From IMG/VR virus record IMGVR_UViG_3300039314_000292: a stretch of DNA of 41,845 nucleotides; one strand, given 5' to 3'. This DNA comes from a virus (taxonomy: Duplodnaviria; Heunggongvirae; Uroviricota; Caudoviricetes). A program made the translations under genes and the position numbers. This document shows, one piece after another, positions 1 to 41,845 of the stretch. The notes below the pieces were generated by a model. The model was not told the DNA's origin, made no database searches, and worked only from the letters and a program-made list of their open reading frames with translations. Every line of letters starts with the position of its first letter. Positions within the stretch are counted from its first letter, which is position 1.

Positions 1-516
1 ATGAAATTTAAAAAATGTCTTCTGCCCGTGGCAATGTTAGCGTCATTCACTCTGGCAGGATGCCAGTCAAATGCTGATGATCATGCCGCCGATGTTTATC
101 AAACCGATCAACTGAATACCAAACAAGAAACTAAAACCGTTAATATTATTTCCATTCTTCCCGCAAAAGTTGCCGTAGACAACGCCCAAAATAAACGGAA
201 CGCACAAGCCTTCGGCGCGCTTATTGGCGCTGTCGCTGGCGGTGTTATCGGCCACAACGTCGGGTCTGGCAGCAATTCCGGAACGACGGCAGGTGCAGTT
301 GGCGGCGGAGCTGTAGGCGCGGCAGCGGGTTCTATGGTGAATGATAAAACCTTAGTGGAAGGTGTTTCTTTAACATATAAGGAAGGCACCAAAGTGTATA
401 CCTCCACCCAGGTGGGTAAAGAGTGCCAGTTTACGACAGGTTTAGCCGTTGTTATTACCACGACGTATAACGAAACGCGTATTCAGCCAAATACCAAATG
501 TCCTGAAAAGAGCTAA
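1..516 (+). CDS. SlyB/Pcp-like glycine-zipper outer-membrane lipoprotein (171 aa)
   Basis: ATG at 1; signal peptide with lipobox LAGC; Gly/Ala-rich glycine-zipper stretch GALIGAVAGGVIGHNVG...AVGGGAVGAAAGS; overall layout resembles SlyB (memory). Could be host gene or phage moron. Confidence 0.7.
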   Translation: MKFKKCLLPVAMLASFTLAGCQSNADDHAADVYQTDQLNTKQETKTVNIISILPAKVAVDNAQNKRNAQAFGALIGAVAGGVIGHNVGSGSNSGTTAGAVGGGAVGAAAGSMVNDKTLVEGVSLTYKEGTKVYTSTQVGKECQFTTGLAVVITTTYNETRIQPNTKCPEKS

Positions 517-531
517 TAATCAGGAGGAGTC

Positions 532-1071
532 ATGAAGAAAGTTTTTCTTTGCGCCATCTTAGCCTCCTTAAGCTATCCGGCTATCGCCTCATCATTGCAG
601 GATCAACTCTCGGCTGTCGCAGAAGCGGAACAGCAAGGTAAAAATGAAGAGCAAAGGCAGCATGACGAATGGGTCGCGGAGCGCAACAGGGAAATCCAGC
701 AAGAGAAGCAACGTCGCGCAAACGCCCAGGCCGCGGCTAATAAAAGAGCGGCAACGGCAGCAGCGAATAAGAAAGCTCGTCAGGATAAACTGGACGCCGA
801 AGCCACTGCGGACAAAAAACGCGATCAAAGTTATGAAGATGAGCTACGTAGCTTAGAGATTCAGAAACAAAAACTGGCGCTGGCGAAAGAAGAAGCCCGC
901 GTTAAGCGCGAAAACGAATTTATCGATCAGGAACTGAAGCACAAAGCTGCGCAAACCGATGTGGTGCAATCTGAAGCTGACGCAAACAGAAATATGACTG
1001 AAGGCGGTCGCGATCTGATGAAAAGCGTGGGTAAAGCAGAAGAGAATAAATCAGATAGCTGGTTTAACTAA
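532..1071 (+). CDS. secreted charged coiled-coil protein (179 aa), function unknown
   Basis: AGGAGG RBS about 7 nt upstream of ATG 532; N-terminal signal peptide MKKVFLCAILASLSYPAIA; remainder K/E/Q/A/R-rich helical; followed by intrinsic terminator. Confidence 0.65.
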   Translation: MKKVFLCAILASLSYPAIASSLQDQLSAVAEAEQQGKNEEQRQHDEWVAERNREIQQEKQRRANAQAAANKRAATAAANKKARQDKLDAEATADKKRDQSYEDELRSLEIQKQKLALAKEEARVKRENEFIDQELKHKAAQTDVVQSEADANRNMTEGGRDLMKSVGKAEENKSDSWFN

Positions 1072-1113
1072 ACGATGTTAGTAACTTCAAACCTATAATT
1101 CTTTAGGATAAAA

Positions 1114-1147
1114 AACCCTCTGTAGTAACAGAGGGTTTTGTTCATTC
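1114..1147. terminator. bidirectional rho-independent terminator
   Basis: Hairpin AACCCTCTG-TAGTAA-CAGAGGGTT flanked by an A-run upstream and T-run downstream; sits between convergent + strand genes and the - strand lysis cassette. Confidence 0.7.
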
Positions 1148-1265
1148 ATAGTGCAGGGTCAAATCATTCCCACTCAATTATTTACGATAACCATAACCAA
1201 TTGAGTGATAACATTTTTCCAAATCTCAATTTTTCCCGTACCGTTTTATATACCGTCACCGGAAA

Positions 1266-1763
1266 TCAGTGCCACGATTTTTGCTTCTTCAGTGAATCGT
1301 ATTGCTGCTCGCAGAATTCCCCTGCGATACGATACTTTTCAGCCTCAGCTGCTGTTGCGTTGTAAACTCGGTTGCTTTCTTCAAGCATGTCGGCGAGCAC
1401 ACCGATGACCTTGCTGGCTGGCGTGCCAGGGGGGAAAGATCCGGTATAGTGTTCGGCGAGCCGCCTGGTTTTGTCAAGCTCGGCGCGCATGCTGTCAGCA
1501 GCGGAATTAGCATACTCAGCATCAGCACGCGCCGCATCGATACGGGATTGTGCTTCACGTTCAATTTGTGTTTTCTCCTGCTCACGCTGTGACCTTAACT
1601 TATCATCAGCCTGTTTCTGATCTTCCTTCGCCTGCGCATACCCGGCATCGTACTGACGGATGCCGTGCACATTCCAGGCAACAACTCCTGATATGACCAG
1701 AACAGCAAGCATCGCCACGATAAGTAACTGTTTACGGTATGCTTTTACAAATGCCCAGATCAT
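1266..1763 (-). CDS. Rz-like i-spanin (165 aa)
   Basis: N-terminal TM anchor ([18 protein letters not shown]), then charged coiled-coil periplasmic domain; immediately downstream of endolysin; contains embedded +1-frame lipoprotein ORF. Confidence 0.7.
1289..1537 (-). CDS. Rz1-like o-spanin, embedded in Rz in alternate frame (about 77-82 aa)
   Basis: Alternate-frame ORF wholly inside Rz; lipobox LLTAC followed by Pro-rich sequence ([19 protein letters not shown]). Start chosen at internal Met; exact start uncertain (track ORF is 1289..1585). Confidence 0.5.
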   Translation of the reverse strand: MRRVLMLSMLIPLLTACAPSLTKPGGSPNTIPDLSPLARQPARSSVCSPTCLKKATEFTTQQQLRLKSIVSQGNSASSNTIH

Positions 1764-2389
1764 ACCGCCAGTACCTTACTTGCTGTGATGTACCGCGCAC
1801 GCCGGTCGTCGATACCGTTTCTGCCACCATTGATAATCAGAGTTACACGTGCAATATCGCCGGTATACTTCATGCATCCTTTGCTGGCGAAGAACCACGC
1901 CGCGCTACGAGCCGCATATTCGTCCTGCGCCAGCAGTTCAGGGCTCTCCAGCAGGTCAACCTTCAGACCGTTTCCGCAATCACGATAGTTATTCAAACCG
2001 GTAATCTGGATAAGTCCGCGCCCTCGGTAATTCCAGCCATCACCAGGGGCATTGTTCCCCATGCGTTTGCTGTATACCAGATTTGCGATCGCGCGCTGGC
2101 GCTCAAGTGGCAATGGTGGTTCACCAGCACGGCGCCCCAGTGCATTAGCCTGCCCCTGAGTGAGACGCCCAGCCCGAACGAAGTTAGCCAGTCCGCTGAC
2201 ACTGTAGTTGAAATTCTCCTGCAACCTGGTGAAGCCCCCAGACTCATGCCCGACTTGAGCAATAAACATTGCCTGATCTTCTGCTTTGCTGATACCAAAC
2301 TCTTTCATCGCAGAAGTTATATGCGAGAACCAGCGTGCGGCCAGTGCCTCGCTGATACCAGCAGCTCGCTGGAATTGTTTAATCTCCAT
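1760..2389 (-). CDS. endolysin, glycoside hydrolase family 19 (chitinase-like) lysozyme (209 aa)
   Basis: Start at internal Met ([11 protein letters not shown]...) preceded by GAGGT RBS, not the upstream extension in the ORF track; motifs [33 protein letters not shown] typical of GH19 phage endolysins (memory of SPN1S/epsilon15-group endolysins). Confidence 0.85.
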
Positions 2390-2687
2390 GTTTAGACCTC
2401 GATACTTTAAAAATTTGAACGACGTTACCGCGCGTTTTAATAACCGCAGCCAGCATGACAGCGTTGATAATGACCTCAGATAAATCCACAGCCATTGGCG
2501 TACGTAACCAGATTGCATAGGCGACTCGAACAGGAATACTGGCCGCAGCAACAATCAGGAAATAAGCAAGCCATCCTCCCCACCTTCGATGTTGAGAGCC
2601 GTTACGCCGGAATGTGACAACGCGAATTGCTATGCCAGTGCAAATAACTGCATTGGTGATAAGCAAAAAAAACTCATGCGTTACCAT
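2379..2687 (-). CDS. holin/antiholin-like small membrane protein (102 aa)
   Basis: Three predicted TM helices; overlaps the endolysin start and the upstream holin-like gene end as in lysis cassettes. Confidence 0.55.
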
Positions 2688-3078
2688 CGTCTTTTCTCCC
2701 CGGAATTAACTCGCGTGGATTATCGGAACGGTGATAGAGCCATATACCAATACGCACAGCGACAATTGCTGACACGAATGCGCCTGCAGAGAAAACAATC
2801 CCTTTTTCAAAAGAGTCCTGCGTGATGGTAGGGATCAGGCTGGCTATGCCGATAAGAATTGATGCTGCTGGTTTGTAAAAGAGAAGGCCACAAAGAAAGC
2901 TGAGCATCGAAAGGAGCACCCGGCGACGGATGGGGTACTCTACTGCAGAGGTAACAAAAATTACCGCCCCAGCCAAAGCCCCTAAAGCAACCTCCGGAGG
3001 GACACCTGCAATAACCGCAGCAAGAGAACCAAAACTAAGCAACTGATTTAATTGCTCACTTGTTACTTGAGCAGACAT
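2674..3078 (-). CDS. holin-like membrane protein (134 aa)
   Basis: Four hydrophobic TM-like segments; first gene of lysis cassette, preceded by AT-rich intergenic region. Confidence 0.55.
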   Translation of the reverse strand: MSAQVTSEQLNQLLSFGSLAAVIAGVPPEVALGALAGAVIFVTSAVEYPIRRRVLLSMLSFLCGLLFYKPAASILIGIASLIPTITQDSFEKGIVFSAGAFVSAIVAVRIGIWLYHRSDNPRELIPGRKDDGNA

Positions 3079-3386
3079 ACTTTCTCCTGTTTACTATCTA
3101 TAAGCCAGTCAATTATTGATGACTAACCCCCGCATAGTAAACCATATATGAATCATTATTGTTCCATATCATATATCTCAATAAAAGTACTAATGATTTT
3201 ACAGAACGAGCCAGCAGAGTGAGGGCAGTTGTACAGGAACCATAGACTTAATTTTGTATTTAATAATGCTATGGTGTAATAAACCTGAACATGTATTTAA
3301 AATACGTACTGATTCATGATAGAATTCAAGGATAACTTTTCACAAACTCCGTTTTTGATACCCGCAAAATATTGCGGGCTTTTTTT

Positions 3387-6300
3387 TTAACGTTCTTCCA
3401 GAGACTGAATCCGCTCTTTTATCTTATCCATTTCTCTGCGCTGCCATGCTGCCTCGATATAGAATAAGAGATCAGGTCTGACCCCCCATCTAGATCCTGC
3501 TGGCGTTATTTCAACGCGCTCAATGATGTCTTCCATTACCATCACTGGATTATCATCCTCATCAACAATAATGCTCCCGTCATTATCAGTCAGCGGCATT
3601 TCCCTTTGGCCAGTAATGACGTCATCATATACTGCGGGATAATCGTCATAGCAAAGAAACGCATAGCGGCATGTTGTGCTTTCTTCTTCCATGAGTCCGT
3701 GAGAAATAAGAACATCACGAAGTTGCTGCGCGATTACACCATGATGTATCCTCGCCCCTTCTTCCCCCTTTATAGCGACAGCGTTCAGCCATTTATAAGC
3801 GATATACCTGACGTCACCCCAGGCATCCAGCAATGCTTCGTCAGGAGAGACCGGCTCTGTCTTTAATGTTCCGTCACTGGTAACCACAGGATTGGAGCCA
3901 AGATAAACTGTCGAGAACCTGTTTCCCGGACCACCAAGAGCATTTACATTATCAAGATAAGGTTTAACATCTCCGTTCTCAAAAAGATGTTCGAGTGCGT
4001 TATATACCGCGCGACGTGGAGTACTGCTTCCGGAACCATGCAACGTTATCATTGCACCATCTGCTGAAGACGTTGTTTCACCGCCGCTAACGATTAATCT
4101 CTGAGCGGTAACATCATCAGACGGTACTTTCTTCGCAATAATGGCGTAATTACCCTCAAGTTTGACTTCCGCGCGAACTTGTCCTGATGTACCTGCATGG
4201 ACAGTCAGTGACTGGACGGCAACATCATCTGTGAAATCAACGGGTACAGGAACCGTCCTCACGCCTGACGTCGACATAAAAGTAGGAAGCGTTCTGTTAG
4301 GAGTGGCTCCGTAGACAAAATCCCTTGAAACAAATTCTTCCTGTTTAATTTTCACCCTGAAACAATACAAATCAGCCGGGTGACCATCGTGAACATAAGG
4401 ATATTTTCTGTTGTTATCCCCTATGCTCCATGGGTTTAGAAAGTCTTCCCCACCGAAAATGTAGTACAGCCAGTTGTCTTTGATACAAACTGAACCAACA
4501 CCAACCGCAGAGTTAACTATTCCGCCCTGATAAATCTGATCAGTAACATTAACCCACTCTACATTATCCAGACTCCACTCATTGACGTTAACTCTGGTCA
4601 TAAATGTTCTTGGATAATTTCCTGCATAACGGTTATCAGGTTCTCCTCCTTCCCACTCACCAAATGCGCGCTCACTGCCAAAAATAATCAGCTCATCGCC
4701 AACTTTGGCAAAAGGAAGGTTTGAGTGATGAACATTATTTGGGAAGCGAAGAGAATTCCATGATGTACCTAAATCAGAGCTTCTGTGCAATGAACTACCG
4801 GGTTGAGTACTTAATGTCCCCCTGGTCGTCAGATACAGAATGCCATCATAATATTTTACACATGGCTCAGATGCATTCGCCTCATATTCTGCAGGTATGC
4901 GTCTGCGAACAAAGCTACCAGGAGAACCGAAAGCATCAGAGAAATAGAGTATCCCAAGCTCGCGTGGACCAATATCACCATTATGGTAGCCAACAGCAAA
5001 ACTGTTATCGCTAATCGTCGCAAAACTGTGAATCTCAGTAACAGGAGTGCTTCCGTCAACAAAAGAAGGAATAGTTCCAAGACTGGTTTTTCTCCATGGT
5101 GACGAGTGAAATGATGTACCAAAACTCCAGTATCTACCCTCGTTATTCTGATCCACATCCTGGGTATTTTGCGTCGTAACTGTAAAAGTATTTTTATCAA
5201 TAACAGTAGTCACCGTCATATTCCCGGTAACACCTGTAACACCAGAGTTTGAGAAGTTGACAAAATCACCAGCAAATAATCCGTGATCAGTAATGCGAAT
5301 ATAAGCGACTTGCTGATTTGCTGCTTTCGTTATACCACCATAAACGCGAAGGCTGCGACTCATTGGGCGATCCCACAACTCTGCAACCTGCAGTTTATTT
5401 CCGCTCACGGTCCGCGTCTCAATTACAGCAAAAAGGCGATTTCTGACAACCCCCATACTCATGCAGTGATAGTTAACTGTGGGATAGTTTTCATGTAAAT
5501 CTGTAAGCCATTCCGGCGTTGTCCAGGTCTTCCCGTCATCTCCTGAGCGAACCCATGCAACATGGAGGTTATTTACACCATGGCGGTCTCCAGCCATAAA
5601 AGGCGCATAGATGACATTGTCATATACAAACGTTTTATCCTGCGTCCAGGCGTTGTACCACGGTGTATCTGTAATTTTAAATAACTCTCCCTGGATAAAA
5701 TCTTCAGAAGCATAAAAAAGAGGCTGGCCCGGTATTCTCTCAAATAAAAAACGAGCATTTTTAAATCGACTGACATCCGGAAGAGTTGATACTTTAAAAG
5801 TAAGCCCTAATCCGTCAATTCTATAACCTGGAGATGAGGCTTCAAGGCACGCGCTTATTGCAGTGGAATCGTCATTTATACCATCACCAACAGCTCCAAA
5901 ATCTTTGGGGCTAATAGCATCACGCATTTTATCCTGGAACGTTCGGTACACAGCCCCAGAACCATACTGAATAAACCAACCAAAACCACCAACAACCCCG
6001 GCGATTGCAGCATCGACATAATTACGCATTGAGCGATTATTTACAGCGTCCTGCTCAAATGATGGATCTGCAAGGTTAGAAATTTTGTTTTGCTTTGCAT
6101 CGTAATATTTTGCAAGCAAAGATGGTTTCATCAATGCACGTCTGAACCACCCAAAACATTGCTGGATCAGCATCGTCAGGTAGTCAAAGGCATCTTCATG
6201 CACTTCGGGGAAAAATTTTCCCTGATTGCGAAGGTCTGTCTCCTGCACTACATCAAGCACACGATCTATCGTAATTCGCCATCCAGTAGCAAGCGGAGAC

Positions 6301-6506
6301 GGAAGAACCACAGAACCGCCACTATAAGTGCCCGCCCCAGTTACCGTATAACCGGTATCCAGAACCAATTCTGTTACGTTTCCGTTCAGGTCAGACACCT
6401 GAACAACCAGGTCTGATTTTCTGAAAATTCGAAAAGTATACGGAAACGATGTCGTAACGCCGTTACCGGTGTATTCGTTGTGGTCAACTTCGGTTGAGAC
6501 CGTCAT
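3387..6506 (-). CDS. tailspike / receptor-binding depolymerase with C-terminal intramolecular chaperone domain (1039 aa)
   Basis: N-terminal NEYTGNGVTTSFPYTF segment typical of podovirus spike N-termini; DFGAVGDGINDDSTAI beta-helix (pectate-lyase-3-like) signature; Asp-box motifs SGDDGKTW and SSDLGTSW; C-terminal about 160 aa with SDGTLKT motif resembling self-cleaving chaperone (peptidase S74-like) domains. Confidence 0.9.
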   Translation of the reverse strand: MTVSTEVDHNEYTGNGVTTSFPYTFRIFRKSDLVVQVSDLNGNVTELVLDTGYTVTGAGTYSGGSVVLPSPLATGWRITIDRVLDVVQETDLRNQGKFFPEVHEDAFDYLTMLIQQCFGWFRRALMKPSLLAKYYDAKQNKISNLADPSFEQDAVNNRSMRNYVDAAIAGVVGGFGWFIQYGSGAVYRTFQDKMRDAISPKDFGAVGDGINDDSTAISACLEASSPGYRIDGLGLTFKVSTLPDVSRFKNARFLFERIPGQPLFYASEDFIQGELFKITDTPWYNAWTQDKTFVYDNVIYAPFMAGDRHGVNNLHVAWVRSGDDGKTWTTPEWLTDLHENYPTVNYHCMSMGVVRNRLFAVIETRTVSGNKLQVAELWDRPMSRSLRVYGGITKAANQQVAYIRITDHGLFAGDFVNFSNSGVTGVTGNMTVTTVIDKNTFTVTTQNTQDVDQNNEGRYWSFGTSFHSSPWRKTSLGTIPSFVDGSTPVTEIHSFATISDNSFAVGYHNGDIGPRELGILYFSDAFGSPGSFVRRRIPAEYEANASEPCVKYYDGILYLTTRGTLSTQPGSSLHRSSDLGTSWNSLRFPNNVHHSNLPFAKVGDELIIFGSERAFGEWEGGEPDNRYAGNYPRTFMTRVNVNEWSLDNVEWVNVTDQIYQGGIVNSAVGVGSVCIKDNWLYYIFGGEDFLNPWSIGDNNRKYPYVHDGHPADLYCFRVKIKQEEFVSRDFVYGATPNRTLPTFMSTSGVRTVPVPVDFTDDVAVQSLTVHAGTSGQVRAEVKLEGNYAIIAKKVPSDDVTAQRLIVSGGETTSSADGAMITLHGSGSSTPRRAVYNALEHLFENGDVKPYLDNVNALGGPGNRFSTVYLGSNPVVTSDGTLKTEPVSPDEALLDAWGDVRYIAYKWLNAVAIKGEEGARIHHGVIAQQLRDVLISHGLMEEESTTCRYAFLCYDDYPAVYDDVITGQREMPLTDNDGSIIVDEDDNPVMVMEDIIERVEITPAGSRWGVRPDLLFYIEAAWQRREMDKIKERIQSLEER

Positions 6507-6610
6507 GTTAAATCTCCAGATAGTCGCAGCACCCGTTGCGCCGCATATCTGGTTATTCTATTACCTGGAAAACCACATATGGATAGAAAGGCTGTAAATA
6601 CGAATAGATA

Positions 6611-6625
6611 TTACCTTTCAGGTGA
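6611..6625. promoter_or_regulatory. operator-like site TTACC-N5-GGTGA (near-perfect copy of the repeated palindrome)
   Basis: TTACCTTTCAGGTGA about 40 bp upstream of the LexA box; 4/5 match in second half-site. Confidence 0.45.
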
Positions 6626-6662
6626 TTTGCAAAACGTGCTGGATAGCAAACAAATTATTTGC

Positions 6663-6682
6663 TACTGTATAAATATACAGTT
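6663..6682. promoter_or_regulatory. LexA (SOS) box
   Basis: TACTGTATAAATATACAGTT: CTGT-N8-ACAG with AT-rich spacer, matches E. coli LexA consensus TACTGT(AT)4ACAGTA; 21 bp upstream of ATG 6702. Confidence 0.7.
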
Positions 6683-6701
6683 ATTGCATGGAGAAGATAA
6701 G

Positions 6702-6959
6702 ATGCAGCAGTATCACTATCCACTGGAAGACGGATTTACCGAAAGGATTCACACGCCGGGAGGCGTCAGGTCACTGGTGGAGGGATCGCACTTGATGAAA
6801 TTACTCCGGGATCTCGATAAGGATGGATTTAATGTCGATGGCCCACTTGCCGAACTGACTGCACTGATTAACTACGTCACCAGCTCACAGATGTCTATGC
6901 GGGATCTGCAAACACATCTCGACTATTGTGCCGAACAATTACGAAAACAAACCAGATAA
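6702..6959 (+). CDS. small SOS-controlled protein (85 aa), paralog of the antirepressor C-terminal domain; candidate antirepressor
   Basis: ATG 6702 with GGAGAA RBS, favoured over upstream ATG 6579; product aligns to C-terminus of 7275..7985 (LMKLL/LMNLL, DGFNVDG/DGHDVSG, AELT, RDLQTH/RDIQTH). Confidence 0.55.
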   Translation: MQQYHYPLEDGFTERIHTPGGVRSLVEGSHLMKLLRDLDKDGFNVDGPLAELTALINYVTSSQMSMRDLQTHLDYCAEQLRKQTR

Positions 6960-6988
6960 GATTTGAAATTACCAATAGGAGTGCTTAT

Positions 6989-7007
6989 ATTTACCTTTGC
7001 GGTAAAT
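6989..7007. promoter_or_regulatory. operator-like 19-bp perfect palindrome ATTTACC-N5-GGTAAAT
   Basis: ATTTACCTTTGCGGTAAAT; perfect 7-bp inverted half-sites; between small SOS gene and antirepressor gene. Confidence 0.6.
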
Positions 7008-7096
7008 TTACATCGCACTCCTCTTGTGCCATAGTAATCGGGCACTGGCAAAATCCAGTGCCGGGATTGGCGTCCCGGGTTACTAAGTGGCGCATA

Positions 7097-7118
7097 CCAC
7101 GCCAGACGTGGTTTTTTT
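7097..7118 (+). terminator. putative intrinsic terminator preceded by two strong hairpins
   Basis: CCACG-CCAGA-CGTGG followed by TTTTTTT; upstream hairpins GGCACTGG-CAAAAT-CCAGTGCC (7041..7062) and CCGGGA-TTGGCG-TCCCGG. Confidence 0.5.
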
Positions 7119-7274
7119 ATGCGTTAAGCACAGCTATATCCGAATTATGGTGGGCTGGGCAGGGGTCCGAAAGGACGCCGGTACCACTTAGGCCGGTACG
7201 CCAACCTTGTCCAGTTCACCACCAGTAATTGGCGTTGCGGTGGTGATTAAAATCACTAAGTGGAGATAACCACC

Positions 7275-7985
7275 ATGGCTAATGCTCAAACTGCCATCTT
7301 CAAATTTGAATCTGTTAACCCTATCCGTTCCATCATTATCGATGGCCGACCATGGTTTGTAGCCCAAGACGTTTGTAGTGCGCTGCGTATCCAAAACGTC
7401 ACCCAAGCACTTGAAAAACTGGATGATGATGAAAGGTCTATGTTCAACATAGGGCATGAACATCGTGCAATTTTTGACAGCCGAGTAAAAGAGATCAACA
7501 TTATCTCCGAGTCAGGCCTCTACACACTGATCCTCCGCTGCCGCGACGCAGTGACACCAGGCACTATCCCCTACCGCTTTCGTAAATGGGTTACAGGTGA
7601 GGTTCTTCCTCAGATCCGCCGCACCGGAAGTTACATTAAAAACTCGCTCCCGCAGGAAGAACGCATAAAGATGGTTGCCGACCAGGTAGCCAACGCCACG
7701 GCGTCAGCAGTAATGCAGGCGATGAAGATAGAGAACAAAACCTACAGTGCCCCGCTGAAGCCCGGCTACCGCAGTCTGATTCATTCCCCATCTGGTGTTC
7801 TCGGCCTGACGGAGCACTCACTGCTGATGAATCTGCTGAACCAGTTACAGGAAGACGGGCACGACGTATCGGGCGCGGCGGCGGAGCTGACCACCATGTT
7901 CTGCTACATCGTCGGTGTAAGCAAATGCCTGCGTGATATCCAGACGCACGCGGAGTACATCAACGACAAGGCTGGGTTCTTCTGA
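7275..7985 (+). CDS. Bro-N domain antirepressor-like protein (236 aa)
   Basis: ATG 7275 with GGAG RBS; N-terminal Bro-N signature (FKFESVNPIRSIIIDGRPWFVAQDVCSALRIQN...); C-terminal domain paralogous to 6702..6959. Confidence 0.8.
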   Translation: MANAQTAIFKFESVNPIRSIIIDGRPWFVAQDVCSALRIQNVTQALEKLDDDERSMFNIGHEHRAIFDSRVKEINIISESGLYTLILRCRDAVTPGTIPYRFRKWVTGEVLPQIRRTGSYIKNSLPQEERIKMVADQVANATASAVMQAMKIENKTYSAPLKPGYRSLIHSPSGVLGLTEHSLLMNLLNQLQEDGHDVSGAAAELTTMFCYIVGVSKCLRDIQTHAEYINDKAGFF

Positions 7986-8051
7986 CGGGCGGCGGCACAG
8001 GGATGTGCTTCTGACATAATCATTTGCGGTGTGATGTAGATTCACGTAAGA

Positions 8052-8066
8052 TTACCTTAAAGGTAA
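8052..8066. promoter_or_regulatory. operator-like perfect site TTACC-N5-GGTAA
   Basis: ATTACCTTAAAGGTAAACC immediately upstream of the 8093 operon start region. Confidence 0.55.
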
Positions 8067-8092
8067 ACCATGGGTTTACATGAGGAGGAGAT

Positions 8093-8302
8093 ATGGGATT
8101 TTGGTTCGCTCGTACAAAAACGAGGGATAATGCACCCAGCCCTCAGGCAAAAAATGCAGAAGTTCCGGCGTCAGCGCAGGTTAACAAGCGTGGTGGAGTA
8201 TATATCTCATCACAGCAAATTTCTGAGCTTCCTGAGGTTAAGGAGATGCGTCGTCTCGCTGCTGCAATTGTTAAACAGGATCTTGCCACTGTAAGGAAAT
8301 AG
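8093..8302 (+). CDS. small hydrophilic protein (69 aa), first gene of accessory operon
   Basis: ATG 8093 preceded by GAGGAGGAG; stop overlaps the GTG start of the next gene; chosen over overlapping alternate-frame ORF 8070..8294. Confidence 0.45.
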   Translation: MGFWFARTKTRDNAPSPQAKNAEVPASAQVNKRGGVYISSQQISELPEVKEMRRLAAAIVKQDLATVRK

Positions 8303-9168
8303 TGTTGTTAGCTCTTCTAATTATCCCCATTCTGGTTAGTGGTTATATTATGATAACCGCTAACCAGTATCATTATTTCCGTTTATACCGACATGAAGGC
8401 CAGCTTCTTTATATGAAAGTAGCTGCATTAGGTACATATTGCCTTGTTGCATCAGTAATAATTGCAGCCGCTATAAAATATAAATGGCCTGATTTTCACC
8501 TAGTTCACGATATGGTGGAAACTTTTAATGTAACATCAAAACCAGAAACAGATAGAATTTACATGTGGCTGCTTCTTCTCTCAGCCACATCCATTTGCTT
8601 CTCTTTGTGTTATGTGTCTGTTGTGTGGGTGAAAGATTTTCTTCTTGGTTGTTTTTATAAACGTGATATTTACGAGCAAAAAACAGAGGCAATGAAGGCC
8701 AGAGTACTGCGAAAAACTTACTCGCAAGGTTCTTTAGACTTACTATTGCTTGATGCTATTGAATCGGATCCTAAACGACCAATGTTGATTACTTTATCAT
8801 CAAACAAAGTGTATGTTGGAATAATAAATGGTTCTGGTGAACCAACGGAAAATCAGGGTCCGCATCAGCACATATCTTTTGTTCCTTTAATGTCAGGATA
8901 CAGGAACAAAGAAAACTTATCTGTCACATTCACTAATGCTTATCCAGGAGAAATACAGGTCAAGCGGACTGCAGCAATAAGAGGAATTAGCAGAAAGAAA
9001 GTGCCAGGACTTGAGATCATGGTGTCTATTGACGAAATAAGTTATATATCATGGTTTGATTTTGAAGTATATAAAGCAACAAATAACAAAGTAGAATCCA
9101 GGGGGCACGTTATTCGTGTTACCAAAAATGGAAGAAATATATATCAAAGAAATAGCAAAAAAGAATAG
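8302..9168 (+). CDS. low-GC inner-membrane protein (288 aa): 3 N-terminal TM helices plus about 170-aa soluble domain; candidate superinfection-exclusion/defence protein
   Basis: GTG 8302 with AAGGA RBS; markedly AT-rich versus flanking phage genes; TM segments LLALLIIPILVSGYIMI, VAALGTYCLVASVIIAAAI, IYMWLLLLSATSICFSLCYVSVVWV; terminator follows. Confidence 0.7.
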   Translation: MLLALLIIPILVSGYIMITANQYHYFRLYRHEGQLLYMKVAALGTYCLVASVIIAAAIKYKWPDFHLVHDMVETFNVTSKPETDRIYMWLLLLSATSICFSLCYVSVVWVKDFLLGCFYKRDIYEQKTEAMKARVLRKTYSQGSLDLLLLDAIESDPKRPMLITLSSNKVYVGIINGSGEPTENQGPHQHISFVPLMSGYRNKENLSVTFTNAYPGEIQVKRTAAIRGISRKKVPGLEIMVSIDEISYISWFDFEVYKATNNKVESRGHVIRVTKNGRNIYQRNSKKE

Positions 9169-9190
9169 CCCGCGCTGCGGGCTTTTTTGT
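9168..9190 (+). terminator. rho-independent terminator
   Basis: GCCCGC-GCT-GCGGGC followed by TTTTTT directly after stop of 8302..9168. Confidence 0.7.
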
Positions 9191-9260
9191 GGACGAAACA
9201 AAAGCCAGTGCTACACTCATTGACGCCACATTGAGGTGGCTTATAGATGGAAATTTCACA

Positions 9261-9422
9261 ATGAAAAAAGCATTTGCTGCACTGTTCGTTTTGTTGTCTC
9301 TGGTAGCTTCAACTCAGGCCTTTGCCGGTCGTTGTCAGCACGACAGCGATACCGCCGCTGACGGCTCCCGCTGCGGTGGGCGTTCTGCGGATTCCCGCCC
9401 GGGCGGCGGTGGCATTCGTTAA
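9261..9422 (+). CDS. small secreted Cys-containing peptide (53 aa), hypothetical moron
   Basis: Own sigma70-like promoter TTGACG(9220..9225)-N16-TATAGA(9242..9247); signal peptide MKKAFAALFVLLSLVASTQAFA; very short leader, no clear RBS, so low confidence. Confidence 0.35.
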   Translation: MKKAFAALFVLLSLVASTQAFAGRCQHDSDTAADGSRCGGRSADSRPGGGGIR

Positions 9423-9428
9423 AAACAA

Positions 9429-9444
9429 GGCCGCGAAAGCGGCC
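9429..9444 (-). terminator. rho-independent terminator for the minus-strand 186-aa gene
   Basis: GGCCGC-GAAA-GCGGCC with T-run on the minus strand (A-run on plus); adjacent to palindrome TGTGACATGTCACA (9445..9458). Confidence 0.6.
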
Positions 9445-9458
9445 TGTGACATGTCACA

Positions 9459-10019
9459 CTACATTGATATATGATTCATAAAGTAGCTTAAAGATTTACT
9501 TCCCAGAAAAGAAATTTCTTTTCCTGGATATGTCGCAATAATTGAGCATGACTTATCCCCGTTAGAGGTAACAAATCCTGAATAACCTACTTGTTCTTTA
9601 CCATTTTGTTGCTTGGCTAAAAAGTAGAGGTAGCTTATCTTTTTGCCCTCTGGGTAAAACTCTGCCAAACCAGTATCGGTGATTGAATATTTTATTCTCC
9701 CGCCTTGAGTAACGTTTTCCATCTCAAGTTTAGCTATGTCTTTTCTGTTGTATTCAGCATTGATTTTCCTTTCGAAATCAATGTTGTTTTCAAATGAGTA
9801 GGAAGCAACAGTCTGAATAGATGGGAACACGTTTATCTGGATGCCTCCACAGTCGGCACAGGTATAAAGGTATGAATCAGATGGAATCCCCATAAAAGAA
9901 AACTGAGTTACCTTAAATTTATCGCTATCTCCAAAGTATTGAAGTTCGCATTTAACATTTTGCCCTGCAAAAGAAAATGCAGACATCAATATTGAAACAA
10001 AAAATATAATTGCCTTCAT
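9459..10019 (-). CDS. low-GC secreted protein (186 aa), moron appended to virion-protein operon
   Basis: Signal peptide MKAIIFFVSILMSAFSFAG; AT-rich; starts 2 nt after stop of the 850-aa virion protein gene; own terminator. Confidence 0.7.
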   Translation of the reverse strand: MKAIIFFVSILMSAFSFAGQNVKCELQYFGDSDKFKVTQFSFMGIPSDSYLYTCADCGGIQINVFPSIQTVASYSFENNIDFERKINAEYNRKDIAKLEMENVTQGGRIKYSITDTGLAEFYPEGKKISYLYFLAKQQNGKEQVGYSGFVTSNGDKSCSIIATYPGKEISFLGSKSLSYFMNHISM

Positions 10020-10021
10020 TA

Positions 10022-12574
10022 TTATTTACCTAGTATGAACTGCGATGGTGGGATCAGAAAGTCGTTACCCTGCTCACGCTCAACACGGCGCTGATAACGC
10101 TCAAGAGAGCCTGGGTCAAGGGCATCTTGTATCCGGTTCAATATTAAACCATTCATCGCCGTACGAAGCCAGAACACGTTGAGGAATGGCGTATTGTCAA
10201 GTGCCGTGCGATACCAGTCACCCAAATCTGCATCCCCTCTCGTGGTCTGCTGGAGCAGCGTGATAATGCTGTCAGCGTTCGATGCTGCTGGCCCCATTAG
10301 CGACGTAACCGGCCCGGCCCCCATGCGGTTGACCTCGCCAAACATGAAGTCACCCAAGATGCCAAGACCGCCCCCCTGAGATGCGGCTGCGAGAAACGTC
10401 TTGGCATCTGCCGGGCGTGGTGTTTGCCCTTTCAGCATGAGTTTTGACTGCATGGAGATATAACCAAACATAGTCGCCCAGACAAAGAGGTTTGCAGCAC
10501 CAAGGAAAGCCCCCTTCCCGTTACGTAGCAGCGCATTCGTCAGCGATCCGGTTTTCGACTCACCAAGCCCAGCAGGAATATAACCACGCCCGAATACTTC
10601 GCGTCCTAGTACGTTCTGCATGAAGCTTGCAGTGAACGATTTGTACTGACCAGCGAATCGTATTGCTTCCCCAGCCACCGTTCCTGGCACCGTGCCCATC
10701 TTCATAAACGCCTGCGTGCGATCGCCAGGCTCTGACATGGCGATATTCAGGCGGTCAAGGATGTAGCCGCGCAACTGCCCTTCCAATTGATCGCGTGCGT
10801 CAGCGATAGCGCGCTGCGTTGGTTTGATCCCCTTACTCTCTACATAACCGGCAATCACTTCGTCAGGCACGCCGCGGATGCCGCTGGTCGTCATGAACTT
10901 ACGACCTTCGCTATCGGCCATGTCCATGTTGCGAAAAATTTCCCACTCACGTTCGCCAATACCGTGCAGATCCAGCACGCGTCGCAGGTCTTCCGGTAGC
11001 CGCGCATGAGACTGGTCAGCATTCTTTGCAAGCCAGTTGGTTATCATCATGGCGTTGCTGTTGCGACCGCTCTCGGTCCAGAAGTTCATGAGGTTGTACT
11101 TAAAGAAAAGCTGCTGCGCGCGACCAAGCTTTCCATTCAGCGTGTCATCACCAGATATGCGCCGGATGATTTCCTGCGTCATGGAGTCGGAATAAACTCC
11201 GATAGAGGAAAGGATCTCTTTCTGCTCCGCGCTGTTGTAACGCGTGAAGCGGCCTCTCATAGCACCAAGCAACGCCTGCATAAAATTCTGCCCTTGGTAG
11301 CGCATCTCGGTAGCGGCGATAGGCACGTCGTTAAACGATGAGATTACCGCGCCACCAAGTTGGCTCATACGCAACCAGCCGCGTACAGCCGCCGACGCAT
11401 TGGCCCAGCCTACGCTGCCAGGAATATTTAGCGAGCCGTCAACCTGCGGCATTACGGTACGGTTAATGCGACGCACCTTCGTCATGTAGTCAGCCAACGC
11501 TGCCGGTCTTCCGGATTTGCTGATATCTTCAGCAATGGCGTCCGTCAGGTACTTAAACATGTTCTGTGGGTTAGTGCCCAGTACGCGCATCATGCCCGTT
11601 GTGCGGGCAGCGCTGTTTAAGCCACCAAACAGCGCTTCTCGCAGGCTGCCGGTGCCGAATTGCTGGTTGTACTCGTGCCACGAGATACCATCTTTGAAGT
11701 GCAAAATTCGCTCTTGGCTGGCGCGTTTAGCTGCGTTCGCCGATCCCTTAAAGCCATTCATCCAATCGGGCTTTTCAGATGTAAGATGCACGCCGGAAGC
11801 CAGCCCGTTATAAATGTTACGCATGAACTGCTCGCGGTCAGCCACGCCGTCAAAAGTGCGCTCATCAAGGCGCGGGAGAATAGCATTTCGCCATGCTTCA
11901 TAACCTGCGGCGCGGATCTTCATGATGTCGTGTGACTGGCGCACTATATAGCCCGGCTCTTTGCGTATCCATGCCCCGGCGCGGTTCTCATCAATGCGCG
12001 CAGTTTCCTGCCATTTCATGATGATTTGTGCAGCGCTTACGGATTGCTTTGTCATACCGTCAGTTGACTGCCCGCGCCCTATGCGCCACATTGCATCGGC
12101 AATTTCCCGGTCATTGCTGCCGCTGGCGATGAATTGCACCAGCCCGGCACGGTCAAAATCGTAGTTGATACCGGAATGATACTTGCCGCGCAGTTGCGCC
12201 ACCTCCGAAGATACCGACCGGCGGGCGCCGGTACGCGCATCGTTGCGGCCAACCAGCATTGCTTCAAGCCCGATATCCGGGCGGTCTTTCCAGATAGTAC
12301 GAAGCTCTCTAAGTCGTTGTGCGGCAATACGGGCGTTGATTGCCTTATTGCGAGCCTCAATCTGTTTTGCCAGCATATCGGCATTGCTCAGTTCTTCCGC
12401 TGCGCGCATCGCGGCCTCTTCCAGAGACAGCGCCTCATTGGTCGCCAGAATTCGCCTAGTGGTGTCGTTCATGTCACGCACCAGCGACTCCATCTCATCG
12501 GAAGAAAGCTCGCGACCAGCGGCAGCATTTACACTGCGCTCGCACTGCGTCAAAAATTCGTTTGCTGCCATCAC
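10022..12574 (-). CDS. internal virion / DNA-ejection protein (850 aa)
   Basis: Large protein in podovirus-type structural operon between internal proteins and tailspike region; translationally coupled (ATGA overlap) to upstream gene. Confidence 0.7.
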   Translation of the reverse strand: MMAANEFLTQCERSVNAAAGRELSSDEMESLVRDMNDTTRRILATNEALSLEEAAMRAAEELSNADMLAKQIEARNKAINARIAAQRLRELRTIWKDRPDIGLEAMLVGRNDARTGARRSVSSEVAQLRGKYHSGINYDFDRAGLVQFIASGSNDREIADAMWRIGRGQSTDGMTKQSVSAAQIIMKWQETARIDENRAGAWIRKEPGYIVRQSHDIMKIRAAGYEAWRNAILPRLDERTFDGVADREQFMRNIYNGLASGVHLTSEKPDWMNGFKGSANAAKRASQERILHFKDGISWHEYNQQFGTGSLREALFGGLNSAARTTGMMRVLGTNPQNMFKYLTDAIAEDISKSGRPAALADYMTKVRRINRTVMPQVDGSLNIPGSVGWANASAAVRGWLRMSQLGGAVISSFNDVPIAATEMRYQGQNFMQALLGAMRGRFTRYNSAEQKEILSSIGVYSDSMTQEIIRRISGDDTLNGKLGRAQQLFFKYNLMNFWTESGRNSNAMMITNWLAKNADQSHARLPEDLRRVLDLHGIGEREWEIFRNMDMADSEGRKFMTTSGIRGVPDEVIAGYVESKGIKPTQRAIADARDQLEGQLRGYILDRLNIAMSEPGDRTQAFMKMGTVPGTVAGEAIRFAGQYKSFTASFMQNVLGREVFGRGYIPAGLGESKTGSLTNALLRNGKGAFLGAANLFVWATMFGYISMQSKLMLKGQTPRPADAKTFLAAASQGGGLGILGDFMFGEVNRMGAGPVTSLMGPAASNADSIITLLQQTTRGDADLGDWYRTALDNTPFLNVFWLRTAMNGLILNRIQDALDPGSLERYQRRVEREQGNDFLIPPSQFILGK

Positions 12575-14268
12575 ATCCCCCGGTTAATCATACAGGCGGC
12601 AAATGCCCGGAAAGCGTTGCTCATGCTATTGTCGCTGGCGTCGGCACGAATATCATTGAGTTTCTGGCGCAACGTGGTCGCAAGATCAGGGTTATCGACA
12701 GCGATATCGTCAAGCAGGGCGTTACTCAGGTTGAGCTCGTTATCAAGGTCTGCAGCGGCAGCGGTAATTTCATGATCTGCCTTTTGCGTTTCTTGATAAA
12801 CCCGATCGGCTGTTTCGCTTGCTGGGCGAGCCGTTTCATCAACCTGCCGTGCCGGGTTCTGTATGCGATGGATGGCGCGTTCACGCAGTGCCGGTTTGTG
12901 CAGTTCATAGAAGGGCTCAACATCTGGGCTACGTCCTTCCATCATGTGTGCCAGCGCAGCGCGATACGCCTGCTGGTTCACGTTCCAGTCAGCATCCCTG
13001 ATGGCGCTTGCGGCAGTGCGAACTGCGCCAGCGACCGGCGACATCTGCATGCCGTCCAGGATCTGCTGCGCACGCTCGGAAATGGTGACTTTCAGGTCGT
13101 CTGGGATCTCGCCGCGGGAAATCTGAGACTGGCGCCAGCGCGCCTGCTCTGCTGTCGCGTTCTGCTCCAGCGATGTGTTGATCTCCTGATTGCGTGCAGC
13201 GATGGCGTCTTTCTCGGCCTGAATCTCTTTCAGTGCCCTAGAGCGCGCATCCTTAAACTTCATCCGCTGCCCCTGATACTTTTTGGTGCGCTGCTGCAGC
13301 GTCGCATCAAGCGAGTCAGCATGACGTTGATTAGCCGCAAGCTCGGCACGCAGGTCGGCAACGTTACCGATCTGACCGCTCTGTAATTCCTGCTGGCGCG
13401 CCATATAGTCAGGAACCACGTCGTCATAAGCCCGGCTGTATGCGTAGCTCTCCGCTTCACTGGAAATGGCCGCCGCCAGATCTGCGTTAGCGCCAACCTC
13501 AGGGATATTCACGCCCGCCGGAATGTTGTCAGGCGTTATCACCGGGGTTGGCTGCGCATCGCCAGAAAACGCCGGGGACTCTCCCGTTGCAGCATCGGGA
13601 ACGCGACGCGGTCGCACGATATCGGCGATAAGGCCGCCGCCGGCATGCATTAGACCGCCAGCCATCGTGTTAAAGAAAGTACTTTCCAACGCGTTGCTAT
13701 AGGTGAAGTCGTCACCTTCCGCCGCCGCTGCCAGCCCGGTAAGCGGCACGGTCACCACCGCCTGCGCTGCCCCCATGCGTGCACCAGCAACAAATCGCTC
13801 GCCAAATCGGCCAAGCACAGAAGCCGCCTTTGCTTCTCCAGCGAACGGAACCAGCGCCAGCGCCACGTTACCAGGATCTGCCATTGAACCAGCTAGGCTG
13901 GCTGCGAAATTAAGCGGCGTGGCTACCCATCCGCTCGGTGCCGACATCGCGATCTGCTGGCGTGCCAGAGAATCTTTGCGTTCAGCAATAACATGATCGA
14001 GAAAAGCCTGCGTAACGCCAGAATCTGGCACGTTTATGCTCTTTACGCCGTACTGCTTCAGGAGCTCATCCGCTTCCTGCTTACTGATAACTGTAGAGTT
14101 TGGGTCATTCGCCAGCGAGTCGGCCTGCGCAAAGCGGTAGCCGGACATGACCGGCCCCTCTTCAAATCCCTGCTTAAGGGAAGAAAGCAGCGATTCGCCA
14201 AGCCCTGCTGGCGCGTTGCCAATTGGCTGGTTAATTCCCTGTCCCGGATCATCTGTGTAAATTGGCAT
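12571..14268 (-). CDS. internal virion protein (565 aa)
   Basis: Position and coupling within structural operon; Ala/Gln-rich helical protein. Confidence 0.7.
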   Translation of the reverse strand: MPIYTDDPGQGINQPIGNAPAGLGESLLSSLKQGFEEGPVMSGYRFAQADSLANDPNSTVISKQEADELLKQYGVKSINVPDSGVTQAFLDHVIAERKDSLARQQIAMSAPSGWVATPLNFAASLAGSMADPGNVALALVPFAGEAKAASVLGRFGERFVAGARMGAAQAVVTVPLTGLAAAAEGDDFTYSNALESTFFNTMAGGLMHAGGGLIADIVRPRRVPDAATGESPAFSGDAQPTPVITPDNIPAGVNIPEVGANADLAAAISSEAESYAYSRAYDDVVPDYMARQQELQSGQIGNVADLRAELAANQRHADSLDATLQQRTKKYQGQRMKFKDARSRALKEIQAEKDAIAARNQEINTSLEQNATAEQARWRQSQISRGEIPDDLKVTISERAQQILDGMQMSPVAGAVRTAASAIRDADWNVNQQAYRAALAHMMEGRSPDVEPFYELHKPALRERAIHRIQNPARQVDETARPASETADRVYQETQKADHEITAAAADLDNELNLSNALLDDIAVDNPDLATTLRQKLNDIRADASDNSMSNAFRAFAACMINRGM

Positions 14269-14269
14269 G

Positions 14270-16891
14270 TTATCGTCCTGATTGCTGGCCGTTCTGGAAA
14301 ATGTTAATCAGGTTGTCGCGCTGACTTTCTGCGCTGTATTCCTTAGACTGTCCGGGAGTATATTTCACCGGAGTATCAATGAACTTGGTAATGCTGTTCC
14401 ATACTGATCGGTTGGTTGTTCCCAGTTTCGCCAGATCGTTGAACGGCACCGTAATCGGGTTGCCGTCGGCACCGTTGACGATCAGCCCGTTGAGCATCAG
14501 GGTAAGTCCTGTTTCGTCGCTGTTGGTAACCCACTGCGCATTATCACGAATGCGGGAGATACTCTGCTCACGGTTGACCTCATCAGGTAGCCTTGGGTCA
14601 CCAATAAGCGGCATAATCTGATCTGCTGACAGGTTTTTCAGATACGCATTGGCACCATCGTTAACGTCACGAATATCTATCCCTGCACGATTAGGTAGCC
14701 GCCAAGTGCCATTGGTCTGGTACTGCTCGCCGAGGATGTCCTGATACGCCTGTTTTGCTGCATCAGACGCCGACATTCCGCGCTGCATGTTGATGTAAGT
14801 AAGTCGTTTTCCCTGCTCGTTGAAGTTATTCCACACGGCAGTGCCACCAGGCTGAACAACCATCGTGCCAGCAAAATCTTTCGATTGGTCATTCCATGAC
14901 GAGTCGGCGCTATCCGCGTCGGTTTTCTCAAGACTGCCGCGTAAGTCAGCAGTTTTAACGCTACGGTTTTGCCAGAGCGCATTTGCCGCGCGCGGGTTCT
15001 CGGTAGCCATGACAACCTGCAACGCAGGATAAGCGCTCTTCTGAACCTGCTGCATCACCTGATCCGAGTATTTGCCGAACGACTGCGCCACCGACTGAAT
15101 GGCCTTAACGCTAGATTCCTGCGTGTTGTCAATACGCTGCAGTACATCATTGACCATGGACTCCGGTAAAACTTTTTTGCTCATTATCCCCAGGCGGTCT
15201 TTTTCAGACTGTATGCGGGAAACTAGGTATTCACCAGATGAAGGGTCATTCAGGTACTGCTGGAATGCAGCCTGCACAACCGGAGAGTTTTGTTGCAGCC
15301 ATGCCCCCGGATCCGCTTCCCGCGCCTTCAGTACCTGCCCAAGCTTGACCTTTGCCGATGCATAAAGCTCTGCTTTGTATTTAAAGTCAGGGTCGTTTTC
15401 CTGCGGTGCCATTGCCTGCACGGCGGCGGTACCCTGCTGGACGTTGCCCTGCATAATGGTCTGATAAACAGGTTGTAGCGTCATTGCCTGCTGGTATTGC
15501 TGGAAGGTTTTTTCCATCTGCAGGCGCTCGGCAGGCGCTGCCTGAAGCGGCATAACGGCGGCCCATTCGTGCGCTGAAATAGGCGTCACCTGCTTACCGG
15601 CCTCAATTTTGGATAGGTCGTCCTGCATTCGACTCTGTAGCGCAACGCGACCGGCTGAAGCCTGCATGTCGTACATGCCAGCAACCTTGCTCATCATCTG
15701 CGACTTTTTGTCCGGACTCATGGCGTTCCAGAATGGCTGTGCGATGAGGTTTTCCATCGTCGCAGATCCAGGAATAGCTCCAGCACTGCCAGTTACTTTT
15801 GCCACATAATTGCGCGTCTCGTCGTATGGGATAGCTGCGGCAAACTGGGCGTTACTGACTTCGCCTGTGCGCGGATCGCCAATCTGTTTAATCCAGCCGT
15901 CAACCTTTCCTGGGCCAGCGTTATAGGCAGCTACTGCCAGAACCGGGTTATTGTCGTATTTCTTCATCTGCGCGCCGAAATAAGCTTGCCCCAAGCGGGC
16001 ATTATAGCGCGGGTCATTCAACCATTTATCGCGGTCCCACGGCACGCCAGCAAGGCGGGCAGCTTCGGGGCCAGTATCTTCCGTCACCTGCGCTACGCCA
16101 ACAGCGCCTTTTGGCGACACCAGAGGTGTTCCGTCCTTTCCGTACTGATTTCCGCCACTCTCCTGCCAGATTATTGCAGAGAATAACTGCGCCTCACTCG
16201 GTGTATCGGTTACCTCAATCTTGCCGTTCGGACCCATCATCTGTTGATACATCGGCACATACCACGCCTCCGCCGCACCGTTCGCGGCATTCTCGCGCCA
16301 CGAAACCCAGTTCTGTTCGATCTCTTCCTGACTCTGGCCGTGGGCTTCGCCGTAAGCGATGATGCTATGATATGCCTTCAATCCTGCCTGGTTTGCCATT
16401 GTCGGGTTACGGAACTGCATCGATAGGTTTTTTAGTGTCGCATCCTGCATATCCGCCTCATACTGGCGAACCTGTCCTATTTCGTACCTCCCGGCCTGCG
16501 TAGTGAACTGAATGCGCTGCTGCTGCGCCTGCTGCATGAAAGCATTACGAGCCTGTTCATCCGGCAGCGACATAGCCAGTTGTTCGACCTGAGCATCAAA
16601 CTGCTGCGTATACTCCTGACCTTTTCCAATAGCATTTTTCCCTTTCAGGTTAAGCAATCCTGTTTCAGGATTATTCAGCAGATCACTGCTTATCTGACTG
16701 AGGTTAAGAGATGCCTCCTGAGCCAGAGCGATATTGGCACGCTGTTTTGCCTGACCAAAAACATCAATTGCCTCTGTCCCTGCCCGAACAAAAGCATCAC
16801 CAATACCTGGCTGAGAAAACGTCTGCAAGCCTGCTGACTGAACTCCACGGCTCTGAACCTGACGGCCGGATACTGTTGGTACGACTGGCAT
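14270..16891 (-). CDS. internal virion protein with lytic transglycosylase (SLT) domain (about 873 aa)
   Basis: SLT motifs AIIWQESGGNQ, VGVAQV, AYNAGPGKV; start taken at internal ATG with GGAGG RBS that overlaps the upstream stop by 1 nt (track ORF extends to 16966). Confidence 0.85.
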   Translation of the reverse strand: MPVVPTVSGRQVQSRGVQSAGLQTFSQPGIGDAFVRAGTEAIDVFGQAKQRANIALAQEASLNLSQISSDLLNNPETGLLNLKGKNAIGKGQEYTQQFDAQVEQLAMSLPDEQARNAFMQQAQQQRIQFTTQAGRYEIGQVRQYEADMQDATLKNLSMQFRNPTMANQAGLKAYHSIIAYGEAHGQSQEEIEQNWVSWRENAANGAAEAWYVPMYQQMMGPNGKIEVTDTPSEAQLFSAIIWQESGGNQYGKDGTPLVSPKGAVGVAQVTEDTGPEAARLAGVPWDRDKWLNDPRYNARLGQAYFGAQMKKYDNNPVLAVAAYNAGPGKVDGWIKQIGDPRTGEVSNAQFAAAIPYDETRNYVAKVTGSAGAIPGSATMENLIAQPFWNAMSPDKKSQMMSKVAGMYDMQASAGRVALQSRMQDDLSKIEAGKQVTPISAHEWAAVMPLQAAPAERLQMEKTFQQYQQAMTLQPVYQTIMQGNVQQGTAAVQAMAPQENDPDFKYKAELYASAKVKLGQVLKAREADPGAWLQQNSPVVQAAFQQYLNDPSSGEYLVSRIQSEKDRLGIMSKKVLPESMVNDVLQRIDNTQESSVKAIQSVAQSFGKYSDQVMQQVQKSAYPALQVVMATENPRAANALWQNRSVKTADLRGSLEKTDADSADSSWNDQSKDFAGTMVVQPGGTAVWNNFNEQGKRLTYINMQRGMSASDAAKQAYQDILGEQYQTNGTWRLPNRAGIDIRDVNDGANAYLKNLSADQIMPLIGDPRLPDEVNREQSISRIRDNAQWVTNSDETGLTLMLNGLIVNGADGNPITVPFNDLAKLGTTNRSVWNSITKFIDTPVKYTPGQSKEYSAESQRDNLINIFQNGQQSGR

Positions 16892-17436
16892 TATAATCCT
16901 CCGGGTAATCTGGTTCCTGCTGCTGCCCCGATTGGCGCAGGGGTGCTTTGAGTAAACGGACTCCACGTCCCACCAAACATCTGGTACGCACCGTATGCCT
17001 TCAGAGGCGCAGTGAGCAATGTTGTTGCTGCTCCCACATTCCCCTGTTTACGGGCTGAACTGGCTTCTGCTTTATAGTTGGCAGCCTGAACCTGATAACC
17101 GTAAGCCTCGCGTTGCGCGTTATTCACCGTCGTCAGAGAATCAAGAGCGCCAAACTGGGCAGTGTCGCCAAATATATCCAGCGCGTTACCTGTAGATAAA
17201 TCAGCGCCGGTAGCCCCCATTGTCGCCGCCTGTGTACCAAGCCGCTGTCGGGTCTCTCTGCGCCGTTGCTCAGCTTCAGCGTTACCTCTGTTTATTGCAT
17301 CATTTGCCTGAGCTGTGGCTATATCTGCGTTCGCTTCTGCAACCTTCGAGGCATACTTTCCCTGTTGGTACTGGGTGTATGCCTGAATGCCACTCATGGC
17401 GAGCATTGCGCCACCAGCAATAACCGGATCGCACAT
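16891..17436 (-). CDS. virion internal protein, T7 gp14-like size class (181 aa)
   Basis: Ala/Gln-rich small protein preceding the large internal proteins; operon position. Confidence 0.55.
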   Translation of the reverse strand: MCDPVIAGGAMLAMSGIQAYTQYQQGKYASKVAEANADIATAQANDAINRGNAEAEQRRRETRQRLGTQAATMGATGADLSTGNALDIFGDTAQFGALDSLTTVNNAQREAYGYQVQAANYKAEASSARKQGNVGAATTLLTAPLKAYGAYQMFGGTWSPFTQSTPAPIGAAAGTRLPGGL

Positions 17437-17900
17437 TATTTTCTCTCCATGTGAAATCTGTGGAAATTAAGACCAAGAGCACCATAAGGCGCGGCTTCTT
17501 CAAGCCTGAATCCAAGCCAGTGCAGCCATGCTTTGGCAACATGGTTTCGCTCGTCGACATAGTTTTCCAGGCGCGGATAAACTGCCAGCATCTGCTGCAA
17601 TACAGGGCGGCAGTGGCGAAGAAATGTCTTCTGATATTTTTCGATACGGCTGGTTCCGACCAGCCAGGGCGTACCATTGCCACCAATCATTGACGCCGGA
17701 GATACGCCAAACATGGTTACCAGTTCTCCGTTCGCGAACCCTGACCAGGCCATAGTCGCAGTGCGAAGACCAACGCGCAGCGCATCTTCGGTAGTCATCA
17801 GCGATACCGCATACAGTTCGTCAATATCAGCCTGACGAACATCCGGCAAAATCATCTGAAGATGCTCTTCGGTAGCGGGAATAATTTGAACATCGATCAT
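17436..17900 (-). CDS. virion-associated protein (154 aa)
   Basis: Translationally coupled within tail/internal-protein gene string. Confidence 0.5.
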   Translation of the reverse strand: MIDVQIIPATEEHLQMILPDVRQADIDELYAVSLMTTEDALRVGLRTATMAWSGFANGELVTMFGVSPASMIGGNGTPWLVGTSRIEKYQKTFLRHCRPVLQQMLAVYPRLENYVDERNHVAKAWLHWLGFRLEEAAPYGALGLNFHRFHMERK

Positions 17901-20371
17901 CAGAATCCCCCAACAGTAAGGCGAGGAATAACGGCAAGAACAGACAGCGGCAACGGGTCAAGCTGACGGATTTTTACACGCCCGTTTTTGCCCCAGTTAC
18001 TGTCCAGTTTCACTTCTACTTTTCCGGTAGCATCATCAACAGGATCATCGTAGAACTCGAATTCACGCTGTGGATATTCGTACCATTTACCGCCGGGCGT
18101 AGTCGCCCAGATGCCGCGACTGGCATTCACAACCAGAGTAACGGAGGGGATCACCTGTTTTTTGTCCAGCAGCGTTTCCTGTCCGTTAATGTTGATATCC
18201 AGTGTTTCGAATTCAGCAGTTATTGGCAGGCCGATGTGCACTACAGCCCCCGGAGATTCCAGCGTGACGGCACCTCCGGAAACCACTTTCTGTGGTTCCA
18301 CGTTCGCATCAGAGAGAATGTTTACGGTCTGGCCTTCAAGATGAGACAGGCCTCCAAATGTCCGGCGCGCCATCTGCCAGTTCGTGGTGGCCACATTCCT
18401 GAGGGATGGCGGGACGTTCCTGTTAGCACGAACCACTACAGCGGTATTGCTGGTTACAGAAATAATGTCGCAACGTAATTCTTTTGACACTTCATCGCCA
18501 GTATCAGGAGCAGTTCCGGTATAAGGGAACTGTAGTTGCGCACCGACATCACTACTGGTGAAGTACGCACCACCAGAAACACTGATTGTATATTCCGCGC
18601 GGTAATCCCATTCGCCAGAACCACCAGTGATGGTCATCGTTCTGTCAGACGTATTTCTTCCATCATAGCTAAGGCCAGAATCAACAAAGAAAGCATCTTC
18701 ATCGCTGGTAAATAAACGGCTGGACAGTCTCTCGATGTATCTCACTGTTTGCCCGTTAACGGTTCTGTTAACGACGAAATACACCGCATCTTCATTGCCT
18801 TCGCTGATACTGCATGTGCTTTCATATTTTCCGGTACTGGATTGTGGTGCCCATGCAAAAACCTGCTGATCACGCAAATAGGTCATCACCAGTAATTTAC
18901 CGTCATCACGAATGCAGAAGGCACTGGAGTAAGGGACAATCGAGAAGCACCAGTCAACAATGCTGTGCTTCTGAAAAAGATGATTGGCAAGGATAGTAAG
19001 GTCGTTCCCCTGATAGCCGTCAACATCGAATGAGTAGGCCAGATCACGGACAACACTGCCTTTCTCCTGGACGAACAGAGCAATATTCGCCACGGCAATT
19101 GGTGGGACATTGCTCGAGCCATTTGATCCCTGAGAGCTGAATGCAAATGATGATGGGGTTAACACTTTGTTCTGGTCGCCGGTGATGACGTACTCACCTC
19201 CGGAAGTCAGCGCCACCAGAGAACCAACATCAATCAGGTGGCGGATCTCATTAACCTGACGCCCGGCATAGGTGTAGATAATTCTGTCGTCATCCTGCGT
19301 AGGATTGCTTTTGCCAAAATCCTTATAATCCCCGGTACGGCTGGCCCAGATAGTCTGAGGGAACGCAGTCGATGCGGCGAAGTAAAGACGCTGTTGATAA
19401 TAAACAACAGTGCCAGGATAACCATTAACACTGTTCCAGGCATATTTAGCCCATTTATAGCTGGCATTATCCTCGCCAACGACCTGCGAAGGGATATAGG
19501 AAATCACCTCAGCAGTTGCAGTAGTGCCATTTACAGCAGTTATACTGGCAATGCCAAAACCACTGTGCAGATACTCCCACTCAATGCCAGTATCATCATC
19601 ACCGGATCCGCCCCAGCCATCCCATGATGTGCCTTCTGTATGCGAAGGGCGCAAAGTACCTGTTTTGCCTGCTGTAACGGCGCGATAGTAGTTACTGTCT
19701 GCACGGCGAATATCGCCAATCGACGTACTCTTACTGGTTTCCCATACCGGCACAGAATCCACTGCAGGCTGTTCCAGATAGAACAATTTGCCTACCTGCT
19801 CCGCGCCAAAAATAGAGGCGCTTGCCGTTAACGTAATTGTCCCGGTGCTGGCGCTGGCATAAACCGTCACTGACTCGTCAATATTGATATCTTCAAATGG
19901 CCCGTTCTTCGTTACCACATCAACCAGTTGCCAGTTGTCATGCGCATAGCGACGCAACTCTTTCGGCGGGTATGCCGGATGAACCAGCGTAAGCACGTCG
20001 GCGCTTTGCGTGAATTTAATTCGGAACAGATCGGCTTCAGTATATGGCGTGGCAATTTCATAAATAACATTGCTGCTGTTCAGCACCAACGCACCATCTT
20101 TGATAACGCGCATGTACTGGTGTCCGAACTCCAGAGCATAGGTCTGAACCGTCGAGAACTGGAACGGGATCAGGCGGCATTTCCGATTTGGGTATTTGGC
20201 GGCACCGACAAAACGCGTACCAGGTCGATTCTCAACGCCGCCATACTGCCGCACGATAAAGTTATCGCACTTGCGCAATGCCACCTGGTACTTCGCCATG
20301 TCAATACGCCCGTACAACGACGGTCCAATCTCACCACCGGCAAAGCTGGGCTGGATCCAACTGATAGCCAT
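17900..20371 (-). CDS. tail tubular protein B-like (nozzle) (823 aa)
   Basis: Size and position after adaptor-like gene as in T7-type podovirus tails; assignment by synteny and memory only. Confidence 0.65.
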   Translation of the reverse strand: MAISWIQPSFAGGEIGPSLYGRIDMAKYQVALRKCDNFIVRQYGGVENRPGTRFVGAAKYPNRKCRLIPFQFSTVQTYALEFGHQYMRVIKDGALVLNSSNVIYEIATPYTEADLFRIKFTQSADVLTLVHPAYPPKELRRYAHDNWQLVDVVTKNGPFEDINIDESVTVYASASTGTITLTASASIFGAEQVGKLFYLEQPAVDSVPVWETSKSTSIGDIRRADSNYYRAVTAGKTGTLRPSHTEGTSWDGWGGSGDDDTGIEWEYLHSGFGIASITAVNGTTATAEVISYIPSQVVGEDNASYKWAKYAWNSVNGYPGTVVYYQQRLYFAASTAFPQTIWASRTGDYKDFGKSNPTQDDDRIIYTYAGRQVNEIRHLIDVGSLVALTSGGEYVITGDQNKVLTPSSFAFSSQGSNGSSNVPPIAVANIALFVQEKGSVVRDLAYSFDVDGYQGNDLTILANHLFQKHSIVDWCFSIVPYSSAFCIRDDGKLLVMTYLRDQQVFAWAPQSSTGKYESTCSISEGNEDAVYFVVNRTVNGQTVRYIERLSSRLFTSDEDAFFVDSGLSYDGRNTSDRTMTITGGSGEWDYRAEYTISVSGGAYFTSSDVGAQLQFPYTGTAPDTGDEVSKELRCDIISVTSNTAVVVRANRNVPPSLRNVATTNWQMARRTFGGLSHLEGQTVNILSDANVEPQKVVSGGAVTLESPGAVVHIGLPITAEFETLDININGQETLLDKKQVIPSVTLVVNASRGIWATTPGGKWYEYPQREFEFYDDPVDDATGKVEVKLDSNWGKNGRVKIRQLDPLPLSVLAVIPRLTVGGF

Positions 20372-20979
20372 CAGGACAACCTCGCAATGGTAAACTCATC
20401 AACCGGTGGCTGTGGTTCCTGTGATTCATTCTGGCTATGCGAGCCAGCACTAAGAATCACGCGATTGTACATATTGAGGGCAAACGTACCGAGGTCTGCA
20501 TTCCCAGTCAGCGCCATGTTAATAGCTGCCGCAAGACGCCAGGCCAACGCCTCCATAAAAATGGCATCAAACATGTTCACATCTGAAACGCGAGAGACAT
20601 ACTTGAGCCATGCCTGCGGCTGGTCTGTGTAGATCAACTTTCCTGTTCCGTTGGTGTCTGCACCAACTTCGTACTGAACGCGCATTGCTGCTGTTGGATT
20701 GCGTACACCAGGAAGCATAATTTCAGTAATGCGCAGACAATCGGACGGGTACTGGTACGCATATTCCCAGTCAGGCGGTGGATTGTTCGTATCTGCAAGC
20801 GCCACGCGTTTGGTAGCAAAGTTCCAGTCAAAATCAGAAAGCACAGCATCACGGCAGGCCTCAAAGTGCAGCGAACATTCCCCTGCTTCCTTGCTGGCTT
20901 CCGTCAGGCTGTTAATGCTGCGGCTGTTGCCAATATTGGACAGCGCACGATTACAGATCTCTACTACAGAGGCCATCAC
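20371..20979 (-). CDS. tail tubular protein A-like (adaptor) (202 aa)
   Basis: Size and synteny (T7 gp11-like position). Confidence 0.55.
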   Translation of the reverse strand: MMASVVEICNRALSNIGNSRSINSLTEASKEAGECSLHFEACRDAVLSDFDWNFATKRVALADTNNPPPDWEYAYQYPSDCLRITEIMLPGVRNPTAAMRVQYEVGADTNGTGKLIYTDQPQAWLKYVSRVSDVNMFDAIFMEALAWRLAAAINMALTGNADLGTFALNMYNRVILSAGSHSQNESQEPQPPVDEFTIARLS

Positions 20980-21299
20980 TCACCCCCGTTACCGTAGAGG
21001 GTTTCAGCCGCTGATTTTTCTACATCACCGGAAACAGGAGCGATCGCCATATCAGTGATCTGCAGATCGGCGCTGCGATTAACACCATCGTCAGTTTCTC
21101 TGGCAGACAGGCCTCGAATAACAGCTTTTGCAGTTATCATCACTTCTGTTCCGACGCCCTGAGGTTGAGCCTTCAGCTTATTCAATGTGTCGTTATTAAG
21201 AGTGATGCACAGCCCCCACGGGTATTCATCGCGAGTTCTGGTTTCTCCGCTCTCATCCTGGTAGCTGTCAGTGCCGGTTTTGAGGTTTACGAGTTCCAT
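20976..21299 (-). CDS. virion protein (about 107 aa)
   Basis: ATG at 21297..21299 with AGGAG RBS; structural operon. Confidence 0.5.
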   Translation of the reverse strand: MELVNLKTGTDSYQDESGETRTRDEYPWGLCITLNNDTLNKLKAQPQGVGTEVMITAKAVIRGLSARETDDGVNRSADLQITDMAIAPVSGDVEKSAAETLYGNGGE

Positions 21300-21315
21300 A
21301 TACACTCCTGCAATA

Positions 21316-21333
21316 AAGGGGCCGAAGCCCCTT
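21316..21333 (-). terminator. intra-operon hairpin (possible attenuator)
   Basis: GGGGC-CGAA-GCCCC stem with flanking A/T; weak T-tract on minus strand. Confidence 0.35.
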
Positions 21334-21349
21334 GTCGGATTCGCGAGGC

Positions 21350-21694
21350 TTACACGCCTAGTTCTTTACGCTTATCTGCGATCTTCTCGCGGAGCGTTTC
21401 GGCTTTAGCGTTATGGTGTGGCTTCTCGTTAAAGAGCAATTCGTACTCTTCACGGAGCTTATCCAGTTCACCATCATCTGACACATCGTTGATGATTTTG
21501 GTGCTGGTTGCTGCCATTGACACCTTTCCTGCAACTTTTGCTTTTGCCTGTCTGGCTGCATCGTTAACAGGTTCCAGTGCGCTACCAGGCTCACCTTCGT
21601 ATTCGATTTCTGCCCCCTCCGGCCACAGAGTGTTATGGATATGAGAGAGGCGCAGAACGAGGTATCTTGGTTTCTCACCTGACATCGATATCAC
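21350..21694 (-). CDS. virion protein (114 aa)
   Basis: Structural operon; charged small protein. Confidence 0.5.
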   Translation of the reverse strand: MISMSGEKPRYLVLRLSHIHNTLWPEGAEIEYEGEPGSALEPVNDAARQAKAKVAGKVSMAATSTKIINDVSDDGELDKLREEYELLFNEKPHHNAKAETLREKIADKRKELGV

Positions 21695-21695
21695 C

Positions 21696-22133
21696 TTAAC
21701 CAGTTACTTTTGAGCGGATCGGATACGGCGTATTGGCATCAACATCAAGACTGATACCAGCAGTGAATTCGCCAGCCGTTAGTGGGCCAGTTGCGACGGA
21801 GTAGTTAACACGCAGATATCGCTGAACACCGGCAGGCACCTTTGCAGAAACAACTCGTTTACCTGCTGTCAGGGCGGTCTTTGCCAGTGCGCCACTATCA
21901 TAAATAGTGGTCCATGAGCTGTTATTTTCACTCGTCTGCAACTGGATGTTTACAGTTGCATCACCGCTTGCCGCGGCGGCTGTGTTAACCAGCGCCCAAA
22001 ACTCAAGCGGGTAACCAACGCCGATATCACGACGTTTTCCGTCAATTGGACCGAGATCGATTACGTCAGTAGAAGCCGCGGTATCAGTTACCGCCTGTGC
22101 TTCGGAGAACATCAACAGTTTGTCGGTGATCAT
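21696..22133 (-). CDS. capsid-associated protein, possibly decoration protein (145 aa)
   Basis: Immediately downstream of major capsid gene; GGAG RBS. Confidence 0.5.
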   Translation of the reverse strand: MITDKLLMFSEAQAVTDTAASTDVIDLGPIDGKRRDIGVGYPLEFWALVNTAAAASGDATVNIQLQTSENNSSWTTIYDSGALAKTALTAGKRVVSAKVPAGVQRYLRVNYSVATGPLTAGEFTAGISLDVDANTPYPIRSKVTG

Positions 22134-22184
22134 CTTCTTTCTCCATTAGTGGGTCTGTTACGACCCACAGGTTAATAACAGGCG

Positions 22185-23177
22185 TTACACCACGCGGGCT
22201 TCTGTTTCCAGAAGCGCATCAGTTTCACGGATTGGTACACCACGGAATGAAGTCCACCACTCGCCTTCTGTCTCTTTTACGCTGATAGCCAGAGATGTTT
22301 TCTCCAGAGACTGCAGATCAAGAGCCTGGCCTACAGTGCGGTTCATGTAGAACACCGGGCGGCCCATGCCACGGTTTGGAATGCGATGTAGTGCTTTAAC
22401 CATCAACTTCGCAATATTTGCGGCAGAGGATGGTTCTGAAAGATTGCTGACATCGATGTTTGCAATGCGAACAACATAACGCCAGTCACGCAGAGCAAGT
22501 CCGTTATCCCATTTGTAATGGGTGCGATAGCCTTCGTACTTGCCGCCATTAGCATCTTCCAGTGTCACCTGGCCTTTATCTTCCATCTGGATGCCAGCCT
22601 TCTGCCCTTTCGGGAAGATGCCATGCACGGTGTTTTCGCCCCACACCACTAACCAGATTGAGGTGTTATCTGTACCCGTGCCACCAGCATCAATGATGTT
22701 CTGAGCATTACCCGCAGACAGGCTGGAATAGCGGGAGGACAGTCCCATAAACTGCTGAGGGTTAACGCTGGAATCACCATAAAACAGCGTCTGCGCCATC
22801 TGCTGATTCATCGCTTCAATAAATGCGCGGTCTTCAGAAAGGCGGAATTCGGCGGTATTGCCGTTCAGATCAGCCAGTGACTTATCGACTTCCGCATAGG
22901 TTTCCAGCATGCCAACGGAATCGGTTACCTGCACTGTGGTTGATTTGCTTGGCTGTACGCCATAGTTCAGCAAACGCCAGGTAGCTGAAGGTAAACCAGA
23001 ACGAATGGTGGTTCGGTGTCCGGTAGGAAGGTTCCCTTCGACAAAAGGCATATCCTGAAGGATCGGGTTAGTTTGACCGAGAAGCTCGATAATCTTATCG
23101 ACTTTCCCGTTTGGATCGACGCGCTTACCCCAGTCAGCCAGCGTTAGCGCAGTTAAGCCTTTAACAGCCATTGTCAT
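22185..23177 (-). CDS. major capsid protein (330 aa)
   Basis: Follows scaffold-like gene and portal; size typical of T7/epsilon15-type capsid proteins; stem-loop GTGGGTC-N6-GACCCAC just downstream. Confidence 0.8.
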   Translation of the reverse strand: MTMAVKGLTALTLADWGKRVDPNGKVDKIIELLGQTNPILQDMPFVEGNLPTGHRTTIRSGLPSATWRLLNYGVQPSKSTTVQVTDSVGMLETYAEVDKSLADLNGNTAEFRLSEDRAFIEAMNQQMAQTLFYGDSSVNPQQFMGLSSRYSSLSAGNAQNIIDAGGTGTDNTSIWLVVWGENTVHGIFPKGQKAGIQMEDKGQVTLEDANGGKYEGYRTHYKWDNGLALRDWRYVVRIANIDVSNLSEPSSAANIAKLMVKALHRIPNRGMGRPVFYMNRTVGQALDLQSLEKTSLAISVKETEGEWWTSFRGVPIRETDALLETEARVV

Positions 23178-23185
23178 TTCCTCTC

Positions 23186-23887
23186 TTATTTGCCATAGAG
23201 CACTTCGGCCGCACTACGCTGGCCTTCATTACCACCGGTGACCATGCCATCTTCAGACATCGCCTTTCCGATTTTCACGAACGTTTTGACCAGATCAGGG
23301 TGATTACCCAGCCCGGTGGTGTTCAGATATTCTTTGAGTTCAGGTGTCCCGAACTGGTCAAGCGCACGCTGTGCGGCGCTAAGGTTAGAAATCAACTTGT
23401 CGCCACCGATTTCTTTGTCGGCTTTTACATCCGCAGCCCACTGCTCGGTTGTTTTCTGCCAGGCTTCTGCCTGGCGCTGCTGAACACCTGCCAGAATCTT
23501 CGGATAAGCATCAACCAGCTTTTGCGCTTGCTCGTTGGTCAGGTTTAGTTCTCGCGCCACCGGCTCGAATTCCTTCAACGCTTCTGTATCCAGCTCTACG
23601 CCTTCGGCAGCCTGAAACTCGTACTTTTCTGGCGCACCCTCTGGTTTATCGCCGTCCTTTTTTTCATCCTGCTTATCGTTTTCAGGCTTTTTGTCATCAG
23701 CAGGTTTATCGCCATCAGCAACAGGTTGTGGCTTATCACCTTCCTGTTGTGATGGATCACCAACTGGAGCAGGGTTATCACCTGCAGGCGCTGACGGTTC
23801 TGACGCAGCCGGAGCTGCTCCACCATCGACTGGTTGCTCATTGCAAAGACGGCGATACAGCAAACGCTCAAATAAATTCATGATCAC
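23186..23887 (-). CDS. scaffolding protein (233 aa)
   Basis: Acidic, Pro/Ala/Asp/Lys-rich low-complexity N-terminal half, between portal and capsid genes. Confidence 0.6.
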   Translation of the reverse strand: MIMNLFERLLYRRLCNEQPVDGGAAPAASEPSAPAGDNPAPVGDPSQQEGDKPQPVADGDKPADDKKPENDKQDEKKDGDKPEGAPEKYEFQAAEGVELDTEALKEFEPVARELNLTNEQAQKLVDAYPKILAGVQQRQAEAWQKTTEQWAADVKADKEIGGDKLISNLSAAQRALDQFGTPELKEYLNTTGLGNHPDLVKTFVKIGKAMSEDGMVTGGNEGQRSAAEVLYGK

Positions 23888-24180
23888 TCCTGTTCACTGG
23901 CCTCTTTGGCCATCTTCAAATACTGTTCAGGGCAATGCGCCATAACGCGCTGAAACAGTTCCAGCGCCAGATTGCGTTGCCCCTCATTAAATGCCATTGC
24001 CATAGCGTCTATCGGTGAGATAGCGGAAAACACACGGCCTTTCTCCAGCACCGACCAGACAACGCGACGCCCCTGTTCACTGCTCATGACAAAGCAAATG
24101 TCATCAATTTCACGCTGTGCCATGTCACGTTGCTTACGGGCGTTTTCTTCTTTCAGTTGATCGTCTTCGTAATCTGTCAT
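23884..24180 (-). CDS. small head-morphogenesis-associated protein (98 aa)
   Basis: Coupled (ATGA) between portal and scaffold genes. Confidence 0.5.
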   Translation of the reverse strand: MTDYEDDQLKEENARKQRDMAQREIDDICFVMSSEQGRRVVWSVLEKGRVFSAISPIDAMAMAFNEGQRNLALELFQRVMAHCPEQYLKMAKEASEQE

Positions 24181-25856
24181 TGTGATTGCCCACCCTGACC
24201 ACTAACTGCATTCGCCATAGCTGACAAAACACTCGGATCCGAAGTTTTAGCTTCGCTTAGCGTCTTGGCACCCTGTGCCGCCGCCATCCCCATCGCCATC
24301 ATTTGTTGCTGCTGTTGTTGCTGTGCCCGTTGCTGGCGAGCCTGCTCAACCTGTTCCTGCGGAACAATGACGGTTGGAGACACTCCGGACATATCAGCGA
24401 ATGCATCGATCGCCTGATCAACGTTGAGTTTGTCGAGAGCTTCTGGTTTCGCTTGCGCAAGTTGACCAATGAAGTTGACCGTAGACGCCAGACTGGACAG
24501 GCCGATAGACTTCTGCGCCTGAGCCATGACGGAAATGTATTCGACCTTCAGGGGCATACCTTCCATCGCGTCAGGCGGTGGCGGCAGCATGTTTTTACGC
24601 ACCATCATCGAGAAAGCGCGATCAATGAGAGGATTAAGACATTCGTCGTTCAGACGCTCCAGAACCGGCCCCAACATCAGAAGTTTTTCTTCTTTCATTT
24701 CGATCACCGCTTCAACAGGCATCGAGCGGGTATTGATGTTCTGCAACATCATGAACAGATCGACAAAGTAGGCGCTGTTAATGATTTGACGGGTGTCCTG
24801 AATGTCTGCCACCAAATCTGCTGTACTGGGGTTAACCAGATAAGCAGGCCTGAAACCATCCTGACCAGTAATCTGATCGATATACGTGATGTCGCCAGGA
24901 AGAAGGGAGGCACGCTGATTCTTGAGGGAAGTCGGAGCAACCATCGGCGGATTGGTGGCTTTATCAATCAACTGCGACTTGCGCTGCTGGAGAAGCTGCA
25001 ATGCCTTAACAGGTCCAAGCGCCAGCATACCCGGGCATGATGATCCATAAACATCTTCGCCGTTAACTTCCCAGCGCGGAGCCATAATTGGAAACTCATC
25101 GAATCCGGACTCACGCAACAACTTGTCGTTATCGCCACCAACCTCGTAATAAACCGATTTGAATGGCTTGTTCTTGCTATCCAGCTTCGATGTATCGCGG
25201 TCAATGTTCGGGTAAACCGAATGCATCACTTCAATCCACTTCTCGTAGGTTCCGCTTTCCCACATGCTTTTTACGGATTCGCTGACGTTATTTAGCCCGA
25301 ACTCCTGAACAAGCTGACGAACAGTCATAGAGAACTTGCGAAAACAGGTGTCCACACTGCCACGAGGTGAGTTAGCCAGGTAGTAACTGCCTATCGGGAA
25401 TGGCATTGTGCGAATGATGTCCTCGTCATCCTCCAGCACTGCCATTGCACCAGTGCTGTATGTGCCGAGGCTTCCGTATAACTGCGGCAGCGACTGATAG
25501 AGATTCGAATTATTGAACATATCGTTCATGCGGTTCTGCACCGCCTCAAGCCACAACTTAACAGGGCCATAATCCATCATTTCAGGATCTGGCGTAGCCA
25601 GGCGAAACCACGGACGCGCGGGGCTTGTGATGCCTGACATCATGCCGCTGGCGAGAGTGCGCGCTGCCATAGTCCCGGTCGAATCAATAATACGTGTATT
25701 GCGTCGATCGTTACGGTTGACCTCAGAAGTCAGAAAGCGGGAACCACGCGGGTTGATGTAATCACTCAACTCGCGCCAGTGCGGCTCGAACGACTGACGC
25801 TCGCTTTCAAGTTGTGCGAACTGTTTGTTCAATCGCTCTTTAGTTGTTTCCGCCAT
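24177..25856 (-). CDS. portal (head-to-tail connector) protein (559 aa)
   Basis: Size and C-terminal Gln/Ala/Met-rich tail (QQQQQQMMAMGMAAAQGA) resembling T7 gp8-type connectors (memory). Confidence 0.85.
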   Translation of the reverse strand: MAETTKERLNKQFAQLESERQSFEPHWRELSDYINPRGSRFLTSEVNRNDRRNTRIIDSTGTMAARTLASGMMSGITSPARPWFRLATPDPEMMDYGPVKLWLEAVQNRMNDMFNNSNLYQSLPQLYGSLGTYSTGAMAVLEDDEDIIRTMPFPIGSYYLANSPRGSVDTCFRKFSMTVRQLVQEFGLNNVSESVKSMWESGTYEKWIEVMHSVYPNIDRDTSKLDSKNKPFKSVYYEVGGDNDKLLRESGFDEFPIMAPRWEVNGEDVYGSSCPGMLALGPVKALQLLQQRKSQLIDKATNPPMVAPTSLKNQRASLLPGDITYIDQITGQDGFRPAYLVNPSTADLVADIQDTRQIINSAYFVDLFMMLQNINTRSMPVEAVIEMKEEKLLMLGPVLERLNDECLNPLIDRAFSMMVRKNMLPPPPDAMEGMPLKVEYISVMAQAQKSIGLSSLASTVNFIGQLAQAKPEALDKLNVDQAIDAFADMSGVSPTVIVPQEQVEQARQQRAQQQQQQQMMAMGMAAAQGAKTLSEAKTSDPSVLSAMANAVSGQGGQSQ

Positions 25857-25870
25857 TTCAATGACTCCGG

Positions 25871-26077
25871 TTACTGACCAAGCAGCGTTTTACCGCTGGT
25901 ATTAGCGGTTGATGTGTCGCCCTGAGAACCGGTAAGCAGCGTAGAACTACGACCAGCAGCAGCGCGACGGCGACGAGTTTCTTCGTCGCGGGCATCAACA
26001 ACGGCGGCATCCTGCTCCTGTGGTGCTGCCTGAACTTCTGGTGTTGCAGGCACTGATGGTGAGCTACCCATGCACAT
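25871..26077 (-). CDS. small protein upstream of portal (68 aa)
   Basis: GGAGTC RBS 8 nt upstream of ATG; Ala/Pro/charged composition. Confidence 0.45.
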   Translation of the reverse strand: MCMGSSPSVPATPEVQAAPQEQDAAVVDARDEETRRRRAAAGRSSTLLTGSQGDTSTANTSGKTLLGQ

Positions 26078-26145
26078 ATCAATGACTCCGTACGCAATTA
26101 AATTATTACCAATTTAACCACATATGATTTATTTATCGTAGATAC

Positions 26146-26182
26146 TTGACATTTAACGCACTAATTATTACCTTTCAGGTAA
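26146..26182 (+). promoter_or_regulatory. putative promoter (TTGACA -35) overlapped by perfect TTACC-N5-GGTAA operator, facing the tRNA
   Basis: TTGACA at 26146..26151; operator TTACCTTTCAGGTAA at 26168..26182 overlaps the -10 position. Confidence 0.45.
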
Positions 26183-26504
26183 GCAAAGAGTTCATTCCGG
26201 TTATTAACCTGACTGGCTTGTCGTTAAATTGAACAGGTGGGGTGAGCTTTTATTTTGAGCAGTACGGTGTATGGCACATGCGCCGATAGCGGTCTGGATA
26301 CGTTTAAGGGGCACCCTCCCTTGCTCGGGCAAACGAACCAGGTAGCCGGAATGTGCAAGTCGAGCGGTTTTATTCCGCGCACGGGGATTCACCATCCCGG
26401 CGATTCGGTGTGACGCCTCGGAAGAGACGAGGGTACAACGATGAGAGCATTTATGGAGCCGCGACAAAGTGTGGCGCCTTAACAGGCTAAGTGCTCTCAG
26501 CGTT

Positions 26505-26581
26505 GTGGCATTAGCTCAGTTGGACAGAGCAACCGCCTTCTAAGCGGTTGGTCGCAGGTTCGAATACTGCATGCCACGCCA
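26505..26581 (+). tRNA. tRNA-Arg (anticodon UCU), phage-encoded
   Basis: Cloverleaf readable by eye: 7-bp acceptor GTGGCAT/ATGCCAC, D-stem GCTC/GAGC, anticodon stem ACCGC/GCGGT with loop CTTCTAA, T-loop TTCGAAT, 3' GCCA; one T-stem mismatch (G53-A61). Resembles argU (memory). Confidence 0.85.
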
Positions 26582-26624
26582 GAATCACGCCTAAGGACCG
26601 TGATGCCAGAAGTTCCAGGTGCTT

Positions 26625-26668
26625 GGCGGTGATGGTTTCCCTTGAAGGACTATCACCGCCCTTTTTAC
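26625..26668 (+). terminator. rho-independent terminator after tRNA
   Basis: GGCGGTGAT...ATCACCGCC stem followed by CTTTTTAC. Confidence 0.6.
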
Positions 26669-26744
26669 AGCAGGACGCCATTGCGATGACTTCATGCTGT
26701 AAACCAGTACAGCCACGGAAGGCATAACTCATTGCTTCCAGTTC

Positions 26745-26769
26745 GCCCGGTTCGTCCGGGCATTTTTTT
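26745..26769 (+). terminator. second rho-independent terminator
   Basis: GCCCGG-TTCGT-CCGGGC followed by ATTTTTTT. Confidence 0.6.
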
Positions 26770-26785
26770 GCCTGATGACCACAAA

Positions 26786-26803
26786 TTACCTTAAAGGTAT
26801 AAT
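26786..26803 (+). promoter_or_regulatory. operator-like site overlapping a TATAAT -10 element of the moron promoter
   Basis: TTACCTTAAAGGTAT (26786..26800) with TATAAT at 26798..26803. Confidence 0.5.
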
Positions 26804-26804
26804 C

Positions 26805-27653
26805 ATGAAAAACTTTAAGGTAATTAGTATGTTCGAATCGTTCAAAGAGCTGTTTTCATCTACTGCCAATACTGCCGTGCATCGAGCTAAAAACCCTGTG
26901 CTTGGTGCTTTTGTTATGTCTTGGTGCGCCTTCAACTGGAAATCACTTCTTTATCTATTTTTTAGCAAATCAAATATAATAGATAAAATTTCATACATCT
27001 CAGATAACAGCACATGGAAAACTGTTATGTTTTATCCATGCTTATCTGTAATTACTATCTGCTGCCTATTACCATGGGTAAACAATATCATTAACGTATG
27101 GCAAGCAAAGCCTCTTGATAATAATGACTCAATCGAAAACCACCGGAAGGCAAGAAAAATACAACGTGAAACACGGCTACAGAGATTGCTGGCTAAAAAA
27201 GACATTACTTACGAAAAAGTAAAAACAGGCGCTGAAAAAAACATTCAAGACATGAAAGAGGAAATAATTCTTTCAAAAGACAGAATGGGACAACTCACAT
27301 CTGAATTGAAAGAGAGGGAGACAGAACTGCGCGCAGCACAAGCTCGTATTTTAGAATTATCTAAGGTTATTGATGAAACAACATCTAAACTAGAAAATCT
27401 AGAAAAAACTCACAAAAATTTAAAAAACGAATATGAGTCCTATAAGAAAAACATTCCTTTGGCAACAAATAATACAATTGCTAATGGGCTTGCAGGTCTA
27501 AAATCATTACAAGACTTTAATGAGTCCGTAAAGAAACTTGGCGTTACTGGAATTAACAATCCAGAAATCAGTACATTATTGAATAATCCTCTAGTAAATA
27601 TAAATGGTGATTTAAATTCCACCTATCAAAGAAAATCAAAAACACAAAAGTAA
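26805..27653 (+). CDS. low-GC membrane protein with two TM helices and long coiled-coil domain (282 aa); candidate abortive-infection/exclusion protein
   Basis: Strongly AT-rich; antisense to the late operon between terminase and portal; TM segments then K/E/L-rich heptad-like region. Start at 26805 or 26829 (promoter geometry favours 26829). Confidence 0.7.
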   Translation: MKNFKVISMFESFKELFSSTANTAVHRAKNPVLGAFVMSWCAFNWKSLLYLFFSKSNIIDKISYISDNSTWKTVMFYPCLSVITICCLLPWVNNIINVWQAKPLDNNDSIENHRKARKIQRETRLQRLLAKKDITYEKVKTGAEKNIQDMKEEIILSKDRMGQLTSELKERETELRAAQARILELSKVIDETTSKLENLEKTHKNLKNEYESYKKNIPLATNNTIANGLAGLKSLQDFNESVKKLGVTGINNPEISTLLNNPLVNINGDLNSTYQRKSKTQK

Positions 27654-27656
27654 AAA

Positions 27657-29126
27657 TCATTCAAATGGGTCATAGTCTGTTATAGCCCTGCCCTGCTGCT
27701 GCCGTGGGTCATTAGTTTTCTTGGCTACCGGGAACGCAAACGTCAGCAGTAGCGCATCGCCTTTACCAGGAGAACGCCCAAGCCGCTCCTTGATATCTTC
27801 CTTCGGTTCGATAACGATTTTACCGTCCACTCGAACTTTGTACTCTGCCGCCGACAGGTCGTCCGCTGTTTCCTGGTCATCAAGCATGCCGCCAAGCCTC
27901 AGCCATGTCTTGCATGAGTTGAACATCTCCCCACGCTTGTTGAGCATCTGCGGGTCAGTAGACGCACCACCAAACGGAACAAGTTGCCATGTACGACCCC
28001 AGCCGTCACCGATTGACTTCAGACCAGTTCCGTAACCGAAGTCGATGAACACTGCGTCAGCCTGGTACTGGTCTTCAAAGTCAGCGATACGCTTCGCCAT
28101 TATCAGATCGTCAGTGGTCTTGTTGCCAGTCCACAGCACCTTACTGTGTAGCCCCTGCCGCAGGTATATCACAGCGTCATCAACGCCGGAGTATGCCGGG
28201 TCAACGCCGATTATCACCGGAGCATGTGCAACCTGCGCAGCGGTTACCACCCGTTTCATTGCCTCGTCAGTAAGACCGGTAGGGATAAACTGCAATTCAG
28301 ATGCATCAGGGAATATGCCACGCACACGGATTTTAACGAAGTCGCTGTCTTCCCCGTAGTCATCAACCCATTTCTGCAACTGCTGTTTGTTGGTACCTTC
28401 CACCGTCCGACTGTCAATCTGCGCAGTTTTCCAGCGGTGTTTATACTTGCGGAAACATTCACGGAAACGTCCGGTATTACGCGTCGGGTTTCCGAACGCC
28501 ACCCAGATAATCTCAGTGTCTTCGTCCGTAAGCGCACCCTCAGCAACTTCCCACACCAGATCCGCAATGTTCGACGCTTCATCGAATACCACGATGATGC
28601 GTTTGCGCTCGTTGTGTAGTCCGGCGAATGCCTCAGTGTTGTGCTCAGACCAGGGGATTGCGTCAGCTCGCCACCGCTTGTCGTGCCCAGGATCATTGCT
28701 GTACATCGCAGTAGCGGTACAGGTAAACCAGTCTTTCGTGATAGCAAGGTTCGACCACTTGATAATTTCCGGCCAGGTCTTCGTTCGTAGCTGGTTGTCG
28801 GTGTTGGCGGTCACCACGACCTTACAATCCTCGCAAGTGGACATGCCCCAGTTGATCAGCATTGAGATGAATGCGGATTTACCAATACCGTGACCAGAAG
28901 CGCGTGCCAGCATAAGCGGCTGATAGCGCGTCTCTGGATTCTGCAGGTGATCACGTATCTCTCGGAACGCATCGGCCTGCCACTGACGTGGACCGGTGGC
29001 ATGTGCCAGTTCAGTACCCTCTTCCCCCCACGGGAACGCATAGAGGGCATAGCCAAGCGGATCGTGAGTGAACCCTGCAATATCCTCGATCAACTGCTCT
29101 TCAGGAGATAACGCTGTATCTGTCAC
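27657..29126 (-). CDS. terminase large subunit (489 aa)
   Basis: GTG start; Walker A ARASGHGIGKS, Walker B IIVVFDEAS, C-terminal nuclease-like region; coupled to small subunit. Confidence 0.9.
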   Translation of the reverse strand: MTDTALSPEEQLIEDIAGFTHDPLGYALYAFPWGEEGTELAHATGPRQWQADAFREIRDHLQNPETRYQPLMLARASGHGIGKSAFISMLINWGMSTCEDCKVVVTANTDNQLRTKTWPEIIKWSNLAITKDWFTCTATAMYSNDPGHDKRWRADAIPWSEHNTEAFAGLHNERKRIIVVFDEASNIADLVWEVAEGALTDEDTEIIWVAFGNPTRNTGRFRECFRKYKHRWKTAQIDSRTVEGTNKQQLQKWVDDYGEDSDFVKIRVRGIFPDASELQFIPTGLTDEAMKRVVTAAQVAHAPVIIGVDPAYSGVDDAVIYLRQGLHSKVLWTGNKTTDDLIMAKRIADFEDQYQADAVFIDFGYGTGLKSIGDGWGRTWQLVPFGGASTDPQMLNKRGEMFNSCKTWLRLGGMLDDQETADDLSAAEYKVRVDGKIVIEPKEDIKERLGRSPGKGDALLLTFAFPVAKKTNDPRQQQGRAITDYDPFE

Positions 29127-29719
29127 TGATTACCATCCTGACGTTCTTTGAGTCGCTTCCTGGCTGCTGCTATGCGATCAGCAATTGTCACATTCACATT
29201 AACATCCAGACGTTCTTTGAACGCGTTGACATCAACATGCTTACCAATCAGCTCAAGGTTCTTCACCTTGTCAGGCCATTTAATTTTTTTGAGGATTGTC
29301 TCTATCGAATCCTCGTTCATGTTCATGATGGTCGATGACAGATCAAAGCCACTAAGCGTAGTGCGCCAGATTTTCGGCCACTCACGGATTGGTTTAAGGC
29401 TCCCATCGTCGTTGAGGATGTCGATCACGTCCATCTGGTCGATCTCCACCAGGCGCATGAGAACGTAATCAGCACTGACGCGCATTCGTTTGTTGCGCTC
29501 CTCCATCAACTCGGCAATCCGTTTTTGAATGCGTTCATCGCGCATCATGACACTAGCTTTAACTGCCGCTGTATTTGGGGAGAATCCTGCGTTAATCGCT
29601 GCCTGAGTCTGGTTTTCAGGCGTTTTGATGTATGACTGGCAATAAGCCTCCTGCATTGCTGTTAGTGGCTTAAATTGCGTTGATTTGCGTTTATAGGTTT
29701 TAGGTTCAGCAGGCATCAT
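29123..29719 (-). CDS. terminase small subunit (about 198 aa)
   Basis: Start moved to tandem ATGs near 29714..29719 (GGTGG RBS) because the track N-terminal extension overlaps an intrinsic terminator; basic helical protein directly upstream of TerL. Confidence 0.7.
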   Translation of the reverse strand: MMPAEPKTYKRKSTQFKPLTAMQEAYCQSYIKTPENQTQAAINAGFSPNTAAVKASVMMRDERIQKRIAELMEERNKRMRVSADYVLMRLVEIDQMDVIDILNDDGSLKPIREWPKIWRTTLSGFDLSSTIMNMNEDSIETILKKIKWPDKVKNLELIGKHVDVNAFKERLDVNVNVTIADRIAAARKRLKERQDGNQ

Positions 29720-29761
29720 AACCACCGTGGTAATAGTTACCGTTGTGGTAATAGTACCATG

Positions 29762-29788
29762 CAAAATAAAGCCGCCATAGTTGGCGGC
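29762..29788 (-). terminator. rho-independent terminator between early and late regions
   Basis: Minus strand GCCGCCA-ACTA-TGGCGGC followed by TTTATTTTG. Confidence 0.6.
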
Positions 29789-29837
29789 AGTATTCAAACC
29801 CCATCAAATTCATCATGCATAATCTACTCGTGACATG

Positions 29838-30179
29838 TCACACTATTAATTTCGTTTCATGCCAGCCTTTAGTCACCCAGCATTGCGAGTCACCATTACA
29901 CGGGCATGAATTAACTGGAACTCTCTCGCCGCACTTACCGCAACATTTTCTGCTGATCGATTTTATACGCCCGCGCACGCGTGCATCATCCTGGCGGATC
30001 AGTAACGCTATATACTCACCAAATTCGTAAGGCGCACGCCCGGGGCGACGCGTGGCACAGTTACGCTCCAGCATTTCAATTTCCTGAGCATCAAGCACAA
30101 TTTCCAGCTTACGCACACCAGATGCAGCTTGTCTGGCTCTCTGAGCGGCTTTGCGCTCTGCTGCTGATTTAGCCATCAA
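29838..30179 (-). CDS. hypothetical protein with Cys-rich C-terminus (113 aa)
   Basis: Last gene of early (nin-like) block; CxxC...CxC cluster suggests zinc ribbon. Confidence 0.5.
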   Translation of the reverse strand: MMAKSAAERKAAQRARQAASGVRKLEIVLDAQEIEMLERNCATRRPGRAPYEFGEYIALLIRQDDARVRGRIKSISRKCCGKCGERVPVNSCPCNGDSQCWVTKGWHETKLIV

Positions 30180-30450
30180 TATTCACCTTTATCGCGTACA
30201 CCTTTACCGGTTTATCGCCGAAGTGGGGATGTGTGATTGTCTTTATTTCATATCCGTCATACGGAACATCAATTCTACGGCTGGAATCGTCGCGCTTCGG
30301 ATATCCCTTTGTGATAATCAGGCGGTCATACTCCCGGAACATAATTCGCTTATTCCAGTAGTCATTACACAGGCGATACTCTTCCGTTTTCTCTCCGCGA
30401 ATCATGGCATCGAAGTATTCACCTTTAACGGCAAGTTGCAGGTTAGCCAC
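30169..30450 (-). CDS. hypothetical phage protein (93 aa)
   Basis: Overlapping-coupled ORF in nin-like block. Confidence 0.5.
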   Translation of the reverse strand: MANLQLAVKGEYFDAMIRGEKTEEYRLCNDYWNKRIMFREYDRLIITKGYPKRDDSSRRIDVPYDGYEIKTITHPHFGDKPVKVYAIKVNIDG

Positions 30451-31003
30451 GGTTAACCTCCTGCGGCGGTTCCGGTAGCGGCATCCAGTGAGTTACACCG
30501 CCAATTGGCTCATCGTCGTCGTACTCCAATGCGGCTATATAGAACCCGTCACGACGAGAATAAGAAATCCCGGACATTACAATGCCATCCGAAACAACAA
30601 TAATGTCACCCGTTTCTTTCGGCATTCGCTCACTACAGCTTATCCAACCATCCGGAGTTACCGGATAGTTGCCATTCACAAGGTCAGCTCGAACATATAG
30701 CGTGTCATCATGGTGCTGATTGTGGCTGCACCACGTTAATTCGCTTAACTCGCCATCTTCTGGCCATACTCCAGCCGTTTGCAGCCAGATATGGGCTGGC
30801 GCATCTTGGCAAGGTGTATTAACTGGCAACTTGTAAGTTTGGCTTACAGGTTCTGCACTATCAGCTTCGCGCCGATTCTGTAGCTCTGCTGCCATCGCTC
30901 TCACGACTTCAACTGGTGCCCTTGCGGCAAACTCTATGTTGGTGATCAGCTCATTAAGATATTGCTCGCCTGGATACTGTTTCTTATCGGTTATAGTAGT
31001 CAT
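30443..31003 (-). CDS. DUF551-like phage protein (about 186 aa)
   Basis: C-terminal WMPLPEPP motif recalled as hallmark of DUF551; start at internal Met MTTITDKK. Confidence 0.55.
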   Translation of the reverse strand: MTTITDKKQYPGEQYLNELITNIEFAARAPVEVVRAMAAELQNRREADSAEPVSQTYKLPVNTPCQDAPAHIWLQTAGVWPEDGELSELTWCSHNQHHDDTLYVRADLVNGNYPVTPDGWISCSERMPKETGDIIVVSDGIVMSGISYSRRDGFYIAALEYDDDEPIGGVTHWMPLPEPPQEVNRG

Positions 31004-31004
31004 A

Positions 31005-31400
31005 TCACTCTCCTTTTCCCTGAAGCATAGCGGCACGGCAGGCGTTCCAGCCTCTCACCTCTGCAATAGCGGCAACAGCATCAACCGCGTACATGCTAAG
31101 AGGATTAGGCATTGGTTTTTCTTCCGGTACTACTGGCGCTGGAGGGGCGGCGTAAATGCCCTCTATCACTAAATGTTTGCGCTCAAAATCATCTGGCTCT
31201 CGATGATATACGTAACTCCAATCACCAAGGTTATCATTGCGCCTGCAACGGAAACCTATCGGCTCGACTTCCAGCGATGCCAGAGCAATTCGTGCCAGTT
31301 CTTCCGCTTCTTCTGCTGGCAGTACAACGTTGCTACCAGGTCCGTATGTTTCGCGCCACTGCTTGATTGTCAGCAGTCGCTCTTTGGTAATAGTGGTCAT
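31005..31400 (-). CDS. hypothetical phage protein (131 aa)
   Basis: Coupled ORF in early operon. Confidence 0.5.
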   Translation of the reverse strand: MTTITKERLLTIKQWRETYGPGSNVVLPAEEAEELARIALASLEVEPIGFRCRRNDNLGDWSYVYHREPDDFERKHLVIEGIYAAPPAPVVPEEKPMPNPLSMYAVDAVAAIAEVRGWNACRAAMLQGKGE

Positions 31401-31402
31401 AG

Positions 31403-31591
31403 CTATTTCACCTTAATCTCAACATTTCGCAGCTTTAGCTCTACTGGCAGGTCTGACTTTCCGGTTAATGCTAATGCGAGATTTTCTGGAGTAATGAGAG
31501 CAGTTATTGTTCTACCCATCGCAAGGCGGATAATCAGCCTTATCTCTTCGTCACAAGCGCCAGGGCGAATAATTGATATTTGTCCGTTCAT
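31403..31591 (-). CDS. hypothetical small protein (about 62 aa)
   Basis: Internal Met start avoids overlap with upstream gene; weak evidence. Confidence 0.35.
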   Translation of the reverse strand: MNGQISIIRPGACDEEIRLIIRLAMGRTITALITPENLALALTGKSDLPVELKLRNVEIKVK

Positions 31592-31592
31592 C

Positions 31593-31985
31593 TCACTCTC
31601 CTTTGATGCGAATGCCAGCGGCGAGGATTGCATCGATGACTTCAGAAACTTTGTATGCCATTACCGTTTGGTAATCCTCGTGAAAATCTGTTCGATGAAG
31701 CATGCTGCTACGTTCTGGGAGCGATATTTCCCGCGCTTCCAGTTCTGCAATGCGCTTCTCTGCGACTTCCAGCGCATTTACCAGATCATCAACGGTTCCA
31801 GCCGCTTGGCGTGCGTAATCTGTAATTGCCAGCTCGCATTCAATTTCAGTTCCGTTTTCGTTGGTGTGGCAAATAGCAAAGTAATCGGAGTCGATTTCGT
31901 TATCAGCCAAACTCCTCAGCGTGTCGGCAACCAGCACTCCGTTTTCAATCAGCATCTCTGTTGCGCGTTTGTCGATGTTGCTCAT
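31593..31985 (-). CDS. Ead/Ea22-like hypothetical protein (130 aa)
   Basis: Acidic helical protein in early operon; family assignment by memory only. Confidence 0.45.
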   Translation of the reverse strand: MSNIDKRATEMLIENGVLVADTLRSLADNEIDSDYFAICHTNENGTEIECELAITDYARQAAGTVDDLVNALEVAEKRIAELEAREISLPERSSMLHRTDFHEDYQTVMAYKVSEVIDAILAAGIRIKGE

Positions 31986-32731
31986 TGCGCGGCCTCCTGG
32001 CGGTCTATGCGTTCAATTTCGGCCAGAATAAGTGCGCCAGCTTTCACAAGGTCACGACGCGGCCCAGATTGCTTCCACCAATCAGGAGCCCACGGCCAAT
32101 GCGCTGGCGTTGAGAAGCCTTGATTGTGTGCGCTAATCGCATAGCAAGCTGCAGCATCTGCCAGCTCACCGTTTTGATAGGCGTCGTCATGCTCCGATGT
32201 CCAACCCTCAACAGCCCTCTGCCGCTGACGTTCTGATATCACATCCAGAAGTGCAGGATTGAACGCCAGCATCTCCAGTTCAGCAATCCGCTTCTCTGCG
32301 GCTTCCAGCTTCTCGCGCATATCGTCAACGTACTCGACCAGAGATCCGCCAGCAGGAATTTCGCATTCCTCGACCAGTTGGAAGTAGATATCAGCTGCGG
32401 CCCGTGTGTTGCTATGCCTAGCGTCGCCCATCTCACCTTCACGAAGAGCATCGCGTTCGGCGGTAAGATTGGCTATTTTGCTGTCTTTGCCTTCCAGCTC
32501 AACGCGCAGCCTCCCAACCGTAAGCGCAATATCCTCGTTCTCCTGGTCGCGGCGTTTGATGTATTGCTGGTTTCTTTCCCGTTCTTCCAGAAGCGCCAGC
32601 ACAATATGTGGCGTTATCAAGGACTTAAATTCGGCAACAGCTTGCTCGCCTCGCTTGTAATTCTTAATCCCACCTAAATTTTTCGCGTTCTGTGCCGCCT
32701 CACGCAGTGCCTGGTAATTAATTTCGCTCAC
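31982..32731 (-). CDS. Ead/Ea22-like coiled-coil protein (249 aa)
   Basis: N-terminus MSEINYQALREAAQ and coiled-coil repeats recalled from lambdoid Ea22-like proteins. Confidence 0.5.
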   Translation of the reverse strand: MSEINYQALREAAQNAKNLGGIKNYKRGEQAVAEFKSLITPHIVLALLEERERNQQYIKRRDQENEDIALTVGRLRVELEGKDSKIANLTAERDALREGEMGDARHSNTRAAADIYFQLVEECEIPAGGSLVEYVDDMREKLEAAEKRIAELEMLAFNPALLDVISERQRQRAVEGWTSEHDDAYQNGELADAAACYAISAHNQGFSTPAHWPWAPDWWKQSGPRRDLVKAGALILAEIERIDRQEAAQ

Positions 32732-33330
32732 TGGTTGCCTCCTTTGCGAAGCTGGGCAGCAAAGTCAACTAACCACTCAGTCATTTCAACCTTCCCTACC
32801 AGGTCTGAACCAGGGTGCATACAGCAATCACTCTGCGCCGCTTTGAAATCCTTATACTCATATTCTTGGACCACCAGATTTTTTGCAGCTTCTATAGCAG
32901 CATCCACCCCCTGCGCCCGGACTTCAGCCAGGAAAGCATCGGTGGCTGGCATATTTCCTGTTGCCTTCATGGCCTCCAAAATAACCAGAACGCCATCTCG
33001 CCCAACCACCTCAGCGATAACCTCGGTGTTGTCGCCAACAACATCGCAGAATGCCTGAACTGCCTTACGAGCCAGCTCATTCTCCGCCGCCAGCACCGAA
33101 AACTTCTCGTGCGCCAACTTAACAGCCGAATCAGCCTGCTTAATTGACTCAGTCGCTCTCTGGTGGTCTTCGGCCAGCGCATTAGCACGCACCAGTTGCA
33201 CTTCCAGTTGCGTTGCCAAATCGCTGATCAGCTTTGCCACACTGCGCATATCAACGGCACCACATTCTGCTTTCATTTCCGAAGCCATCTCATGCCCGGC
33301 GGCAACTAACACTTTGATATTACTTTCCAT
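32728..33330 (-). CDS. hypothetical phage protein (200 aa)
   Basis: Coupled ORF (4-nt overlap) in early operon. Confidence 0.5.
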   Translation of the reverse strand: MESNIKVLVAAGHEMASEMKAECGAVDMRSVAKLISDLATQLEVQLVRANALAEDHQRATESIKQADSAVKLAHEKFSVLAAENELARKAVQAFCDVVGDNTEVIAEVVGRDGVLVILEAMKATGNMPATDAFLAEVRAQGVDAAIEAAKNLVVQEYEYKDFKAAQSDCCMHPGSDLVGKVEMTEWLVDFAAQLRKGGNQ

Positions 33331-33391
33331 CTTTACCCTCGCTTATCCACATAACTTATTGATTACATTGATAACTAAAAAGATCGTCGAT

Positions 33392-33739
33392 TCAGAACTC
33401 TTCGATGTTCCAGCCGCCACCTACTTTCTTTGGTTTAACCGTTACCCCGATGATTCGGAACGGATACTGATCTGCGGCTACTTTGGTTTTCACCCTGGCG
33501 TCGTCGGTCCAGAATCCCCCTTTCACTTCGTGCAGTTCCATCTCTCCGGTGGCGAGCATCACAGCGAAATCGGGCGTATAGAACGTGTTGTCAGCTAACC
33601 GCAGCTTAATACCCTCGAATCGATACCAGGCGATTTCCCCTGCACGTTTACGCTGCTCAAGGTGCTGGCAATACGCAGATTCTGTTTTGTTCATCTGGCC
33701 TGTTTTGAGTCGACCAAGAGCCTGTATCTGTTTTCTCAT
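33392..33739 (-). CDS. DUF1064-like PD-(D/E)XK nuclease, possible junction resolvase (115 aa)
   Basis: Motifs TPDF ... ELHEVKG consistent with PD-(D/E)XK; position after replication genes. Confidence 0.55.
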   Translation of the reverse strand: MRKQIQALGRLKTGQMNKTESAYCQHLEQRKRAGEIAWYRFEGIKLRLADNTFYTPDFAVMLATGEMELHEVKGGFWTDDARVKTKVAADQYPFRIIGVTVKPKKVGGGWNIEEF

Positions 33740-33742
33740 GAT

Positions 33743-33819
33743 TTACCTCTAAGGTAATTAAAAACCACATAAGACACGAAATCAATAGAGCTTAGAATAT
33801 TTTGTTACCTTATAGGTAA
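33743..33819. promoter_or_regulatory. two perfect operator-like sites TTACC-N5-GGTAA (33743..33757 and 33805..33819)
   Basis: ATTTACCTCTAAGGTAATT and GTTACCTTATAGGTAATT between the P-like gene terminator and the next gene start. Confidence 0.6.
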
Positions 33820-33828
33820 TTATTGAGG

Positions 33829-33851
33829 CGTAAAAAAATGCGCTATCGCGC
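33829..33851 (-). terminator. rho-independent terminator after the P-like gene
   Basis: Minus strand GCGC-GATA-GCGC followed by ATTTTTTTAC. Confidence 0.55.
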
Positions 33852-33856
33852 TGGTA

Positions 33857-34633
33857 TTACTTGATAAATCCTGCCGCCTTTCCCCGCCTGTATTCCTCCA
33901 TCAGCCACTGCGCCGGTGTTATTCCCCCAAGGGTGGCGGCGTTAGGCATGCACCCGAAACTTCGCCCTGGTGGATGGTAAACGTCTCTCCCTGTGTCCGG
34001 AGGTGTACTCATGGGCTCTGGCTTTGCCTGTATGCTGATCACCGGATCGGGTATCTGCTGTCCGGAAGCCACCTTTTTCGCCCAATCATCGAGCAGCCTG
34101 CGCGCGTGTTTCTCAACCTCAATCTCGCTAAGCTGGCGCTGATACATTGCACGGCGGGTATCACATACGACCCAGTACATAACCGGATGCCGCCACGGGA
34201 ATCTTTCGGGACCACCAGGATATAAACTTTTTTCCTTGCTGTACCGGTGAAACTCCGCCATCACATCGTCAATGGTGACGCCAAGAACCATCTTGCTGTC
34301 TTTGCACCACTTGATGAATTGCCCTGGCGACGGCCAGAACGGAGATTCACTGGCGCGGGCGTGGCGCATACCAGCGTTAACCTGTTCCATTGTAGTGATC
34401 CCATTCTCCAGAAACGCAAGCATCCATTGCTTACGGAATTCATTAAGTTTGTTCTGCTCCCTTATGGTCGAAACGCTTGCAGGAAATGCAGCCTGTAACT
34501 GGACAAATAGTTCATTGAAAATTCTAGCAACCTGCTCCTTTTTGCCATTACTGTCACGCCGCTCTTCATGCACAGCAACACCATGCTCACGTAAGCGATC
34601 GTACTCATTGAGAAGTTCTGGAGTTGATTTCAT
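33857..34633 (-). CDS. lambda P-like replication protein (helicase loader) (258 aa)
   Basis: Segment FPASVSTIREQNKLNEFRKQWMLAFLENGITTMEQVNAGMRHAR...PSPGQF closely matches remembered lambda P sequence. Confidence 0.85.
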   Translation of the reverse strand: MKSTPELLNEYDRLREHGVAVHEERRDSNGKKEQVARIFNELFVQLQAAFPASVSTIREQNKLNEFRKQWMLAFLENGITTMEQVNAGMRHARASESPFWPSPGQFIKWCKDSKMVLGVTIDDVMAEFHRYSKEKSLYPGGPERFPWRHPVMYWVVCDTRRAMYQRQLSEIEVEKHARRLLDDWAKKVASGQQIPDPVISIQAKPEPMSTPPDTGRDVYHPPGRSFGCMPNAATLGGITPAQWLMEEYRRGKAAGFIK

Positions 34634-35435
34634 CCCACACCCCTTCTATCCAGTCAGTGTTATTCCAGTCAAGCTCATCGCTTTTCCCGGCATTTTTTGA
34701 TTTTCCCCTGATATGATTTACGTGCCTGGCGAATTTTTGTTCCCACTGAACCTGCGTGAACACTTTGCCCTCAGCCATCCAGTAATCCCGGAATGCAGCA
34801 AGTTCAGCAGGTGTAAATTCCGGTTCCGGCAGGGCCGTTCCCCACAGCGCAGCACGCCGCCGAAAATCTGGCGACGGTAGCCAGCCATCTGTCATCGGAA
34901 ATTTCCCGATGGGTTCACTCAGGCCATCCAGAAATTCAGGTTCTGCCACCTGCAACGGCGTACTGTTCGCTTCACTGGTCGGAGCACCCTCGCGCACGTG
35001 CGCTATGTGTGGGGTTTTATATATATCTTCCTCTTCCTCTTCCTCTGGTAACTCCTTTTGTAACGCTGTTGGCGTTACTTTTTGCGTTACTCGTTTTCGA
35101 TGCTCTGCCACTCTTCTATTCGTAAGTGCACGTTTTTTCGATGATTCTCCATTGTGTCGCTCAAAGTTTGGAAGAATTAGTTTGCCGTCATGATAAGCAA
35201 GCCATCCGACGCTAATGAGGGCGTCAGCAAATCCTGTAATAAAAGCGAGTCTATCAAGTACTCCTTTTGTAACGCTGCCAGCGTTACCGTCTATTGTTTG
35301 CTGGTCAGCCCATGCCCATATACGAACCAGCTTTCCAAGAACAGCATCTGGATCAATACCCAGAATTTCTGCTATCTGAAAAATTTCAGGTTTATCAGGA
35401 GTGATAACTTCAACCTTAATCCAGCTGCTTGCCAT
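34605..35435 (-). CDS. lambda O-like replication initiator (about 276 aa) containing iteron-like repeats
   Basis: ATG at 35433..35435 with GAGGGG RBS; poly-Glu linker; internal 19-bp palindromes; directly upstream of the P-like gene. Confidence 0.7.
   Translation of the reverse strand: MASSWIKVEVITPDKPEIFQIAEILGIDPDAVLGKLVRIWAWADQQTIDGNAGSVTKGVLDRLAFITGFADALISVGWLAYHDGKLILPNFERHNGESSKKRALTNRRVAEHRKRVTQKVTPTALQKELPEEEEEEDIYKTPHIAHVREGAPTSEANSTPLQVAEPEFLDGLSEPIGKFPMTDGWLPSPDFRRRAALWGTALPEPEFTPAELAAFRDYWMAEGKVFTQVQWEQKFARHVNHIRGKSKNAGKSDELDWNNTDWIEGVWDEINSRTSQ
35060..35287. repeat. two iteron-like direct repeats each containing palindrome GTAACGC-N5-GCGTTAC (35060..35078 and 35269..35287); candidate ori
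   Basis: Shared 18-nt ACTCCTTTTGTAACGCTG followed by inverted half-site; adjacent TATATATA/(CTT)n tract at about 35018..35044. Confidence 0.45.
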
Positions 35436-35628
35436 AGGTTTCCCCTCTTGCACTCTTTAGTGCACAAGCAAATTCATTACGATGGCGGTTGGCGCTATTC
35501 ATTGCACATTCAACACATGTTCCGTTCAGAACATACCTTTCAGAGAGATGGCCGTGACGGCACCGCTTTCCTGTGAAATAGCGATTTAACCCGGCTTTTG
35601 CGGCCTCCATTCTGGTTACTATCTTCAA
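35416..35628 (-). CDS. small basic protein with putative zinc-binding C-x-H...C-x-x-C motif (70 aa)
   Basis: Between Cro-like and O-like genes (CII-like position); no family recognised. Confidence 0.4.
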   Translation of the reverse strand: MKIVTRMEAAKAGLNRYFTGKRCRHGHLSERYVLNGTCVECAMNSANRHRNEFACALKSARGETYGKQLD

Positions 35629-35706
35629 TTTTTCCGCCCCTTTTTGTTATTGATATTGGCTATTTTGCACAATTGGAAAATTTGATCAACCAGATTTGGT
35701 TTTTTA

Positions 35707-35721
35707 TTACCTTTAAGGTGC
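35707..35721. promoter_or_regulatory. operator-like site TTACC-N5-GGTGC (imperfect)
   Basis: Downstream of terminator following the Cro-like gene. Confidence 0.35.
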
Positions 35722-35726
35722 GAATA

Positions 35727-35755
35727 GATATGAAAAGACCGCCGGATGGCGGTCT
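35727..35755 (-). terminator. rho-independent terminator after Cro-like gene
   Basis: Minus strand AGACCGCC-ATCC-GGCGGTCT followed by TTTTCATAT. Confidence 0.55.
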
Positions 35756-35776
35756 ACAGAGGGTTGTGGCTGGATA

Positions 35777-36007
35777 TCATGAGTAGAAGAAGTATGCCAG
35801 TTCTGCTTTTGAGCGCAGCCATTGTCTTGTTTTACAGGCTTTAAAAAGCCCATTCATCAATACTTTACCTGGCATTTTGCGCTTACCTGTTAAGTGAGTC
35901 TGGATATAGTGACTCGTCGTTCCGGCTTCCTGTGCGAAGGCTTCACGCTCATCCGGAGTAAGTGCAAGCCAGTGCTTTTTGAAATCGAAATGTCCGTTAT
36001 CGCTCAT
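35777..36007 (-). CDS. Cro-like small DNA-binding regulator (76 aa)
   Basis: Divergent from repressor gene across a three-operator region; first gene of the minus-strand early operon. Confidence 0.6.
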   Translation of the reverse strand: MSDNGHFDFKKHWLALTPDEREAFAQEAGTTSHYIQTHLTGKRKMPGKVLMNGLFKACKTRQWLRSKAELAYFFYS

Positions 36008-36043
36008 AGCTATTGCCTGATATTTATTTCAGATAATAAATAT

Positions 36044-36106
36044 TCACCCATAAGGTAACAAAAATCAAGGATAGTTACCTATGAGGTGCATTTACCTGTT
36101 GGGTAA
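36044..36106. promoter_or_regulatory. OR-like operator cluster: three TTACC-N5-GGTAA-type sites (36044..36058, 36075..36089, 36092..36106)
   Basis: TCACCCATAAGGTAA, TTACCTATGAGGTGC, TTACCTGTTGGGTAA between divergent cro-like and cI-like genes. Confidence 0.65.
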
Positions 36107-36161
36107 TATTGCTTTAAATTGAATCATCTACTGATTCATATATGAGGCGATTTTCCAGAAA

Positions 36162-36746
36162 ATGAAAAGTATCCAGGACGTCCGCAGGCAAAATCTCAAC
36201 GACTTGATCGACCGTGAATTCAATGGTGTTCAGACGCGGATGGCAGAAAAACTTGGAACTCAGGCAAATCTGGTAAACCGCTGGGCTCTTGGCAAGAAGG
36301 TTATCGGCGATCAGGTTGCACGAAAAATTGAAGCTGCCGCCAATAAACCCCGTAACTGGCTTGATATTGATCGCTCGCTTTCTCAGGAGGGTTTTCAGCC
36401 TGTCGGCCCGAGTGATATAGGTCAGCTGGCGGCTCACAACCTGGAACGCTGGATGAGCGAAAGCCGCGACCTTTCAACGCAGGGAAAACTACACCGCGCA
36501 TCCGGCGTCGCCCAGGTGACAATCAGCCGCCTGTTAAACAATGAGGTCAGCGTTTCCATTTCCACCCTGGAGAATGTTGCATCCGCATTCGGGCGTCACG
36601 GCTATGAATTACTGATTCACCCGCACGACCCTGCAACCATCAACTATGATCGCTCGCGCTACGCATTGTTACCCGAAACCGAGAAAGCAAAGATCGAAAG
36701 TTACATTGAATTTGTCATCAACCAGAACGAAAAAAACAAACAATAA
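36162..36746 (+). CDS. CI-like repressor with two HTH (XRE-type) domains, no S24 autopeptidase domain (194 aa)
   Basis: HTH QTRMAEKLGTQANLVNRWALGKK and a second HTH-like segment; flanked by operator clusters; own terminator. Confidence 0.65.
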   Translation: MKSIQDVRRQNLNDLIDREFNGVQTRMAEKLGTQANLVNRWALGKKVIGDQVARKIEAAANKPRNWLDIDRSLSQEGFQPVGPSDIGQLAAHNLERWMSESRDLSTQGKLHRASGVAQVTISRLLNNEVSVSISTLENVASAFGRHGYELLIHPHDPATINYDRSRYALLPETEKAKIESYIEFVINQNEKNKQ

Positions 36747-36766
36747 AATCATATTTTTCAGTAAGT

Positions 36767-36790
36767 AAGCCGCCTTCTGGCGGCTTTTTT
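36767..36790 (+). terminator. rho-independent terminator after repressor gene
   Basis: AAGCCGCC-TTCT-GGCGGCTT followed by TTTT. Confidence 0.7.
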
Positions 36791-36803
36791 ATTGCCTATT
36801 CGA

Positions 36804-36880
36804 TTACCTAATGGGTAATTTTTTTAACTCATATCTATTGACATCAAACCAGATACGCATAATTATTACCTCAACGGTAA
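36804..36880. promoter_or_regulatory. OL-like operator pair: perfect sites at 36804..36818 and 36866..36880
   Basis: GATTACCTAATGGGTAATT and TATTACCTCAACGGTAACA upstream of the recombination operon. Confidence 0.6.
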
Positions 36881-36899
36881 CAGACCGAGGTAACAAGTT

Positions 36900-37052
36900 A
36901 TGCAGTGGAAAATCATCAACGGTTGGTACTGCGTTACTGCATGCGGATTCATGAGCTGGAAGTTCCGCACCTTACAGGAAGGCATTAAGTGGGCTTTCGT
37001 CAGCAAAGAAGCTCGCGATGTGGCCAACGATAACGAGATATGGGAGGGCTGA
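36900..37052 (+). CDS. small ORF (50 aa), first gene of early-left operon
   Basis: GAGGT RBS 9 nt upstream; absent from ORF track because under 60 aa; Trp-rich; function unknown. Confidence 0.3.
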   Translation: MQWKIINGWYCVTACGFMSWKFRTLQEGIKWAFVSKEARDVANDNEIWEG

Positions 37053-37054
37053 TA

Positions 37055-37354
37055 ATGAACGTTAATCAGCAGAAAAATCTTCAAAAAATCATGCTGGCAT
37101 TCGACAAGGACTACCGCCTGTCAGAACAGCTATATGACCGACAAGTTGAACTGATTGAGAGTATCCGGCTTCATCAACTGGCATCAACTTTCGACGTTGT
37201 AACAGTTAAAGGCGTTCGCCAGGAAGTACTGGAGGCCGCTAAAGACAGCCCTGAGTTCGAAGAACTGATGGATTCCTACCGGCGCGAGGCAATGGCAATT
37301 ATCGCCCGCTGGGATCTGGCTGATCAGCTTGATGGGCAGAGGGACGCGGCATGA
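37055..37354 (+). CDS. hypothetical early protein (99 aa)
   Basis: GGGAGGG RBS; upstream of exonuclease gene, a position where host-nuclease inhibitors often lie (speculative). Confidence 0.5.
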   Translation: MNVNQQKNLQKIMLAFDKDYRLSEQLYDRQVELIESIRLHQLASTFDVVTVKGVRQEVLEAAKDSPEFEELMDSYRREAMAIIARWDLADQLDGQRDAA

Positions 37355-38172
37355 AGCCGGGAATTTATTTCGACATCAGCAACGAAGACTACCACGCCGG
37401 GGACGGCGTGAGTAAGTCGCAACTGGACATGGTTGCCAAGAATCCGGCGCTTCTTAAATGGGTTCAGGCAGCACCAGAAGACGAAGAGAAAAAGTCTGCA
37501 CTGGATATGGGAACCGCATTGCACTGTCTGCTTCTGGAGCCTGGAGAATTCAACAAACGCTTCATTGTTTCACCGAAATTCGATCGTCGGACGAAACAAG
37601 GTAAAGCTGACGAAGAGGCATTTCTTCGTGATGTGGCGGATATGGGGATTACGGTACTTGATGACGAGCAGTGGCGGAAACTGGAGCTGATGCGTGATAG
37701 CGCAATGGCTCACCCAGCGGCACGCTGGATGTTGGAAGCACCTGGTTACTGCGAAGCATCAATGTACTGGAACGATGAAGAGACGGGTGAGTTGTGCCGA
37801 ATTCGTCCAGACAAATGGCTGAACGAGCACAACGTGATCGTCGACGTGAAAAAGGTTGCAGATATGGACCGTTTTGCACGCCACATCGAGGAATTCCGCT
37901 ACCACGTGCAGGACGCAATGTACCGCGAAGGAGCAATGAGGGTTACTGGTCAGCCGCATGGTTTTTTCTTTCTTGCCGTAAGCGAAAGCATTGATTGTGG
38001 TCGGTATCCGGTACGCGTGTTCGAGCTGGATGCGCAGGATGTCGATGCCGGGCACGCTCTGTTCCGCCGGGATCTGAATACCTATCACGAATGCCGCATC
38101 AACGATGAGTGGGGCGGAGTGGAAATTATTAAACGCCCTGACTGGGCACGTAAACAGGATATGTACGTATGA
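37351..38172 (+). CDS. PD-(D/E)XK recombination exonuclease (YqaJ/RecE/lambda-Exo-like) (273 aa)
   Basis: Motif RPD ... VDVKK consistent with PD-(D/E)XK catalytic core; coupled to downstream annealing protein gene. Confidence 0.75.
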   Translation: MKPGIYFDISNEDYHAGDGVSKSQLDMVAKNPALLKWVQAAPEDEEKKSALDMGTALHCLLLEPGEFNKRFIVSPKFDRRTKQGKADEEAFLRDVADMGITVLDDEQWRKLELMRDSAMAHPAARWMLEAPGYCEASMYWNDEETGELCRIRPDKWLNEHNVIVDVKKVADMDRFARHIEEFRYHVQDAMYREGAMRVTGQPHGFFFLAVSESIDCGRYPVRVFELDAQDVDAGHALFRRDLNTYHECRINDEWGGVEIIKRPDWARKQDMYV

Positions 38173-39050
38173 GCAATGATATCGCAATCACATCACAACC
38201 AGGCGCAACTGTAGGTACTGCTGCGGCAATCTTCAGCCCGGAGGGCATGAATCAACTGGTGCGTTTCGCGGAGTTGATGTCACAAAGCAAAGCGACTGTA
38301 CCGAAACATCTTGAAGGCAAACCTGCCGATTGTCTGGCGGTGACCATGCAGGCGGCACAGTGGGGAATGAACCCTTTCGCCGTGGCGCAGAAAACGCATG
38401 TGGTAAACGGAACGTTAGGCTACGAAGCACAGTTGGTAAACGCGGTCGTATCCTCTTCCAGCCTGCTGGCGACACGCCTGAATTATCGCTGGAGCGGTGA
38501 CTGGTCGAATGTTAACGGCAAAACAGATAAATCACCGAATCTGACGGTAACTGTGTCAGCAGTTCTTAAAGGAGAAGCAGAACCCCGTGAGCTTACCATC
38601 AGTATGGCGCAAGCCGGAGTGCGTAACTCTCCATTGTGGGAACAGGATCCGCGCCAGCAGCTTGCCTATCTTTGCACGAAACGATGGGCTCGCCTGCACG
38701 CTCCTGATGTGCTTCTCGGTGTTTACACCCCTGACGAATTACAGGAAACGGCACCGCGCGTTGAGCGAGACATTACTCCGCAAACAACTACTGCTGCGGG
38801 AATGAACAGTCTGATCAACGCTAAACCAGTGAAAAAGCCTGATGAGCAAACTCGTAAAGCGGATAGCCGTGATCCAGAAGAAATGCTGATGGCCTTTACC
38901 AGCGCAGCGATGAATTACAGCACTGTCTCCGAACTGGATAAGGCTTACAAATACATTGCACAAAAACTTTCAGATGATGACGAACTGCTGGCAAAAGCCA
39001 CCGACGTTTACAGCGTTCGTCGGGAAGAATTAAACGAAACATCTATGTAA
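38169..39050 (+). CDS. RecT/Redbeta-family single-strand annealing protein (293 aa)
   Basis: Synteny with exonuclease; segments (GMNPFAVAQKTHVVNG, ERDITP) resemble remembered lambda Bet. Confidence 0.75.
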   Translation: MSNDIAITSQPGATVGTAAAIFSPEGMNQLVRFAELMSQSKATVPKHLEGKPADCLAVTMQAAQWGMNPFAVAQKTHVVNGTLGYEAQLVNAVVSSSSLLATRLNYRWSGDWSNVNGKTDKSPNLTVTVSAVLKGEAEPRELTISMAQAGVRNSPLWEQDPRQQLAYLCTKRWARLHAPDVLLGVYTPDELQETAPRVERDITPQTTTAAGMNSLINAKPVKKPDEQTRKADSRDPEEMLMAFTSAAMNYSTVSELDKAYKYIAQKLSDDDELLAKATDVYSVRREELNETSM

Positions 39051-39099
39051 CCACCACCGCGGCGCCACACGCGCCGCACTGCAACCAAGAGAGGTATTT

Positions 39100-39348
39100 A
39101 TGAAAGGTGCATTAGGTAAGAAGGAACTCCTGGCGGTGGTGCCACTGTCATGGAGCACTATCGACCGTATGGAGCGCGCAGGGGAATTTCCTAAACGCTG
39201 GTATATCACTGACAAACGCTGCGCATGGAACCGTGACGAAGTTGAGCGTTGGCTTGATGAACGTCAGGCAGCAAGCCCGGCAGAGTTCCAGGGTAAAAAA
39301 CCTCCTGTTCAGCAACGTGTATATCGTCCCGTGAGCAACGCTGCATGA
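39100..39348 (+). CDS. AlpA-family DNA-binding protein / putative excisionase (82 aa)
   Basis: Pattern S.STI.R....GEFPK......W...EVE.WL typical of AlpA/Xis-like HTH proteins; located near integrase. Confidence 0.65.
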   Translation: MKGALGKKELLAVVPLSWSTIDRMERAGEFPKRWYITDKRCAWNRDEVERWLDERQAASPAEFQGKKPPVQQRVYRPVSNAA

Positions 39349-39461
39349 GTGCGCTGCTAAGGCACTGGAGCAAATGGTCAGGATGGTACTTATTCCTGGC
39401 CTCTGTTTCAGCATGGCTTTATCTGCTGGCATTAATTTTCAGAGAGGGTTGGATTAAGTGA
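39345..39461 (+). CDS. 38-aa single-TM hydrophobic peptide (hypothetical)
   Basis: ATG overlaps xis stop (ATGA) and its TGA overlaps GTG of next ORF; sequence MSALLRHWSKWSGWYLFLASVSAWLYLLALIFREGWIK; not in ORF track (under 60 aa). Confidence 0.3.
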   Translation: MSALLRHWSKWSGWYLFLASVSAWLYLLALIFREGWIK

Positions 39462-39757
39462 GAAAGTTAAGCCGACTTGAAAAATATCACATGAATAAGG
39501 TTTCAATGCGCAGTCCGTCAAAGATTGTCGCCGTTACTCCTGCGGCGATAGAGATCGAAAAACGCGCGATTGAAAGAGAGAAAAAAGGGCAATTCCGCAT
39601 TGCCGCTCACCTTTGGCTTCAGTGTATGGATGTTGCTTCTGGTGATGTTGAACGTGCAAGGATCGCGGTTCGCAGGGACCAATGTATCACAAAAGGTAAC
39701 GGCCTTCGCCGTGGCGACTATAGCGGCATAGGATGTTGTGGGGTGGTTTATGACTAA
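39458..39757 (+). CDS. hypothetical protein (99 aa)
   Basis: Coupled to downstream methyltransferase (8-nt overlap); start uncertain (GTG 39458 or internal ATG). Confidence 0.45.
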   Translation: MRKLSRLEKYHMNKVSMRSPSKIVAVTPAAIEIEKRAIEREKKGQFRIAAHLWLQCMDVASGDVERARIAVRRDQCITKGNGLRRGDYSGIGCCGVVYD

Positions 39758-40400
39758 GAAATACACACTAATCTATGCAGATCCACCCTGGGTATACCGG
39801 GACAAAGCCGCAGATGGTAATCGCGGTGCCGGTTTTAAATATCCGGTTATGAGTGTGCTGGATATCTGCCGCCTTCCTGTGTGGGATTTGGCCGATGAAA
39901 ACTGTCTGTTGGCCATGTGGTGGGTGCCAACACAACCACTCGAAGCACTAAAAGTTGTTGAAGCCTGGGGATTCCGTCTGATGACGATGAAGGGCTTCAC
40001 GTGGATAAAATGTGGTAGTCGACAACCAGATAAACTGGTTATGGGTATGGGACACATGACTCGCGCCAATAGTGAAGATTGCCTGTTTGCGGTAAAGGGA
40101 AAACTACCTACGCGCATTAATGCAGGGATCGTTCAGTCATTTACCGCACCGCGGCTTGAGCATTCAAGAAAGCCAGATATCGCTCGTGAAAAACTTGTGC
40201 AATTATTAGGCGATGTTTCTCGCATTGAACTGTTCGCCCGCCAGACGTCTCATGGCTTCGATGTTTGGGGTAATCAGTGCGAAGACCCGGCAGTGCAACT
40301 ACACCCTGGATACGCGTTGGATATTGGCGGATTAACAAATGCATTCAGCAATGCTCCGCTGTCACCAACAGACAACCAGGGGCGGGAGCGTGCTGCATGA
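39750..40400 (+). CDS. MT-A70-family DNA N6-adenine methyltransferase, orphan (216 aa)
   Basis: Catalytic DPPW motif (YADPPWVY); start ATG 39750 (track gives GTG 39738); no adjacent restriction endonuclease. Confidence 0.85.
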   Translation: MTKKYTLIYADPPWVYRDKAADGNRGAGFKYPVMSVLDICRLPVWDLADENCLLAMWWVPTQPLEALKVVEAWGFRLMTMKGFTWIKCGSRQPDKLVMGMGHMTRANSEDCLFAVKGKLPTRINAGIVQSFTAPRLEHSRKPDIAREKLVQLLGDVSRIELFARQTSHGFDVWGNQCEDPAVQLHPGYALDIGGLTNAFSNAPLSPTDNQGRERAA

Positions 40401-40591
40401 ACAGGGCATCACCAGCAGATTTAAGAAAATGCCTTGAAACTGCAAACATGCTTGCACACAGCGGGATCAGGTTTGTTCCAATTCCCGCTGTCACTGATGC
40501 TGAATTTGCAACACTGTCAGCAATATTCGAAAACAAAATTGAATCACTGGCAGCAGAAGCAGAGATGGAAGAAAATCAGCAGAACTATTAA
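40397..40591 (+). CDS. small hypothetical protein (64 aa)
   Basis: ATG overlaps methyltransferase stop (ATGA); convergent with integrase. Confidence 0.4.
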   Translation: MNRASPADLRKCLETANMLAHSGIRFVPIPAVTDAEFATLSAIFENKIESLAAEAEMEENQQNY

Positions 40592-40594
40592 ACG

Positions 40595-41845
40595 TTATTC
40601 CCCCGCCATCCACTTCTCAAACTTCGACGGGGAGAACGGAATCAGATCCGTATGCTCCCCGTCAATCCATGAATCAATCATATCGGCCCACTGCTGCAAC
40701 ATGTAGGCGCGCTGTCTGGCGTATTCCGCTTTGTTATATACGGCGCGCACACCTTTCTGCTCATGTGCCAGAGCCTTTTCAATCCAGTCTGAAGGATAAC
40801 CAGCCTCATGCAACAACGTACTAGCTGTACGGCGCATATCATGTACAGTGAAGTCCTGAATATGCTCACCATCTTCATTTATTATTTTCACCGTTCTGTC
40901 GATCAGAGAGTTCAGCGCGGCATTAGATAATGGCTTCCGGAAATTGTAACGACCAGGAACCAGATATTCACTTCCACCAGCGCACATCTGCAACCCGACC
41001 AATATATCCTGTGCCTGTTTAGGCAGGTAAATAACGTGCGCCCGGCTTCCCTTCATGCGGTCTGGAGGAATTGTCCATGTCCATTTTTTAAAATCTATTT
41101 CATCCCACGTTGCATTGGTGAATTCGCCCTTACGAACCATAGTGATAAGCACCAGTTTTAAAGCCATTTTCATAGTGCCCATAGCACCAATGGCATCCAG
41201 CGTGCGGAAGAACAGGCCAATTTCTTCTGGTGTCAGTGTTCGCTCTCGTGGTTTAAATATGGCGATAGACGAAGGTTTAATGTCAGCCGCAGGATTAAAC
41301 AAACCATGACCACGGTCATTGGCGTGACGGTATACGCTACTGATGATCTCCCTGGCCTGCACTGCTGTTGCCCGGCCACCGCGTTCGACAATCCGGTCAC
41401 ACAAATCACGAACCATCGATGTGGTAATTTCAGCCATCATTTTATTGCCAAGAACCGGAAGTATGTCACGGTCGATCACCGCCTGTTTCATTGCGCGGGT
41501 ACTGTCAGCCAGGATGACGTGTTTCATATAACTGTCGGTATGTACCGCAAACGTCTCGGCACCACGAATCTTTTTGATACCGTCACGTTTAGCCGCAGCC
41601 GGTGACTGGCCTGCTTTAAGCAGCTTCTTTGCAGCAATCAGTTCTTCTCGCGCTTCTGCCAGGCTGATACCGTCACGCCCATACTGCCCGATTACCAGTG
41701 TTTCGCGGCGACCGTTGATACGGTAGTCATAGCGAAACGAGACCGTGCCTGACGTAAGCACAGCTACATACAGCCCGTCACGATCGGAGACCTTGTACAG
41801 TTTGTCCTGCGGCTTGAGGTTTTTTAATTTTGTATCGGTAAGCAC
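40595..41845 (-). CDS. int: P4-type tyrosine integrase, N-terminus at or just beyond window edge
   Basis: N-terminal LTDTKLKNLKP arm-binding-type motif; catalytic region with HDMRRT and VYNKAEY (Tyr nucleophile); ORF runs to the window end. Confidence 0.9.
   Translation of the reverse strand: MLTDTKLKNLKPQDKLYKVSDRDGLYVAVLTSGTVSFRYDYRINGRRETLVIGQYGRDGISLAEAREELIAAKKLLKAGQSPAAAKRDGIKKIRGAETFAVHTDSYMKHVILADSTRAMKQAVIDRDILPVLGNKMMAEITTSMVRDLCDRIVERGGRATAVQAREIISSVYRHANDRGHGLFNPAADIKPSSIAIFKPRERTLTPEEIGLFFRTLDAIGAMGTMKMALKLVLITMVRKGEFTNATWDEIDFKKWTWTIPPDRMKGSRAHVIYLPKQAQDILVGLQMCAGGSEYLVPGRYNFRKPLSNAALNSLIDRTVKIINEDGEHIQDFTVHDMRRTASTLLHEAGYPSDWIEKALAHEQKGVRAVYNKAEYARQRAYMLQQWADMIDSWIDGEHTDLIPFSPSKFEKWMAGE

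Follow-up and report, generated by a model that had tools for sequence, protein, structure and literature searches.

The locus at positions 3387 to 6506 of a 41,845-nucleotide stretch of caudoviricete DNA (IMG/VR record IMGVR_UViG_3300039314_000292, hereafter called the window) raises the question of whether its product is an unusual union of three signatures, viz., a pectate-lyase-type motif, sialidase-type Asp-boxes and a self-cleaving C-terminal domain, or a spike of standard design. The 1039-aa spike reported by the first-pass annotation is present: the ORF list and translation give 1039 codons plus a stop on the minus strand (3387..6506), with the start ATG at 6506, the stop codon at 3387-3389 and a ribosome-binding site (GGAG) 9 nt ahead of the ATG. 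The plus-strand ORFs of 86-108 aa that lie within the same coordinates are its shadows. Its product has the standard endosialidase architecture, and we identify it with high confidence as a canonical phage endosialidase (endo-N-acetylneuraminidase), borne as the tailspike of a temperate podovirus of epsilon15-like (Uetakevirus) type. Phage endosialidases belong to glycoside hydrolase family 58. The tailspike is already known, being annotated in RefSeq and having a three-domain layout described for phage vB_EcoP_ZX5; the discovery value is small, and the practical worth lies in correct annotation.

Five Pfam domains, all scoring above their gathering cut-offs, are contiguous over aa 205-937 in the canonical endosialidase order. 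The N-terminal extension of the catalytic part (PF12218, End_N_terminal; aa 205-271, 5694..5894, on the minus strand like all features of the protein) is recovered with E = 8.2e-32 and 109.2 bits against a cut-off of 26.3, and leads into the six-bladed catalytic beta-propeller (PF12217, End_beta_propel; aa 272-721, 4344..5693), which matches the full profile (positions 1-367) with E = 1.4e-233 and 774.9 bits against a cut-off of 24. A lectin-like beta-barrel is inserted in this propeller (PF12195, End_beta_barrel; aa 383-465, 5112..5360; E = 3.2e-46, 155.7 bits), and beyond it lie the stalk (PF12219, End_tail_spike; aa 722-876, 3879..4343; E = 8.4e-78, 260.4 bits) and, C-terminal to the stalk, the intramolecular chaperone or Peptidase_S74 domain (PF13884; aa 877-1039, 3390..3878), with a profile match over aa 877-937 of 41.4 bits against a cut-off of 22. 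Upstream of these domains, nucleotide and amino acid identity to epsilon15-type spikes delineates an epsilon15-type (Uetakevirus) virion-anchor module (aa 1-194, 5925..6506), and windowed nucleotide identity sets apart a joint of separate origin (aa 195-233, 5808..5924).

Searches against the PDB give the same picture. The EndoNF structures 1V0E and 3GVL match aa 205-876 with E = 0, the tailspike aligning to EndoNF from residue 246 onward and its stalk aligning up to the point where the mature EndoNF chains end in the crystals, while the phi92-type endosialidase 4HIZ is matched with E = 1.6e-271. The C-terminal region is covered by 3GW6, which comprises the EndoNF stalk and chaperone (aa 757-1038, E = 1.3e-93), and its last domain also matches the phi29-family neck appendage 3GUD (E = 5.9e-08). 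EndoNF itself, gp17 of the T7-like phage K1F, has the same domain order, catalytic residues, pair of Asp-boxes and Ser/Lys dyad. Identity to it is 70% for the propeller, 56% for the stalk and 54% for the chaperone; unlike the present protein it carries a T7-type N-terminal anchor, and relative to it the tailspike has two insertions, one of 7 aa (FVDGSTP, aa 482-488) and one of 8 aa within the chaperone.

The propeller retains the residues expected of an active enzyme of this class. Both strict Asp-boxes (S-x-D-x-G-x-[TS]-W), SGDDGKTW (aa 321-328, 5523-5546) and SSDLGTSW (aa 576-583, 4758-4781), align with those of K1F, and their occurrence is far beyond chance (a mean of 0.0018 boxes per shuffled protein, with two boxes in 0 of 5000 shuffles), so that this part of the first-pass annotation is upheld. 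With the list of active-site residues taken from the K1F literature, the alignment shows conservation of all five catalytic positions, H309, R515, E547, R562 and R613 corresponding to K1F H350, R549, E581, R596 and R647; Q289, K551 and N665, along with the chaperone pair R832/D961, are likewise conserved. In that literature the propeller-inserted barrel is a polysialic acid binding site, and the stalk is described as a beta-helix stalk with a third such site.

The closest counterpart of the catalytic part is SiaK1 of the P22-like prophage CUS-3 (CP000711), to whose gene nucleotides 699-3091 of the tailspike gene are 99.5% identical. The proteins are 100% identical over propeller and barrel, 98.7% over the stalk and 99.3% over the chaperone up to aa 1025, and share the same 7-aa insertion relative to K1F; they differ in the last 14 residues and in the anchor, which is P22-type in CUS-3, leaving aa 1-204 essentially unalignable. 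The annotation of CUS-3 siaK1 cites a direct assay as evidence of endo-alpha-sialidase activity (Stummeyer et al. 2006, PMID 16689790). The substrate had been held impossible to infer from sequence, a view that does not stand: because the propeller is indistinguishable from that of the CUS-3 endosialidase and closely related to that of EndoNF, it can be inferred that the tailspike probably acts on alpha-2,8-polysialic acid, i.e., the K1 capsule. The endosialidase domains and conserved catalytic residues agree with the earlier description of a glycan-degrading receptor-binding tailspike, the degrading activity being a prediction from sequence.

The C-terminal domain of about 160 aa had been likened to self-cleaving intramolecular chaperones on account of its SDGTLKT motif (aa 877-883, 3858-3878), a comparison that the PF13884 and 3GW6 matches bear out. 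From S877 to the C-terminus there are 163 aa, and the Ser-x4-Lys dyad formed by S877 (3876-3878) and K882 (3861-3863) aligns with K1F S911/K916. In the K1F record the annotated mature peptide ends at T910, the equivalent of T876. Self-cleavage is therefore predicted between T876 and S877, which would make the serine the first residue of the released domain; a Ser/Lys dyad mechanism of self-cleavage has been described (PMC3742443).

The gene belongs to a prophage integrated beside yfgI/yfgH in an E. coli chromosome. Among complete E. coli genomes, the best match to positions 1-20000 of the window covers 92% of them at 99% identity. Downstream of the spike lie holins, a GH19 endolysin and DUF2514, and elsewhere the window encodes a portal, a capsid, an SLT ejection protein and an integrase, the capsid and portal being GP7-type. 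The window and the Uetakevirus ZX5 (MW722083) are collinear, sharing long blocks at 97.5-99% identity and two short ones at 86-94%. The ZX5 ORF7 tail protein is likewise 1039 aa long and differs only by R229K and S368R; its gene has the same downstream neighbours, whereas the surrounding prophage differs in the ejection-protein genes and several cargo ORFs. This ZX5 protein has been reported to combine an N-terminus like that of T7 tail fibres with an endosialidase middle part and, at the C-terminus, an endosialidase intramolecular chaperone (Pathogens 2022, PMC9782041).

At the nucleotide level the tailspike gene is 99.8% identical both to that of vB_EcoP_ZX5 and to a gene found in 72 of 5426 complete E. 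coli genomes, whose product, WP_000218907.1, differs by one residue (R229K) and is named in RefSeq 'endosialidase catalytic beta-propeller domain-containing protein'. The hosts of this gene include APEC O1, two strains labelled O1:K1:H7, APEC O18 and CSF isolates, as well as EC69. Some K1 strains (e.g., EC69 and APEC O18) carry two different prophages, one Uetakevirus-type and one CUS-3-type, with the same endosialidase module. In CUS-3 the phase-variable O-acetyltransferase gene neuO adjoins the spike; here there is no neuO-like gene beside it, and the whole window holds neither an AAGACTC heptamer repeat (allowing up to 2 mismatches) nor tandem repeats.

By homology to K1F EndoNF and CUS-3 SiaK1, we propose that three chains would assemble into a mushroom-shaped trimer, the S74 chaperone domain nucleating the folding of the stalk and, once the correct trimer has formed, cutting itself off between T876 and S877 by means of the S877/K882 dyad. 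The N-terminal ~195 residues would dock the spike on an epsilon15-type tail. The beta-barrel and stalk would then bind alpha-2,8-polysialic acid and the propeller active site (H309, R515, E547, R562, R613) would cleave it, so that the virion could tunnel through the K1 capsule and reach the outer membrane. Enzymatic activity, self-cleavage and a K1 host range are thus what we infer for this spike; the prophage in the window should be K1-capsule-specific, and the spike, which is essentially the CUS-3 enzyme, may serve as it stands as a polysialic acid depolymerase.

No feature of the sequence speaks against this identification, against which three other readings can be weighed. The endosialidase fold might have shifted in specificity, preferring, for example, O-acetylated K1 or the alternating alpha-2,8/2,9 (K92) polysialic acid. 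The modest identity of stalk and chaperone to K1F (~54-56%) leaves room for such a shift, as does a substitution in the stalk. The stalk binding-site residues of K1F are R837, S848 and Q853; in the alignment the first two are kept as R803 and S814, and Q853 is replaced by M819 both here and in CUS-3. Mutational scanning of K1F further indicates that residues of the barrel and stalk fine-tune the discrimination between hosts. However, the same differences occur in SiaK1, the enzyme of a K1-specific phage, and the gene occurs in strains labelled K1, and we regard a shifted specificity as very unlikely. More improbable still is a decayed or binding-only spike, left as a relic in a cryptic prophage, which would bind polysialic acid without cleaving it or would not be built into virions. 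The gene does sit in a chromosome, prophage genes often decay, and binding-only point mutants of endosialidases are known from the cited literature, where they serve as polysialic acid detection reagents. Yet the ORF is intact, every catalytic and dyad residue that was mapped is kept, the propeller does not differ from that of the CUS-3 enzyme, genes for morphogenesis, lysis and integration are present in the window as a complete set, and ZX5, whose protein has only the two differences given above, is a free-living, plaque-forming temperate phage.

The remaining alternative, a pectate-lyase-fold depolymerase (a right-handed parallel beta-helix) with extra Asp-boxes and open glycan specificity, takes up the pectate-lyase-type motif of the first-pass annotation. 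This motif is real: DFGAVGDGINDDSTAI occupies aa 202-217 (5856-5903), carries the signature G-A-x-G-D-G-x-x-D-D and is similar to the N-terminal cap seen in pectate-lyase-3-type spikes. Weak local matches were also obtained, with E = 0.031 for PF12708 (aa 201-221) and E = 0.07-0.26 for the Sf6 tailspike and an alginate epimerase, and the sister phage EC.W1-9, which has the same anchor, does possess a beta-helix fold (PF12708, E = 1.1e-11). Against this, of the Pfam domains that had been suggested for a search, Peptidase_S74 passes its cut-off but PF12708 (Pectate_lyase_3, or Pect-lyase_RHGA_epim) does not, reaching 14.5 bits against a cut-off of 27 over 21 residues that correspond to profile positions 5-25 of 213. 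The residues of the motif are the first ~20 of End_N_terminal, and the endosialidases of K1F and CUS-3 have an equivalent motif. With aa 1-204 taken up by the anchor and aa 205-1038 by homology to endosialidases and their chaperone, there is therefore no stretch of ~200-300 aa free for a beta-helix. The beta-helix fold is refuted by this domain tiling and by the sub-cut-off Pfam score, and we assign the corresponding reading a negligible probability; what was taken for a pectate-lyase signature is the start of End_N_terminal.

That such a motif is shared by spikes of different folds bears on the make-up of the canonical endosialidase tailspike that we favour. The gene is a three-piece mosaic, composed of an epsilon15-type anchor, a short joint that bears the G-A-x-G-D-G-x-x-D-D motif, and an endosialidase-plus-chaperone block like that of CUS-3. 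The sequence encoding aa 1-194 is 98.5% identical at the nucleotide level to that of the EC.W1-9 spike ('eliminase'), whose catalytic part differs, and the anchor proteins are 98.5% identical over aa 1-199. Over aa 1-165 the anchor is 64-72% identical to those of other epsilon15-type spikes (Salmonella E15, SPN1S and O157 typing phage 10), with 71.5% amino acid identity to the N-terminus of the Salmonella phage VB_ST_E15 tailspike. The anchor further matches domain 1 of Dpo31/Dpo36 in the PDB (E = 1.1e-35), and this N-terminus is common to more than 15 PHROG tail families. The assignment as an epsilon15-type anchor is supported by both the homologous N-terminus and the epsilon15-like genome. 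In EC.W1-9 and the epsilon15-type spikes the catalytic part is a right-handed beta-helix (PF12708 in EC.W1-9) without an S74 chaperone.

Between anchor and catalytic block, the joint shows ~48-83% nucleotide identity to EC.W1-9 or CUS-3 in 60-nt windows, whereas the sequence on either side of it matches one of these two at 98-100% identity. The G-A-x-G-D-G-x-x-D-D motif occurs at the same position in the EC.W1-9 beta-helix spike, where it reads D-F-G-A-x-G-D-G-I-x-D-D, and in the CUS-3 and K1F endosialidases. Tentatively, we suggest that aa 195-233 might be a conserved splice point for whole-module swaps (beta-helix to beta-propeller or the reverse) in epsilon15-type prophages, in which case the 99.5% identical block could reflect recent gene conversion in K1 strains that are lysogenic for both prophages, EC69 and APEC O18 among them; we consider this possible rather than probable. 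The evidence covers the mosaic make-up of the gene and the presence of both prophages in the same strains, and not the direction, timing or mechanism of exchange. T7-, SP6- and P22-type anchors on endosialidase modules are already in the literature, and the present mosaic offers a further clean example, here with an epsilon15-type anchor, of how a single catalytic module comes to be grafted on different virion anchors, a principle already known.

A defence or cargo role found no support for the neighbouring unknown ORFs at 8302-9168, 9459-10019 and 6579-6959, which had no Pfam or PADLOC match and matched PHROGs of unknown function only, save for 6579-6959, which has a weak match to an anti-repressor PHROG. 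Directly after the tailspike stop codon lies a GC-rich hairpin (3361-3378), with a T-run on the plus strand only, i.e., opposite to the gene.

The spike gene is a single open reading frame on the minus strand (window 3387..6506, with the ATG at 6506 and the stop codon at 3387-3389) that encodes 1039 amino acids and has a GGAG ribosome-binding site 9 nt upstream of its start; residue and nucleotide numbers below are its own unless otherwise labeled. The first-pass annotation, made from the sequence alone, correctly recognized both the frame and its motifs, and the sole correction it needs is that of the strand to minus. All the motifs were recovered in the translation, namely the DFGAVGDG-type DFGAVGDGINDDSTAI (aa 202-217), two strict Asp-boxes, SGDDGKTW (aa 321-328) and SSDLGTSW (aa 576-583), and SDGTLKT (aa 877-883), the C-terminal part from S877 onward being 163 residues long. 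Shuffled versions of the spike contain a mean of 0.0018 Asp-boxes per sequence, and none of 5000 shuffles yielded two; the pair is not a product of chance.

Pfam searches showed that the full phage endosialidase domain set tiles the spike: End_N_terminal (aa 205-271; E = 8e-32), End_beta_propel (aa 272-721; E = 1.4e-233) with End_beta_barrel inserted in the propeller (aa 383-465; E = 3e-46), End_tail_spike (aa 722-876; E = 8e-78), and Peptidase_S74 (aa 877-937; E = 1.7e-10). Searches of solved structures matched aa 205-876 to those of EndoNF, the endosialidase (gp17) of the T7-like phage K1F (1V0E and 3GVL; E = 0), and the spike to a further endosialidase structure (4HIZ; E = 1.6e-271). Judging from this architecture, the spike belongs to a well-known type of protein, the phage endosialidases, and the receptor-destroying role earlier proposed for it is likewise supported. 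The prediction of a C-terminal self-cleaving chaperone of the S74 type is also supported by the Peptidase_S74 score (41.4 bits against a cut-off of 22) and by the match of aa 757-1038 to 3GW6, the EndoNF stalk with its intramolecular chaperone (E = 1.3e-93). Over its first approximately 200 residues, the spike matches domain 1 of the tailspikes Dpo31/Dpo36 (E = 1e-35) as well as the N-terminal regions of numerous different PHROG tail families; in tblastn searches, this stretch is 64-72% identical to the N-termini of epsilon15-type tailspikes from Salmonella E15, SPN1S, and O157 typing phage 10.

A three-way alignment of the spike, SiaK1 of the P22-like prophage CUS-3, and full-length K1F gp17 showed that all five catalytic residues of K1F, viz., H350, R549, E581, R596, and R647 (K1F mutational-scanning paper), are conserved, as H309, R515, E547, R562, and R613. 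The critical K1F residues Q330, K585, and N699 and the stalk/chaperone pair R866/D994 are conserved too. The mature peptide in the K1F record ends at T910 and the chaperone begins at S911, which align with T876 and S877 of the spike; K916 of K1F, five residues on from S911, aligns with K882. In the mechanism published for this chaperone domain, self-cleavage involves a Ser/Lys dyad that is set in position only once the trimer has folded (PMC3742443).

The DFGAVGDG motif had also been read as the signature of a pectate-lyase-fold beta-helix, and this reading did not survive. The motif matches the pectate-lyase-like PF12708 at 14.5 bits, below the cut-off of 27, over 21 residues only (E = 0.031), and its residues form the opening of the End_N_terminal domain; the endosialidases of K1F and CUS-3 have an equivalent G-A-x-G-D-G-x-x-D-D-T motif in the same place. 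With aa 1-204 constituting the anchor and aa 205-1038 the endosialidase and chaperone, no space is left for a right-handed beta-helix of this kind, and the sole ‘beta-helix’ of the spike is the stalk, so termed in the K1F literature. The earlier cue is understandable given the sister phage EC.W1-9: after the same anchor, at 98.5% identity, its spike continues with DFGAKGDGITDD and a true PF12708 domain. Since both this beta-helix spike and the endosialidases possess it, we interpret the G-A-x-G-D-G motif as a shared element of the boundary between anchor and catalytic module in both kinds of spike, and not as a signature of the downstream fold.

The substrate, which had been held not to be inferable from sequence, can in fact be predicted. 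The spike gene is 99.5% identical to siaK1 over nt 699-3091, and its propeller and barrel are 100% identical in protein sequence to those of the CUS-3 enzyme, for whose endo-alpha-sialidase activity the CUS-3 record cites direct-assay evidence. Therefore, we infer with high confidence that it targets alpha-2,8-polysialic acid, i.e., the K1 capsule. On database comparison the protein is already known: RefSeq WP_000218907.1, named ‘endosialidase catalytic beta-propeller domain-containing protein’, differs from it by one residue (R229K) and ORF7 of the temperate Uetakevirus vB_EcoP_ZX5 (ZX5) by two, and the spike gene matches its ZX5 counterpart and two Phi05 phage fragments at 99.8% identity. 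ORF7 was described as an endosialidase in its middle part, preceded by a T7-like tail-fibre N-terminus and followed at the C-terminus by an endosialidase intramolecular chaperone (PMC9782041). Of 5426 complete E. coli genomes, 72 contain at least 80% of the spike gene, among them those of APEC O1, APEC O18, two strains labeled O1:K1:H7, and isolates from CSF.

The gene is a mosaic in its similarities. Its nt 1-582 match EC.W1-9 at 98-100% identity, and the joint at aa 195-233 (116 nt; window 5808-5924, minus strand), which contains the G-A-x-G-D-G-x-x-D-D motif common to beta-helix spikes and endosialidases, is about 48-83% identical to EC.W1-9 or CUS-3 in 60-nt windows. This joint between anchor and catalytic module is thus of separate origin; the final 29 nt of the gene are likewise unlike CUS-3. 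The GC content of the pieces is uniformly about 0.45, as against 0.495 in the whole window. Both Uetakevirus-type and CUS-3-type spike genes are present in the CSF isolate EC69 and in APEC O18, and the two EC69 copies (L006 3501-6446 and L007 1501-4620, two stretches of NZ_CM128670.1) share 2394 nt at 99.58% identity, making an exchange between co-resident prophages plausible. In EC69 and APEC O18 (NZ_CP006830.1), each chromosome carries two distinct prophages with an endosialidase spike, one of the P22-like CUS-3 type with a neighboring acyltransferase and one of the epsilon15-like type. Unlike CUS-3, which has a neuO-type heptanucleotide contingency locus, the prophage showed none when the window was searched for it.

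The window is an epsilon15-like prophage. Host genes yfgH/yfgI (window 1-1071) are followed by a lysis cassette comprising DUF2514 (window 1266-1763) and, up to window 3078, a GH19 endolysin and two holins; beyond the spike lie a divergent block with a BRO-N antirepressor and, further along, ejection proteins including an SLT transglycosylase, a GP7-type capsid protein, portal, an MT-A70 methylase, and the integrase (window 40595-41845). The window is collinear with ZX5: the long common blocks are 97.5-99% identical and two short ones 86-94%, and several segments have been replaced. This exact prophage is absent from complete RefSeq E. coli genomes, the best of which covers 92% of window 1-20000; among the matches listed, related prophages bear different spikes, whose annotations are glycosyl hydrolase family 28-related or tail-fibre protein.

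Megablast gave no match in ZX5 for the ejection or internal-virion protein genes (window 9458-16475; 850, 565, and 898 aa, the last with the SLT transglycosylase domain), although both flanks are 98-99% identical to it; on this comparison, the segment constitutes a second replaced module. Between these genes and a cargo block lies a low-GC frame of 186 aa with a signal-peptide-like N-terminus (window 9459-10019, minus strand), whose sole match is the uncharacterized PHROG 11983. A 288-aa frame with a hydrophobic N-terminus (window 8302-9168, plus strand) is low in GC (0.37-0.40; whole window, 0.495); searches of Pfam and PADLOC gave no hit, and its only match is the uncharacterized PHROG 3630. 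Its absence from this position in ZX5 and in the APEC O1 prophage makes it a probable cargo (‘moron’) gene. Also absent from ZX5 is a 292-aa frame matching PHROG 4780, another uncharacterized family; it lies between the genes for portal and terminase and runs on the opposite strand (window 26775-27653, plus strand). Finally, a GC-rich hairpin, CCCGCAAAATATTGCGGG (window 3361-3378), lies 9 nt past the spike stop with a T-run on the plus strand only, and the 308 bp that follow, up to the holin gene, form an AT-rich gap (GC about 0.38).

Follow-up and report, generated by a model that had tools for sequence, protein, structure and literature searches.

A 15-bp palindrome, TTACC-N5-GGTAA (in its fuller form ATTACCT-N3-AGGTAAT), recurs in the 41,845-nt stretch of DNA analysed here (the window), and is very likely the operator of the main repressor Rep (36162–36746), placed in a proposed regulon at nearly every transcription unit. 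The stretch represents a prophage of the phiV10/epsilon15 type (Uetakevirus). The repeat itself is confirmed: nine perfect copies are present (6991, 8052, 26168, 29737, 33743, 33805, 36092, 36804 and 36866), compared with 0.01 expected by chance and 0.005 in 200 dinucleotide shuffles of the window. The earlier note counted eight; all eight exist, but the copy at 29737, upstream of terS, had been overlooked. The five near-matches it named are also present, with one mismatch (6611, 26786 and 36044) or two (35707 and 36075). All nine perfect copies are intergenic, as are four of the five one-mismatch copies and 2 of the 27 two-mismatch copies, in a window of which 7.45% is intergenic.

A weight matrix trained on the sites of four phiV10-type genomes, including the window's own nine perfect sites, scores these nine at 20.5–27.0 bits, the sites at 26786, 6611 and 36044 at 17.2–19.3 bits, and those at 36075 and 35707, which are poor motif matches, at 11.0 bits. 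The best remaining matches, at 9643 (intragenic) and 29719, reach at most 8.4 bits. Such a scan had been proposed earlier, and it sets 14 sites apart from background, namely the 13 already listed and 29737. The phage carries at least 14 sites at 10 loci, and therefore nearly every transcription unit has one.

Rep (plus strand, 194 aa) matches phiV10 gp40 and ZX5 ORF21 at 100% identity and is homologous over its full length to the tetrameric SPC32H Rep (PDB 5D50; E 4e-42, residues 1–190). Pfam domains are found at residues 21–61 (YdaS-type HTH) and 106–147 (HTH_3), and domain analysis of the 194-aa protein detects no S24 peptidase domain. From N- to C-terminus, the protein is laid out as a DNA-binding HTH domain, an HTH-like domain for dimerisation and a tetramerisation domain, following the three-domain architecture of the SPC32H homologue, whose tetramerisation domain is of a type linked to DNA looping and whose two domain pairs lie ~100 Å apart (PMC9986798). 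Overexpression of ZX5 ORF21 abolishes free phage and blocks lytic growth, with endolysin transcripts down 99.99% and holin transcripts down 99.97% (PMC9782041). The recognition-helix segment NL(V/I)(N/S)RW is kept in all aligned Rep homologues except P0082 (NVISRW).

A Cro-like small repressor of 76 aa (35777–36007, minus strand; PHROG 35 'transcriptional repressor', E 5.6e-13) is encoded divergently from rep, at the position of epsilon15 gp39 and phiV10 gp41, and probably binds the operator too. Between the two genes lies OR (36044–36106), which holds three operators at 36044–36058 (one mismatch), 36075–36089 (two mismatches) and 36092–36106 (perfect), spaced by 31 and 17 bp; this layout is kept in seven genomes. 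The predicted cro promoter (TTGTTA-17-TATTAT, 36061–36033, minus strand) has operator 36044 in its spacer, and the equivalent of site 36075 is perfect in epsilon15, SPC32H and BUCT711. A weak operator with two mismatches (35707–35721) is located directly past the cro terminator (35755–35736) and upstream of the replication genes; its counterpart in phiV10 and Tyrion has one mismatch.

The rep terminator (36767–36786) is followed by the OL/PL module (36804–36880, plus strand), where operators at 36804–36818 (distal) and 36866–36880 (proximal), 62 bp apart, flank the PL promoter of the recET operon (−35 TTGACA, 36838–36843; −10 AATTAT, 36861–36866; 17-bp spacer). A second bracketed promoter (33743–33819, minus strand) follows the P-gene terminator, with operators at 33805–33819 (distal) and 33743–33757 (proximal), again 62 bp apart, a −35 element TTGATT (33785–33780) and a −10 element TTTAAT (33762–33757). 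The DUF1064 gene (33392–33739) has its Shine-Dalgarno sequence inside this proximal operator, and the post-P bracket is kept in seven genomes with a variable downstream gene (DUF1064 or RuvC). Across relatives, both brackets keep their architecture column by column: the proximal operator begins at the last base of the −10 element and covers +1, and its partner lies ~62 bp upstream. Among unique neighbouring pairs of perfect sites at all loci compared, the distance is 62 bp in 19 pairs, 63 bp in two, 17 bp in four and 75–76 bp in four, and the pairs exactly 62 bp apart flank predicted sigma-70 promoters. The placements given in the earlier note (three sites at OR, two at OL, two after P, and singles elsewhere) are correct.

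The single sites overlap the −10/+1 region or the spacer of predicted promoters at the antirepressor cassette, the accessory genes and the tRNA-Arg unit; several of the promoters predicted in the window are weak consensus matches, and promoter-like matches are no commoner in the examined regions than in shuffled sequence. The one-mismatch operator at 6611–6625 occupies the divergent gap between the tailspike gene (3387–6506, minus strand) and the small antirepressor gene ant (6702–6959, plus strand, 85 aa). Its counterpart is perfect in Tyrion, epsilon15, SPC32H and BUCT711, and is annotated as repressor-binding in epsilon15 (19895–19911). A LexA box, TACTGTATAAATATACAGT (6663–6681), precedes ant and is kept in seven genomes; Ant is 87% identical to SPC32H Ant. 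Downstream is an antirepressor cassette (6963–7985, plus strand), putatively controlled by Rep, with a promoter TTGAAA-17-TATATT (6963–6991), operator 6991–7005, an isrK-like RNA (7042–7118), a C4 antisense RNA (7143–7226) and the Bro-N gene (7260–7985). The operator after ant is kept in TL-2011b, phiV10, Tyrion and BUCT711. Three accessory genes come next (8070–8294, 8302–9168 and 9189–9422, plus strand), and operator 8052–8066 overlaps the ribosome-binding site of the first; TL-2011b has an operator at the matching post-Bro-N junction (33333) with other genes downstream. The one-mismatch operator 26786–26800 spans the spacer and −10 element of the promoter ATGACC-17-TATAAT (26775–26803, plus strand) of a 282-aa accessory gene (26805–27653). 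This promoter has a homologue in TTACCTTAAAGGTAT, a site conserved upstream of int in seven other genomes of the genus, six of which were aligned.

Operator 26168–26182 contains the −10 element of the tRNA-unit promoter (TTGACA, 26146–26151, -17-TACCTT) and is also upstream of the head operon (gp3, 25871–26077, minus strand). TTGAC(A/C)-17-TACCTT is kept in seven genomes, with or without the tRNA, and its −35 element is TTGACA in all but BUCT711 (TTGACC); the epsilon15 site at this locus (2931–2947) is annotated as repressor-binding. The unit (26146–26581, plus strand) comprises this promoter, a structured RNA (~26262–26504) and tRNA-Arg(UCU) (26505–26581). The leader RNA, for which no counterpart is found in Rfam, is ~170–250 nt long, has covariation support and also occurs in P1 and lambdoid phages.

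In the terS leader (29719–29751, minus strand), the perfect operator 29737–29751 and its one-mismatch neighbour 29719–29733 both fall between a terminator (29788–29771) and the terS start (29716). Site 29737 lies behind the terminator, where no promoter is recognisable. The terS-leader operator is kept in six genomes, and its epsilon15 counterpart (12–27) is annotated as repressor-binding. The lysis cassette has no operator in the window; among relatives, it carries one in epsilon15 and a one-mismatch site in phiV10, Tyrion and SPC32H. The proposal that accessory genes and the tRNA belong to a repressor regulon holds for the putative regulon, but its scope was drawn too narrowly: the divergent gaps that hold 6611 and 26168 border the tailspike and head operons as well, and 29737 lies ahead of terS, and the regulon would therefore reach late genes.

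Eight genomes were compared (the window, TL-2011b, phiV10, Tyrion, epsilon15, SPC32H, BUCT711 and a Serratia prophage with 54% Rep identity), and their half-sites are identical throughout. In every full genome, 8–11 perfect sites occupy syntenic positions. Relatives share the sites at OR and OL, those behind the P gene and in the gap between ant and the tailspike gene, and those that precede the head genes and terS. The half-site is invariant across the family; spacer composition differs significantly between clades at the OR/OL sites (p = 0.018) but not at the dispersed ones (p = 0.30). The genome of Salmonella phage epsilon15 was reportedly described by Kropinski et al. in 2007, and its GenBank record (AY150271.2 / NC_004775.2) labels seven dispersed copies 'protein_bind: repressor, lysogeny'. 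The epsilon15 repressor gp38 and its sites represent the same genus, half-sites and syntenic positions (ahead of terS and gp3, between ant and the tailspike gene, at OL and behind the replication gene), although Rep is only 42% identical, the spacers are more A/T-rich and OL has three sites. No site is annotated in that record at OR, at the lysis cassette or at the proximal post-replication position, and the window has extra sites at the isrK/C4/Bro-N cassette, 8052 and 26786. Because the record of this relative already annotates scattered sites, the dispersed layout is a known design, not a discovery, and is not novel for the genus. Salmonella phage SPC32H, whose Rep/Ant switch is said to have been described by Kim and Ryu (2013) and Kim et al. 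(2016), likewise has a homologous three-domain Rep (PDB 5D50, 5D4Z), the 87%-identical Ant, the LexA box, the same operator motif and layout, and a tRNA-Arg at the corresponding place; it differs in that its Rep is 42% identical and that the window adds a second, Bro-N-type antirepressor cassette with a C4 RNA under an operator. The reading of the palindrome as a repressor operator is supported by the OR/OL placement, the homology of Rep to SPC32H Rep and the ZX5 protein, and the synteny with the epsilon15 annotation.

As in lambda CI/Cro, three sites separate the divergent rep and cro genes, a second cluster lies at the early-left promoter downstream of rep, and cooperative binding of separated sites is probable. 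Unlike lambda, Rep has no S24 autocleavage domain and induction would proceed by antirepressor, the OL sites lie 62 bp apart and flank the promoter, and at least eight further sites lie outside the immunity region. In phage P1, one C1 operator controls the c4 antisense-RNA/antirepressor operon (immI). P1 resembles the window in having one repressor with many scattered operators, 22 of them dispersed over the genome (PMC8546580), and in its C4 RNA family, but C1 is unrelated to Rep, the operators are 17 bp and asymmetric, and Coi and Lxc act as modulators. In mycobacteriophage L5 and Cluster A, 20–30 repressor sites genome-wide silence the prophage (PMC6550527). These stoperators are asymmetric, monomer-bound, oriented with transcription and mostly off promoters, and block elongation, whereas the window has palindromes, almost all of them at promoters, with the terS-leader site alone resembling a roadblock. 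P1 operators and L5 stoperators are best regarded as functional analogues.

We infer that Rep binds and represses at these sites, with looping between paired sites and a feedback loop. As a tetramer-forming, double-HTH protein without autocleavage, Rep would place a pair of N-terminal HTH domains on each palindrome. Its sites would comprise the three operators at OR, the two promoter brackets driving the recET/early-left operon and the genes after P, and singles at the P1 immI-like isrK/C4/Bro-N cassette, the three-gene accessory cluster, the structured-RNA/tRNA-Arg unit and the 282-aa gene, with further single operators in the ant/tailspike gap and the terS leader. In the lysogen, Rep would silence all operator-bearing units directly. 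During the SOS response, LexA cleavage would release the small Ant, which would disable Rep, and all units would be derepressed together; derepression would be self-reinforcing because the Bro-N antirepressor cassette itself appears to be under Rep control.

It is quite improbable that the dispersed copies are passengers, spread as a duplicated promoter/operator module or kept as short recombination linkers where modules join, with only the OR/OL copies occupied and important. Linkers would favour recombinational exchange of gene cassettes in a phage that encodes RecE/RecT, several sites mark switches in gene content (post-Bro-N 8052 versus TL-2011b 33333; DUF1064 or RuvC after P), the promoter at 26786 duplicates the one upstream of int, and the motif CATATGTGGTT is found beside three sites. 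However, the 10 half-site bases are kept out to 42–54% Rep identity even as the central 5 bp and the flanking bases change, the register to the −10 element and start codon is preserved, and the perfect copies are all intergenic, which points to selection acting on the site as such; regulation and a linker function could also go together. Another phage protein (the Cro-like protein alone, the PHROG 536 regulator upstream of terS, or Bro-N) is a very doubtful binder. The phage does encode several DNA-binding proteins, and the tie between Rep and the motif is drawn from sequence, but the densest clusters flank rep on both sides, as with classical repressors, the motif persists with differing Bro-N and regulator genes and always alongside a Rep with the conserved recognition helix, and those who annotated epsilon15 ascribed the sites to its repressor.

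That the sites act as RNA, a 5′ leader hairpin hiding the Shine-Dalgarno sequence (the AGG of AGGTAA) to control translation, is hardly credible, even though the right half-site overlaps the ribosome-binding site 3–6 nt before the ATG at 8052, 26786 and 33743 and predicted hairpin energies range from −3.3 to −7.2 kcal/mol. These hairpins are short and weak, and many sites lie upstream of the −35 element and are untranscribed in the relevant direction. Compensatory stem changes are never seen, five bases are constant at all perfect sites and mismatched sites are uncompensated, which fits base-specific protein contacts rather than pairing. For the terS copy alone (29719–29751), the tandem CTATTACCAC repeats could instead form a pac site for the small terminase subunit, which we consider unlikely. 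The site stands directly before terS and behind a terminator rather than a promoter, and its position 6 is A in all clades, unlike other phiV10-type sites; yet it is a perfect operator match with an epsilon15 counterpart annotated as repressor-binding, and the Serratia relative has, in place of a tandem repeat, one perfect site that overlaps the terS ribosome-binding site.

The window represents a phiV10/epsilon15-group prophage (genus Uetakevirus), and its closest records are HEMP4, TL-2011b, vB_EcoP_ZX5 and phiV10, which share 96–98.5% identity over the regions compared. The window appears to be cut at gene boundaries, because an integrase ORF (40595–41845, minus strand) starts on its last base and another ORF begins at base 1. 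The repressor gene rep (36162–36746, plus strand) diverges from a cro-like gene (35777–36007, minus strand); the recET/early-left operon comes after rep, and the replication genes come after the cro-like gene. The late genes occupy the minus strand, from terS (29123–29716) through terL and the head and tail genes down to the tailspike (3387–6506) and the lysis genes (1266–3078).

The palindrome TTACC-N5-GGTAA occurs nine times without mismatch in the window, compared with 0.01 expected copies (0.005 in 200 dinucleotide shuffles), in agreement with the earlier note, which had put the chance expectation well under one. That note had also listed eight perfect copies; all eight exist, but the count was one too low, as the copy at 29737 (sites are named by their start coordinate) was missed. 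This copy lies just upstream of terS, beside a one-mismatch copy at 29719. When up to two mismatches are allowed, the window contains 41 matches, compared with 11.9 expected. To place the sites we used a gene map built on synteny, in which 7.45% of the window is non-coding. All nine perfect sites and four of the five one-mismatch sites fall into this non-coding fraction, in contrast to only 2 of the 27 two-mismatch sites (35707 and 36075). The other 25 two-mismatch matches lie within genes; shuffled sequence gives 11.3 two-mismatch matches in all (sd 3.6, maximum 22), roughly half that number. No intragenic match is conserved as a site, and their excess is probably an effect of composition or codon usage.

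A weight-matrix scan, which the earlier note had proposed, separates the sites clearly. With a matrix derived from the sites of four phiV10-type genomes, the window's own among them, 14 sites scoring 11.0–27.0 bits stand apart, whereas everything else scores at most 8.4 bits. The 14 comprise the 13 perfect and near-match sites noticed earlier together with 29737. Synteny validates the weak members of this putative operator set: 36075 has a perfect counterpart in epsilon15, SPC32H and BUCT711, 6611 has one in four relatives, and 35707 has a one-mismatch counterpart in phiV10 and Tyrion.

The same arrangement recurs among the relatives. TL-2011b, phiV10, Tyrion, epsilon15, SPC32H and the Klebsiella phage BUCT711 each carry 8–11 perfect sites with identical half-sites, and a Serratia prophage, whose Rep is only 54% identical to that of the window, has seven such sites in 20.6 kb. 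Syntenic sites are found upstream of terS and of gp3/head, in the gap between ant (the small antirepressor gene) and the tailspike, after ant, at OL, at OR, after the cro terminator and, as a pair, after the replication genes. In most relatives, further sites precede the lysis cassette and int. The lysis-cassette site is perfect in epsilon15 (24704) and has one mismatch in phiV10, Tyrion and SPC32H; no counterpart of epsilon15 24704 or phiV10 24692 was found at 3079–3386 of the window. The tailspike gene of the window abuts the lysis genes without an intervening O-antigen-modification gene. The GenBank and RefSeq records of epsilon15 label seven sites as 'protein_bind: repressor, lysogeny' (12, 2931, 19895, 32479, 32554, 32616 and 35906), and the window sites 29737, 26168, 6611 and 33805 are the counterparts of 12, 2931, 19895 and 35906. 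Because of these annotations, a genome-wide set of repressor sites is already on record for the genus. The central claim was already known. The records of phiV10 and TL-2011b have no annotated repressor-binding features, and literature text searches for the motif string returned no match.

In the immunity region, the three operators described earlier between rep and the cro-like gene (OR) are present with spacings of 31 and 17 bp, and the predicted cro promoter has 36044 in its spacer. Two further loci share one layout, base for base: a terminator, the distal operator, 19 nt, the -35 element, 17 nt, the -10 element and the proximal operator, whose opening T doubles as the final T of the -10, with the two operator starts 62 bp apart. 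One bracket is OL/PL, downstream of rep, with operators 36804 and 36866 around TTGACA-17-AATTAT; the other follows the P gene on the minus strand, with operators 33805 and 33743 around TTGATT-17-TTTAAT. Operator 33743 also includes the Shine-Dalgarno sequence of the DUF1064 gene. Over all loci compared, the unique neighboring perfect pairs are spaced by 62 bp (19 pairs), 63 bp (2 pairs), 17 bp (4 pairs) and 75–76 bp (4 pairs). Scans with a consensus promoter around the sites are no richer than in shuffled sequence, and the promoters are therefore proposed from conservation and register.

Most of the single sites also overlap predicted promoters or translation signals. The first base of site 6991 is the final base of the -10 in TTGAAA-17-TATATT (predicted promoter 6963–6991). 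This promoter is followed on the plus strand by an isrK-like RNA (7042–7118; Rfam 67.7 bits, gathering score 50) and a C4 antisense RNA (7143–7226; 66 bits, gathering score 45), and then by the Bro-N gene (7260–7985). The locus is a putative P1 immI-like antirepressor cassette under the resident repressor, with control by Rep predicted. Site 8052 coincides in part with the ribosome-binding site that serves the next accessory cluster. Site 26168 contains the -10 (TACCTT) of a TTGAC(A/C)-17 promoter that is kept in seven genomes (TTGACC in BUCT711) and is directed towards tRNA-Arg; the same site is also upstream of the head operon. Site 26786 lies within the spacer and the -10 of ATGACC-17-TATAAT (26775–26803), ahead of a gene for a 282-residue accessory protein. 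The promoter and operator at 26775–26803 are a copy or relative of a conserved int-upstream element, GGTGAC..TTACC.TAAAGGTATACT, with counterparts at phiV10 26870, TL-2011b 135, epsilon15 26882 and BUCT711 12620 and 35440–35470. In both this element and the 26786 copy, the A-to-T 'mismatch' in GGTAT generates the -10. The int-upstream copy of this prophage falls just outside the window.

The site at 29737 is located in the terS leader. On the minus strand at 29771–29841, a promoter-like site (GTGACA-18-CATGAT) is followed by a strong terminator (29788–29771) and then by the operator; a PHROG 536 regulator gene occupies 29838–30179, and minus-strand terS lies beyond the promoter-like site, the terminator and the operator. 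The order of these elements is reminiscent of PR'-tR' in lambda and hints at late control through antitermination. On the late-gene strand, the motif (CA)TATGTGGTT has three exact copies, compared with approximately 0.3 expected, at 6571–6579, 26116–26124 and 33763–33771 (minus strand), upstream of the tailspike, the head operon and the post-P promoter, respectively. A one-mismatch variant at 3140–3148 (minus strand) is upstream of the lysis cassette. The motif is a candidate late-promoter or activator element. A block ahead of the head operon, ATATGTGGTTAAATTGGTAATAATTTAA, is invariant in seven genomes, and the distance between its GGTAA half-site and operator 26168 is exactly 62 bp.

Rep has 194 residues and the same sequence as phiV10 gp40 and ZX5 ORF21 (100% identity). 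Overexpression of ORF21 abolished free phage and reduced the transcripts for endolysin by 99.99% and those for holin by 99.97% in a study that mapped no operator (PMC9782041). Rep also aligns end to end with the repressor of Salmonella phage SPC32H (PDB code: 5D50; residues 1–190, E 4e-42, phmmer), and its C-terminus is matched to the tetramerization domain of SPC32H Rep. That protein consists of an N-terminal DNA-binding (HTH) domain, a middle HTH-like dimerization domain and a C-terminal tetramerization domain whose type has been associated with DNA looping, with two domain pairs approximately 100 Å apart; its repression mechanism is described as not extensively characterized (PMC9986798). 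A Pfam search of the window Rep matched HTH families only and gave no match to Peptidase_S24.

The small antirepressor Ant (gene 6702–6959) is 87% identical to SPC32H Ant, and its gene adjoins the tailspike. A consensus LexA box (TACTGTATAAATATACAGT, 6663–6681), conserved in seven genomes, is located 21 nt upstream of ant. Kim and Ryu in 2013 and Kim et al. in 2016 are said to have found that Ant is LexA-controlled and takes the Rep tetramer apart. Besides the small Ant under LexA control, the prophage is predicted to have a second antirepressor system, the Bro-N protein under C4/Rep control.

We consider it likely that Rep, probably together with the Cro-like protein, binds all the sites, and that every major transcription unit is directly repressed in the lysogen. 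From the sites and the Rep homology we infer binding, repression, looping and feedback as follows. At paired sites, one tetramer would bind cooperatively and probably clamp the promoter between them. SOS-induced Ant would free Rep at all sites simultaneously, and because the second antirepressor cassette would itself be under Rep control, derepression would be self-reinforcing, a logic likewise seen in P1.

Less probably, the dispersed copies are passengers carried along when promoter modules were duplicated, or linkers for recombination where cassettes meet. Where the sites lie fits such an origin, but the strict conservation of just the ten half-site bases and their register speaks against it. 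For the terS copy only, a role as a packaging site is a further alternative. The palindromes might also act as RNA hairpins; we rejected this reading since the stems are weak (-3.3 to -7.2 kcal/mol) and a compensatory change was never seen.

Another alternative is that the motif is bound by a protein other than Rep. Co-variation was compared between four phiV10-type and three epsilon15-type genomes and then extended to the Serratia Rep, the most diverged homologue found, which has a five-residue insertion after the helix. The half-site TTACC/GGTAA is invariant in all eight genomes while the recognition helix hardly varies, so that tracking of the motif with the repressor cannot show. The recognition-helix segment NL(V/I)(N/S)RW is kept in all aligned homologues but P0082 (NVISRW), and a near-invariant predicted recognition helix fits an invariant half-site. 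The clades differ in spacer composition only: the central GC content of the OR/OL sites is 34% versus 9% (p = 0.018), and that of the dispersed sites is 27% versus 18% (p = 0.30).

Judged from sequence, the site set agrees with the epsilon15/SPC32H Rep-Ant system in every testable respect: the domain architecture of Rep without S24, a LexA-boxed ant beside the tailspike, and operators between rep and cro, downstream of rep and at the positions annotated in epsilon15. As in the P1 immI type, a C4 RNA lies upstream of the antirepressor gene behind a predicted promoter with an operator. A further mark of the P1 type is an icd-like ORF with an Ant1/Ant2-type antirepressor; the protein of the window cassette belongs to the Bro-N family. 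The P1 C1 regulon, with 22 dispersed operators (PMC8546580), is similar in its many dispersed sites but differs in protein family and operator symmetry. The stoperators of L5 are asymmetric, oriented with transcription and mostly situated within transcription units rather than at promoters (PMC6550527). The window sites, by contrast, form palindromes, are without exception intergenic and in most cases overlap predicted promoters. Rep is not a lambda-type CI because it lacks the C-terminal S24 (LexA-like) autocleavage domain. The principle is recorded for epsilon15 and familiar from P1 and L5; what the window contributes is a confirmation and a more detailed anatomy rather than a discovery. New to the set, and found specifically in this phage, are the sites at the Bro-N cassette, at 8052 and at 26786, and the bracket geometry describes the system in more detail. 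In this temperate phage a single antirepressor-controlled repressor seems to act at nearly every promoter, instead of at two control regions with a downstream cascade, which would account for the accessory cassettes and the tRNA unit being tied to the lysis/lysogeny switch. The 14 graded natural operators, which span strict 62-bp pairs, 17- and 31-bp spacings and a half-site, are available to study DNA binding by a tetrameric SPC32H-type Rep.

Separate from the operators, the approximately 320 nt from operator 26168 to tRNA-Arg hold a conserved non-coding element, which is the most novel thing in the region. The element is a candidate structured RNA of approximately 170–250 nt (~26262–26504, plus strand) between the promoter at 26146–26174 and tRNA-Arg (26505–26581). 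At least 120 IMG/VR viral contigs contain a 19-mer of it, and 83 phage records have related sequence. In P1 and P7 it takes up the unannotated interval between trnI and ban; it is also found in mEp460, just downstream of the cI-like gene, in the cdtI phage and in Stx2c phages. A search of Rfam 15 gave no match at E ≤ 1. The element is a candidate RNA that is absent from Rfam, widely distributed and common to P1, lambdoid and Stx2c phages. A coding reading (a phiV10p04-like ORF) was rejected, as length differences are non-multiples of 3 and substitutions have no 3-periodicity; stops in all six frames in 47 of the 122 copies count against it as well. Six helices are backed by covariation: across 21 diverse copies, pairing at their 27 base pairs is 97.5%, compared with 89.9% in shuffles (0 of 500 as high as observed), and the helices contain 36 double-change cells versus 10.9 (0 of 500); slid controls are 23–39% paired.

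The RNA and the operators can be combined in a joint reading, which we hold only tentatively and regard as somewhat improbable: Rep would be a loop-forming global silencer whose regulon includes the undescribed RNA at ~26262–26504. Tetramers would clamp the promoters between operators exactly 62 bp apart, distant sites would possibly be bridged, and the RNA would be transcribed from the operator-controlled promoter at 26146.

At the 3´ side of the element, a 16–17-bp stem, CAACGAUGAGAGCAUU ... AGUGCUCUCAGCGUUG (~26440–26504, plus strand), runs exactly up to the tRNA 5´ end and encloses a hypervariable insert, from 40 nt to more than 100 nt long. Its closing pair co-varies (UA/GC/CG), and Tyrion keeps the stem without the tRNA. 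The stem may be an RNase III processing site, and the epsilon15 record annotates RNase III sites in the region of this tRNA-adjacent stem.

Follow-up and report, generated by a model that had tools for sequence, protein, structure and literature searches.

The window, the whole stretch of 41,845 nucleotides that was analysed, is an epsilon15-like (Uetakevirus) prophage, and its nearest phages are Uetakeviruses. As judged from the sequence, it probably carries an anti-immunity region in which two branches converge on one prophage repressor (Rep) that is not self-cleaving. One branch would be a small antirepressor (small Ant) run by the SOS response, and the other a large antirepressor (large Ant) gated by a C4-type antisense RNA. 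By analogy, the SOS branch is supported by its close homology to the solved and tested system of phage SPC32H. In the RNA branch, the RNA pairing is established by covariation, and the presumed function of the protein draws on one published overexpression test. The features are listed in Table 1.

Table 1. Positions of the features of the anti-immunity region and of the rep region in the window.
Feature	Position	Strand	Description
Operator-like palindrome TTACCTTTCAGGTGA	6611..6625	.	1 mismatch to TTACC-N5-GGTAA; ~40 bp upstream of the LexA box
LexA (SOS) box TACTGTATAAATATACAGTT	6663..6682	+	2 mismatches relative to the 20-mer consensus TACTGTATATATATACAGTA
Small antirepressor gene ant, 85 aa	6702..6959	+	SPC32H Ant ortholog; Shine-Dalgarno GGAG 6690..6693
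Promoter-like site TTGAAA-17-TATATT	6963..6991	+	10/12 consensus matches; −10 runs into the operator palindrome
Operator-like palindrome TTACCTTTGCGGTAA	6991..7005	.	Exact; between the two promoter-like sites
Promoter-like site TTTACA-17-CATAGT (TG-extended)	7007..7035	+	Predicted start near 7042, where the IsrK model begins
IsrK-like RNA	7042..7118	+	Rfam isrK; a1 7067..7073 (hairpin loop), b1 7083..7090, intrinsic terminator 7096..7118
C4-type antisense RNA	7143..7226	+	Loop b' 7184..7191 CCACUUAG; single-stranded a' 7198..7204 ACGCCAA
Large ant leader	7229..7265	+	a2 7229..7235; b2 7256..7263, overlapping Shine-Dalgarno GGAG 7262..7265
Large antirepressor, 236 aa	7275..7985	+	Bro-N residues 17-112 and Ant-type C-terminal domain, ~residues 153-234
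Operator cluster	36044..36106	.	Between the cro-like gene 35777..36007 (−) and rep; sites 36044 (1 mismatch), 36092 (exact)
Rep, prophage repressor, 194 aa	36162..36746	+	SPC32H Rep homolog without S24 autocleavage domain

The LexA box TACTGTATAAATATACAGTT is the sole match at three or fewer mismatches to TACTGTATATATATACAGTA in the window, and none of 100 shuffles (0/100) contained such a match. The sequence-only reading of this DNA that preceded the present analysis had placed a LexA box 21 bp upstream of the 85-aa ORF; the box is present, and the distance to the ATG at 6702 is 19 nt. The box is kept in position 5' of the orthologous gene in phiV10, TL-2011b, Tyrion and SPC32H, and an ATGT-N8-ACAG variant of it occurs in Klebsiella and other relatives. 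TACTGTATAAATATACAGTT aligns with the box of SPC32H. SPC32N carries two substitutions, one of which lies inside the equivalent LexA box, as a C-to-A change in the CAG half-site. A promoter scan found no sigma-70 promoter for small ant or at the LexA box, as might be expected of a chance palindrome beside a small ORF that is constitutive or silent. That explanation is extremely improbable given the shuffles, the conservation of the box position across genera and the SPC32N substitution inside the equivalent box. Two further CTGT-N8-ACAG sites, at 22155 and 26697, were rejected as LexA boxes, as they have GC-rich spacers and their number is that expected by chance.

The product of the 85-aa ORF matched chain E ('Anti-repressor protein') of PDB entry 5D50 with an E-value of 1.4e-46. 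It is ~87% identical to SPC32H Ant and belongs by homology to the same class of ~86-aa proteins. At the sequence level, its gene has a LexA box at the promoter, as in SPC32H, and the gene order at the locus is also that of SPC32H, with the tailspike on the minus strand followed by ant on the plus strand. The place of the TTACCTTTCAGGTGA palindrome 5' of small ant is kept in the window and six phage relatives, and in four further loci; we infer that Rep binds there. A word-indexed protein search returned mostly stand-alone orthologs of ~85-86 aa, along with some gene calls that were partial or had an extended N terminus, and no entries bearing a Pfam domain; fused forms were found only by exhaustive profile search.

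The Rep protein aligned over residues 1-190 with chain A ('Repressor') of 5D50 (E = 4e-42), and has 42% full-length identity to SPC32H Rep. Pfam analysis placed an HTH_3 domain at residues 106-147 and a weak HTH-like match at residues 21-61, and the Pfam scan of Rep returned no Peptidase_S24 match. The protein is thus a two-domain homolog of SPC32H Rep, and the earlier description of a repressor with two HTH domains and no S24 motif was accurate. The window contains 11 exact copies of the operator motif TTACC-N5-GGTAA where 0.13 would be expected, and the motif fills the rep-cro intergenic region both here and in SPC32H. A degenerate site, TTACCTATGAGGTGC, was read by eye between the operators at 36044 and 36092.

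The Ant-Rep antirepression system of SPC32H, a Salmonella epsilon15-like phage, was reportedly described by Kim & Ryu (2013) and Kim et al. (2016). The PDB entries for this system are 5D50 and 5D4Z. SPC32H Ant is cited as being under LexA control (PMC7380047), and an Ant tetramer as binding two Rep dimers and breaking the Rep tetramer (PMC9638917). In SPC32H, the binding of Ant reportedly releases Rep from DNA, and induction depends on the cleavage of LexA and not of Rep. The window resembles SPC32H in its orthologous small Ant and in its two-domain Rep without an S24 peptidase, in the place of the LexA box 5' of ant, in the operator motif, and in an ant gene that is divergent from the tailspike and lies beside virion-protein genes. 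The two differ downstream of ant, where SPC32H has only a terminator, without IsrK, C4 or a large antirepressor. Rep has also diverged far more than Ant between them and, as it is only 42% identical to SPC32H Rep, Ant-Rep binding in the window is an extrapolation.

The core mechanism is a rediscovery, of the SPC32H type, and is not new. The sequence-only reading had predicted prophage induction through a LexA-repressed antirepressor that acts on an uncleaved repressor; by sequence homology this prediction appears to be right, because the locus is the ortholog of the published SPC32H system. Its novelty was overstated, as the core of small Ant, Rep and LexA box had already been published. It had drawn a comparison with 186 Tum and the Gifsy prophages. 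Tum and the Gifsy proteins GfoA/GftA are small LexA-controlled antirepressors that act against uncleaved repressors (PMC3121763); neither Tum nor GfoA proved related in sequence to the small Ant.

The adjacent large antirepressor contains a Bro-N domain (PF02498) with a Pfam E-value of 3.4e-19. The protein matched PHROG 130 ('anti-repressor Ant') at 2e-56, and its C-terminal domain matched 5D50_E at an E-value of 2e-13. Residues 2-75 of the small Ant align with residues 155-228 of the Bro-N protein with 43% identity (E = 4e-16), and PHROG 450 matches both proteins (7e-48 for the small Ant and 8e-36 for the Bro-N protein). The Bro-N assignment made from the sequence alone was therefore correct, as was the view of the 85-aa ORF as a paralog of the Bro-N protein's C-terminal domain. 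Among large Ant proteins, the N-terminal domains swap among Bro-N, AntA, Rha and ORF6N, and the C-terminal domain is constant. The N-terminal part of the Bro-N protein is 43% identical to gp30 of N15, which lies in the immA-region operon.

Small Ants fall into one old clade and the fused C-terminal domains into another, separate one; the two clades are 36-44% identical and have diverged in parallel across genera, and a set of invariant residues is common to both. An origin of the small ORF by recent duplication of the Bro-N C-terminal domain was rejected, as the clades are ~40% identical and the small Ant stands alone in all 12 of the 12 Salmonella-phage records that contain it. The IsrK/C4/Bro-N cassette is absent from SPC32H and from these records, epsilon15 included. 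In Uetakevirus-type contexts, the large gene always adjoins a small Ant. The large gene of phiV10 is frameshifted, so the large-Ant branch is dispensable.

The large Ant is 81% identical to ORF4 of vB_EcoP_ZX5, an E. coli Uetakevirus (Li et al. 2022), and is near-identical to it from residue 78 on. Overexpression of ZX5 ORF4 lowered lysogeny, with a fall in the prophage titre from 1e9 to 1e6 and a 75% decrease in rep transcription (PMC9782041). ZX5 has the same IsrK/C4 cassette and a small Ant upstream of ORF4; the ZX5 paper, however, treats ORF4 as the sole antirepressor, with LexA and SPC32H unmentioned (PMC9782041). In the ZX5 record, the C4 region is annotated as an 'ash family protein' CDS and the small Ant as a 'hypothetical protein'. 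Some large-Ant gene calls extend over the RNAs.

The ZX5 result bears on whether the resident Rep is the target of the Bro-N protein. The Ant-like C-terminal domain of this protein might only oligomerise, or might target the repressors of heteroimmune prophages (crosstalk), with the activity, for example DNA binding, carried by the Bro-N domain. This is unlikely, since the ORF4 overexpression cut the lysogeny and rep transcription of the phage's own system, and since a constant C-terminal domain joined to four swapped N-terminal families indicates common selection on the C-terminal part. The constant proximity of the large gene to the small Ant and the invariant residues common to both clades argue in the same direction. 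The alternative draws on the age and separation of the two clades, at 36-44% identity, such that their specificities could differ, and on the tetrameric state of SPC32H Ant given in PMC9638917, which is compatible with a role of the fold in oligomerisation. Furthermore, trans-acting antirepressors are documented in Gifsy prophages (PMC3121763), and the ZX5 experiment was a crude overexpression during infection.

The 315-nt spacer between the two antirepressor genes (6960..7274) encodes an IsrK-like RNA with a1/b1, followed by a C4 antisense RNA. The IsrK-like RNA scored 67.7 bits against Rfam isrK (RF01394; gathering threshold 50), a full-length match including the terminator. As at the Gifsy-1 IsrK locus, an IsrK RNA with a Rho-independent terminator is thus located 5' of an antirepressor gene. 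The C4 RNA scored 66 bits against RF01695 (gathering threshold 45), also full-length, and its predicted fold has the secondary structure of the family. The Rfam c4-a1b1 model matched at 7029..7081 with 44.1 bits, just below its gathering threshold of 46.7. The structured RNAs in 6960..7274 had been overlooked in the sequence-only reading, and they mark the Bro-N gene as a separate cassette under IsrK/C4 antisense-RNA control. An IsrK/C4 cassette precedes each large Ant examined, whatever its N-terminal domain or orientation.

The half-sites of the TTACCTTTGCGGTAA palindrome are invariant across six loci and its spacer is variable. The palindrome abuts the IsrK promoter and is conserved there. 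The −10 region of this promoter, TGTGCCATAGT, is invariant across the six loci. The promoter-like site at 6963..6991 was called on consensus match only; by eye, a TTGnnn-17-TAnnnT arrangement is similar in most of the six aligned loci. In P1, an operator for the phage repressor is located at the promoter of the immI operon, and the layout here, with its operator-like palindrome, is the same.

The C4 RNA pairs perfectly with both target sets in the window, through 7 and 8 bp for a' and b', as expected from P1/P7. The sequence CTAAGTGG has exactly two copies in the window, namely the two b targets. In the 11 loci compared, a' is complementary to a1 as well as to a2 (7-8 bp), and b' to b1 as well as to b2 (7-10 bp). 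These loci comprise four a-types and three b-types, and all three partners change together, in compensatory covariation. That a'/b' and the two target sets covary as a triple indicates selection on the pairing of C4 with its targets, as in P1/P7. An RNAduplex cross-matrix of C4 against the leaders and IsrK was non-discriminating because the stem sequences dominate the energies, and was replaced by a search for loop-to-target complementarity.

A C4 RNA cassette controls the antirepressor in P1/P7, as cited in PMC7313666. The window shares with the P1/P7 immI region (c4 - icd - ant) the pairing of C4 a'/b' with a2/b2 at a ribosome-binding site, the second target pair a1/b1 upstream of c4, and specificity types set by few bases, as between P1 and P7. 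It differs in that the regulated protein is a Bro-N/Ant-domain fusion and not P1 Ant1/2, and in that the repressor is an SPC32H-type Rep and not C1. In P1/P7, RNase P processes C4 from a longer transcript, C4 blocks the synthesis of antirepressor in lysogens, and its direct target is icd, an upstream ORF translationally coupled to ant. No icd-like ORF coupled to large ant is present in the window, and the Shine-Dalgarno sequence covered by b2 is that of the antirepressor gene itself.

The cassette also resembles the Gifsy-1 isrK - orf45 (STnc1160) - anrP locus, in which IsrK and its terminator come first, followed by a processed RNA at the C4 position and then the antirepressor gene. In Gifsy-1, IsrK activates translation via orf45, which is coupled to anrP, and the antirepressor product induces the prophage; supplying IsrK in trans increased the translation of anrP >100-fold, and STnc1160 arises by processing of a read-through transcript (PMC4825925). 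A Gifsy-1-type logic would make the large ant leader intrinsically inactive, the IsrK-like RNA a trans activator and the C4-like RNA a minor processing product. We consider this a possible, if minority, explanation, and one that is compatible with two branches. It is favoured by the full-length isrK match including the terminator, by the Gifsy-1 measurements themselves, and by a predicted hairpin in the leader (7227..7288) in which both the Shine-Dalgarno sequence and the AUG start codon are sequestered. However, Gifsy-1 activation depends on the translation of orf45 and its coupling to anrP, and the equivalent frame inside C4 closes after 14 codons in the window, spans 3-35 codons among the 11 loci, and is not conserved in them as a frame coupled to the antirepressor gene. 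It stops 83 nt 5' of the large ant start, and usually >80 nt upstream among the 11 loci. The triple covariation likewise points to selection on C4-target pairing. As orf45 is not conserved here, RNA control at this locus could differ from that of Gifsy-1 in both sign and logic. A further difference is that the cassette in the window lies directly 3' of a LexA-controlled antirepressor gene.

Under the preferred reading of two branches converging on Rep, LexA bound at the box would hold the 85-aa Ant off. DNA damage would remove LexA, and the Ant then made would bind Rep and dismantle the Rep tetramer, so that the lytic promoters would be derepressed. In the second branch, the promoter beside the Rep-operator palindrome would give rise to an IsrK-like RNA with a1/b1 and a terminator, and read-through past this terminator would produce the C4-type antisense RNA. 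The a' and b' segments of C4 are predicted to pair with a2 and b2, covering the ribosome-binding site of the Bro-N/Ant-domain gene, which would remain untranslated in a lysogen that holds C4. The large Ant would be made when C4 is absent or titrated, as in a fresh infection, in heteroimmune superinfection or with an excess of IsrK-like decoy RNA, and its Ant-type C-terminal domain would then most likely bind the same Rep.

No plus-strand terminator was found between 6959 and 7096, from the end of small ant to the IsrK terminator. Transcripts of ant made under SOS should therefore run on to the IsrK terminator and carry an a1/b1 decoy at the 3' end; speculatively, this decoy could also unlock the large-Ant branch. 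One Rep-binding domain would then be used twice under two sensors (DNA damage via LexA, and loss or mismatch of C4 immunity), wired feed-forward by an SOS-made a1/b1 decoy that sponges C4, as a two-input lysis switch. We regard this extension as doubtful. The spacing between ant and IsrK differs elsewhere, with inserts in TL-2011b and Klebsiella phages and the two on opposite strands in L012/L014; the direct read-through layout is thus not conserved, which weakens the decoy idea.

A functional precedent for the two branches is provided by N15, which has an SOS-controlled antirepressor and a small-RNA-controlled anti-immunity antirepressor in one phage. The immA AntA of N15 is under a small processed RNA, and a separate AntC is LexA-controlled (PMC4488713; PMC3121763). 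The two N15 genes are at separate loci, whereas those in the window are adjacent and have a common Ant-type domain.

These precedents weigh on the proposal that the mini-antirepressor, as a stand-alone derivative of the neighbouring Bro-N protein, forms a new kind of module unlike anything described. The paralogy of the small Ant and the Bro-N C-terminal domain is real, the literature searched contains no description of the pair, and the ZX5 paper names only the Bro-N protein as an anti-repressor. To this extent the earlier claim that a stand-alone Ant beside its fused paralog is undescribed stands, though the core mechanism was known. As an explanation of the locus, however, a new kind of module is very unlikely and largely refuted, given that the small Ant, Rep and LexA box are those of SPC32H (87% and 42% identity for the two proteins) and that the small Ant occurs without the Bro-N cassette in 12/12 Salmonella-phage records. 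Moreover, the RNA-gated cassette is of a known type (P1, Gifsy-1 and APSE), N15 already joins LexA-controlled and small-RNA-controlled antirepressors, and the locus is present in 534 of 5426 complete E. coli genomes.

The sequence-only reading had also likened the module to immI of P22 (mnt-arc-ant, with sar RNA). The antirepressor module does adjoin the tailspike, as in P22, but Pfam and PHROG scans of the module ORFs found no Mnt, Arc or P22-type Ant, and the nearest phages are Uetakeviruses; a P22-like immI was therefore rejected. The epsilon15-like nature of the phage had been overlooked. The neighbouring ORFs at 8093..10019 were considered as a defence system and discarded, as PADLOC gave no matches.

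The genome matches to the locus confirm that SPC32H-type SOS induction, in which LexA represses Ant and Ant inhibits a non-self-cleaving Rep, is widespread among the prophages of E. coli. The domain that ends the large Bro-N/AntA/Rha/ORF6N 'antirepressors' has its free-standing form in the small SPC32H Ant, and this ties a mechanism understood at the level of crystal structures to a poorly understood class of phage proteins. Salmonella studies credited the small Ant and the E. coli ZX5 study the Bro-N protein; many phages have both, separately controlled, so knocking out one gene alone could mislead. C4 comes in four a-types and three b-types, from which a combinatorial code of immunity between co-resident Uetakevirus prophages is predicted. 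If the two-input switch is true, it would for the first time assign a mechanism to the variable C-terminal domains of Bro-N/AntA/Rha-type 'antirepressors', as repressor-specific binding modules.

The window region was 92-98% identical to the Escherichia phages HEMP4, vB_EcoP_ZX5, phiV10 and TL-2011b. PhiV10 and ZX5, together with phage SPC32H, belong to the genus Uetakevirus (epsilon15-like podophages), and a P22-like phage was ruled out by these close relatives. The likeness to P22 immI drawn in the sequence-only reading was thus positional only: the antirepressor module does lie beside the tailspike gene and before the virion genes, but the phage is not P22-like. The minus strand carries the late genes of the window. 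At 1039 aa, the tailspike has the domain set of a complete endosialidase (End_N_terminal, beta-propeller, beta-barrel and End_tail_spike, plus a Peptidase_S74 chaperone), and would provide specificity for the K1 polysialic-acid capsule on an epsilon15-like backbone. SPC32H also carries a tRNA-Arg, at the place equivalent to that of the window. The host-side flank (1..1071) adjoins the lysis cassette and carries genes for a glycine-zipper lipoprotein-like protein (171 aa) and a DUF5384 protein (179 aa). The same flank was present in an unrelated contig (L010, 3414..4484), which suggests a shared integration site.

Features of the window (positions in nucleotides)
Feature	Coordinates	Strand	Remarks
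Tailspike	3387..6506	-	upstream border of antirepressor module
Operator-like palindrome	6611..6625		one mismatch; ~40 bp upstream of LexA box
LexA box	6663..6682		
Shine-Dalgarno GGAG of small ant	6690..6693	+	
Small ant	6702..6959	+	85 codons; ATG at 6702
Promoter-like TTGAAA-17-TATATT	6963..6991	+	-10 element runs into palindrome 6991..7005
Operator-like palindrome	6991..7005		exact; between two promoter-like sites
Promoter-like TTTACA-17-CATAGT	7007..7035	+	start expected near 7042, 5' end of IsrK model
c4-a1b1 motif	7029..7081		Rfam 44.1 bits, just below gathering score 46.7
isrK	7042..7118	+	Rfam 67.7 bits, gathering score 50
C4 antisense RNA	7143..7226	+	Rfam 66 bits, gathering score 45
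Large Ant	7275..7985	+	236 aa; Pfam Bro-N at residues 17-112
Operator-like palindrome	8052..8066		exact; precedes cargo block
Cargo block	8052..10019		between large ant and virion genes
69-aa ORF	8093..8302		
288-aa ORF	8302..9168		hydrophobic N-terminus by eye; PHROG 3630
77-aa ORF	9189..9422		PHROG 'membrane associated protein'
186-aa ORF	9459..10019	-	hydrophobic, signal-peptide-like N-terminus by eye
Large virion-protein genes	from 10022	-	downstream border of antirepressor module
tRNA-Arg	26505..26581	+	anticodon TCT; phage-borne
Candidate repressor Rep	36162..36746		194 aa; HTH matches only
TTACC-N5-GGTAA sites, 15 bp	6611, 6991, 8052, 26168, 26786, 29719, 29737, 33743, 33805, 36044, 36092, 36804, 36866		

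The near-consensus LexA box noted earlier ahead of an 85-aa ORF was present (TACTGTATAAATATACAGTT, two positions off the consensus TACTGTATATATATACAGTA). It was the sole site within three mismatches of the consensus in the 41.8-kb window, and none of 100 dinucleotide-preserving shuffles gave one. The gap between the box and the ATG is 19 nt, rather than the 21 bp claimed. Two further CTGT-N8-ACAG sites in the window had GC-rich spacers and occurred in the number expected by chance, and were discounted. The product of the ORF (small Ant) was indeed a paralog of the C-terminal domain of the adjacent Bro-N protein (large Ant), with 43% identity between residues 2-75 of the former and 155-228 of the latter (E=4e-16), and PHROG 450 matched both proteins.

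Small Ant matched chain E ('Anti-repressor protein') of PDB entry 5D50, the SPC32H Ant-Rep entry, with E=1.4e-46, and Rep gave a full-length match to chain A ('Repressor'; E=4e-42). A Pfam scan of Rep showed HTH hits only and no Peptidase_S24 match, consistent with the earlier view of a repressor without an autocleavage domain. Relative to SPC32H, small Ant was 87% identical to the annotated ant product, and its partner Rep 42% identical to SPC32H Rep. This gap could mean either that the part of Rep touched by Ant is conserved, or that Ants cross-react between heteroimmune Uetakeviruses.

The gene order in SPC32H is as in the window, a minus-strand tailspike followed by a plus-strand ant, with TACTGTATGTTTATACAGTG upstream of ant at the position aligned with the LexA box of the window. 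SPC32N differs from SPC32H by two bases in a 5.2-kb stretch, one of which changes CAG to AAG in the box; this agrees with the 2013 work of Kim and Ryu, in which one substitution within the LexA site reportedly made Ant constitutive. Every sequence-testable feature of the SPC32H Ant-Rep family was found in the window. A paper citing the SPC32H work (PMC7380047) describes synthesis of the SPC32H-type antirepressor following LexA self-cleavage, with inhibition of the repressor via protein-protein contact, and a second citing paper (PMC9638917) has the Ant tetramer bind two Rep dimers, breaking the DNA-binding Rep tetramer. As the small Ant, Rep and LexA box match this published system, the proposed LexA-repressed antirepressor mechanism was right, but not new. 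By close homology to the solved and tested SPC32H system, it is most likely that LexA would keep ant off in the window, that DNA damage would free it, and that Ant would then bind Rep and take the Rep tetramer apart.

The C-terminal domain of large Ant also matched 5D50 chain E directly (E=2e-13). A profile of small Ants and the large-Ant C-terminal domain, searched against 1.84 billion representative proteins, found only 60 representatives. Some were stand-alone proteins of about 85-95 aa, and others carried a C-terminal Ant-type domain behind a Bro-N, AntA, Phage_pRha or ORF6N N-terminus. All four fused proteins that were looked up had a tailspike-like gene and a small Ant (85-89 aa) as neighbours, each small Ant being preceded by a palindrome and a LexA-like box of its own; isrK and C4 preceded the large gene in each, even with the small gene on the opposite strand. 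These loci and the profile matches indicate that the pair is conserved, with an interchangeable N-terminal domain and a constant Ant-type domain. The small Ants and the fused domains formed two old clades, with 36-44% identity between clades and 53-99% and 60-99% within them, which ruled out small ant as a recent derivative of the neighbouring Bro-N gene. No second Ant-like place was identified in any of the 12 Salmonella-phage records with a small Ant, epsilon15 included, and SPC32H, unlike the window, is without the IsrK/C4/large-Ant cassette.

ZX5 ORF4 was 81% identical to large Ant overall, with essentially no differences beyond residue 77. When ORF4 was overexpressed, the prophage titre fell from 1e9 to 1e6 and transcription of rep dropped by 75%, as reported in a paper that mentions neither LexA nor SPC32H (PMC9782041). 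Given this result and the domain homology, large Ant is most likely an antirepressor, with Rep as its probable target. In the ZX5 record, small Ant is annotated as 'hypothetical' and the C4 region (2157..2270) as an 'ash family protein' CDS. In phiV10 (3071..3750 of its locus), a frameshift within the Ant-type domain breaks large Ant in two. The large-Ant gene call of another comparison locus (L011, 10001..10960) overruns isrK and C4.

An Rfam search of the spacer (6960..7274) identified the isrK, c4-a1b1 and C4 elements, all three overlooked in the sequence-only reading. The octamer CUAAGUGG occurs in the window only at b1 (7083..7090) and b2 (7256..7263), and its exact complement forms the C4 loop b' (CCACUUAG, 7184..7191); b2 overlaps the GGAG Shine-Dalgarno of the Bro-N gene (7262..7265). 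UUGGCGU stands at a1 (7067..7073), in an IsrK hairpin loop, and at a2 (7229..7235), and is the complement of the single-stranded a' (ACGCCAA, 7198..7204). Pairing was compared across 11 loci (the window, phiV10, TL-2011b, ZX5, Tyrion, two Klebsiella phages and four metagenomic/genomic contigs). In all 11, a' pairs with a1 and a2 over 7-8 bp, and b' with b1 and b2 over 7-10 bp. Four a-types (ACGCCAA, AGACCAA, GUCUCAA, GUGCAAA) and three b-types (CCACUUAG, CCUUUUAG, CCUUUGUAG) were seen in seven combinations; C4 and both target sets covary across types, and cross-type a pairing reaches only 3-5 bp. At the level of sequence, this covariation demonstrates the predicted RNA pairing between C4 and its targets. 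In the leader (7242..7274), the conserved GGUGGUGA just 3' of a2 can pair with ACCACC directly before the AUG, in a predicted hairpin that hides the Shine-Dalgarno and start codon. It can alternatively pair with UCACCACC at the C4 3' end (7215..7223), which hints that an unprocessed read-through transcript may adopt alternative structures, of the kind reported for Gifsy-1.

The pairing design is that of P1/P7 immI, where the sites bound by c4 RNA lie ahead of the antirepressor gene (Citron and Schuster 1990, cited in PMC7313666). The layout is that of the Gifsy-1 isrK-STnc1160/orf45-anrP locus (PMC4825925), and also of the APSE phages, in which isrK and c4 adjoin a Bro-N gene. While the RNA and its targets are those of the C4/immI family, the window, unlike P1/P7 immI, has no icd-like coupled ORF. 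Gifsy-1-type orf45 coupling was likewise not found, the orf45 frame being closed after 14 codons (3 to 35 among the 11 loci). What is conserved is thus the RNA, and its direct target is the antirepressor's own ribosome-binding site.

The palindrome TTACC-N5-GGTAA occurred in 11 exact copies in the window, compared to 0.13 expected, and in 14 copies with at most one mismatch. In the window and SPC32H alike, copies are concentrated in the intergenic region of rep and the cro-like gene and downstream of rep, and others are spread over the whole prophage, resembling the dispersed C1 operators of P1. The palindrome is a putative operator for Rep (or Cro), and its scatter suggests that Rep directly controls many promoters. 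The copy upstream of the LexA box was kept in every locus examined. At the IsrK promoter, an alignment of six loci showed invariant half-sites with a variable 5-nt spacer, and an invariant -10 region in the second promoter-like site. The putative operator is centred ~44 nt ahead of the second start, a spacing that could allow Rep to shut off the first promoter while leaving the second unaffected or even stimulating it.

The cargo block stands at the position of P22 sieA, and superinfection exclusion would be a guess at its role on that basis. The 69-, 288- and 186-aa ORFs had no Pfam match, and none of the four ORFs matched in NCBIfam or PADLOC.

In the lysogen, a C4-type RNA would cover a2, b2 and the Shine-Dalgarno of large ant, so that large Ant would remain untranslated. 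If C4 is missing, does not match, or is titrated by an IsrK-type decoy RNA, large Ant would be made, and its Ant domain would inactivate Rep. The first plus-strand terminator that a scan detected beyond the ant stop codon was that of IsrK; SOS-driven ant transcripts should thus carry an a1/b1 decoy 3' end, which could, speculatively, unlock large Ant as well. This decoy step cannot be essential, as the direct ant-to-IsrK layout is not kept in TL-2011b, the Klebsiella phages, or two loci with the small and large genes on opposite strands (L012 and L014). N15 offers a precedent for two-input control: its antirepressor AntC is controlled by LexA, and a small processed RNA governs its anti-immunity operon (PMC4488713; PMC3121763).

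The locus was matched in 534 of 5426 complete E. coli genomes. A literature search, with the text of Kim and Ryu outside its scope, found no description of any of three points: a domain common to the two antirepressors, their adjacent placement, and the exchangeable N-terminal domain. The novelty claimed for a stand-alone paralog beside a Bro-N protein therefore holds in part: the features seen in the sequence are real, and the proposed mechanism is correct but had been published before, while the pair was not found described in the literature searched, and the modestly new point is one of architecture.

Follow-up and report, generated by a model that had tools for sequence, protein, structure and literature searches.

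What occupies the gap between an SOS-controlled gene and a Bro-N antirepressor gene in this prophage, and how might it bear on the choice between lysogeny and lytic growth? The window (the whole stretch of DNA analysed, 41,845 nucleotides) is a prophage of the ε15/phiV10-like (Uetakevirus) type that encodes an endosialidase tail fibre. A preliminary description had marked positions 6960-7120 as a highly structured non-coding segment that could be a small RNA or an attenuator of Bro-N expression. We conclude that this segment is almost certainly the promoter, operator and leader RNA (IsrK, alias a1b1) of a P1-type C4 antisense-RNA switch. As a blend of element identity and mechanism, this is very probably the best explanation overall.

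The names that the flanking genes had received hold, the first through a perfect LexA box and the second through a match to Pfam PF02498:

6665-6680, plus strand: LexA box CTGTATAAATATACAG, an exact CTGT-N8-ACAG, before the 85-aa gene
6702-6959, plus strand: SOS-controlled ORF of 85 aa, paralogous to the Bro-N antirepressor's C-terminal domain
7275-7985, plus strand: Bro-N antirepressor gene (PF02498, E 3.4e-19; PHROG anti-repressor families)

CTGT-N8-ACAG occurs three times in the window against 0.49 expected, and the copy at 6665-6680 has an AT-rich centre. The 85-aa protein is 43% identical to the antirepressor C-terminal domain over 74 aa (BLASTP, E 4e-16), and it and the Bro-N protein both match phrog_450. 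Pfam returned nothing significant for the SOS protein, and PADLOC gave no match for this protein, the Bro-N protein or the ORFs at 8093-8302, 8302-9168 and 9459-10019. Overexpression of a relative's antirepressor promotes lytic growth (PMC9782041).

Structure and identity of the segment

The segment contains the following local features:

6963-6991, plus strand: distal promoter-like site, TTGAAA-17-TATATT (10/12 positions in a consensus scan)
6977-6984 and 7015-7022: AGGAGTGC and GCACTCCT, an inverted repeat bracketing the operator
6989-7007, no strand assigned: operator of the prophage repressor, ATTTACC-TTTGC-GGTAAAT
7007-7035, plus strand: predicted proximal promoter, TTTACA-17-CATAGT with a TG extension at 7027-7028 (consensus scan)
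7041-7048 and 7055-7062, plus strand: hairpin 1, arms GGCACTGG and CCAGTGCC
7061-7066 and 7073-7078, plus strand: hairpin 2, arms CCGGGA and TCCCGG
7096-7101 and 7107-7112, plus strand: intrinsic terminator, arms ACCACG and CGTGGT, with seven T at 7112-7118 (also recovered by the consensus scan)

The palindrome, both hairpins and the terminator thus lie in 6960-7120 where the preliminary description had put them. Its 8-bp-stem hairpin, its CCGGGA/TCCCGG hairpin and its hairpin with seven T are in the sequence, with the refinement that hairpins 1 and 2 share two C (C7061-C7062), which leaves stems of 7 bp and 5 bp if both form, as in the Rfam isrK consensus. The "perfect 19-bp palindrome" needs correction: its span is 19 bp and its 7-bp arms are perfect, but the 5-bp centre is asymmetric (6996/7000 and 6997/6999 are mismatched). 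That the segment is highly structured is borne out by its stability relative to shuffled sequence and by its Rfam isrK match (E 1.7e-12 for the whole 41.8-kb window). RNA folding had been proposed as a check; positions 7000-7125 fold at -48.4 kcal/mol versus -35.8 +/- 3.6 kcal/mol for shuffles (z -3.55), more stably than all 200 of them, and the palindrome region at 6968-7030 has a folding z of -5.28. The absence of a convincing ORF likewise holds, as the region is crossed only by a TTG-started 100-aa frame (6926-7228) and fragments of 34-42 aa. A coding reading of 6926-7228 and of 7087-7191 was considered and rejected: the frames start at TTG or GTG, they cross conserved RNA structure, and the equivalent frame differs among relatives.

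The palindrome can be assigned to a specific regulator. The window has 14 copies of TTACC-N5-GGTAA where 0.67 would be expected, and pairs of these sites lie on either side of a 194-aa helix-turn-helix gene (36162-36746) whose product is 100% identical to the repressors of phiV10 and vB_EcoP_ZX5. Comparison of five related Uetakevirus loci shows no change in the half-sites but different spacers. Because of the 14 sites, their placement around the repressor gene and the invariant half-sites, we take the palindrome to be the operator of the prophage repressor. The earlier reading of an operator palindrome is therefore right as to the operator, which overlaps the promoter region, and wrong in so far as the element does not lie within the RNA expected from the proximal promoter. 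Pfam matched no self-cleaving peptidase domain in the 194-aa repressor, which fits induction via antirepressors. Overexpression of the ZX5 repressor shuts down the lytic genes (PMC9782041).

Two promoter-like sites surround this operator. The -10 hexamer and start region of the distal site extend into it, and the position of this site is kept in five Uetakevirus loci despite sequence drift. The proximal promoter has a presumed start at about 7042 and is the positional counterpart of the P1 promoter P1c4 (P51b); its -35 hexamer abuts the operator, so the effect of the repressor on it is uncertain. Its -10 region, TTGTGCCATAGTAATCGG, is invariant in six Uetakevirus loci; other module types and P1 likewise have a -10 hexamer some 7 nt ahead of hairpin 1. 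By the consensus scan the region holds fewer promoter-like sites than its shuffles do. From the sequence we infer the function of both sites and the sign of the repressor's action.

At gathering thresholds, Rfam finds isrK, C4 and one tRNA only in the whole window, and at E<=1 no further family besides isrK, C4 and c4-a1b1 is matched in 6000-9000. The RNA elements and the sites within and beyond them are these:

7029-7081, plus strand: full-length match to c4-a1b1 (Rfam RF03163; 44.1 bits against a gathering score of 46.7; E 3.4e-9)
7042-7118, plus strand: IsrK-type leader/small RNA (Rfam isrK RF01394; 67.7 bits against a gathering score of 50)
7042-7061, 7062-7077 and 7096-7112 with its T run to 7118, plus strand: hairpin 1, hairpin 2 and terminator of the leader
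7067-7073, plus strand: a1, UUGGCGU, in the loop of hairpin 2
7083-7090, plus strand: b1, CUAAGUGG, between hairpin 2 and the terminator
7143-7226, plus strand: C4 antisense RNA (Rfam RF01695; 66 bits against a gathering score of 45; model positions 1-87 of 87), with a long outer stem, two inner hairpins and a CCA-like 3' tail after the outer stem
7184-7191, plus strand: b', CCACUUAG, in the loop of the second C4 hairpin
7198-7204, plus strand: a', ACGCCAA, single-stranded in C4
7229-7235, plus strand: a2, UUGGCGU, the exact complement of a'
7256-7263, plus strand: b2, CUAAGUGG, overlapping the Shine-Dalgarno GGAG (7262-7265) of the antirepressor gene

The isrK match spans model positions 1-77 of 77, and a single-sequence fold gives all three hairpins of this family. 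The c4-a1b1 score lies 2.6 bits below its gathering score, where relatives range from 39 to 51 bits. Both models describe the same two hairpins and isrK adds the terminator; the element is filed under isrK, with c4-a1b1 as a second description of the same hairpins. A discrete small transcript at the locus is predicted from this family membership. C4 starts 24 nt past the terminator, beyond the interval that the preliminary description had delimited, and its minimum-free-energy fold is the family consensus structure (z -5.0). In proposing the structured segment as a candidate regulator, that description had missed the actual regulator, C4, together with a2 and b2 over the Shine-Dalgarno sequence, and it had overlooked the role of the hairpin region in presenting a1 and b1 as target sites.

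Antisense pairings and covariation

The C4 loop CCACUUAG is complementary over 8 nt to CUAAGUGG both at b1 (7083) and at b2 (7256), and the C4 stretch ACGCCAA is complementary over 7 nt to UUGGCGU both at a1 (7067) and at a2 (7229). The word CTAAGTGG occurs in the 41.8-kb window only at 7083, at 7256 and, as its complement, at 7184. At the downstream target, b2 shares GG with the Shine-Dalgarno sequence, and the Bro-N start codon (ATG, 7275) follows 12 nt on. The AUG at 7147 in the 5' stem of C4 is followed by 14 codons only; the stop falls within the b' loop, 84 nt short of the antirepressor start. No ORF (icd-like leader gene) was found between C4 and that start. Nested cofolding of C4 with its targets was set aside as uninformative: it gave a ddG of about -1 kcal/mol, and loop-loop (pseudoknotted) pairing cannot be represented in it. 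In cis, the fold in which b1 and b' are paired lies only 4.3 kcal/mol above the minimum-free-energy fold, which makes alternative conformers like those of Gifsy-1 plausible.

The arrangement recurs in related phages. In 12 of 12 related phage loci, among them phiV10, HEMP4, a Klebsiella phage, a Salmonella phage, Stx phages, Nil2, APSE-2 and 2H10, isrK is followed by a gap of about 18-25 nt, C4 and, wherever the record is annotated, an antirepressor gene. Another 80 loci came from scanning IMG/VR with a pattern for the conserved C4 stem, and the combined set comprises 105 unique modules with 56 (b', a') specificity types. Exact complementarity was compared between each C4 and the targets of its own locus or of other loci, with these means:

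b'/b2: own locus 8.0 nt, other loci about 4.4 nt
b'/b1: own locus 6.9 nt, other loci about 4.4 nt
a'/a2: own locus 7.1 nt, other loci about 4.4 nt
a'/a1: own locus 6.9 nt, other loci about 4.4 nt

For a'/a2, none of the 56 specificity types has an own-locus match shorter than 7 nt. No other computational evidence speaks as strongly for functional pairings as this covariation between separate elements, and that holds for the pairings of the window too (8, 8, 7 and 7 nt). That 56 types exist among 105 modules shows that the module diversifies like an immunity determinant.

Within the leader, hairpin 1 shows covariation at 5 of 7 pairs (53 sequences), and 90% of cells are paired, a share that falls to 30-51% once the partners are slid. 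Between b1 and C4, 104 of the 105 modules carry five or more T in a row. RNAalifold on a MAFFT alignment of the 53 leaders recovered hairpins 1 and 2 in part only. The terminator stems are out of register in this alignment; hairpins 1 and 2 were accordingly counted against the stated structure, and the terminator was scored per sequence by its T run rather than from the alignment. Covariation among relatives, which the preliminary description had put forward as a check, is thus found both inside the leader and between the elements, with own-locus matches of 7-8 nt against about 4.4 nt across loci.

A proposed switch and its alternatives

From the computed results, that is, family membership, the folds, all four complementarities and the covariation across loci, we build the following scheme; promoter use, C4 processing, the direction of the leader's effect and control by the repressor are the steps that we infer. 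Two tandem promoter-like sites would flank the repressor operator, and the proximal one would start an RNA at about 7042. The first 77 nt of this RNA would form two hairpins and an intrinsic terminator (IsrK/a1b1). Transcripts that stop at the terminator would be short IsrK-like RNAs, and those that read through would continue into C4 (7143-7226, presumably excised as in P1) and then into the antirepressor mRNA. Through b' and a', C4 would pair with b2 and a2, covering the Shine-Dalgarno sequence, and the antirepressor would remain untranslated and the lysogen stable. The a1 and b1 sites on the short RNA would compete for C4, in other words act as an anti-antisense decoy, and an excess of leader RNA would titrate C4 and permit synthesis of the antirepressor. 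We regard this full mechanism, a P1-type C4 switch with a decoy leader, as reasonably probable. The earlier suggestion of a terminator/attenuator or small RNA before the Bro-N gene survives in part: the sense orientation and the intrinsic terminator upstream of the Bro-N gene stand, and the family to which the element belongs acts in Gifsy-1 both as a small RNA and as a read-through leader.

An alternative is that the leader is mainly a C4-dependent transcription attenuator, in which C4 bound to the nascent a1 and b1 promotes termination at 7096-7118, after the manner of the P4 CI RNA with seqA/seqC or the N15 CA RNA. On this view few transcripts in the lysogen would extend as far as the antirepressor gene, with the short RNA as a by-product. 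The geometry suits such a role, with b1 ending 5 nt before the terminator stem, and the intrinsic terminator is nearly universal at this place (104/105 modules). The small energy difference of the b1:b' cis fold (4.3 kcal/mol) is also in its favour, and the possibility is raised in the Gifsy-1 study itself, whose authors regard IsrK as structurally homologous to P4 SeqA (PMC4825925). However, co-expression of the Gifsy-1 C4-like region increased IsrK toxicity instead of relieving it (PMC4825925), and a search by eye for a conserved anti-terminator helix between b1 and the terminator, of a kind that C4 binding could disrupt, yielded weak options of 4-5 bp only. The best-conserved pairing, moreover, is that of a2/b2 over the Shine-Dalgarno sequence (mean 8.0 nt), which points to translational control. 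We therefore consider attenuation as the main function unlikely; the decoy and attenuator mechanisms are not mutually exclusive and may coexist.

A simpler possibility is that the segment merely forms the 3' untranslated end of the SOS gene, terminator included, with hairpins that have no regulatory role of their own. A consensus scan found no terminator-like site between 6959 and 7096, and in one prophage without the isrK-C4-ant cassette, the SOS gene has a hairpin terminator of its own directly after the stop codon. For these two reasons the terminator at 7096-7118 probably also ends SOS-gene transcripts. Against the segment being nothing else, isrK with a promoter-like -10 hexamer about 7 nt upstream is found in many phages that have no upstream SOS gene (P1, Stx phages, APSE-2 and EC.W1-9 among them), and the loop sequences covary with the downstream C4, which makes this explanation very improbable.

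The analogy with the sar RNA of P22 immI, a small RNA antisense to the ant leader, can be practically discounted: the likeness is the general theme of a small RNA beside an antirepressor gene that limits antirepressor synthesis, but sar is a true overlapping antisense transcript without sequence or structural relation or Rfam match to this element, all predicted structures and the terminator here are on the sense strand, and the isrK and C4 matches, with no other Rfam family at E<=1 in 6000-9000, explain the whole region. The family that the preliminary description had in mind was thus the wrong one; Rfam gives isrK and C4, and the regulator is a downstream antisense RNA of the same strand, acting in trans or in cis.

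The preferred reading, a C4 switch with a decoy leader, leaves room for an input from DNA damage. Because the 85-aa gene has no terminator of its own, SOS transcripts should run into the a1/b1 leader. We tentatively propose that transcripts of the LexA-controlled gene enter the leader and end at the IsrK terminator, so that DNA damage could yield a small protein antirepressor together with a burst of decoy RNA at the 3' end of the SOS-gene mRNA, which would titrate C4 and unlock the Bro-N antirepressor; of the parts of our proposal this is a doubtful one. If true, the wiring would constitute a two-stage induction circuit that has not been described for P1 or Gifsy-1.

In long SOS transcripts, positions 7026-7039 can pair with the b1 region, and such RNAs might be poorer decoys.

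Distribution and relation to known systems

A query over the SOS gene and the region has matches in 533 of 5426 complete E. coli genomes (~10%), and the module is also found across Stx phages, APSE and P1-like elements. The RNA module is unannotated in the RefSeq record of a 99.5% identical E. coli prophage, the phiV10 record marks only a terminator in the gap, and a text search of one functional paper on this phage group found no occurrence of "sRNA" or "LexA" (PMC9782041). Rfam, the P1 record, the Gifsy-1 study and Weinberg et al. 2010 (PMC2864571) already cover these RNA families as well as their targets and logic. Only the wiring of the SOS gene may be new; otherwise the element is of a known kind and lacks annotation in the ε15/phiV10-like group. 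The main gain lies in annotation: the stretch from the SOS gene to the Bro-N gene, left blank so far, accommodates two curated RNA genes together with four antisense target sites. An RNA switch, in addition to LexA, probably gates the induction of these ε15-like prophages, which are specific for the K1 capsule.

Related systems include the CI RNA of P4 (with seqA, seqB and seqC) and the CA RNA of N15, which are processed C4-type small RNAs from the leader of their own operon. They pair with repeated complementary sites upstream and downstream of themselves and act by premature transcription termination, and in P4 the target is the replication genes, not an antirepressor.

The IsrK-orf45 (STnc1160)-anrP region of Gifsy-1 in Salmonella is another. 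Its leader belongs to the same Rfam family, the short RNA and the leader are the same sequence, and downstream lie a C4-like stable RNA complementary to the leader and then the antirepressor gene (PMC4825925). There, IsrK exists as a separate small RNA and, on read-through, also forms the leader of the antirepressor mRNA; the short form binds the complementary stretch of the read-through RNA and raises antirepressor translation more than 100-fold, as compensatory mutants confirm (PMC4825925). Activation in Gifsy-1 depends on translating a 45-codon ORF coupled to anrP, whereas the 14-codon ORF found here cannot couple. This short, uncoupled ORF makes direct occlusion of the Shine-Dalgarno sequence, as in P1, more likely, and the details of Gifsy-1 transfer incompletely. 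A second difference lies upstream, where this locus has no AntQ gene and does have a LexA-controlled gene and a repressor operator.

A close counterpart is immI of P1 and P7, for which we used the annotated P1 GenBank record. Its order of elements is Oc4 (Op51), P2c4 (P51a), P1c4 (P51b), a1, b1, c4 RNA, a2, b2, icd and ant, and Rfam scores this P1 stretch at 68.8 bits for C4, 51.0 bits for c4-a1b1 and 35.1 bits for isrK. In P1 the c4 RNA is processed by RNase P, and Rho-dependent polarity operates. The two loci have the same order of elements on one strand, with nearly identical spacing: an operator of the main repressor lies at tandem promoters, a1 is in the loop of the second leader hairpin with b1 just after it, a1 and C4 are about 80-88 nt apart, C4 has the same fold and a2 follows it directly, and b2 covers the first two bases of the Shine-Dalgarno sequence, with the start codon 11 nt on in P1 and 12 nt on here. 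In both, operators of the repressor are dispersed over the genome, 14 here and 22 for P1 C1.

The differences from P1 are equally specific. The occluded Shine-Dalgarno sequence here is the antirepressor gene's own, there being no counterpart of icd, the leader gene that must be translated for ant expression in P1, and the antirepressor is a Bro-N protein. The terminator after b1 is strong here (isrK 67.7 bits), whereas P1 has a weak hairpin and T run (35.1 bits). The operator lies between the promoter-like sites here and upstream of both in P1, and here a LexA-controlled gene feeds the leader. The locus works like immI and is not the same operon.

An SOS-controlled gene and a separable cassette

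6665-6959: 85-aa ORF (the SOS gene) with a perfect LexA box

This ORF encodes a stand-alone protein paralogous to the C-terminal domain of the Bro-N antirepressor (43% identity, E 4e-16). Both proteins hit phrog_450, whose function is unknown. The 85-aa protein is probably the primary SOS-controlled antirepressor.

In some related prophages the isrK-C4-ant cassette (isrK leader, C4 antisense RNA and Bro-N gene) is absent after the SOS gene (for example, L135 1560-1990, from E. coli A3176); instead, the SOS gene has a GC-rich hairpin terminator of its own directly behind it, with a convergent gene next. Because such cassette-free prophages retain the SOS gene with its own terminator, the cassette is a separable module. 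When the SOS gene and isrK/C4 region were used together as a query, several of the listed complete-genome matches covered only the SOS-gene half. Another locus (L047 9700-11270, IMG/VR UViG 2671181028_000005) carries three tandem cassettes at a spacing of 656 bp. Each combines an isrK leader with a C4 RNA and a small gene (~110 aa) resembling an antirepressor, and the a/b specificity differs among all three.

Possible cargo genes and the tail-fibre gene

8052-8066: operator copy preceding the next two ORFs
8093-8302: ORF of unknown function, phrog_5739
8302-9168: ORF of unknown function, phrog_3630
3387-6506, minus strand: tail fibre, a 1039-aa endosialidase

Neither of the two ORFs behind the operator copy had a match in Pfam or PADLOC; both may belong to that same insertable cassette as cargo under the repressor's control. 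The tail fibre ends in a C-terminal S74 chaperone domain and, since it is an endosialidase, this ε15-like prophage should target the K1 (polysialic acid) capsule.

Alternative structures around the leader and C4

The operator upstream of the leader is bracketed by an 8-bp inverted repeat, AGGAGTGC/GCACTCCT (6977-7022). The entire counterpart region in phiV10 (L001 1968-2030) is a perfect 41-bp palindrome, with a predicted RNA fold of -32.5 kcal/mol (z -8.3). Beyond repressor binding, the region might serve for RNA processing in transcripts arriving from the SOS gene.

The stretch 7026-7039, -10 hexamer included, shows complementarity to the region of target site b1 (7078-7093). It lies directly 5' of the presumed start. 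b1 would be buried in a three-way junction only in transcripts from upstream promoters. Further downstream, within 7215-7250, GGUGGUG (7241-7247) is complementary to CACCACC (7217-7223) in the outer stem of C4 (3' strand), forming an alternative hairpin with target site a2 inside its loop. This hairpin may switch between unprocessed precursor and mature C4. The GGTGGTGA box is kept in most relatives examined, and P1 carries an altered pair of sequences at this position.

The operator network and phage P1

TTACC-N5-GGTAA operator copies: 6611, 6991, 8052, 9643, 26168, 26786, 29719, 29737, 33743, 33805, 36044, 36092, 36804, 36866

These 14 copies (0.67 expected in the window) are scattered over several intergenic regions, and a pair flanks the repressor gene (36162-36746) on each side. 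Two helix-turn-helix regions are present in the repressor, for which Pfam gave no peptidase-domain match. A tRNA-Arg gene (anticodon tct, 26505-26581) lies inside the prophage, adjoining the copy at 26786. The operator set resembles that of P1 in being a dispersed network for one repressor.

Follow-up and report, generated by a model that had tools for sequence, protein, structure and literature searches.

Positions 8009 to ~9166 of the window, by which we mean the whole 41,845-nt stretch of viral DNA analysed here (IMG/VR record IMGVR_UViG_3300039314_000292), form an exchangeable two-gene cargo cassette in a prophage accessory slot. The cassette encodes a small soluble protein followed by an inner-membrane protein that combines three transmembrane (TM) helices with an Sm-like beta-barrel, and its putative promoter is overlapped by an operator of the kind found on both sides of the resident immunity repressor gene. 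We interpret the cassette as a toxin-antitoxin (TA)-like or abortive-infection (Abi)-type module composed of a membrane effector and a small regulator, a plausible reading that we rate at somewhat below an even chance. Relative to an earlier note on this DNA, which had described an operator-controlled two-gene operon as a candidate superinfection-exclusion or Abi module, the new observations are the epsilon15-like identity of the phage, the operator class, the exchange of cassettes, the Sm-like barrel, the conservation of the pair, and a covarying hairpin.

The features of the cassette, its boundaries and its presumed regulator are as follows (coordinates, strand, description):

7994..8008, plus strand: backbone hairpin GGCACAGGGATGTGC, directly past the stop codon of the BRO-N gene; left homology breakpoint of the cassette
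8024..8052, plus strand: putative sigma-70-like promoter, read by eye, with -35 TTGCGG (8024-8029), a 17-bp spacer, and -10 TAAGAT (8047-8052)
8052..8066, no strand assigned: operator TTACCTTAAAGGTAA, a perfect 7-1-7 palindrome of the TTACC-N5-GGTAA class, overlapping the -10/+1 region
8063..8079, plus strand: second perfect palindrome, GTAAACC-ATG-GGTTTAC, in the leader
8093..8302, plus strand: gene 1 (69 aa, phrog_5739), with ATG at 8093 and SD sequence GAGGAGGAG at 8082-8090
8302..9168, plus strand: gene 2 (288 aa, phrog_3630), with a GTG start and SD sequence AAGGA 4 nt upstream
8332..8367, plus strand: conserved 15-bp hairpin in the 5' coding region of gene 2, in which codons L11-Y15 pair with I18-Q22, followed by a U-rich stretch
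9167..9189, no strand assigned: bidirectional intrinsic terminator, with a stem at 9167-9183 followed by TTTTTT, flagged on both strands
36162..36746, plus strand: gene for the 194-aa immunity repressor of the prophage (HTH_3), which presumably binds the operator

Cassette exchange in the accessory slot

Megablast comparison identified the host element of the cassette as an epsilon15/phiV10-like (Uetakevirus) E. coli prophage, which corrects the P22-like setting assumed previously. PGAP/RefSeq annotates the identical two CDSs in an E. coli prophage that is 99.9% identical. The accessory slot is flanked by a BRO-N antirepressor-type gene on the left and by the backbone terminator on the right, and both boundaries of the cassette are defined by comparison with related phages: (i) in TL-2011b, ZX5, and EC.W1-9, the sequence is common up to the hairpin at 7994..8008 and diverges directly after it, and (ii) megablast homology to other Uetakeviruses picks up again at 9158-9167. 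The clean terminator with which the unit had been said to end is present, but it is bidirectional and is a part of the conserved phage backbone, not of the cassette.

The cassette lies between genes for internal virion proteins and the gene for the tailspike, just downstream of an immI-like antirepressor unit that consists of C4/isrK RNAs followed by the BRO-N gene; an immI-type neighbourhood had been anticipated, and that part of the expectation held. The AT-richness reported for the second gene was likewise reproduced: gene 2 has a GC content of 0.362, compared with 0.471 in gene 1, 0.495 in the whole window, and 0.53-0.57 in the flanks.

The contents of the slot vary between phages. It is empty in phiV10, and sibling phages carry other overlapping small-plus-large gene pairs in it, including a YafO-family toxin pair in phage TL-2011b and a DUF2335 membrane-protein pair. 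Each of these alternative cassettes has its own promoter, and the same operator class is found throughout. Since the slot is empty in phiV10 and occupied by unrelated cassettes in siblings, the function of the cassette is dispensable for the phage.

The immunity operator and the cassette promoter

The perfect operator that had been noticed ahead of the operon proved to be a non-chance occurrence. It is one of approximately 13 TTACC-N5-GGTAA sites; with at most one mismatch allowed, 14 occurrences were counted in the window versus 0.67 expected, and a count of 14 was reached in 0 of 100 shuffles. Sites of this class lie on either side of the repressor gene (36044/36092 and 36804/36866), overlap early promoters, and represent the only palindrome class common to both flanks of the repressor gene. 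The palindrome TGAATCA-N5-TGATTCA (36120-36138), considered as the true repressor operator, was rejected because it is unique in the window. The 194-aa repressor is 100% identical to the repressors of phiV10 and ZX5 (ZX5 ORF21), and overexpression of the ZX5 repressor blocks lytic growth (PMC9782041).

The operator at 8052..8066 is thus attributed to the class of the prophage immunity repressor, which presumably binds it. From the location of such sites around the repressor gene and over early promoters, we predict that the cassette operon is silent in the stable lysogen; it is probably switched on at infection or induction. The promoter at 8024..8052 is itself putative, since its score is below the threshold of the consensus scan. 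The last T of its -10 box is the first T of the operator, and the same arrangement is found at the promoters at 6963-6991, 36838-36866, and 33743 (minus strand), as well as in the TL-2011b cassette, so that this geometry is common to at least five promoters. An auxiliary operator ~62 bp upstream of 8052, as in two operator pairs elsewhere, was sought and not found.

The second perfect palindrome in the leader (8063..8079) overlaps the right arm of the operator and is unique in the window. As an RNA hairpin, it has a folding energy of -6.8 kcal/mol (z = -2.1), and it may act as a hairpin of the 5' mRNA or as a second binding site for a protein. In the latter case, it would be a candidate for the promoter palindrome through which the antitoxins of type II TA systems autoregulate.

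The small protein and the membrane protein

Both gene calls of the earlier note were confirmed, including the 1-nt overlap in which the TAG of gene 1 (8300-8302) meets the GTG of gene 2 at 8302, which makes gene 2 translationally coupled to gene 1, and the combination of three N-terminal TM helices with a soluble C-terminal domain in the 288-aa product. An alternative-frame ORF of 74 aa (8070-8294) was rejected as gene 1, because the 69-aa frame has a PHROG match, homologues, and an SD sequence.

The gene 1 product is a hydrophilic, basic, soluble protein (pI 10.4) that matches phrog_5739 over residues 1-69 of 69 (HMM, E = 7e-52). Its AF2 model is weak (pLDDT 68); the N-terminus is disordered, and the ordered part comprises a beta-hairpin and a long helix at the C-terminus. 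Neither this model nor searches against Pfam, NCBIfam, and PADLOC revealed a recognisable antitoxin or DNA-binding fold.

The inner-membrane protein encoded by gene 2 has three TM helices and a predicted N-terminus-out, C-terminus-in topology. Its hydrophobic segments lie at residues ~2-20, 36-58, and 86-110 and are followed by the soluble C-terminal half; the cytoplasmic part comprises ~170 aa and contains an Sm-like beta-barrel at residues ~145-255. This domain consists of an N-terminal helix and then five strongly bent beta strands, as in the Sm fold, which typically assembles into rings. The protein matches phrog_3630 over residues 4-288 (HMM, E = 1e-113).

Neither protein matches a curated family. 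No Pfam, NCBIfam, or PADLOC model matches the gene 1 or gene 2 product, neither of them matches any family of PADLOC-DB v2.0.0 at E <= 1, and LSM or Hfq Pfam matches of the gene 2 product, which would reveal Sm1/Sm2 sequence motifs, are absent at E <= 1. The sole match in a PDB sequence-profile search was LRRC8C, which was non-significant, and a Foldseek search of BFVD retrieved only small Sm-like or uncharacterised phage proteins. The barrel also differs from the Sm/LSm/Hfq proteins and from Sm-like sensor domains such as WYL (CapW, BrxR, and PafBC), as it has no LSM or WYL Pfam match and is fused to a three-TM anchor. Homology to a housekeeping or structural function was looked for and not found. 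Thus, the earlier statement that neither protein belongs to a recognisable family remains valid for curated families, but both proteins fall into PHROGs of unknown function, and the large one belongs to an extensive family with an Sm-like fold.

A covarying hairpin at the start of gene 2

The hairpin at 8332..8367 has a folding energy of -22.5 kcal/mol (z = -7.9). It is retained with compensatory changes in 25 distinct homologues, where 84% of cells are paired versus 20-58% in slid controls. When its presence was checked family-wide, the hairpin was confined to the enterobacterial clade. It may act as an attenuator or as a brake on translation, and a covarying hairpin within a coding region offers a compact model of how the dose of a membrane protein is controlled.

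Conservation and genomic contexts of the pair

The large-protein family includes 2,355 cluster representatives from alpha-, beta-, and gammaproteobacteria, where it occurs in phages, plasmids, and islands. In 131 of 144 intact loci (at least 91%), the gene immediately preceding the large one belongs to the small family; most of these paired loci have a gap of -4 to +24 nt between the two genes, and a look-alike small ORF is present in most of the remaining loci. The pair is self-contained: among 126 immediate neighbours, which are heterogeneous, no conserved third gene was found.

Comparison of the loci revealed several recurrent contexts: (i) in P2-like phages, the pair lies between gene A and the portal gene, a known defence hotspot, where it adjoins bSEFIR or IetS/IetA, (ii) in phiES15, it adjoins int/attP, (iii) other copies are located at att-proximal prophage ends and tRNA-adjacent island ends, (iv) the pair is carried by IncC conjugative plasmids and an integrase-linked V. 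cholerae element, and (v) many chromosomal copies are found among housekeeping genes, and the pair also occurs in solitary chromosomal islets. When the 126 neighbours were scanned with padloc, models of five kinds of known defence proteins were matched (IetS, CD-NTase, retron RT, AbiLi, and AriA); since one protein can match several models, this is a count of model kinds and not of distinct neighbours. The enrichment of defence neighbours is modest and is based on small numbers and crude ORF calls.

A literature search by accession, PHROG number, or topic (Sm-like membrane or prophage defences, TM-containing pairs of the P2 hotspot) returned no characterisation or functional test of this family. 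The paper of Rousset et al. on the P2/P4 hotspots describes TM-containing systems, none of which could be matched to the pair. The architecture of three TM helices, an Sm-like barrel, and a conserved partner of 60-80 aa is absent from current defence catalogues. If the cassette is a membrane-acting toxin or defence module, the pair defines a large unannotated family.

Possible function of the cassette

The interpretation of the cassette as a TA-like or Abi-type module is supported by (i) the self-contained conserved pair, its patchy mobile distribution, and its defence neighbours, (ii) the toxin-type pairs in the same slot, the union of three TM helices with an Sm-like fold, and the covarying hairpin, and (iii) the operator class, the promoter geometry, and the low GC content. 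The missing PADLOC, Pfam, and NCBIfam matches, the weak model of the small protein and its lack of a recognisable antitoxin fold, the modest enrichment of defence neighbours, and the enterobacterial restriction of the hairpin weigh against it. In the proposed mechanism, the gene 2 product is an effector that would oligomerise via its Sm-like domain and perturb the inner membrane through ion leak, depolarisation, or blocked transmembrane transport. The gene 1 product may be the cognate inhibitor or regulator of this effector, and the hairpin would keep the effector scarcer than its partner. The operator over the promoter would hold both genes silent in the stable lysogen, and both would be produced alongside the early genes on infection, induction, or repressor inactivation. 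Toxicity, oligomerisation, membrane action, neutralisation, and an effect on phages are purely what we infer for the cassette. An operon repressed in this manner would not protect the lysogen in the usual style, and an Abi role would need a derepression trigger.

Two groups of known systems resemble such a module. In type II TA systems and TA-type Abi systems, exemplified by the YafO-family pair of TL-2011b, a small gene comes first and overlaps or adjoins a larger one downstream; the cassette pair has this layout, with a coupled small upstream gene, and is likewise mobile and patchy, and the YafO-family pair shares both its cargo slot and its operator class. However, the downstream product of the cassette is a polytopic membrane protein and not a cytosolic enzyme, and no known toxin or antitoxin family matches. 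The second group is that of two-component membrane Abi systems, in which a cytosolic partner accompanies a membrane channel. In lambda RexAB, a soluble partner and a membrane protein produced by the prophage are thought to collapse the membrane potential, and the cassette is similar in concept, as it is prophage-encoded and combines a soluble partner with a membrane protein. Its proteins, in contrast, are unlike RexB, which has four TM helices but lacks an Sm-like domain, and unlike the 279-aa sensor RexA. Moreover, cI and rexAB are transcribed together in the lysogen; for the cassette operon, the prediction is repression by the immunity repressor.

Several other explanations were weighed against the module. 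The pair could have an early lytic function for the phage itself, involving neither TA activity nor lysogen protection, where the membrane protein and its helper would exclude secondary phages, take over or arrest the host, or adjust the envelope for replication or lysis. T4 Imm and Sp exclude secondary phages during lytic growth, and lambda Kil and DicB take over or arrest the host. The classical precedent of toxic early genes under repressor control in lambdoid prophages counts in favour of such a role, as do the operator geometry shared with early promoters and the adjoining repressor-controlled antirepressor unit. We nevertheless consider it unlikely: the same pair is found in P2 hotspots, plasmids, and solitary islets without such an operator or lytic programme, and the empty slot of phiV10 and the unrelated cassettes of siblings mark its function as dispensable for the phage. 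Superinfection exclusion of the SieA/Imm type, in which an inner-membrane protein expressed by the prophage blocks the entry of incoming DNA into the lysogen, is quite unlikely as well. It would agree with the low, moron-like GC content and with three predicted TM helices, which the prophage-borne inner-membrane protein SieA of P22 also has, and the position of the cassette is analogous to that of P22 sieA, with virion internal/ejection-protein genes to one side and the tailspike to the other (PMC10883804). SieA, however, is a single protein of 162-164 aa (~160-200 aa as the size expected of this type) that suffices by itself, with no large soluble domain and no partner, whereas the gene 2 product has 288 aa, an Sm-like cytoplasmic domain that has no SieA counterpart, and a 69-aa partner. 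The cytoplasmic motif FxRYPxEAxxFNK of SieA types A-C (PMC10883804) is missing from the gene 2 product, comparison of the family profile with P22 SieA by hhalign gave a probability of 0.4% over 12 columns only, and direct comparison of the large protein with SieB was negative. SieA of P22-like phages is further expressed in the lysogen from its own promoter and prevents related phages from injecting their DNA, whereas in this epsilon15-like phage, a perfect immunity operator lies on the -10/+1 region of the cassette promoter and predicts repression in the lysogen. Thus, the sieA-type function suggested previously was not upheld. The broader proposal of an exclusion or Abi candidate is retained in that the context fits a defence, exclusion, or toxin-type cassette, but the predicted silence of the operon, the opposite of a classical prophage-expressed Sie, argues against the classical form.

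The remaining two explanations assign the pair no role in phage-phage conflict or no toxicity, and both appear very improbable to us. A purely selfish addiction module, stabilising mobile elements by post-segregational killing, would match the coupled bicistronic small-then-large layout, the presence on IncC plasmids and integrative elements, and the YafO-type pair in the same slot. Repressor control, however, would silence both genes in the carrier state and thereby defeat addiction, and the recurrent P2 hotspot position beside validated defence systems suggests a role in conflict. Alternatively, the membrane protein could be a non-toxic sensor or channel that serves as a host fitness factor, for instance, in stress tolerance, for which a small MscS-like channel would be gated by an Sm-like domain that binds a ligand or RNA. 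The many chromosomal copies among housekeeping genes are consistent with this role, and the order of three TM helices and a cytoplasmic Sm-like barrel recalls MscS, a heptamer with three TM helices and an Sm-like beta domain. Against it, the gene 2 product has no MscS-like cytoplasmic cage and no match to MS_channel or any transporter family, and the small partner, the mobile elements, the low GC content, and the slot shared with toxin-type cassettes are at odds with a host fitness factor.

Probable wiring of cargo genes to the immunity operator

The finding that a single slot in one phage genus takes varied small-plus-large cassettes, all carrying the operator of the resident repressor, makes this slot a case in which the recruitment of cargo genes to the lysis-lysogeny switch can be tested directly. 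A further question is what purpose toxin-type cargo serves if it is silent in the lysogen. Main-repressor operators on accessory units outside the immunity region are known from P1 immI (c4-icd-ant under C1) and from lambda kil under CI, and the resemblance to P1 immI extends to the C4/isrK-type RNA and the antirepressor-type gene directly upstream of the cassette. The cassette differs from both in that its cargo is an unrelated, exchangeable gene pair with its own promoter and a common operator class.

A more specific version of the module reading, which we regard as decidedly improbable, is that the slot serves Uetakeviruses as a dock at which suicide or toxin-type cassettes, wired to the immunity operator, can replace one another. 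The cassettes would then act in derepression-triggered Abi or exclusion, and the effector of the present one would be a ring-forming Sm-domain pore with its dose set by the small protein and the hairpin. If cassettes were independently wired to the resident immunity operator, the repressor would be the guarded component. Loss of the repressor would fire the cassette, with the antirepressor of an invading phage or satellite, or SOS induction, as possible triggers. Such a dock, if it exists, would represent a new effector family together with a new sensing logic.

Putative operator sites accompany relatives of the cassette as well. A divergent allele from another phage (48% identity) has a TTACC-N5-GGTAA site after its -10 box too (locus L152), and a Providencia-type relative (L108) carries TTAACC-N5-GGTTAA.

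Anatomy of the two-gene unit

The pair of genes described in the earlier note was found with its main features in place: a perfect operator precedes the gene of a 69-aa hydrophilic, basic protein, and the TAG stop codon of this gene shares a single G (8302) with the GTG start of the gene for a 288-aa protein with three N-terminal transmembrane (TM) helices. PGAP calls both CDSs identically in an E. coli prophage of 99.9% identity.

Features of the two-gene unit
8024-8052, plus strand: promoter read from sequence, -35 TTGCGG (8024-8029), 17-bp spacer, -10 TAAGAT (8047-8052)
8052-8066: operator TTACCTTAAAGGTAA, perfect palindrome sharing one T with the -10 box
8082-8090: strong Shine-Dalgarno sequence of gene 1, GAGGAGGAG
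8093-8302, plus strand: gene 1 (phrog_5739), ATG at 8093, TAG at 8300-8302, 69 aa
8302-9168, plus strand: gene 2 (phrog_3630), GTG at 8302, own AAGGA 4 bases upstream, 288-aa ORF with three hydrophobic segments (residues ~2-20, 36-58 and 86-110)
9167-9189: terminator, GC-rich hairpin followed by a T run, closing the unit

Judged from the charge distribution, the C-terminal 170 residues of the 288-aa protein would be cytoplasmic. The AT-richness claimed for the second gene is borne out, with a GC content of 0.36 (0.47 for gene 1) versus 0.495 in the window and 0.53-0.57 in the flanks. A second perfect palindrome, GTAAACC-ATG-GGTTTAC (8063-8079, plus strand), unique within the window, shares 4 nt with the right arm of the operator and stops 3 nt short of the Shine-Dalgarno sequence; it could form a weak RNA hairpin (z = -2.1) or be a site for the cassette's own small protein.

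Phage identity and the exchangeable slot

The window is a prophage of the epsilon15/phiV10 type (Uetakevirus), not a P22-like one. Its integration site is next to guaA; yfgI and yfgH lie at one of its ends, the integrase at the opposite one. In the window orientation, the two-gene unit is preceded by the tailspike gene, an 85-aa gene and a BRO-N antirepressor-type gene, and is followed by the gene of a 53-aa signal-peptide protein and then by minus-strand genes encoding a 186-aa low-GC secreted protein and large internal virion proteins.

Neighboring features
3387-6506, minus strand: tailspike, 1039 aa, endosialidase catalytic beta-propeller domain (RefSeq, near-identical prophage)
7042-7118, plus strand: isrK (Rfam, 67.7 bits, over the gathering score)
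7143-7226, plus strand: C4 antisense RNA (Rfam, 66 bits, over the gathering score)
9264-9422, plus strand: 53-aa protein, signal peptide, Cys/Gly/Arg-rich tail, phrog_14503 ("membrane associated protein")
9459-10019, minus strand: 186-aa protein, GC 0.35-0.39, N-terminal signal peptide, phrog_11983, end of the internal-virion-protein operon

The endosialidase tailspike suggests specificity for the polysialic-acid (K1-type) capsule, unlike phiV10. The isrK and C4 RNAs are placed between an operator-controlled promoter (6963-7005) and the BRO-N gene (7260-7985), and these elements together constitute a P1-type immI (c4-ant) unit directly upstream of the cassette. The 53-aa gene is kept in the phage backbone; its apparent promoter (TTGACG ... 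TATAGA, ~9220-9250) lacks a TTACC operator, and thus this gene may be expressed in the lysogen.

The two-gene unit is an exchangeable cassette. It has no megablast match among phage genomes, where the flanks alone match: homology ends at a hairpin (7994-8008) and picks up again at 9158-9167. The clean terminator noted at the end of the unit is therefore present but belongs to the backbone. In the sibling phage TL-2011b, the same slot is occupied by a 59-aa gene that overlaps the gene of a YafO-family toxin; in ZX5 (vB_EcoP_ZX5) and EC.W1-9, it is occupied by a 108-aa gene that overlaps one for a 167-aa DUF2335 membrane protein; in phiV10 it is empty. The promoter sequence differs from cassette to cassette, and TTACC-N5-GGTAA is located at or just past the -10 box in each. 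The same operator site, with two more in the locus, accompanies a 48%-identical allele of the pair on another viral contig, whereas a Providencia-type relative has TTAACC-N5-GGTTAA instead.

In two E. coli prophages whose cassette is ~90% identical (L167 and L168), it is followed by an extra 167-aa gene (L167:8141-8644, L168:8152-8655), equal in length to the DUF2335 gene of ZX5 and EC.W1-9, and the 53-aa gene is truncated. This arrangement points to recombination or stacking of cassettes at this position.

Operator class and its predicted repressor

Allowing at most one mismatch, TTACC-N5-GGTAA occurs at 14 sites in the window versus 0.67 expected and thus makes up a regulon that spans the phage; a site at 9643 is probably a chance occurrence.

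Operators and promoters
15-bp sites: 6611, 6991, 8052, 26168, 26786, 29719, 29737, 33743, 33805, 36044, 36076, 36092, 36804, 36866
Promoters with a common geometry: 6963-6991 (ahead of the BRO-N gene), 8024-8052 (cassette), 36838-36866, 33743 (minus strand), and that of the TL-2011b cassette

These sites are attributed to the immunity repressor as the predicted binder on the following grounds: (i) a 194-aa HTH gene (36162-36746) is flanked by sites 36044, 36076 and 36092 on one side and 36804 and 36866 on the other, this being the only palindrome class common to both flanks; (ii) its product matches the repressor of phiV10 and of vB_EcoP_ZX5 with 100% identity; and (iii) at least five promoters consist of a -35 box, 17 bp, and a -10 box that ends in the T with which the operator begins. 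Two site pairs, 33743/33805 and 36804/36866, have a spacing of exactly 62 bp. Overexpression of the ZX5 repressor abolished free phage and lowered holin and endolysin transcripts by >99.9% (PMC9782041). A Cro-like protein presumably binds the same sites. From this wiring, we predict that the cassette is repressed in the lysogen and expressed together with the early genes.

Protein families and pairing

The statement that neither protein belongs to a recognized family holds for Pfam, NCBIfam and PADLOC, where no model matches, but not for PHROGs, where both have full-length matches to families of unknown function. Searched with a profile of the large protein, a set of 1.84 billion cluster representatives contained 2,355 relatives with E <= 1e-3, of which 920 reached E <= 1e-10. 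When genomes were scanned at species level, the protein turned up in gamma-, beta- and alphaproteobacteria. No hit was obtained in a PDB sequence search. Structure prediction, suggested earlier for both proteins, succeeded for the large one: the AlphaFold2 model (45-sequence alignment, pLDDT 84.7) comprises three long TM helices followed by two short helices in the cytoplasm and then by the Sm-like domain, a helix plus a five-stranded bent barrel, and no housekeeping or structural family matched. Invariant residues form three clusters, in TM1 (P-I-L-V-S-G-Y), at the start of TM2 (G-Q-x-L-Y), and in the strands and loops of the barrel (K-V-Y-x-G, P-x-E, M-S-G-Y-R-x-K, F-D). For the small protein the model is weak (pLDDT 68).

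The small-protein family (117 clusters) is characterized by a common V-V-G-R-G-x-V-x-I-D hairpin and a C-terminal helix. Some of its NCBI and UniRef records (e.g., P0281, P0303 and P0309) are labelled "multidrug ABC transporter ATPase", evidently a propagated mis-annotation given their size of 60-80 aa. Of 144 loci in which the large gene is intact and the upstream DNA sufficient, 131 have a member directly upstream according to the small-family HMM, and 9 of the remaining 13 have a look-alike ORF of similar size. The gap between the genes is mostly -4 to +24 nt, with the 1-nt overlap of the window in 40 loci. The immediate neighbors are heterogeneous and include no conserved third gene; the pair is the unit.

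A conserved hairpin inside gene 2

Codons 11-15 of gene 2 (CTG GTT AGT GGT TAT, encoding L-V-S-G-Y) pair with codons 18-22 (ATA ACC GCT AAC CAG) through perfect or G-U pairs, with a folding energy of -22.5 kcal/mol (z = -7.9 versus shuffles). Across 25 distinct homologues, all from the enterobacterial clade and 37-100% identical in protein sequence, pairing is kept in 84% of cells versus 20-58% with the 3' arm slid. Double compensatory changes are seen at four core pairs, where the invariant L-V-S-G-Y codons have changed synonymously and the 3' arm has followed with amino-acid changes (e.g., GTT/AAC to GTG/CAC and TAT/ATA to TAC/GTA), and 0 of 500 shuffles reached the observed covariation score. 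The hairpin is absent from clades outside the enterobacterial one. A U-rich stretch follows it, and a terminator scan calls it terminator-like. We infer a candidate attenuator or translational brake holding the membrane protein below its partner.

Genomic contexts of the pair

The pair occupies the last positions ahead of attP, adjoining int, in Cronobacter phage phiES15. In Klebsiella and Salmonella P2-like phages, it is located at the P2 hotspot described by Rousset et al. (PMC9122126), with replication gene A on one side and the portal gene on the other. A bSEFIR protein adjoins it in the Klebsiella P2-like phage, and a Scandinavium P2-like prophage has gene A, the pair, IetS and IetA in that order. 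Elsewhere, the pair forms the first genes beside a tRNA-borne att site (Pseudomonas, Symbiopectobacterium), adjoins the integrase of a TraN-bearing element (V. cholerae), or is carried by Salmonella IncC conjugative plasmids. Integrases account for 5 of 126 immediate neighbors (~63 species). Among the same neighbors, with crude ORF calls, padloc hit the models of IetS, CD-NTase, retron RT, AbiLi and AriA, five kinds of known defence protein, which lends modest support to a defence-type context.

Possible functions

What stands out here is a large uncharacterised family combined with unusual regulatory wiring, and any function is putative. Tentatively, and with more doubt than confidence, we read the pair as a toxin-antitoxin or abortive-infection-type module composed of a membrane effector and a small regulator, based on its architecture, mobility, contexts, slot-mates and putatively dose-limiting hairpin. 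Such a module would be silent in the lysogen of this phage and would come on upon infection or induction, or once the repressor is inactivated. By analogy with MscS, in which a ring oligomer organises TM helices, the Sm-like domain might form a ring that could organise 15-21 TM helices; alternatively, it could be a ligand or RNA sensor, like WYL-type Sm-like domains.

The sieA-type exclusion proposed in the earlier note, in its classical form a function expressed from the prophage, is argued against by the operator, which predicts silence in the lysogen, and the large protein has no relationship to P22 SieA or SieB. Three other explanations are plausible: the pair might serve exclusion or takeover in the early lytic phase, might be a suicide function set off by derepression, or might be toxic cargo that simply piggy-backs on a tightly repressed promoter. 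The closest known systems, namely SieA, RexAB-type pairs, type II toxin-antitoxin modules, the MscS architecture and accessory operons under repressor control such as P1 immI, are analogous and not homologous.

Other variable and palindromic elements

A perfect 7-5-7 palindrome, TGAATCA-TCTAC-TGATTCA (36120-36138), unique in the window, sits in the stretch that separates the OR-like operators from the beginning of the repressor gene. The position of the 186-aa gene is another variable slot, since in the closest E. coli prophage it is taken by a different gene of 137 aa. A second operator-flanked island is found within the minus-strand packaging and head genes.

Second island
26168-27653, plus strand: operator 26168; tRNA-Arg(tct) 26505-26581; operator 26786; 292-aa ORF 26775-27653

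The 292-aa ORF has only weak coiled-coil-type matches (LmuB, JetC and PD-Lambda-1, ~1e-4), and in the closest E. coli prophage a Gp49-family gene is found at this place instead.

Follow-up and report, generated by a model that had tools for sequence, protein, structure and literature searches.

Exported phage accessory genes whose products are targeted to the cell envelope are already known, and the two genes described here are, in type, nothing surprising. Spackle (Sp) of phage T4 inhibits the tail lysozyme gp5 in the periplasm; it carries a signal peptide and is made as an early gene product (PMC7677548). Exclusion lipoproteins of the T5 Llp, Cor and Ltp type are phage-encoded envelope proteins with an effect on entry. 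The bor and lom genes of lambda, like the morons of HK97 type, are single genes with promoter-like and terminator elements lying between backbone genes; they are variably present in close relatives, and their products are exported. Closest in position to one of our genes are gp18 of epsilon15 and p21 of phiV10, 46- to 64-aa two-helix membrane proteins encoded by the last small cistron past the third ejection gene. The PsbP/Mog1/DcrB/DUF1795 (Eag) superfamily, which includes the T6SS immunity proteins Tsi3, Tli4 and Tli5, enters the comparison by fold.

The window (the whole stretch of DNA analysed, 41,845 nt) is an E. coli prophage of the epsilon15/phiV10-like kind (Uetakevirus). Its ejection genes follow the order gp15-gp16-gp17 of epsilon15, and the third, on the minus strand at 10022-12574, encodes an 850-aa gp17-like internal virion protein (phrog_684, 'virion structural protein', E 1.9e-271). 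The last gene of this operon, ORF-A (9459-10019, minus strand; 186-aa precursor), has its ATG 2 nt past the stop of the 850-aa frame. ORF-B (9261-9422, plus strand; 53-aa precursor) is an unrelated accessory gene that converges on ORF-A at the old terminator of the ejection operon. The account that we favor, with ORF-A as a late periplasmic module and ORF-B as an autonomous cassette, is offered tentatively, at somewhat less than even confidence in the whole.

Two Genuine Genes with Sec Signal Peptides

Both ORFs are genuine, conserved genes with canonical Sec signal peptides; by inspection, each leader has the features expected of an SPase I substrate. In ORF-A the signal peptide spans aa 1-18 (nt 10019-9966): in MKAIIFFVSILMSAFSFA, cleaved ahead of G19, a basic n-region leads into a hydrophobic core of 15 residues, and the residues at -3 and -1 are small; the leader can be divided by eye into MK, AIIFFVSILMSAF and SFA, a pattern maintained across homologs. 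The mature part, G19-M186, has four invariant Cys. In ORF-B the signal peptide takes up aa 1-22 (nt 9261-9326), MKKAFAALFVLLSLVASTQAFA followed by GRC, and likewise divides on inspection into MKK, AFAALFVLLSLVA and STQAFA before the G, a pattern maintained across the family. The 31-aa mature peptide, GRCQHDSDTAADGSRCGGRSADSRPGGGGIR, has a C-x12-C loop (C25-C38) followed by GGRSADSRPGG. No lipobox ([LVI][ASTVI][GAS]C) is present in ORF-A, in which the first Cys lies 6 residues past the cleavage site, or in ORF-B, in which ...FAGRC has R at -1; in this both differ from the lipoproteins of T5 Llp/Cor/Ltp type, and ORF-A differs from DcrB. Export of both proteins to the periplasm, as predicted, is supported by the signal peptides and the conserved Cys. 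The description given in the earlier note, of a low-GC 186-aa ORF with a Sec signal peptide 2 nt after the last internal-virion gene and of an opposite-strand 53-aa ORF with a signal peptide and Cys, agrees with what we find in coordinates, GC content and N-termini, and the second frame has two Cys in its mature part.

The thought that one or both ORFs are chance or annotation artefacts arises from ORF-B, which is just 53 aa long, bears inconsistent names, and in some sources appears as a 77-aa form from an upstream GTG. Since each ORF belongs to a conserved family, neither is a mere chance frame, and the pattern of conservation refutes the idea, which we regard as having practically no chance of being right. 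Compared with relatives, ORF-B differs at 12-16 of its 25 core codons and at 0-5 amino acids, and up to 16 of the 25 change with no amino-acid replacement at all; strong purifying selection acts on the mature peptide. Relatives keep the ATG-MKK start but not the frame upstream of it. ORF-A, for its part, has invariant alignment columns and a confident predicted fold. The 77-aa version of ORF-B, which begins at the GTG at 9189 (phrog_3117), was rejected, since its extension is unconserved and would bury the signal peptide.

Searches of Pfam, NCBIfam, PADLOC and PDB sequences gave no family match for either ORF, and a HMMER search of 1.84 billion representatives returned only eight proteins, so that no bridge to a known family emerges. 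The PADLOC models also failed to match the adjoining 288-aa and 69-aa ORFs. Weak NCBIfam matches to NlpE, HxsA3 and MarB were confined to signal peptides and were discarded, as was a PDB profile match of ORF-A to T5 Llp (E 0.037) that covered the signal peptide alone. A literature search by motif, accessions and names found no mention of either gene. ORF-A itself is a full-length match to phrog_11983 (unknown function; E 1e-130).

ORF-A Is an Old Final Cistron of the Ejection Operon

The base composition of ORF-A is unlike that of the phage backbone, as would be expected of a moron: its GC content is 0.355 (GC3 0.34), against 0.53-0.58 in the three ejection genes. The same offset recurs in all five lineages measured (0.31-0.43 against 0.47-0.58), and it is therefore not the mark of a recent arrival. 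Other properties of a moron are missing. The 380 nt upstream of ORF-A (10020-10400, minus strand) contain no promoter-like site, and synonymous variation over the last 20-40 codons of gp17 (0.41-0.43) is undiminished relative to the gene overall (0.40), giving no sign of a conserved promoter embedded there; in this ORF-A, which has no transcription signals of its own, departs from classical morons. Neither does it show the presence/absence polymorphism of a recent gain. The two genes lie together on the same strand in the window and in Hafnia (L005) and Klebsiella (L006-8) loci, with a gap of 2 nt in close relatives; ORF-A also follows gp17 in metagenomic phages in which identity falls to 40-44% (L090-93) and 35% (L069-71), and in 16 of 16 IMG/VR contigs. 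All loci checked with the window's type of gp17, from 100% down to 35% identity, have ORF-A behind it, with two exceptions; in one locus (L010), the slot has been refilled by other genes and is not merely empty. Across ORF-A-bearing lineages the gp17-like protein retains 50-90% identity, and the divergence of ORF-A roughly parallels that of gp15-17.

Because synteny with gp17 persists to 35% identity, divergence runs in parallel and GC is uniformly low, ORF-A is, on these sequence comparisons, an old, co-inherited final cistron of the late operon and no moron in the usual sense. It is probably expressed late in lytic growth and not from the repressed prophage. The gene occurs in 48 of 5426 E. 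coli genomes, and tblastn against 50,697 deposited phage records gave no match. One homolog outside phages, 29% identical, lies beside TraI_2 and MPTase-PolyVal genes, possibly in a conjugative element.

Between the convergent genes lies a G+C-rich hairpin, AGGCCGCTTTCGCGGCCT (9428-9445), that is common to both. On the minus strand it lies 13 nt past the ORF-A stop and is followed by TGTTTTT; since the T-run follows on that strand only, we read the element as a terminator of ancestral origin that belongs to the late ejection operon. The 16-mer TAGTGTGACATGTCAC (9446-9461, minus strand), with the palindrome GTGACATGTCAC, overlaps the ORF-A stop codon and has an exact second copy at 29830-29845. 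In epsilon15 the same type of hairpin and preceding palindrome lie directly after gp18, where the hairpin is annotated as a rho-independent terminator and TGACATGTCAC sits over the gp18 stop. The terminator that had been credited to ORF-A as its own is thus an inheritance of the operon.

Position, downstream signals and an envelope-targeted product are what ORF-A shares with epsilon15 gp18 and phiV10 p21. The proteins themselves differ, with no sequence similarity between those short two-helix proteins and the 168-aa soluble exported protein predicted for ORF-A, and the type of gp17 linked to ORF-A is only about 24% identical to gp17 of phiV10.

These findings bear on the proposal that both genes are morons that were gained separately and are active in the repressed prophage, for lysogenic conversion or exclusion. 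In its favor are the foreign-looking GC content of ORF-A and its failure to match any of 50,697 deposited phage genomes, together with the placement of ORF-B between two terminators, its polymorphism in related phages and its occurrence in several phage types. Against it, ORF-A has no promoter-like site and lies 2 nt past gp17 in close lineages, its divergence roughly tracks that of the ejection genes, it is AT-rich in every lineage, and its terminator is ancestral. For the pair we consider the proposal improbable. The idea of two morons holds for ORF-B, a mobile block running from terminator to terminator, and fails for ORF-A. Lysogenic conversion or exclusion by either product is a role that we, like the earlier note, can at most infer.

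Predicted Fold and Possible Function of ORF-A

An AlphaFold model of the mature protein, built with four distant homologs added to the alignment, has a pLDDT of 83.5 and predicts a PsbP/Mog1/DcrB-like alpha-beta sandwich; an earlier AF2 run on full-length ORF-A with 14 close homologs, and so with a shallower alignment, reached a pLDDT of 44. Sixty alignment columns are invariant in close homologs, and 19 remain so once homologs down to 29% identity join. By predicted three-dimensional structure ORF-A thus falls in the PsbP/Mog1/DcrB-like superfamily, with a likeness to its fold matches at superfamily level only, at 5-10% identity; over the superfamily with Tsi3, Tli4 and Tli5 included, sequence identity is 5-13%, and a Pfam scan at E<=1 matched no model of the clan (PsbP, DcrB, DUF1795, Tli4_C and others). 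Its best fold matches in BFVD are annotated phage lipoproteins, in which it recalls the T5 Llp/Cor/Ltp group. Some periplasmic T6SS immunity proteins have this fold. PsbP and the Eag chaperones, which are the best matches, are not inhibitors, and the fold by itself is therefore no argument for "immunity".

We speculate that ORF-A, synthesized late in the lytic cycle and then exported, could serve in the periplasm as a module for binding or inhibition, shielding the envelope of the infected cell. Its neighbors encode ejection proteins, one with an SLT domain, and its target might be the ejection apparatus of further virions of the same kind of phage, or their SLT lytic transglycosylase; the cell would then exclude superinfecting phage or resist lysis from without, in the manner of T4 Spackle acting on gp5 lysozyme. 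The proposed likeness to Spackle is that of a phage-encoded periplasmic protein that would stop superinfecting virions by blocking the machinery with which they degrade the cell wall on entry. ORF-A is unrelated to Spackle in sequence (the T4_Spackle Pfam model is unmatched), is larger, is predicted to be alpha/beta, and lies in a late operon. In temperate phages, the known exclusion genes are as a rule active in the prophage, but ORF-A resembles a late gene. This role for ORF-A, a periplasmic protein of late synthesis whose binding or inhibition would guard the envelope or keep out superinfecting phage, is in our estimate possible and on balance doubtful. Were ORF-A to bind the ejection apparatus, it would offer a natural probe and inhibitor of podophage DNA delivery at its periplasmic stage, which is poorly understood, and would help to account for exclusion among the many prophages of Uetakevirus-like type in E. 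coli, Salmonella and Klebsiella.

The operon context could also be taken to mean that ORF-A is a virion or ejection-accessory protein, its leader either not a Sec signal or removed in assembly, since the gene lies inside the internal-virion operon, is tightly coupled to gp17 and has long been co-inherited with it. We consider this very unlikely. A canonical n/h/c signal with AxA-type sites is found throughout the family, the four invariant Cys are typical of periplasmic disulfides, the corresponding slot in relatives holds membrane or secreted proteins, and the predicted fold is of a class usual for soluble binding proteins. The outcome that the earlier note had named as overturning its proposal, homology to a virion component, did not appear in Pfam, NCBIfam, PADLOC or PDB.

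The slot after gp17 holds a two-TM protein in epsilon15 (gp18) and phiV10 (p21), as it does in further phages whose gp17 is of the second type. In a Klebsiella prophage (L010) with a 90% identical gp17, it holds instead a secreted protein with a Rap1a immunity domain (48 bits against a cutoff of 27.7) and a second secreted protein; this exchange of ORF-A with gp17 unchanged makes a strict partnership of gp17 and ORF-A less likely. The Rap1a-domain gene of this sister prophage may offer a parallel for a further reading, in which ORF-A is an orphan immunity-type protein, a phage-borne fitness gene directed against the peptidoglycan- or lipid-degrading T6SS toxins of competitors. We judge this unlikely, since by sequence ORF-A belongs to no immunity family, no T6SS effector gene was found nearby (a difference from the setting of Tsi3, Tli4 and Tli5), a late-operon gene would shield no lysogen unless expression exists that we do not see, and a near-exclusive tie to one type of gp17 would not be expected of a generic immunity gene.

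Our own reading of ORF-A as a late periplasmic binder has a bolder extension, that epsilon15-like phages reserve the slot after gp17 for self-directed entry blockers. ORF-A would then be a periplasmic "immunity" partner co-evolving with one type of ejectosome, the two-TM proteins would be Imm-like at the inner membrane for the other gp17 type, and the Rap1a-type inhibitors would be interchangeable cargo. We hold this to be rather less likely than the reading that it extends; if true, it would define a new class of superinfection exclusion, or of protection against lysis from without, in podophages, and would give a handle on the action of ejection proteins in the periplasm.

ORF-B Belongs to a Broad Family of Exported Peptides

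Over its full length, ORF-B matches phrog_14503 ('membrane associated protein', moron category; E 2e-40), and its family comprises 57 clusters named 'transmembrane anchored protein' at NCBI. The PHROG names of ORF-A and ORF-B are labels, not tested functions. Within this broad, previously undescribed family, for which there is no Pfam model, the mature part is almost invariant and the signal peptide variable. Homologs occur in Rhizobiales, cyanobacteria, Vibrio and Bacteriovorax; those in Agrobacterium, Mesorhizobium and Anabaena have chromosomal, non-phage settings, and outside Enterobacterales the family is chiefly chromosomal. No constant neighbor gene was found over the 57 loci, which makes a maturase or transporter partner unlikely.

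We suspect that the peptide could be a ligand of a conserved envelope component or of a metal ion. The narrower alternative, that this small periplasmic peptide uses an Excalibur-like D-x3-DG-x2-C loop to bind metal or calcium and is not a ligand of a protein target, draws on the invariant D30-x3-D34-G35-S-R-C38 inside the disulfide loop, which presumably resembles the DxDxDGxxCE motif of Excalibur, and on a His27 that is nearly invariant in enterobacterial members. An Excalibur domain is unsupported: none of 30 diverse members matches PF05901, even at E<=10. A PDB search yielded no relative, only two acidic positions are invariant, and the motif reads D-x3-D-G-S-R-C-G. Metal binding in place of a protein target seems to us quite unlikely. 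As a phylogenetically wide family of Sec-exported, disulfide-looped peptides of about 30 residues, unrecognized until now, ORF-B and its relatives are worth attention, and their conserved envelope target, if there is one, would be of general interest.

The ORF-B Cassette and Its Expression

A 300-bp block running from terminator to terminator (9158-9457) is 97-99% identical in phages in which both flanks differ. Its left edge is marked by a bidirectional terminator, AGCCCGCGCTGCGGGCT (9167-9183), which lies within the conserved block, closes the upstream antirepressor operon and thereby insulates ORF-B from it; an Rfam scan of 9100-10100 gave only a sub-threshold Trp-leader match, over this terminator. 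ORF-B is missing from epsilon15, is present in 10 of the 16 ORF-A-bearing viral contigs, and is found in three different, unrelated phage contexts, so that it is polymorphic among close relatives and at home in several backbones. In silico, it also has the signals of a single-gene unit: a TAnnnT box, a hairpin, an SD and a downstream terminator hairpin. Its GC content, about 0.55, is in keeping with that of the phage, a difference from classical morons. That ORF-B is a moron of the lambda bor/lom kind nevertheless seems highly probable.

An independent promoter for ORF-B is plausible from the sequence, although not the one first assigned to it. The sigma70-like hexamers of that assignment, TTGACG (9220-9225) and TATAGA (9242-9247) on the plus strand, are present with their 16-nt gap, and are probably not a promoter. 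The T at position 6 of the -10 element is near-invariant. TATAGA lacks this T, which is why a consensus scan is silent here; the hexamers are unconserved in related cassettes (TGAAG/TCAAAG; TACACA), and a start about 7 nt past TATAGA would fall beyond the SD-like GGA (9249-9251). The same note saw no operator, and here an inverted repeat between its two hexamers, GCCAC-N6-GTGGC at 9225-9240, had been missed.

The repeat covaries as an RNA hairpin would. Read as GCCAC-ATTGAG-GTGGC on the plus strand, it is predicted to form the 5' end of the ORF-B mRNA and is present in 14 of 15 enterobacterial cassettes (z -1.9 to -4.7). Pairing is preserved in 88% of cells, with four of the five pairs changed on both sides, a score reached by none of 500 shuffles; slid controls fell far below it. 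The repeat could, alternatively, be a protein-binding palindrome. Upstream of it we propose a promoter at 9190-9217, with a -35-like TGGACG (9190-9195), a 16-nt spacer, a TG (9209-9210) and a -10 element TACACT (9212-9217); by eye, a TAnnnT hexamer lies at this place in all 15 cassettes compared, 5-9 nt ahead of the hairpin. Box and hairpin together probably fit better as the ORF-B promoter than do the hexamers first proposed. With a transcript start about 7 nt beyond TACACT, the mRNA would open with a stabilizing stem-loop, and expression would be free of phage late control. A CsrA site in the CTACACA/GGA region was considered and set aside as a poor match to consensus. Promoter, 5' hairpin and ORF would make up a compact, portable expression unit, as judged in silico. 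ORF-B occurs in about 500 of 5426 E. coli genomes, and about 9% of complete E. coli genomes have a phage-borne copy.

The prophage and its ejection operon

The region matches E. coli prophages and the Uetakevirus phages phiv142-3, HEMP4, TL-2011b and phiV10, and many E. coli chromosomes carry an identical or near-identical copy, in which RefSeq annotates every gene as "hypothetical protein." Three minus-strand genes, an SLT-domain gene (14270..16966), a second ejection-module gene (12571..14268) and a gp17-like gene (10022..12574), match in order the ejection, or internal-virion, module gp15-gp16-gp17 of epsilon15; podophage operons of this type have been described (PMC8954989). Phage envelope accessory proteins are an already known kind, and the two genes considered here offer testable leads, though a specialist would find them unsurprising; apart from unnamed PHROGs, no described protein family includes either of them. 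Three points are new: ORF-A is assigned to a fold and strictly linked to the operon, the ORF-B family proves broad, and the anatomy of the ORF-B cassette is corrected.

ORF-A as a member of the operon

ORF-A (9459..10019, minus strand, 186 aa) starts 2 nt past the stop of the gp17-like gene, has a GC content of 0.355 against 0.53-0.58 in the ejection genes, and has an N-terminal Sec signal peptide with all three of its regions (MKAIIFFVSILMSAFSFA followed by G); the 2-nt gap, the low GC and the signal peptide are as the earlier note described. The terminator is another matter. A hairpin at 9428-9445, with its T-run on the minus strand, lies 13 nt past the ORF-A stop and had been taken as the gene's own, but the same hairpin, immediately preceded in both genomes by the palindrome GTGACATGTCAC, lies directly after gp18 in epsilon15, where it is annotated as the operon terminator; this places ORF-A in the gp18 slot of the ancestral late transcription unit. 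The minus strand has no sigma-70-like site within 380 nt upstream of ORF-A, and synonymous variation shows no drop at the gp17 3′ end (0.41-0.43 versus 0.40 overall), hence no sign there of an embedded conserved promoter.

The 12-nt palindrome occurs in two exact copies, against about 0.005 expected by chance in the window by our estimate. An exact 16-mer, TAGTGTGACATGTCAC, is also present twice on the minus strand (9446-9461 and 29830-29845), where the first copy overlaps the ORF-A stop codon and the second the stop codon of ORF 29838..30179; the gp18 stop of epsilon15 is overlain by TGACATGTCAC. The 16-mer may mark a module boundary or serve in recombination or regulation.

The ORF-A family is very small: 5.8 billion proteins yield 17-21 clusters at 90% identity, and 1.84 billion representatives contain eight of its members. 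All phage-borne members that could be placed directly follow a same-strand gp17-like gene of 845-855 aa: those of Klebsiella michiganensis (74% identity), Hafnia (66%), two metagenomic phages (35%), two further lineages in which replication or tail-fibre modules differ (44% and 40%), and 16 of 16 IMG/VR contigs. Divergence of ORF-A roughly parallels that of gp15-17, although ORF-A evolves faster. Its GC lies 14-21 points under that of its neighbours in all five lineages measured, with GC3 low too, and for that reason low GC is a lasting trait rather than a sign of recent arrival. By these comparisons ORF-A is an old operon member and no recent add-on; of three marks of a moron, as it had been called, two are missing. 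The most distant homolog (29% identity; L072, 1263-1829) lies outside phages, adjoins TraI_2 and MPTase-PolyVal genes and has its own intergenic regions; it is possibly on a conjugative element.

Exchange of cargo after gp17

In epsilon15 the slot just after gp17 holds gp18, a small protein (64 aa) with two hydrophobic helices, and phiV10 p21 (46 aa) is annotated as being of the same kind. A second type of gp17, only about 24% identical to that of the window, is accompanied at every locus by a 46-58-aa hydrophobic protein resembling gp18 and p21. In the phiV10-type loci (L002, L003, L015, L016) this apparently two-helix protein is always encoded 9 nt after gp17, a parallel to epsilon15 gp18. 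A Klebsiella pneumoniae prophage (L010) has a gp17 90% identical to the window's, yet its cargo differs: a secreted protein with a Rap1a (T6SS immunity) domain (7711-8094, minus strand, 2 nt after gp17; 48.2 bits, cutoff 27.7) precedes a second secreted protein (7238-7642, minus strand). In a metagenomic phage (L070), an ORF-A homolog is followed by a lipoprotein apparently related, by eye, to that second protein. Thus, the slot consistently holds envelope-targeted cargo, exchangeable at a precise junction.

Fold and possible role of ORF-A

A first AlphaFold model, built with 14 close homologs, was poor (pLDDT 44); the mature protein with four distant homologs added gave pLDDT 83.5 and pTM 0.82. 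The latter model matched cyanobacterial PsbP (score 11.6), SciW (Eag/DUF1795; 10.0), Mog1 (9.8), PA0094 (9.7), LpqN (9.3), Tsi3 and DcrB (7.9 each), TplEi/Tli4 (7.5) and PA3488/Tli5 (6.6), in agreement with Foldseek, and among viral models just two phage lipoproteins matched it at E <= 0.001. The fold matches share 5-13% sequence identity with ORF-A, which triggers no Pfam model; the modeled protein is assigned to a fold class, not to a family. In the bacterial periplasm, binding proteins use the PsbP/Mog1/DcrB-like fold, and several of them plug peptidoglycan- or lipid-degrading toxins. The main rivals to an exclusion role are that ORF-A is an orphan immunity protein directed at the toxins of competitors, which we consider improbable, or that its role is virion-associated, which seems more improbable still.

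We speculate that ORF-A would be made together with the late genes and then exported, that its four invariant cysteines would form disulfide bonds, and that it would act as a periplasmic binder. Because it is linked to one type of ejectosome, because the operon encodes an SLT lytic transglycosylase, and because relatives carry inhibitors or membrane proteins in the slot, our tentative preference is that it blocks, or helps the cell survive, the entry machinery of further virions, much as T4 Spackle acts on the gp5 lysozyme (PMC7677548). Two points count against exclusion: late-only expression would leave the lysogen unprotected, and the Klebsiella swap shows that gp17 can do without ORF-A.

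The ORF-B cassette

ORF-B (9261..9422, plus strand) is, as had been noted, a 53-aa Cys-containing protein with a signal peptide (MKKAFAALFVLLSLVASTQAFA followed by G); its mature part has 31 residues and two cysteines. The 300-bp block around it (9158-9457) is 97-99% identical in phiv142-3, HEMP4, TL-2011b and others, while its flanks vary, with YafO toxin, DUF2335 or a 288-aa membrane protein on the left and Ant/Arc, a membrane protein or ORF-A on the right. Of 5426 complete E. coli genomes, about 500 contain the block, 48 of them with ORF-A as well, and ORF-B is absent from 6 of the 16 ORF-A contigs. The cassette also occurs in a Pectobacterium prophage whose tail genes differ and in an E. 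coli element that encodes RelB/YafQ and a DUF927 primase. With differing flanks and several types of host element, ORF-B fits the working definition of a moron, and sequence comparison identifies it as a true mobile cassette. phiV10 (L003, around 5001-5061) is without ORF-B yet matches its last ~20 nt, the terminator and the palindrome (window 9400-9460), a match that suggests cassette loss or a shared recombination joint.

The hexamers of the promoter proposed earlier (TTGACG-N16-TATAGA) exist, at 9220-9225 and 9242-9247. However, the −10 lacks T at position 6, transcription would start after the SD-like GGA (9249-9251), and the arrangement is not conserved in related cassettes. What all 15 enterobacterial cassettes compared have in common is a TAnnnT hexamer, found by eye, in the window TACACT (9212-9217, plus strand), with TG before it at 9209-9210 and TGGACG 16 nt upstream of it. 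Across the cassettes the hexamer is followed, after 5-9 nt, by a G+C-rich hairpin (9225-9240, plus strand); then come a CTACACA-like box, the SD and ATG. The box (CTTATAGA, 9241-9248), between hairpin and SD, is what had earlier been read as the −10 element, and is conserved at equivalent positions in L009-L024.

The hairpin was found in 14 of the 15 cassettes (z-scores −1.9 to −4.7). Of the aligned cells 88% are paired, both sides have changed in four of five pairs (for example GCCAC/GUGGC, GCCGC/GCGGC and CUGC/GCAG), slid registers are 25-56% paired, and none of 500 shuffles reached the covariation score, although the helix is short and its structure was derived from the sequences on which it was scored. 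Our reading is that the TACACT region is the predicted promoter of a transcript opening with a 5′ stem-loop. Stem-loops of this kind, as in ompA, stabilise mRNA, and by analogy we infer that the ORF-B hairpin may do so. Alternatively, the inverted repeat may be an operator; in either case the claim of "no operator" needs correction for its presence.

The ORF-B peptide family

The mature peptide is nearly invariant, while the signal peptide drifts. In comparisons with eight relatives, 12-16 of 25 core codons are changed but no more than 0-5 amino acids, so the mature peptide is under strong purifying selection. Scanning 185,579 species genomes for the family pattern returned 57 loci, with hosts including Mesorhizobium, Rhizobium, Agrobacterium, Bradyrhizobium, Methylobacterium, Devosia, Nostocales and other cyanobacteria, Vibrio and Bacteriovorax. 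What they share is a signal peptide and, behind it at the C-terminus, C-x4-D-[TR]-A-[AS]-D-G-S-R-C-G-x-R-[AS]-x3-R-P-G-G. No gene is conserved beside these loci, and the copies checked in alpha-proteobacteria and cyanobacteria have everyday chromosomal genes as neighbours (ferrochelatase, LysR, polyprenyl synthetase). Pfam models matched none of 30 diverse members, no PDB sequence matched the family profile, and a lipobox is absent; the NCBI name "transmembrane anchored protein" is probably the signal peptide read as an anchor. Judged by the scan, the family is broad and undescribed.

Neighbouring plus-strand genes

An isrK match (Rfam, 67.7 bits) and a C4 antisense RNA (66 bits) lie at 7042-7226, plus strand, just before a BRO-N antirepressor gene (7260..7985); they make up a P1 immI-like c4/ant control module at the head of a plus-strand unit, whose end is the terminator at 9167-9183. 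Downstream, a 69-aa ORF (8093..8302, plus strand) overlaps the 288-aa ORF (8302..9168, plus strand; GC 0.36, hydrophobic N-terminal region). The two match phrog_5739 and phrog_3630, and neither has a match in Pfam or PADLOC. Related prophages have a YafO toxin or DUF2335 gene in the same place, so 8093..9168 is a second variable cargo slot, its cargo possibly a defence gene. The prophage also contains a tRNA gene at 26505-26578 (plus strand, 62.9 bits).
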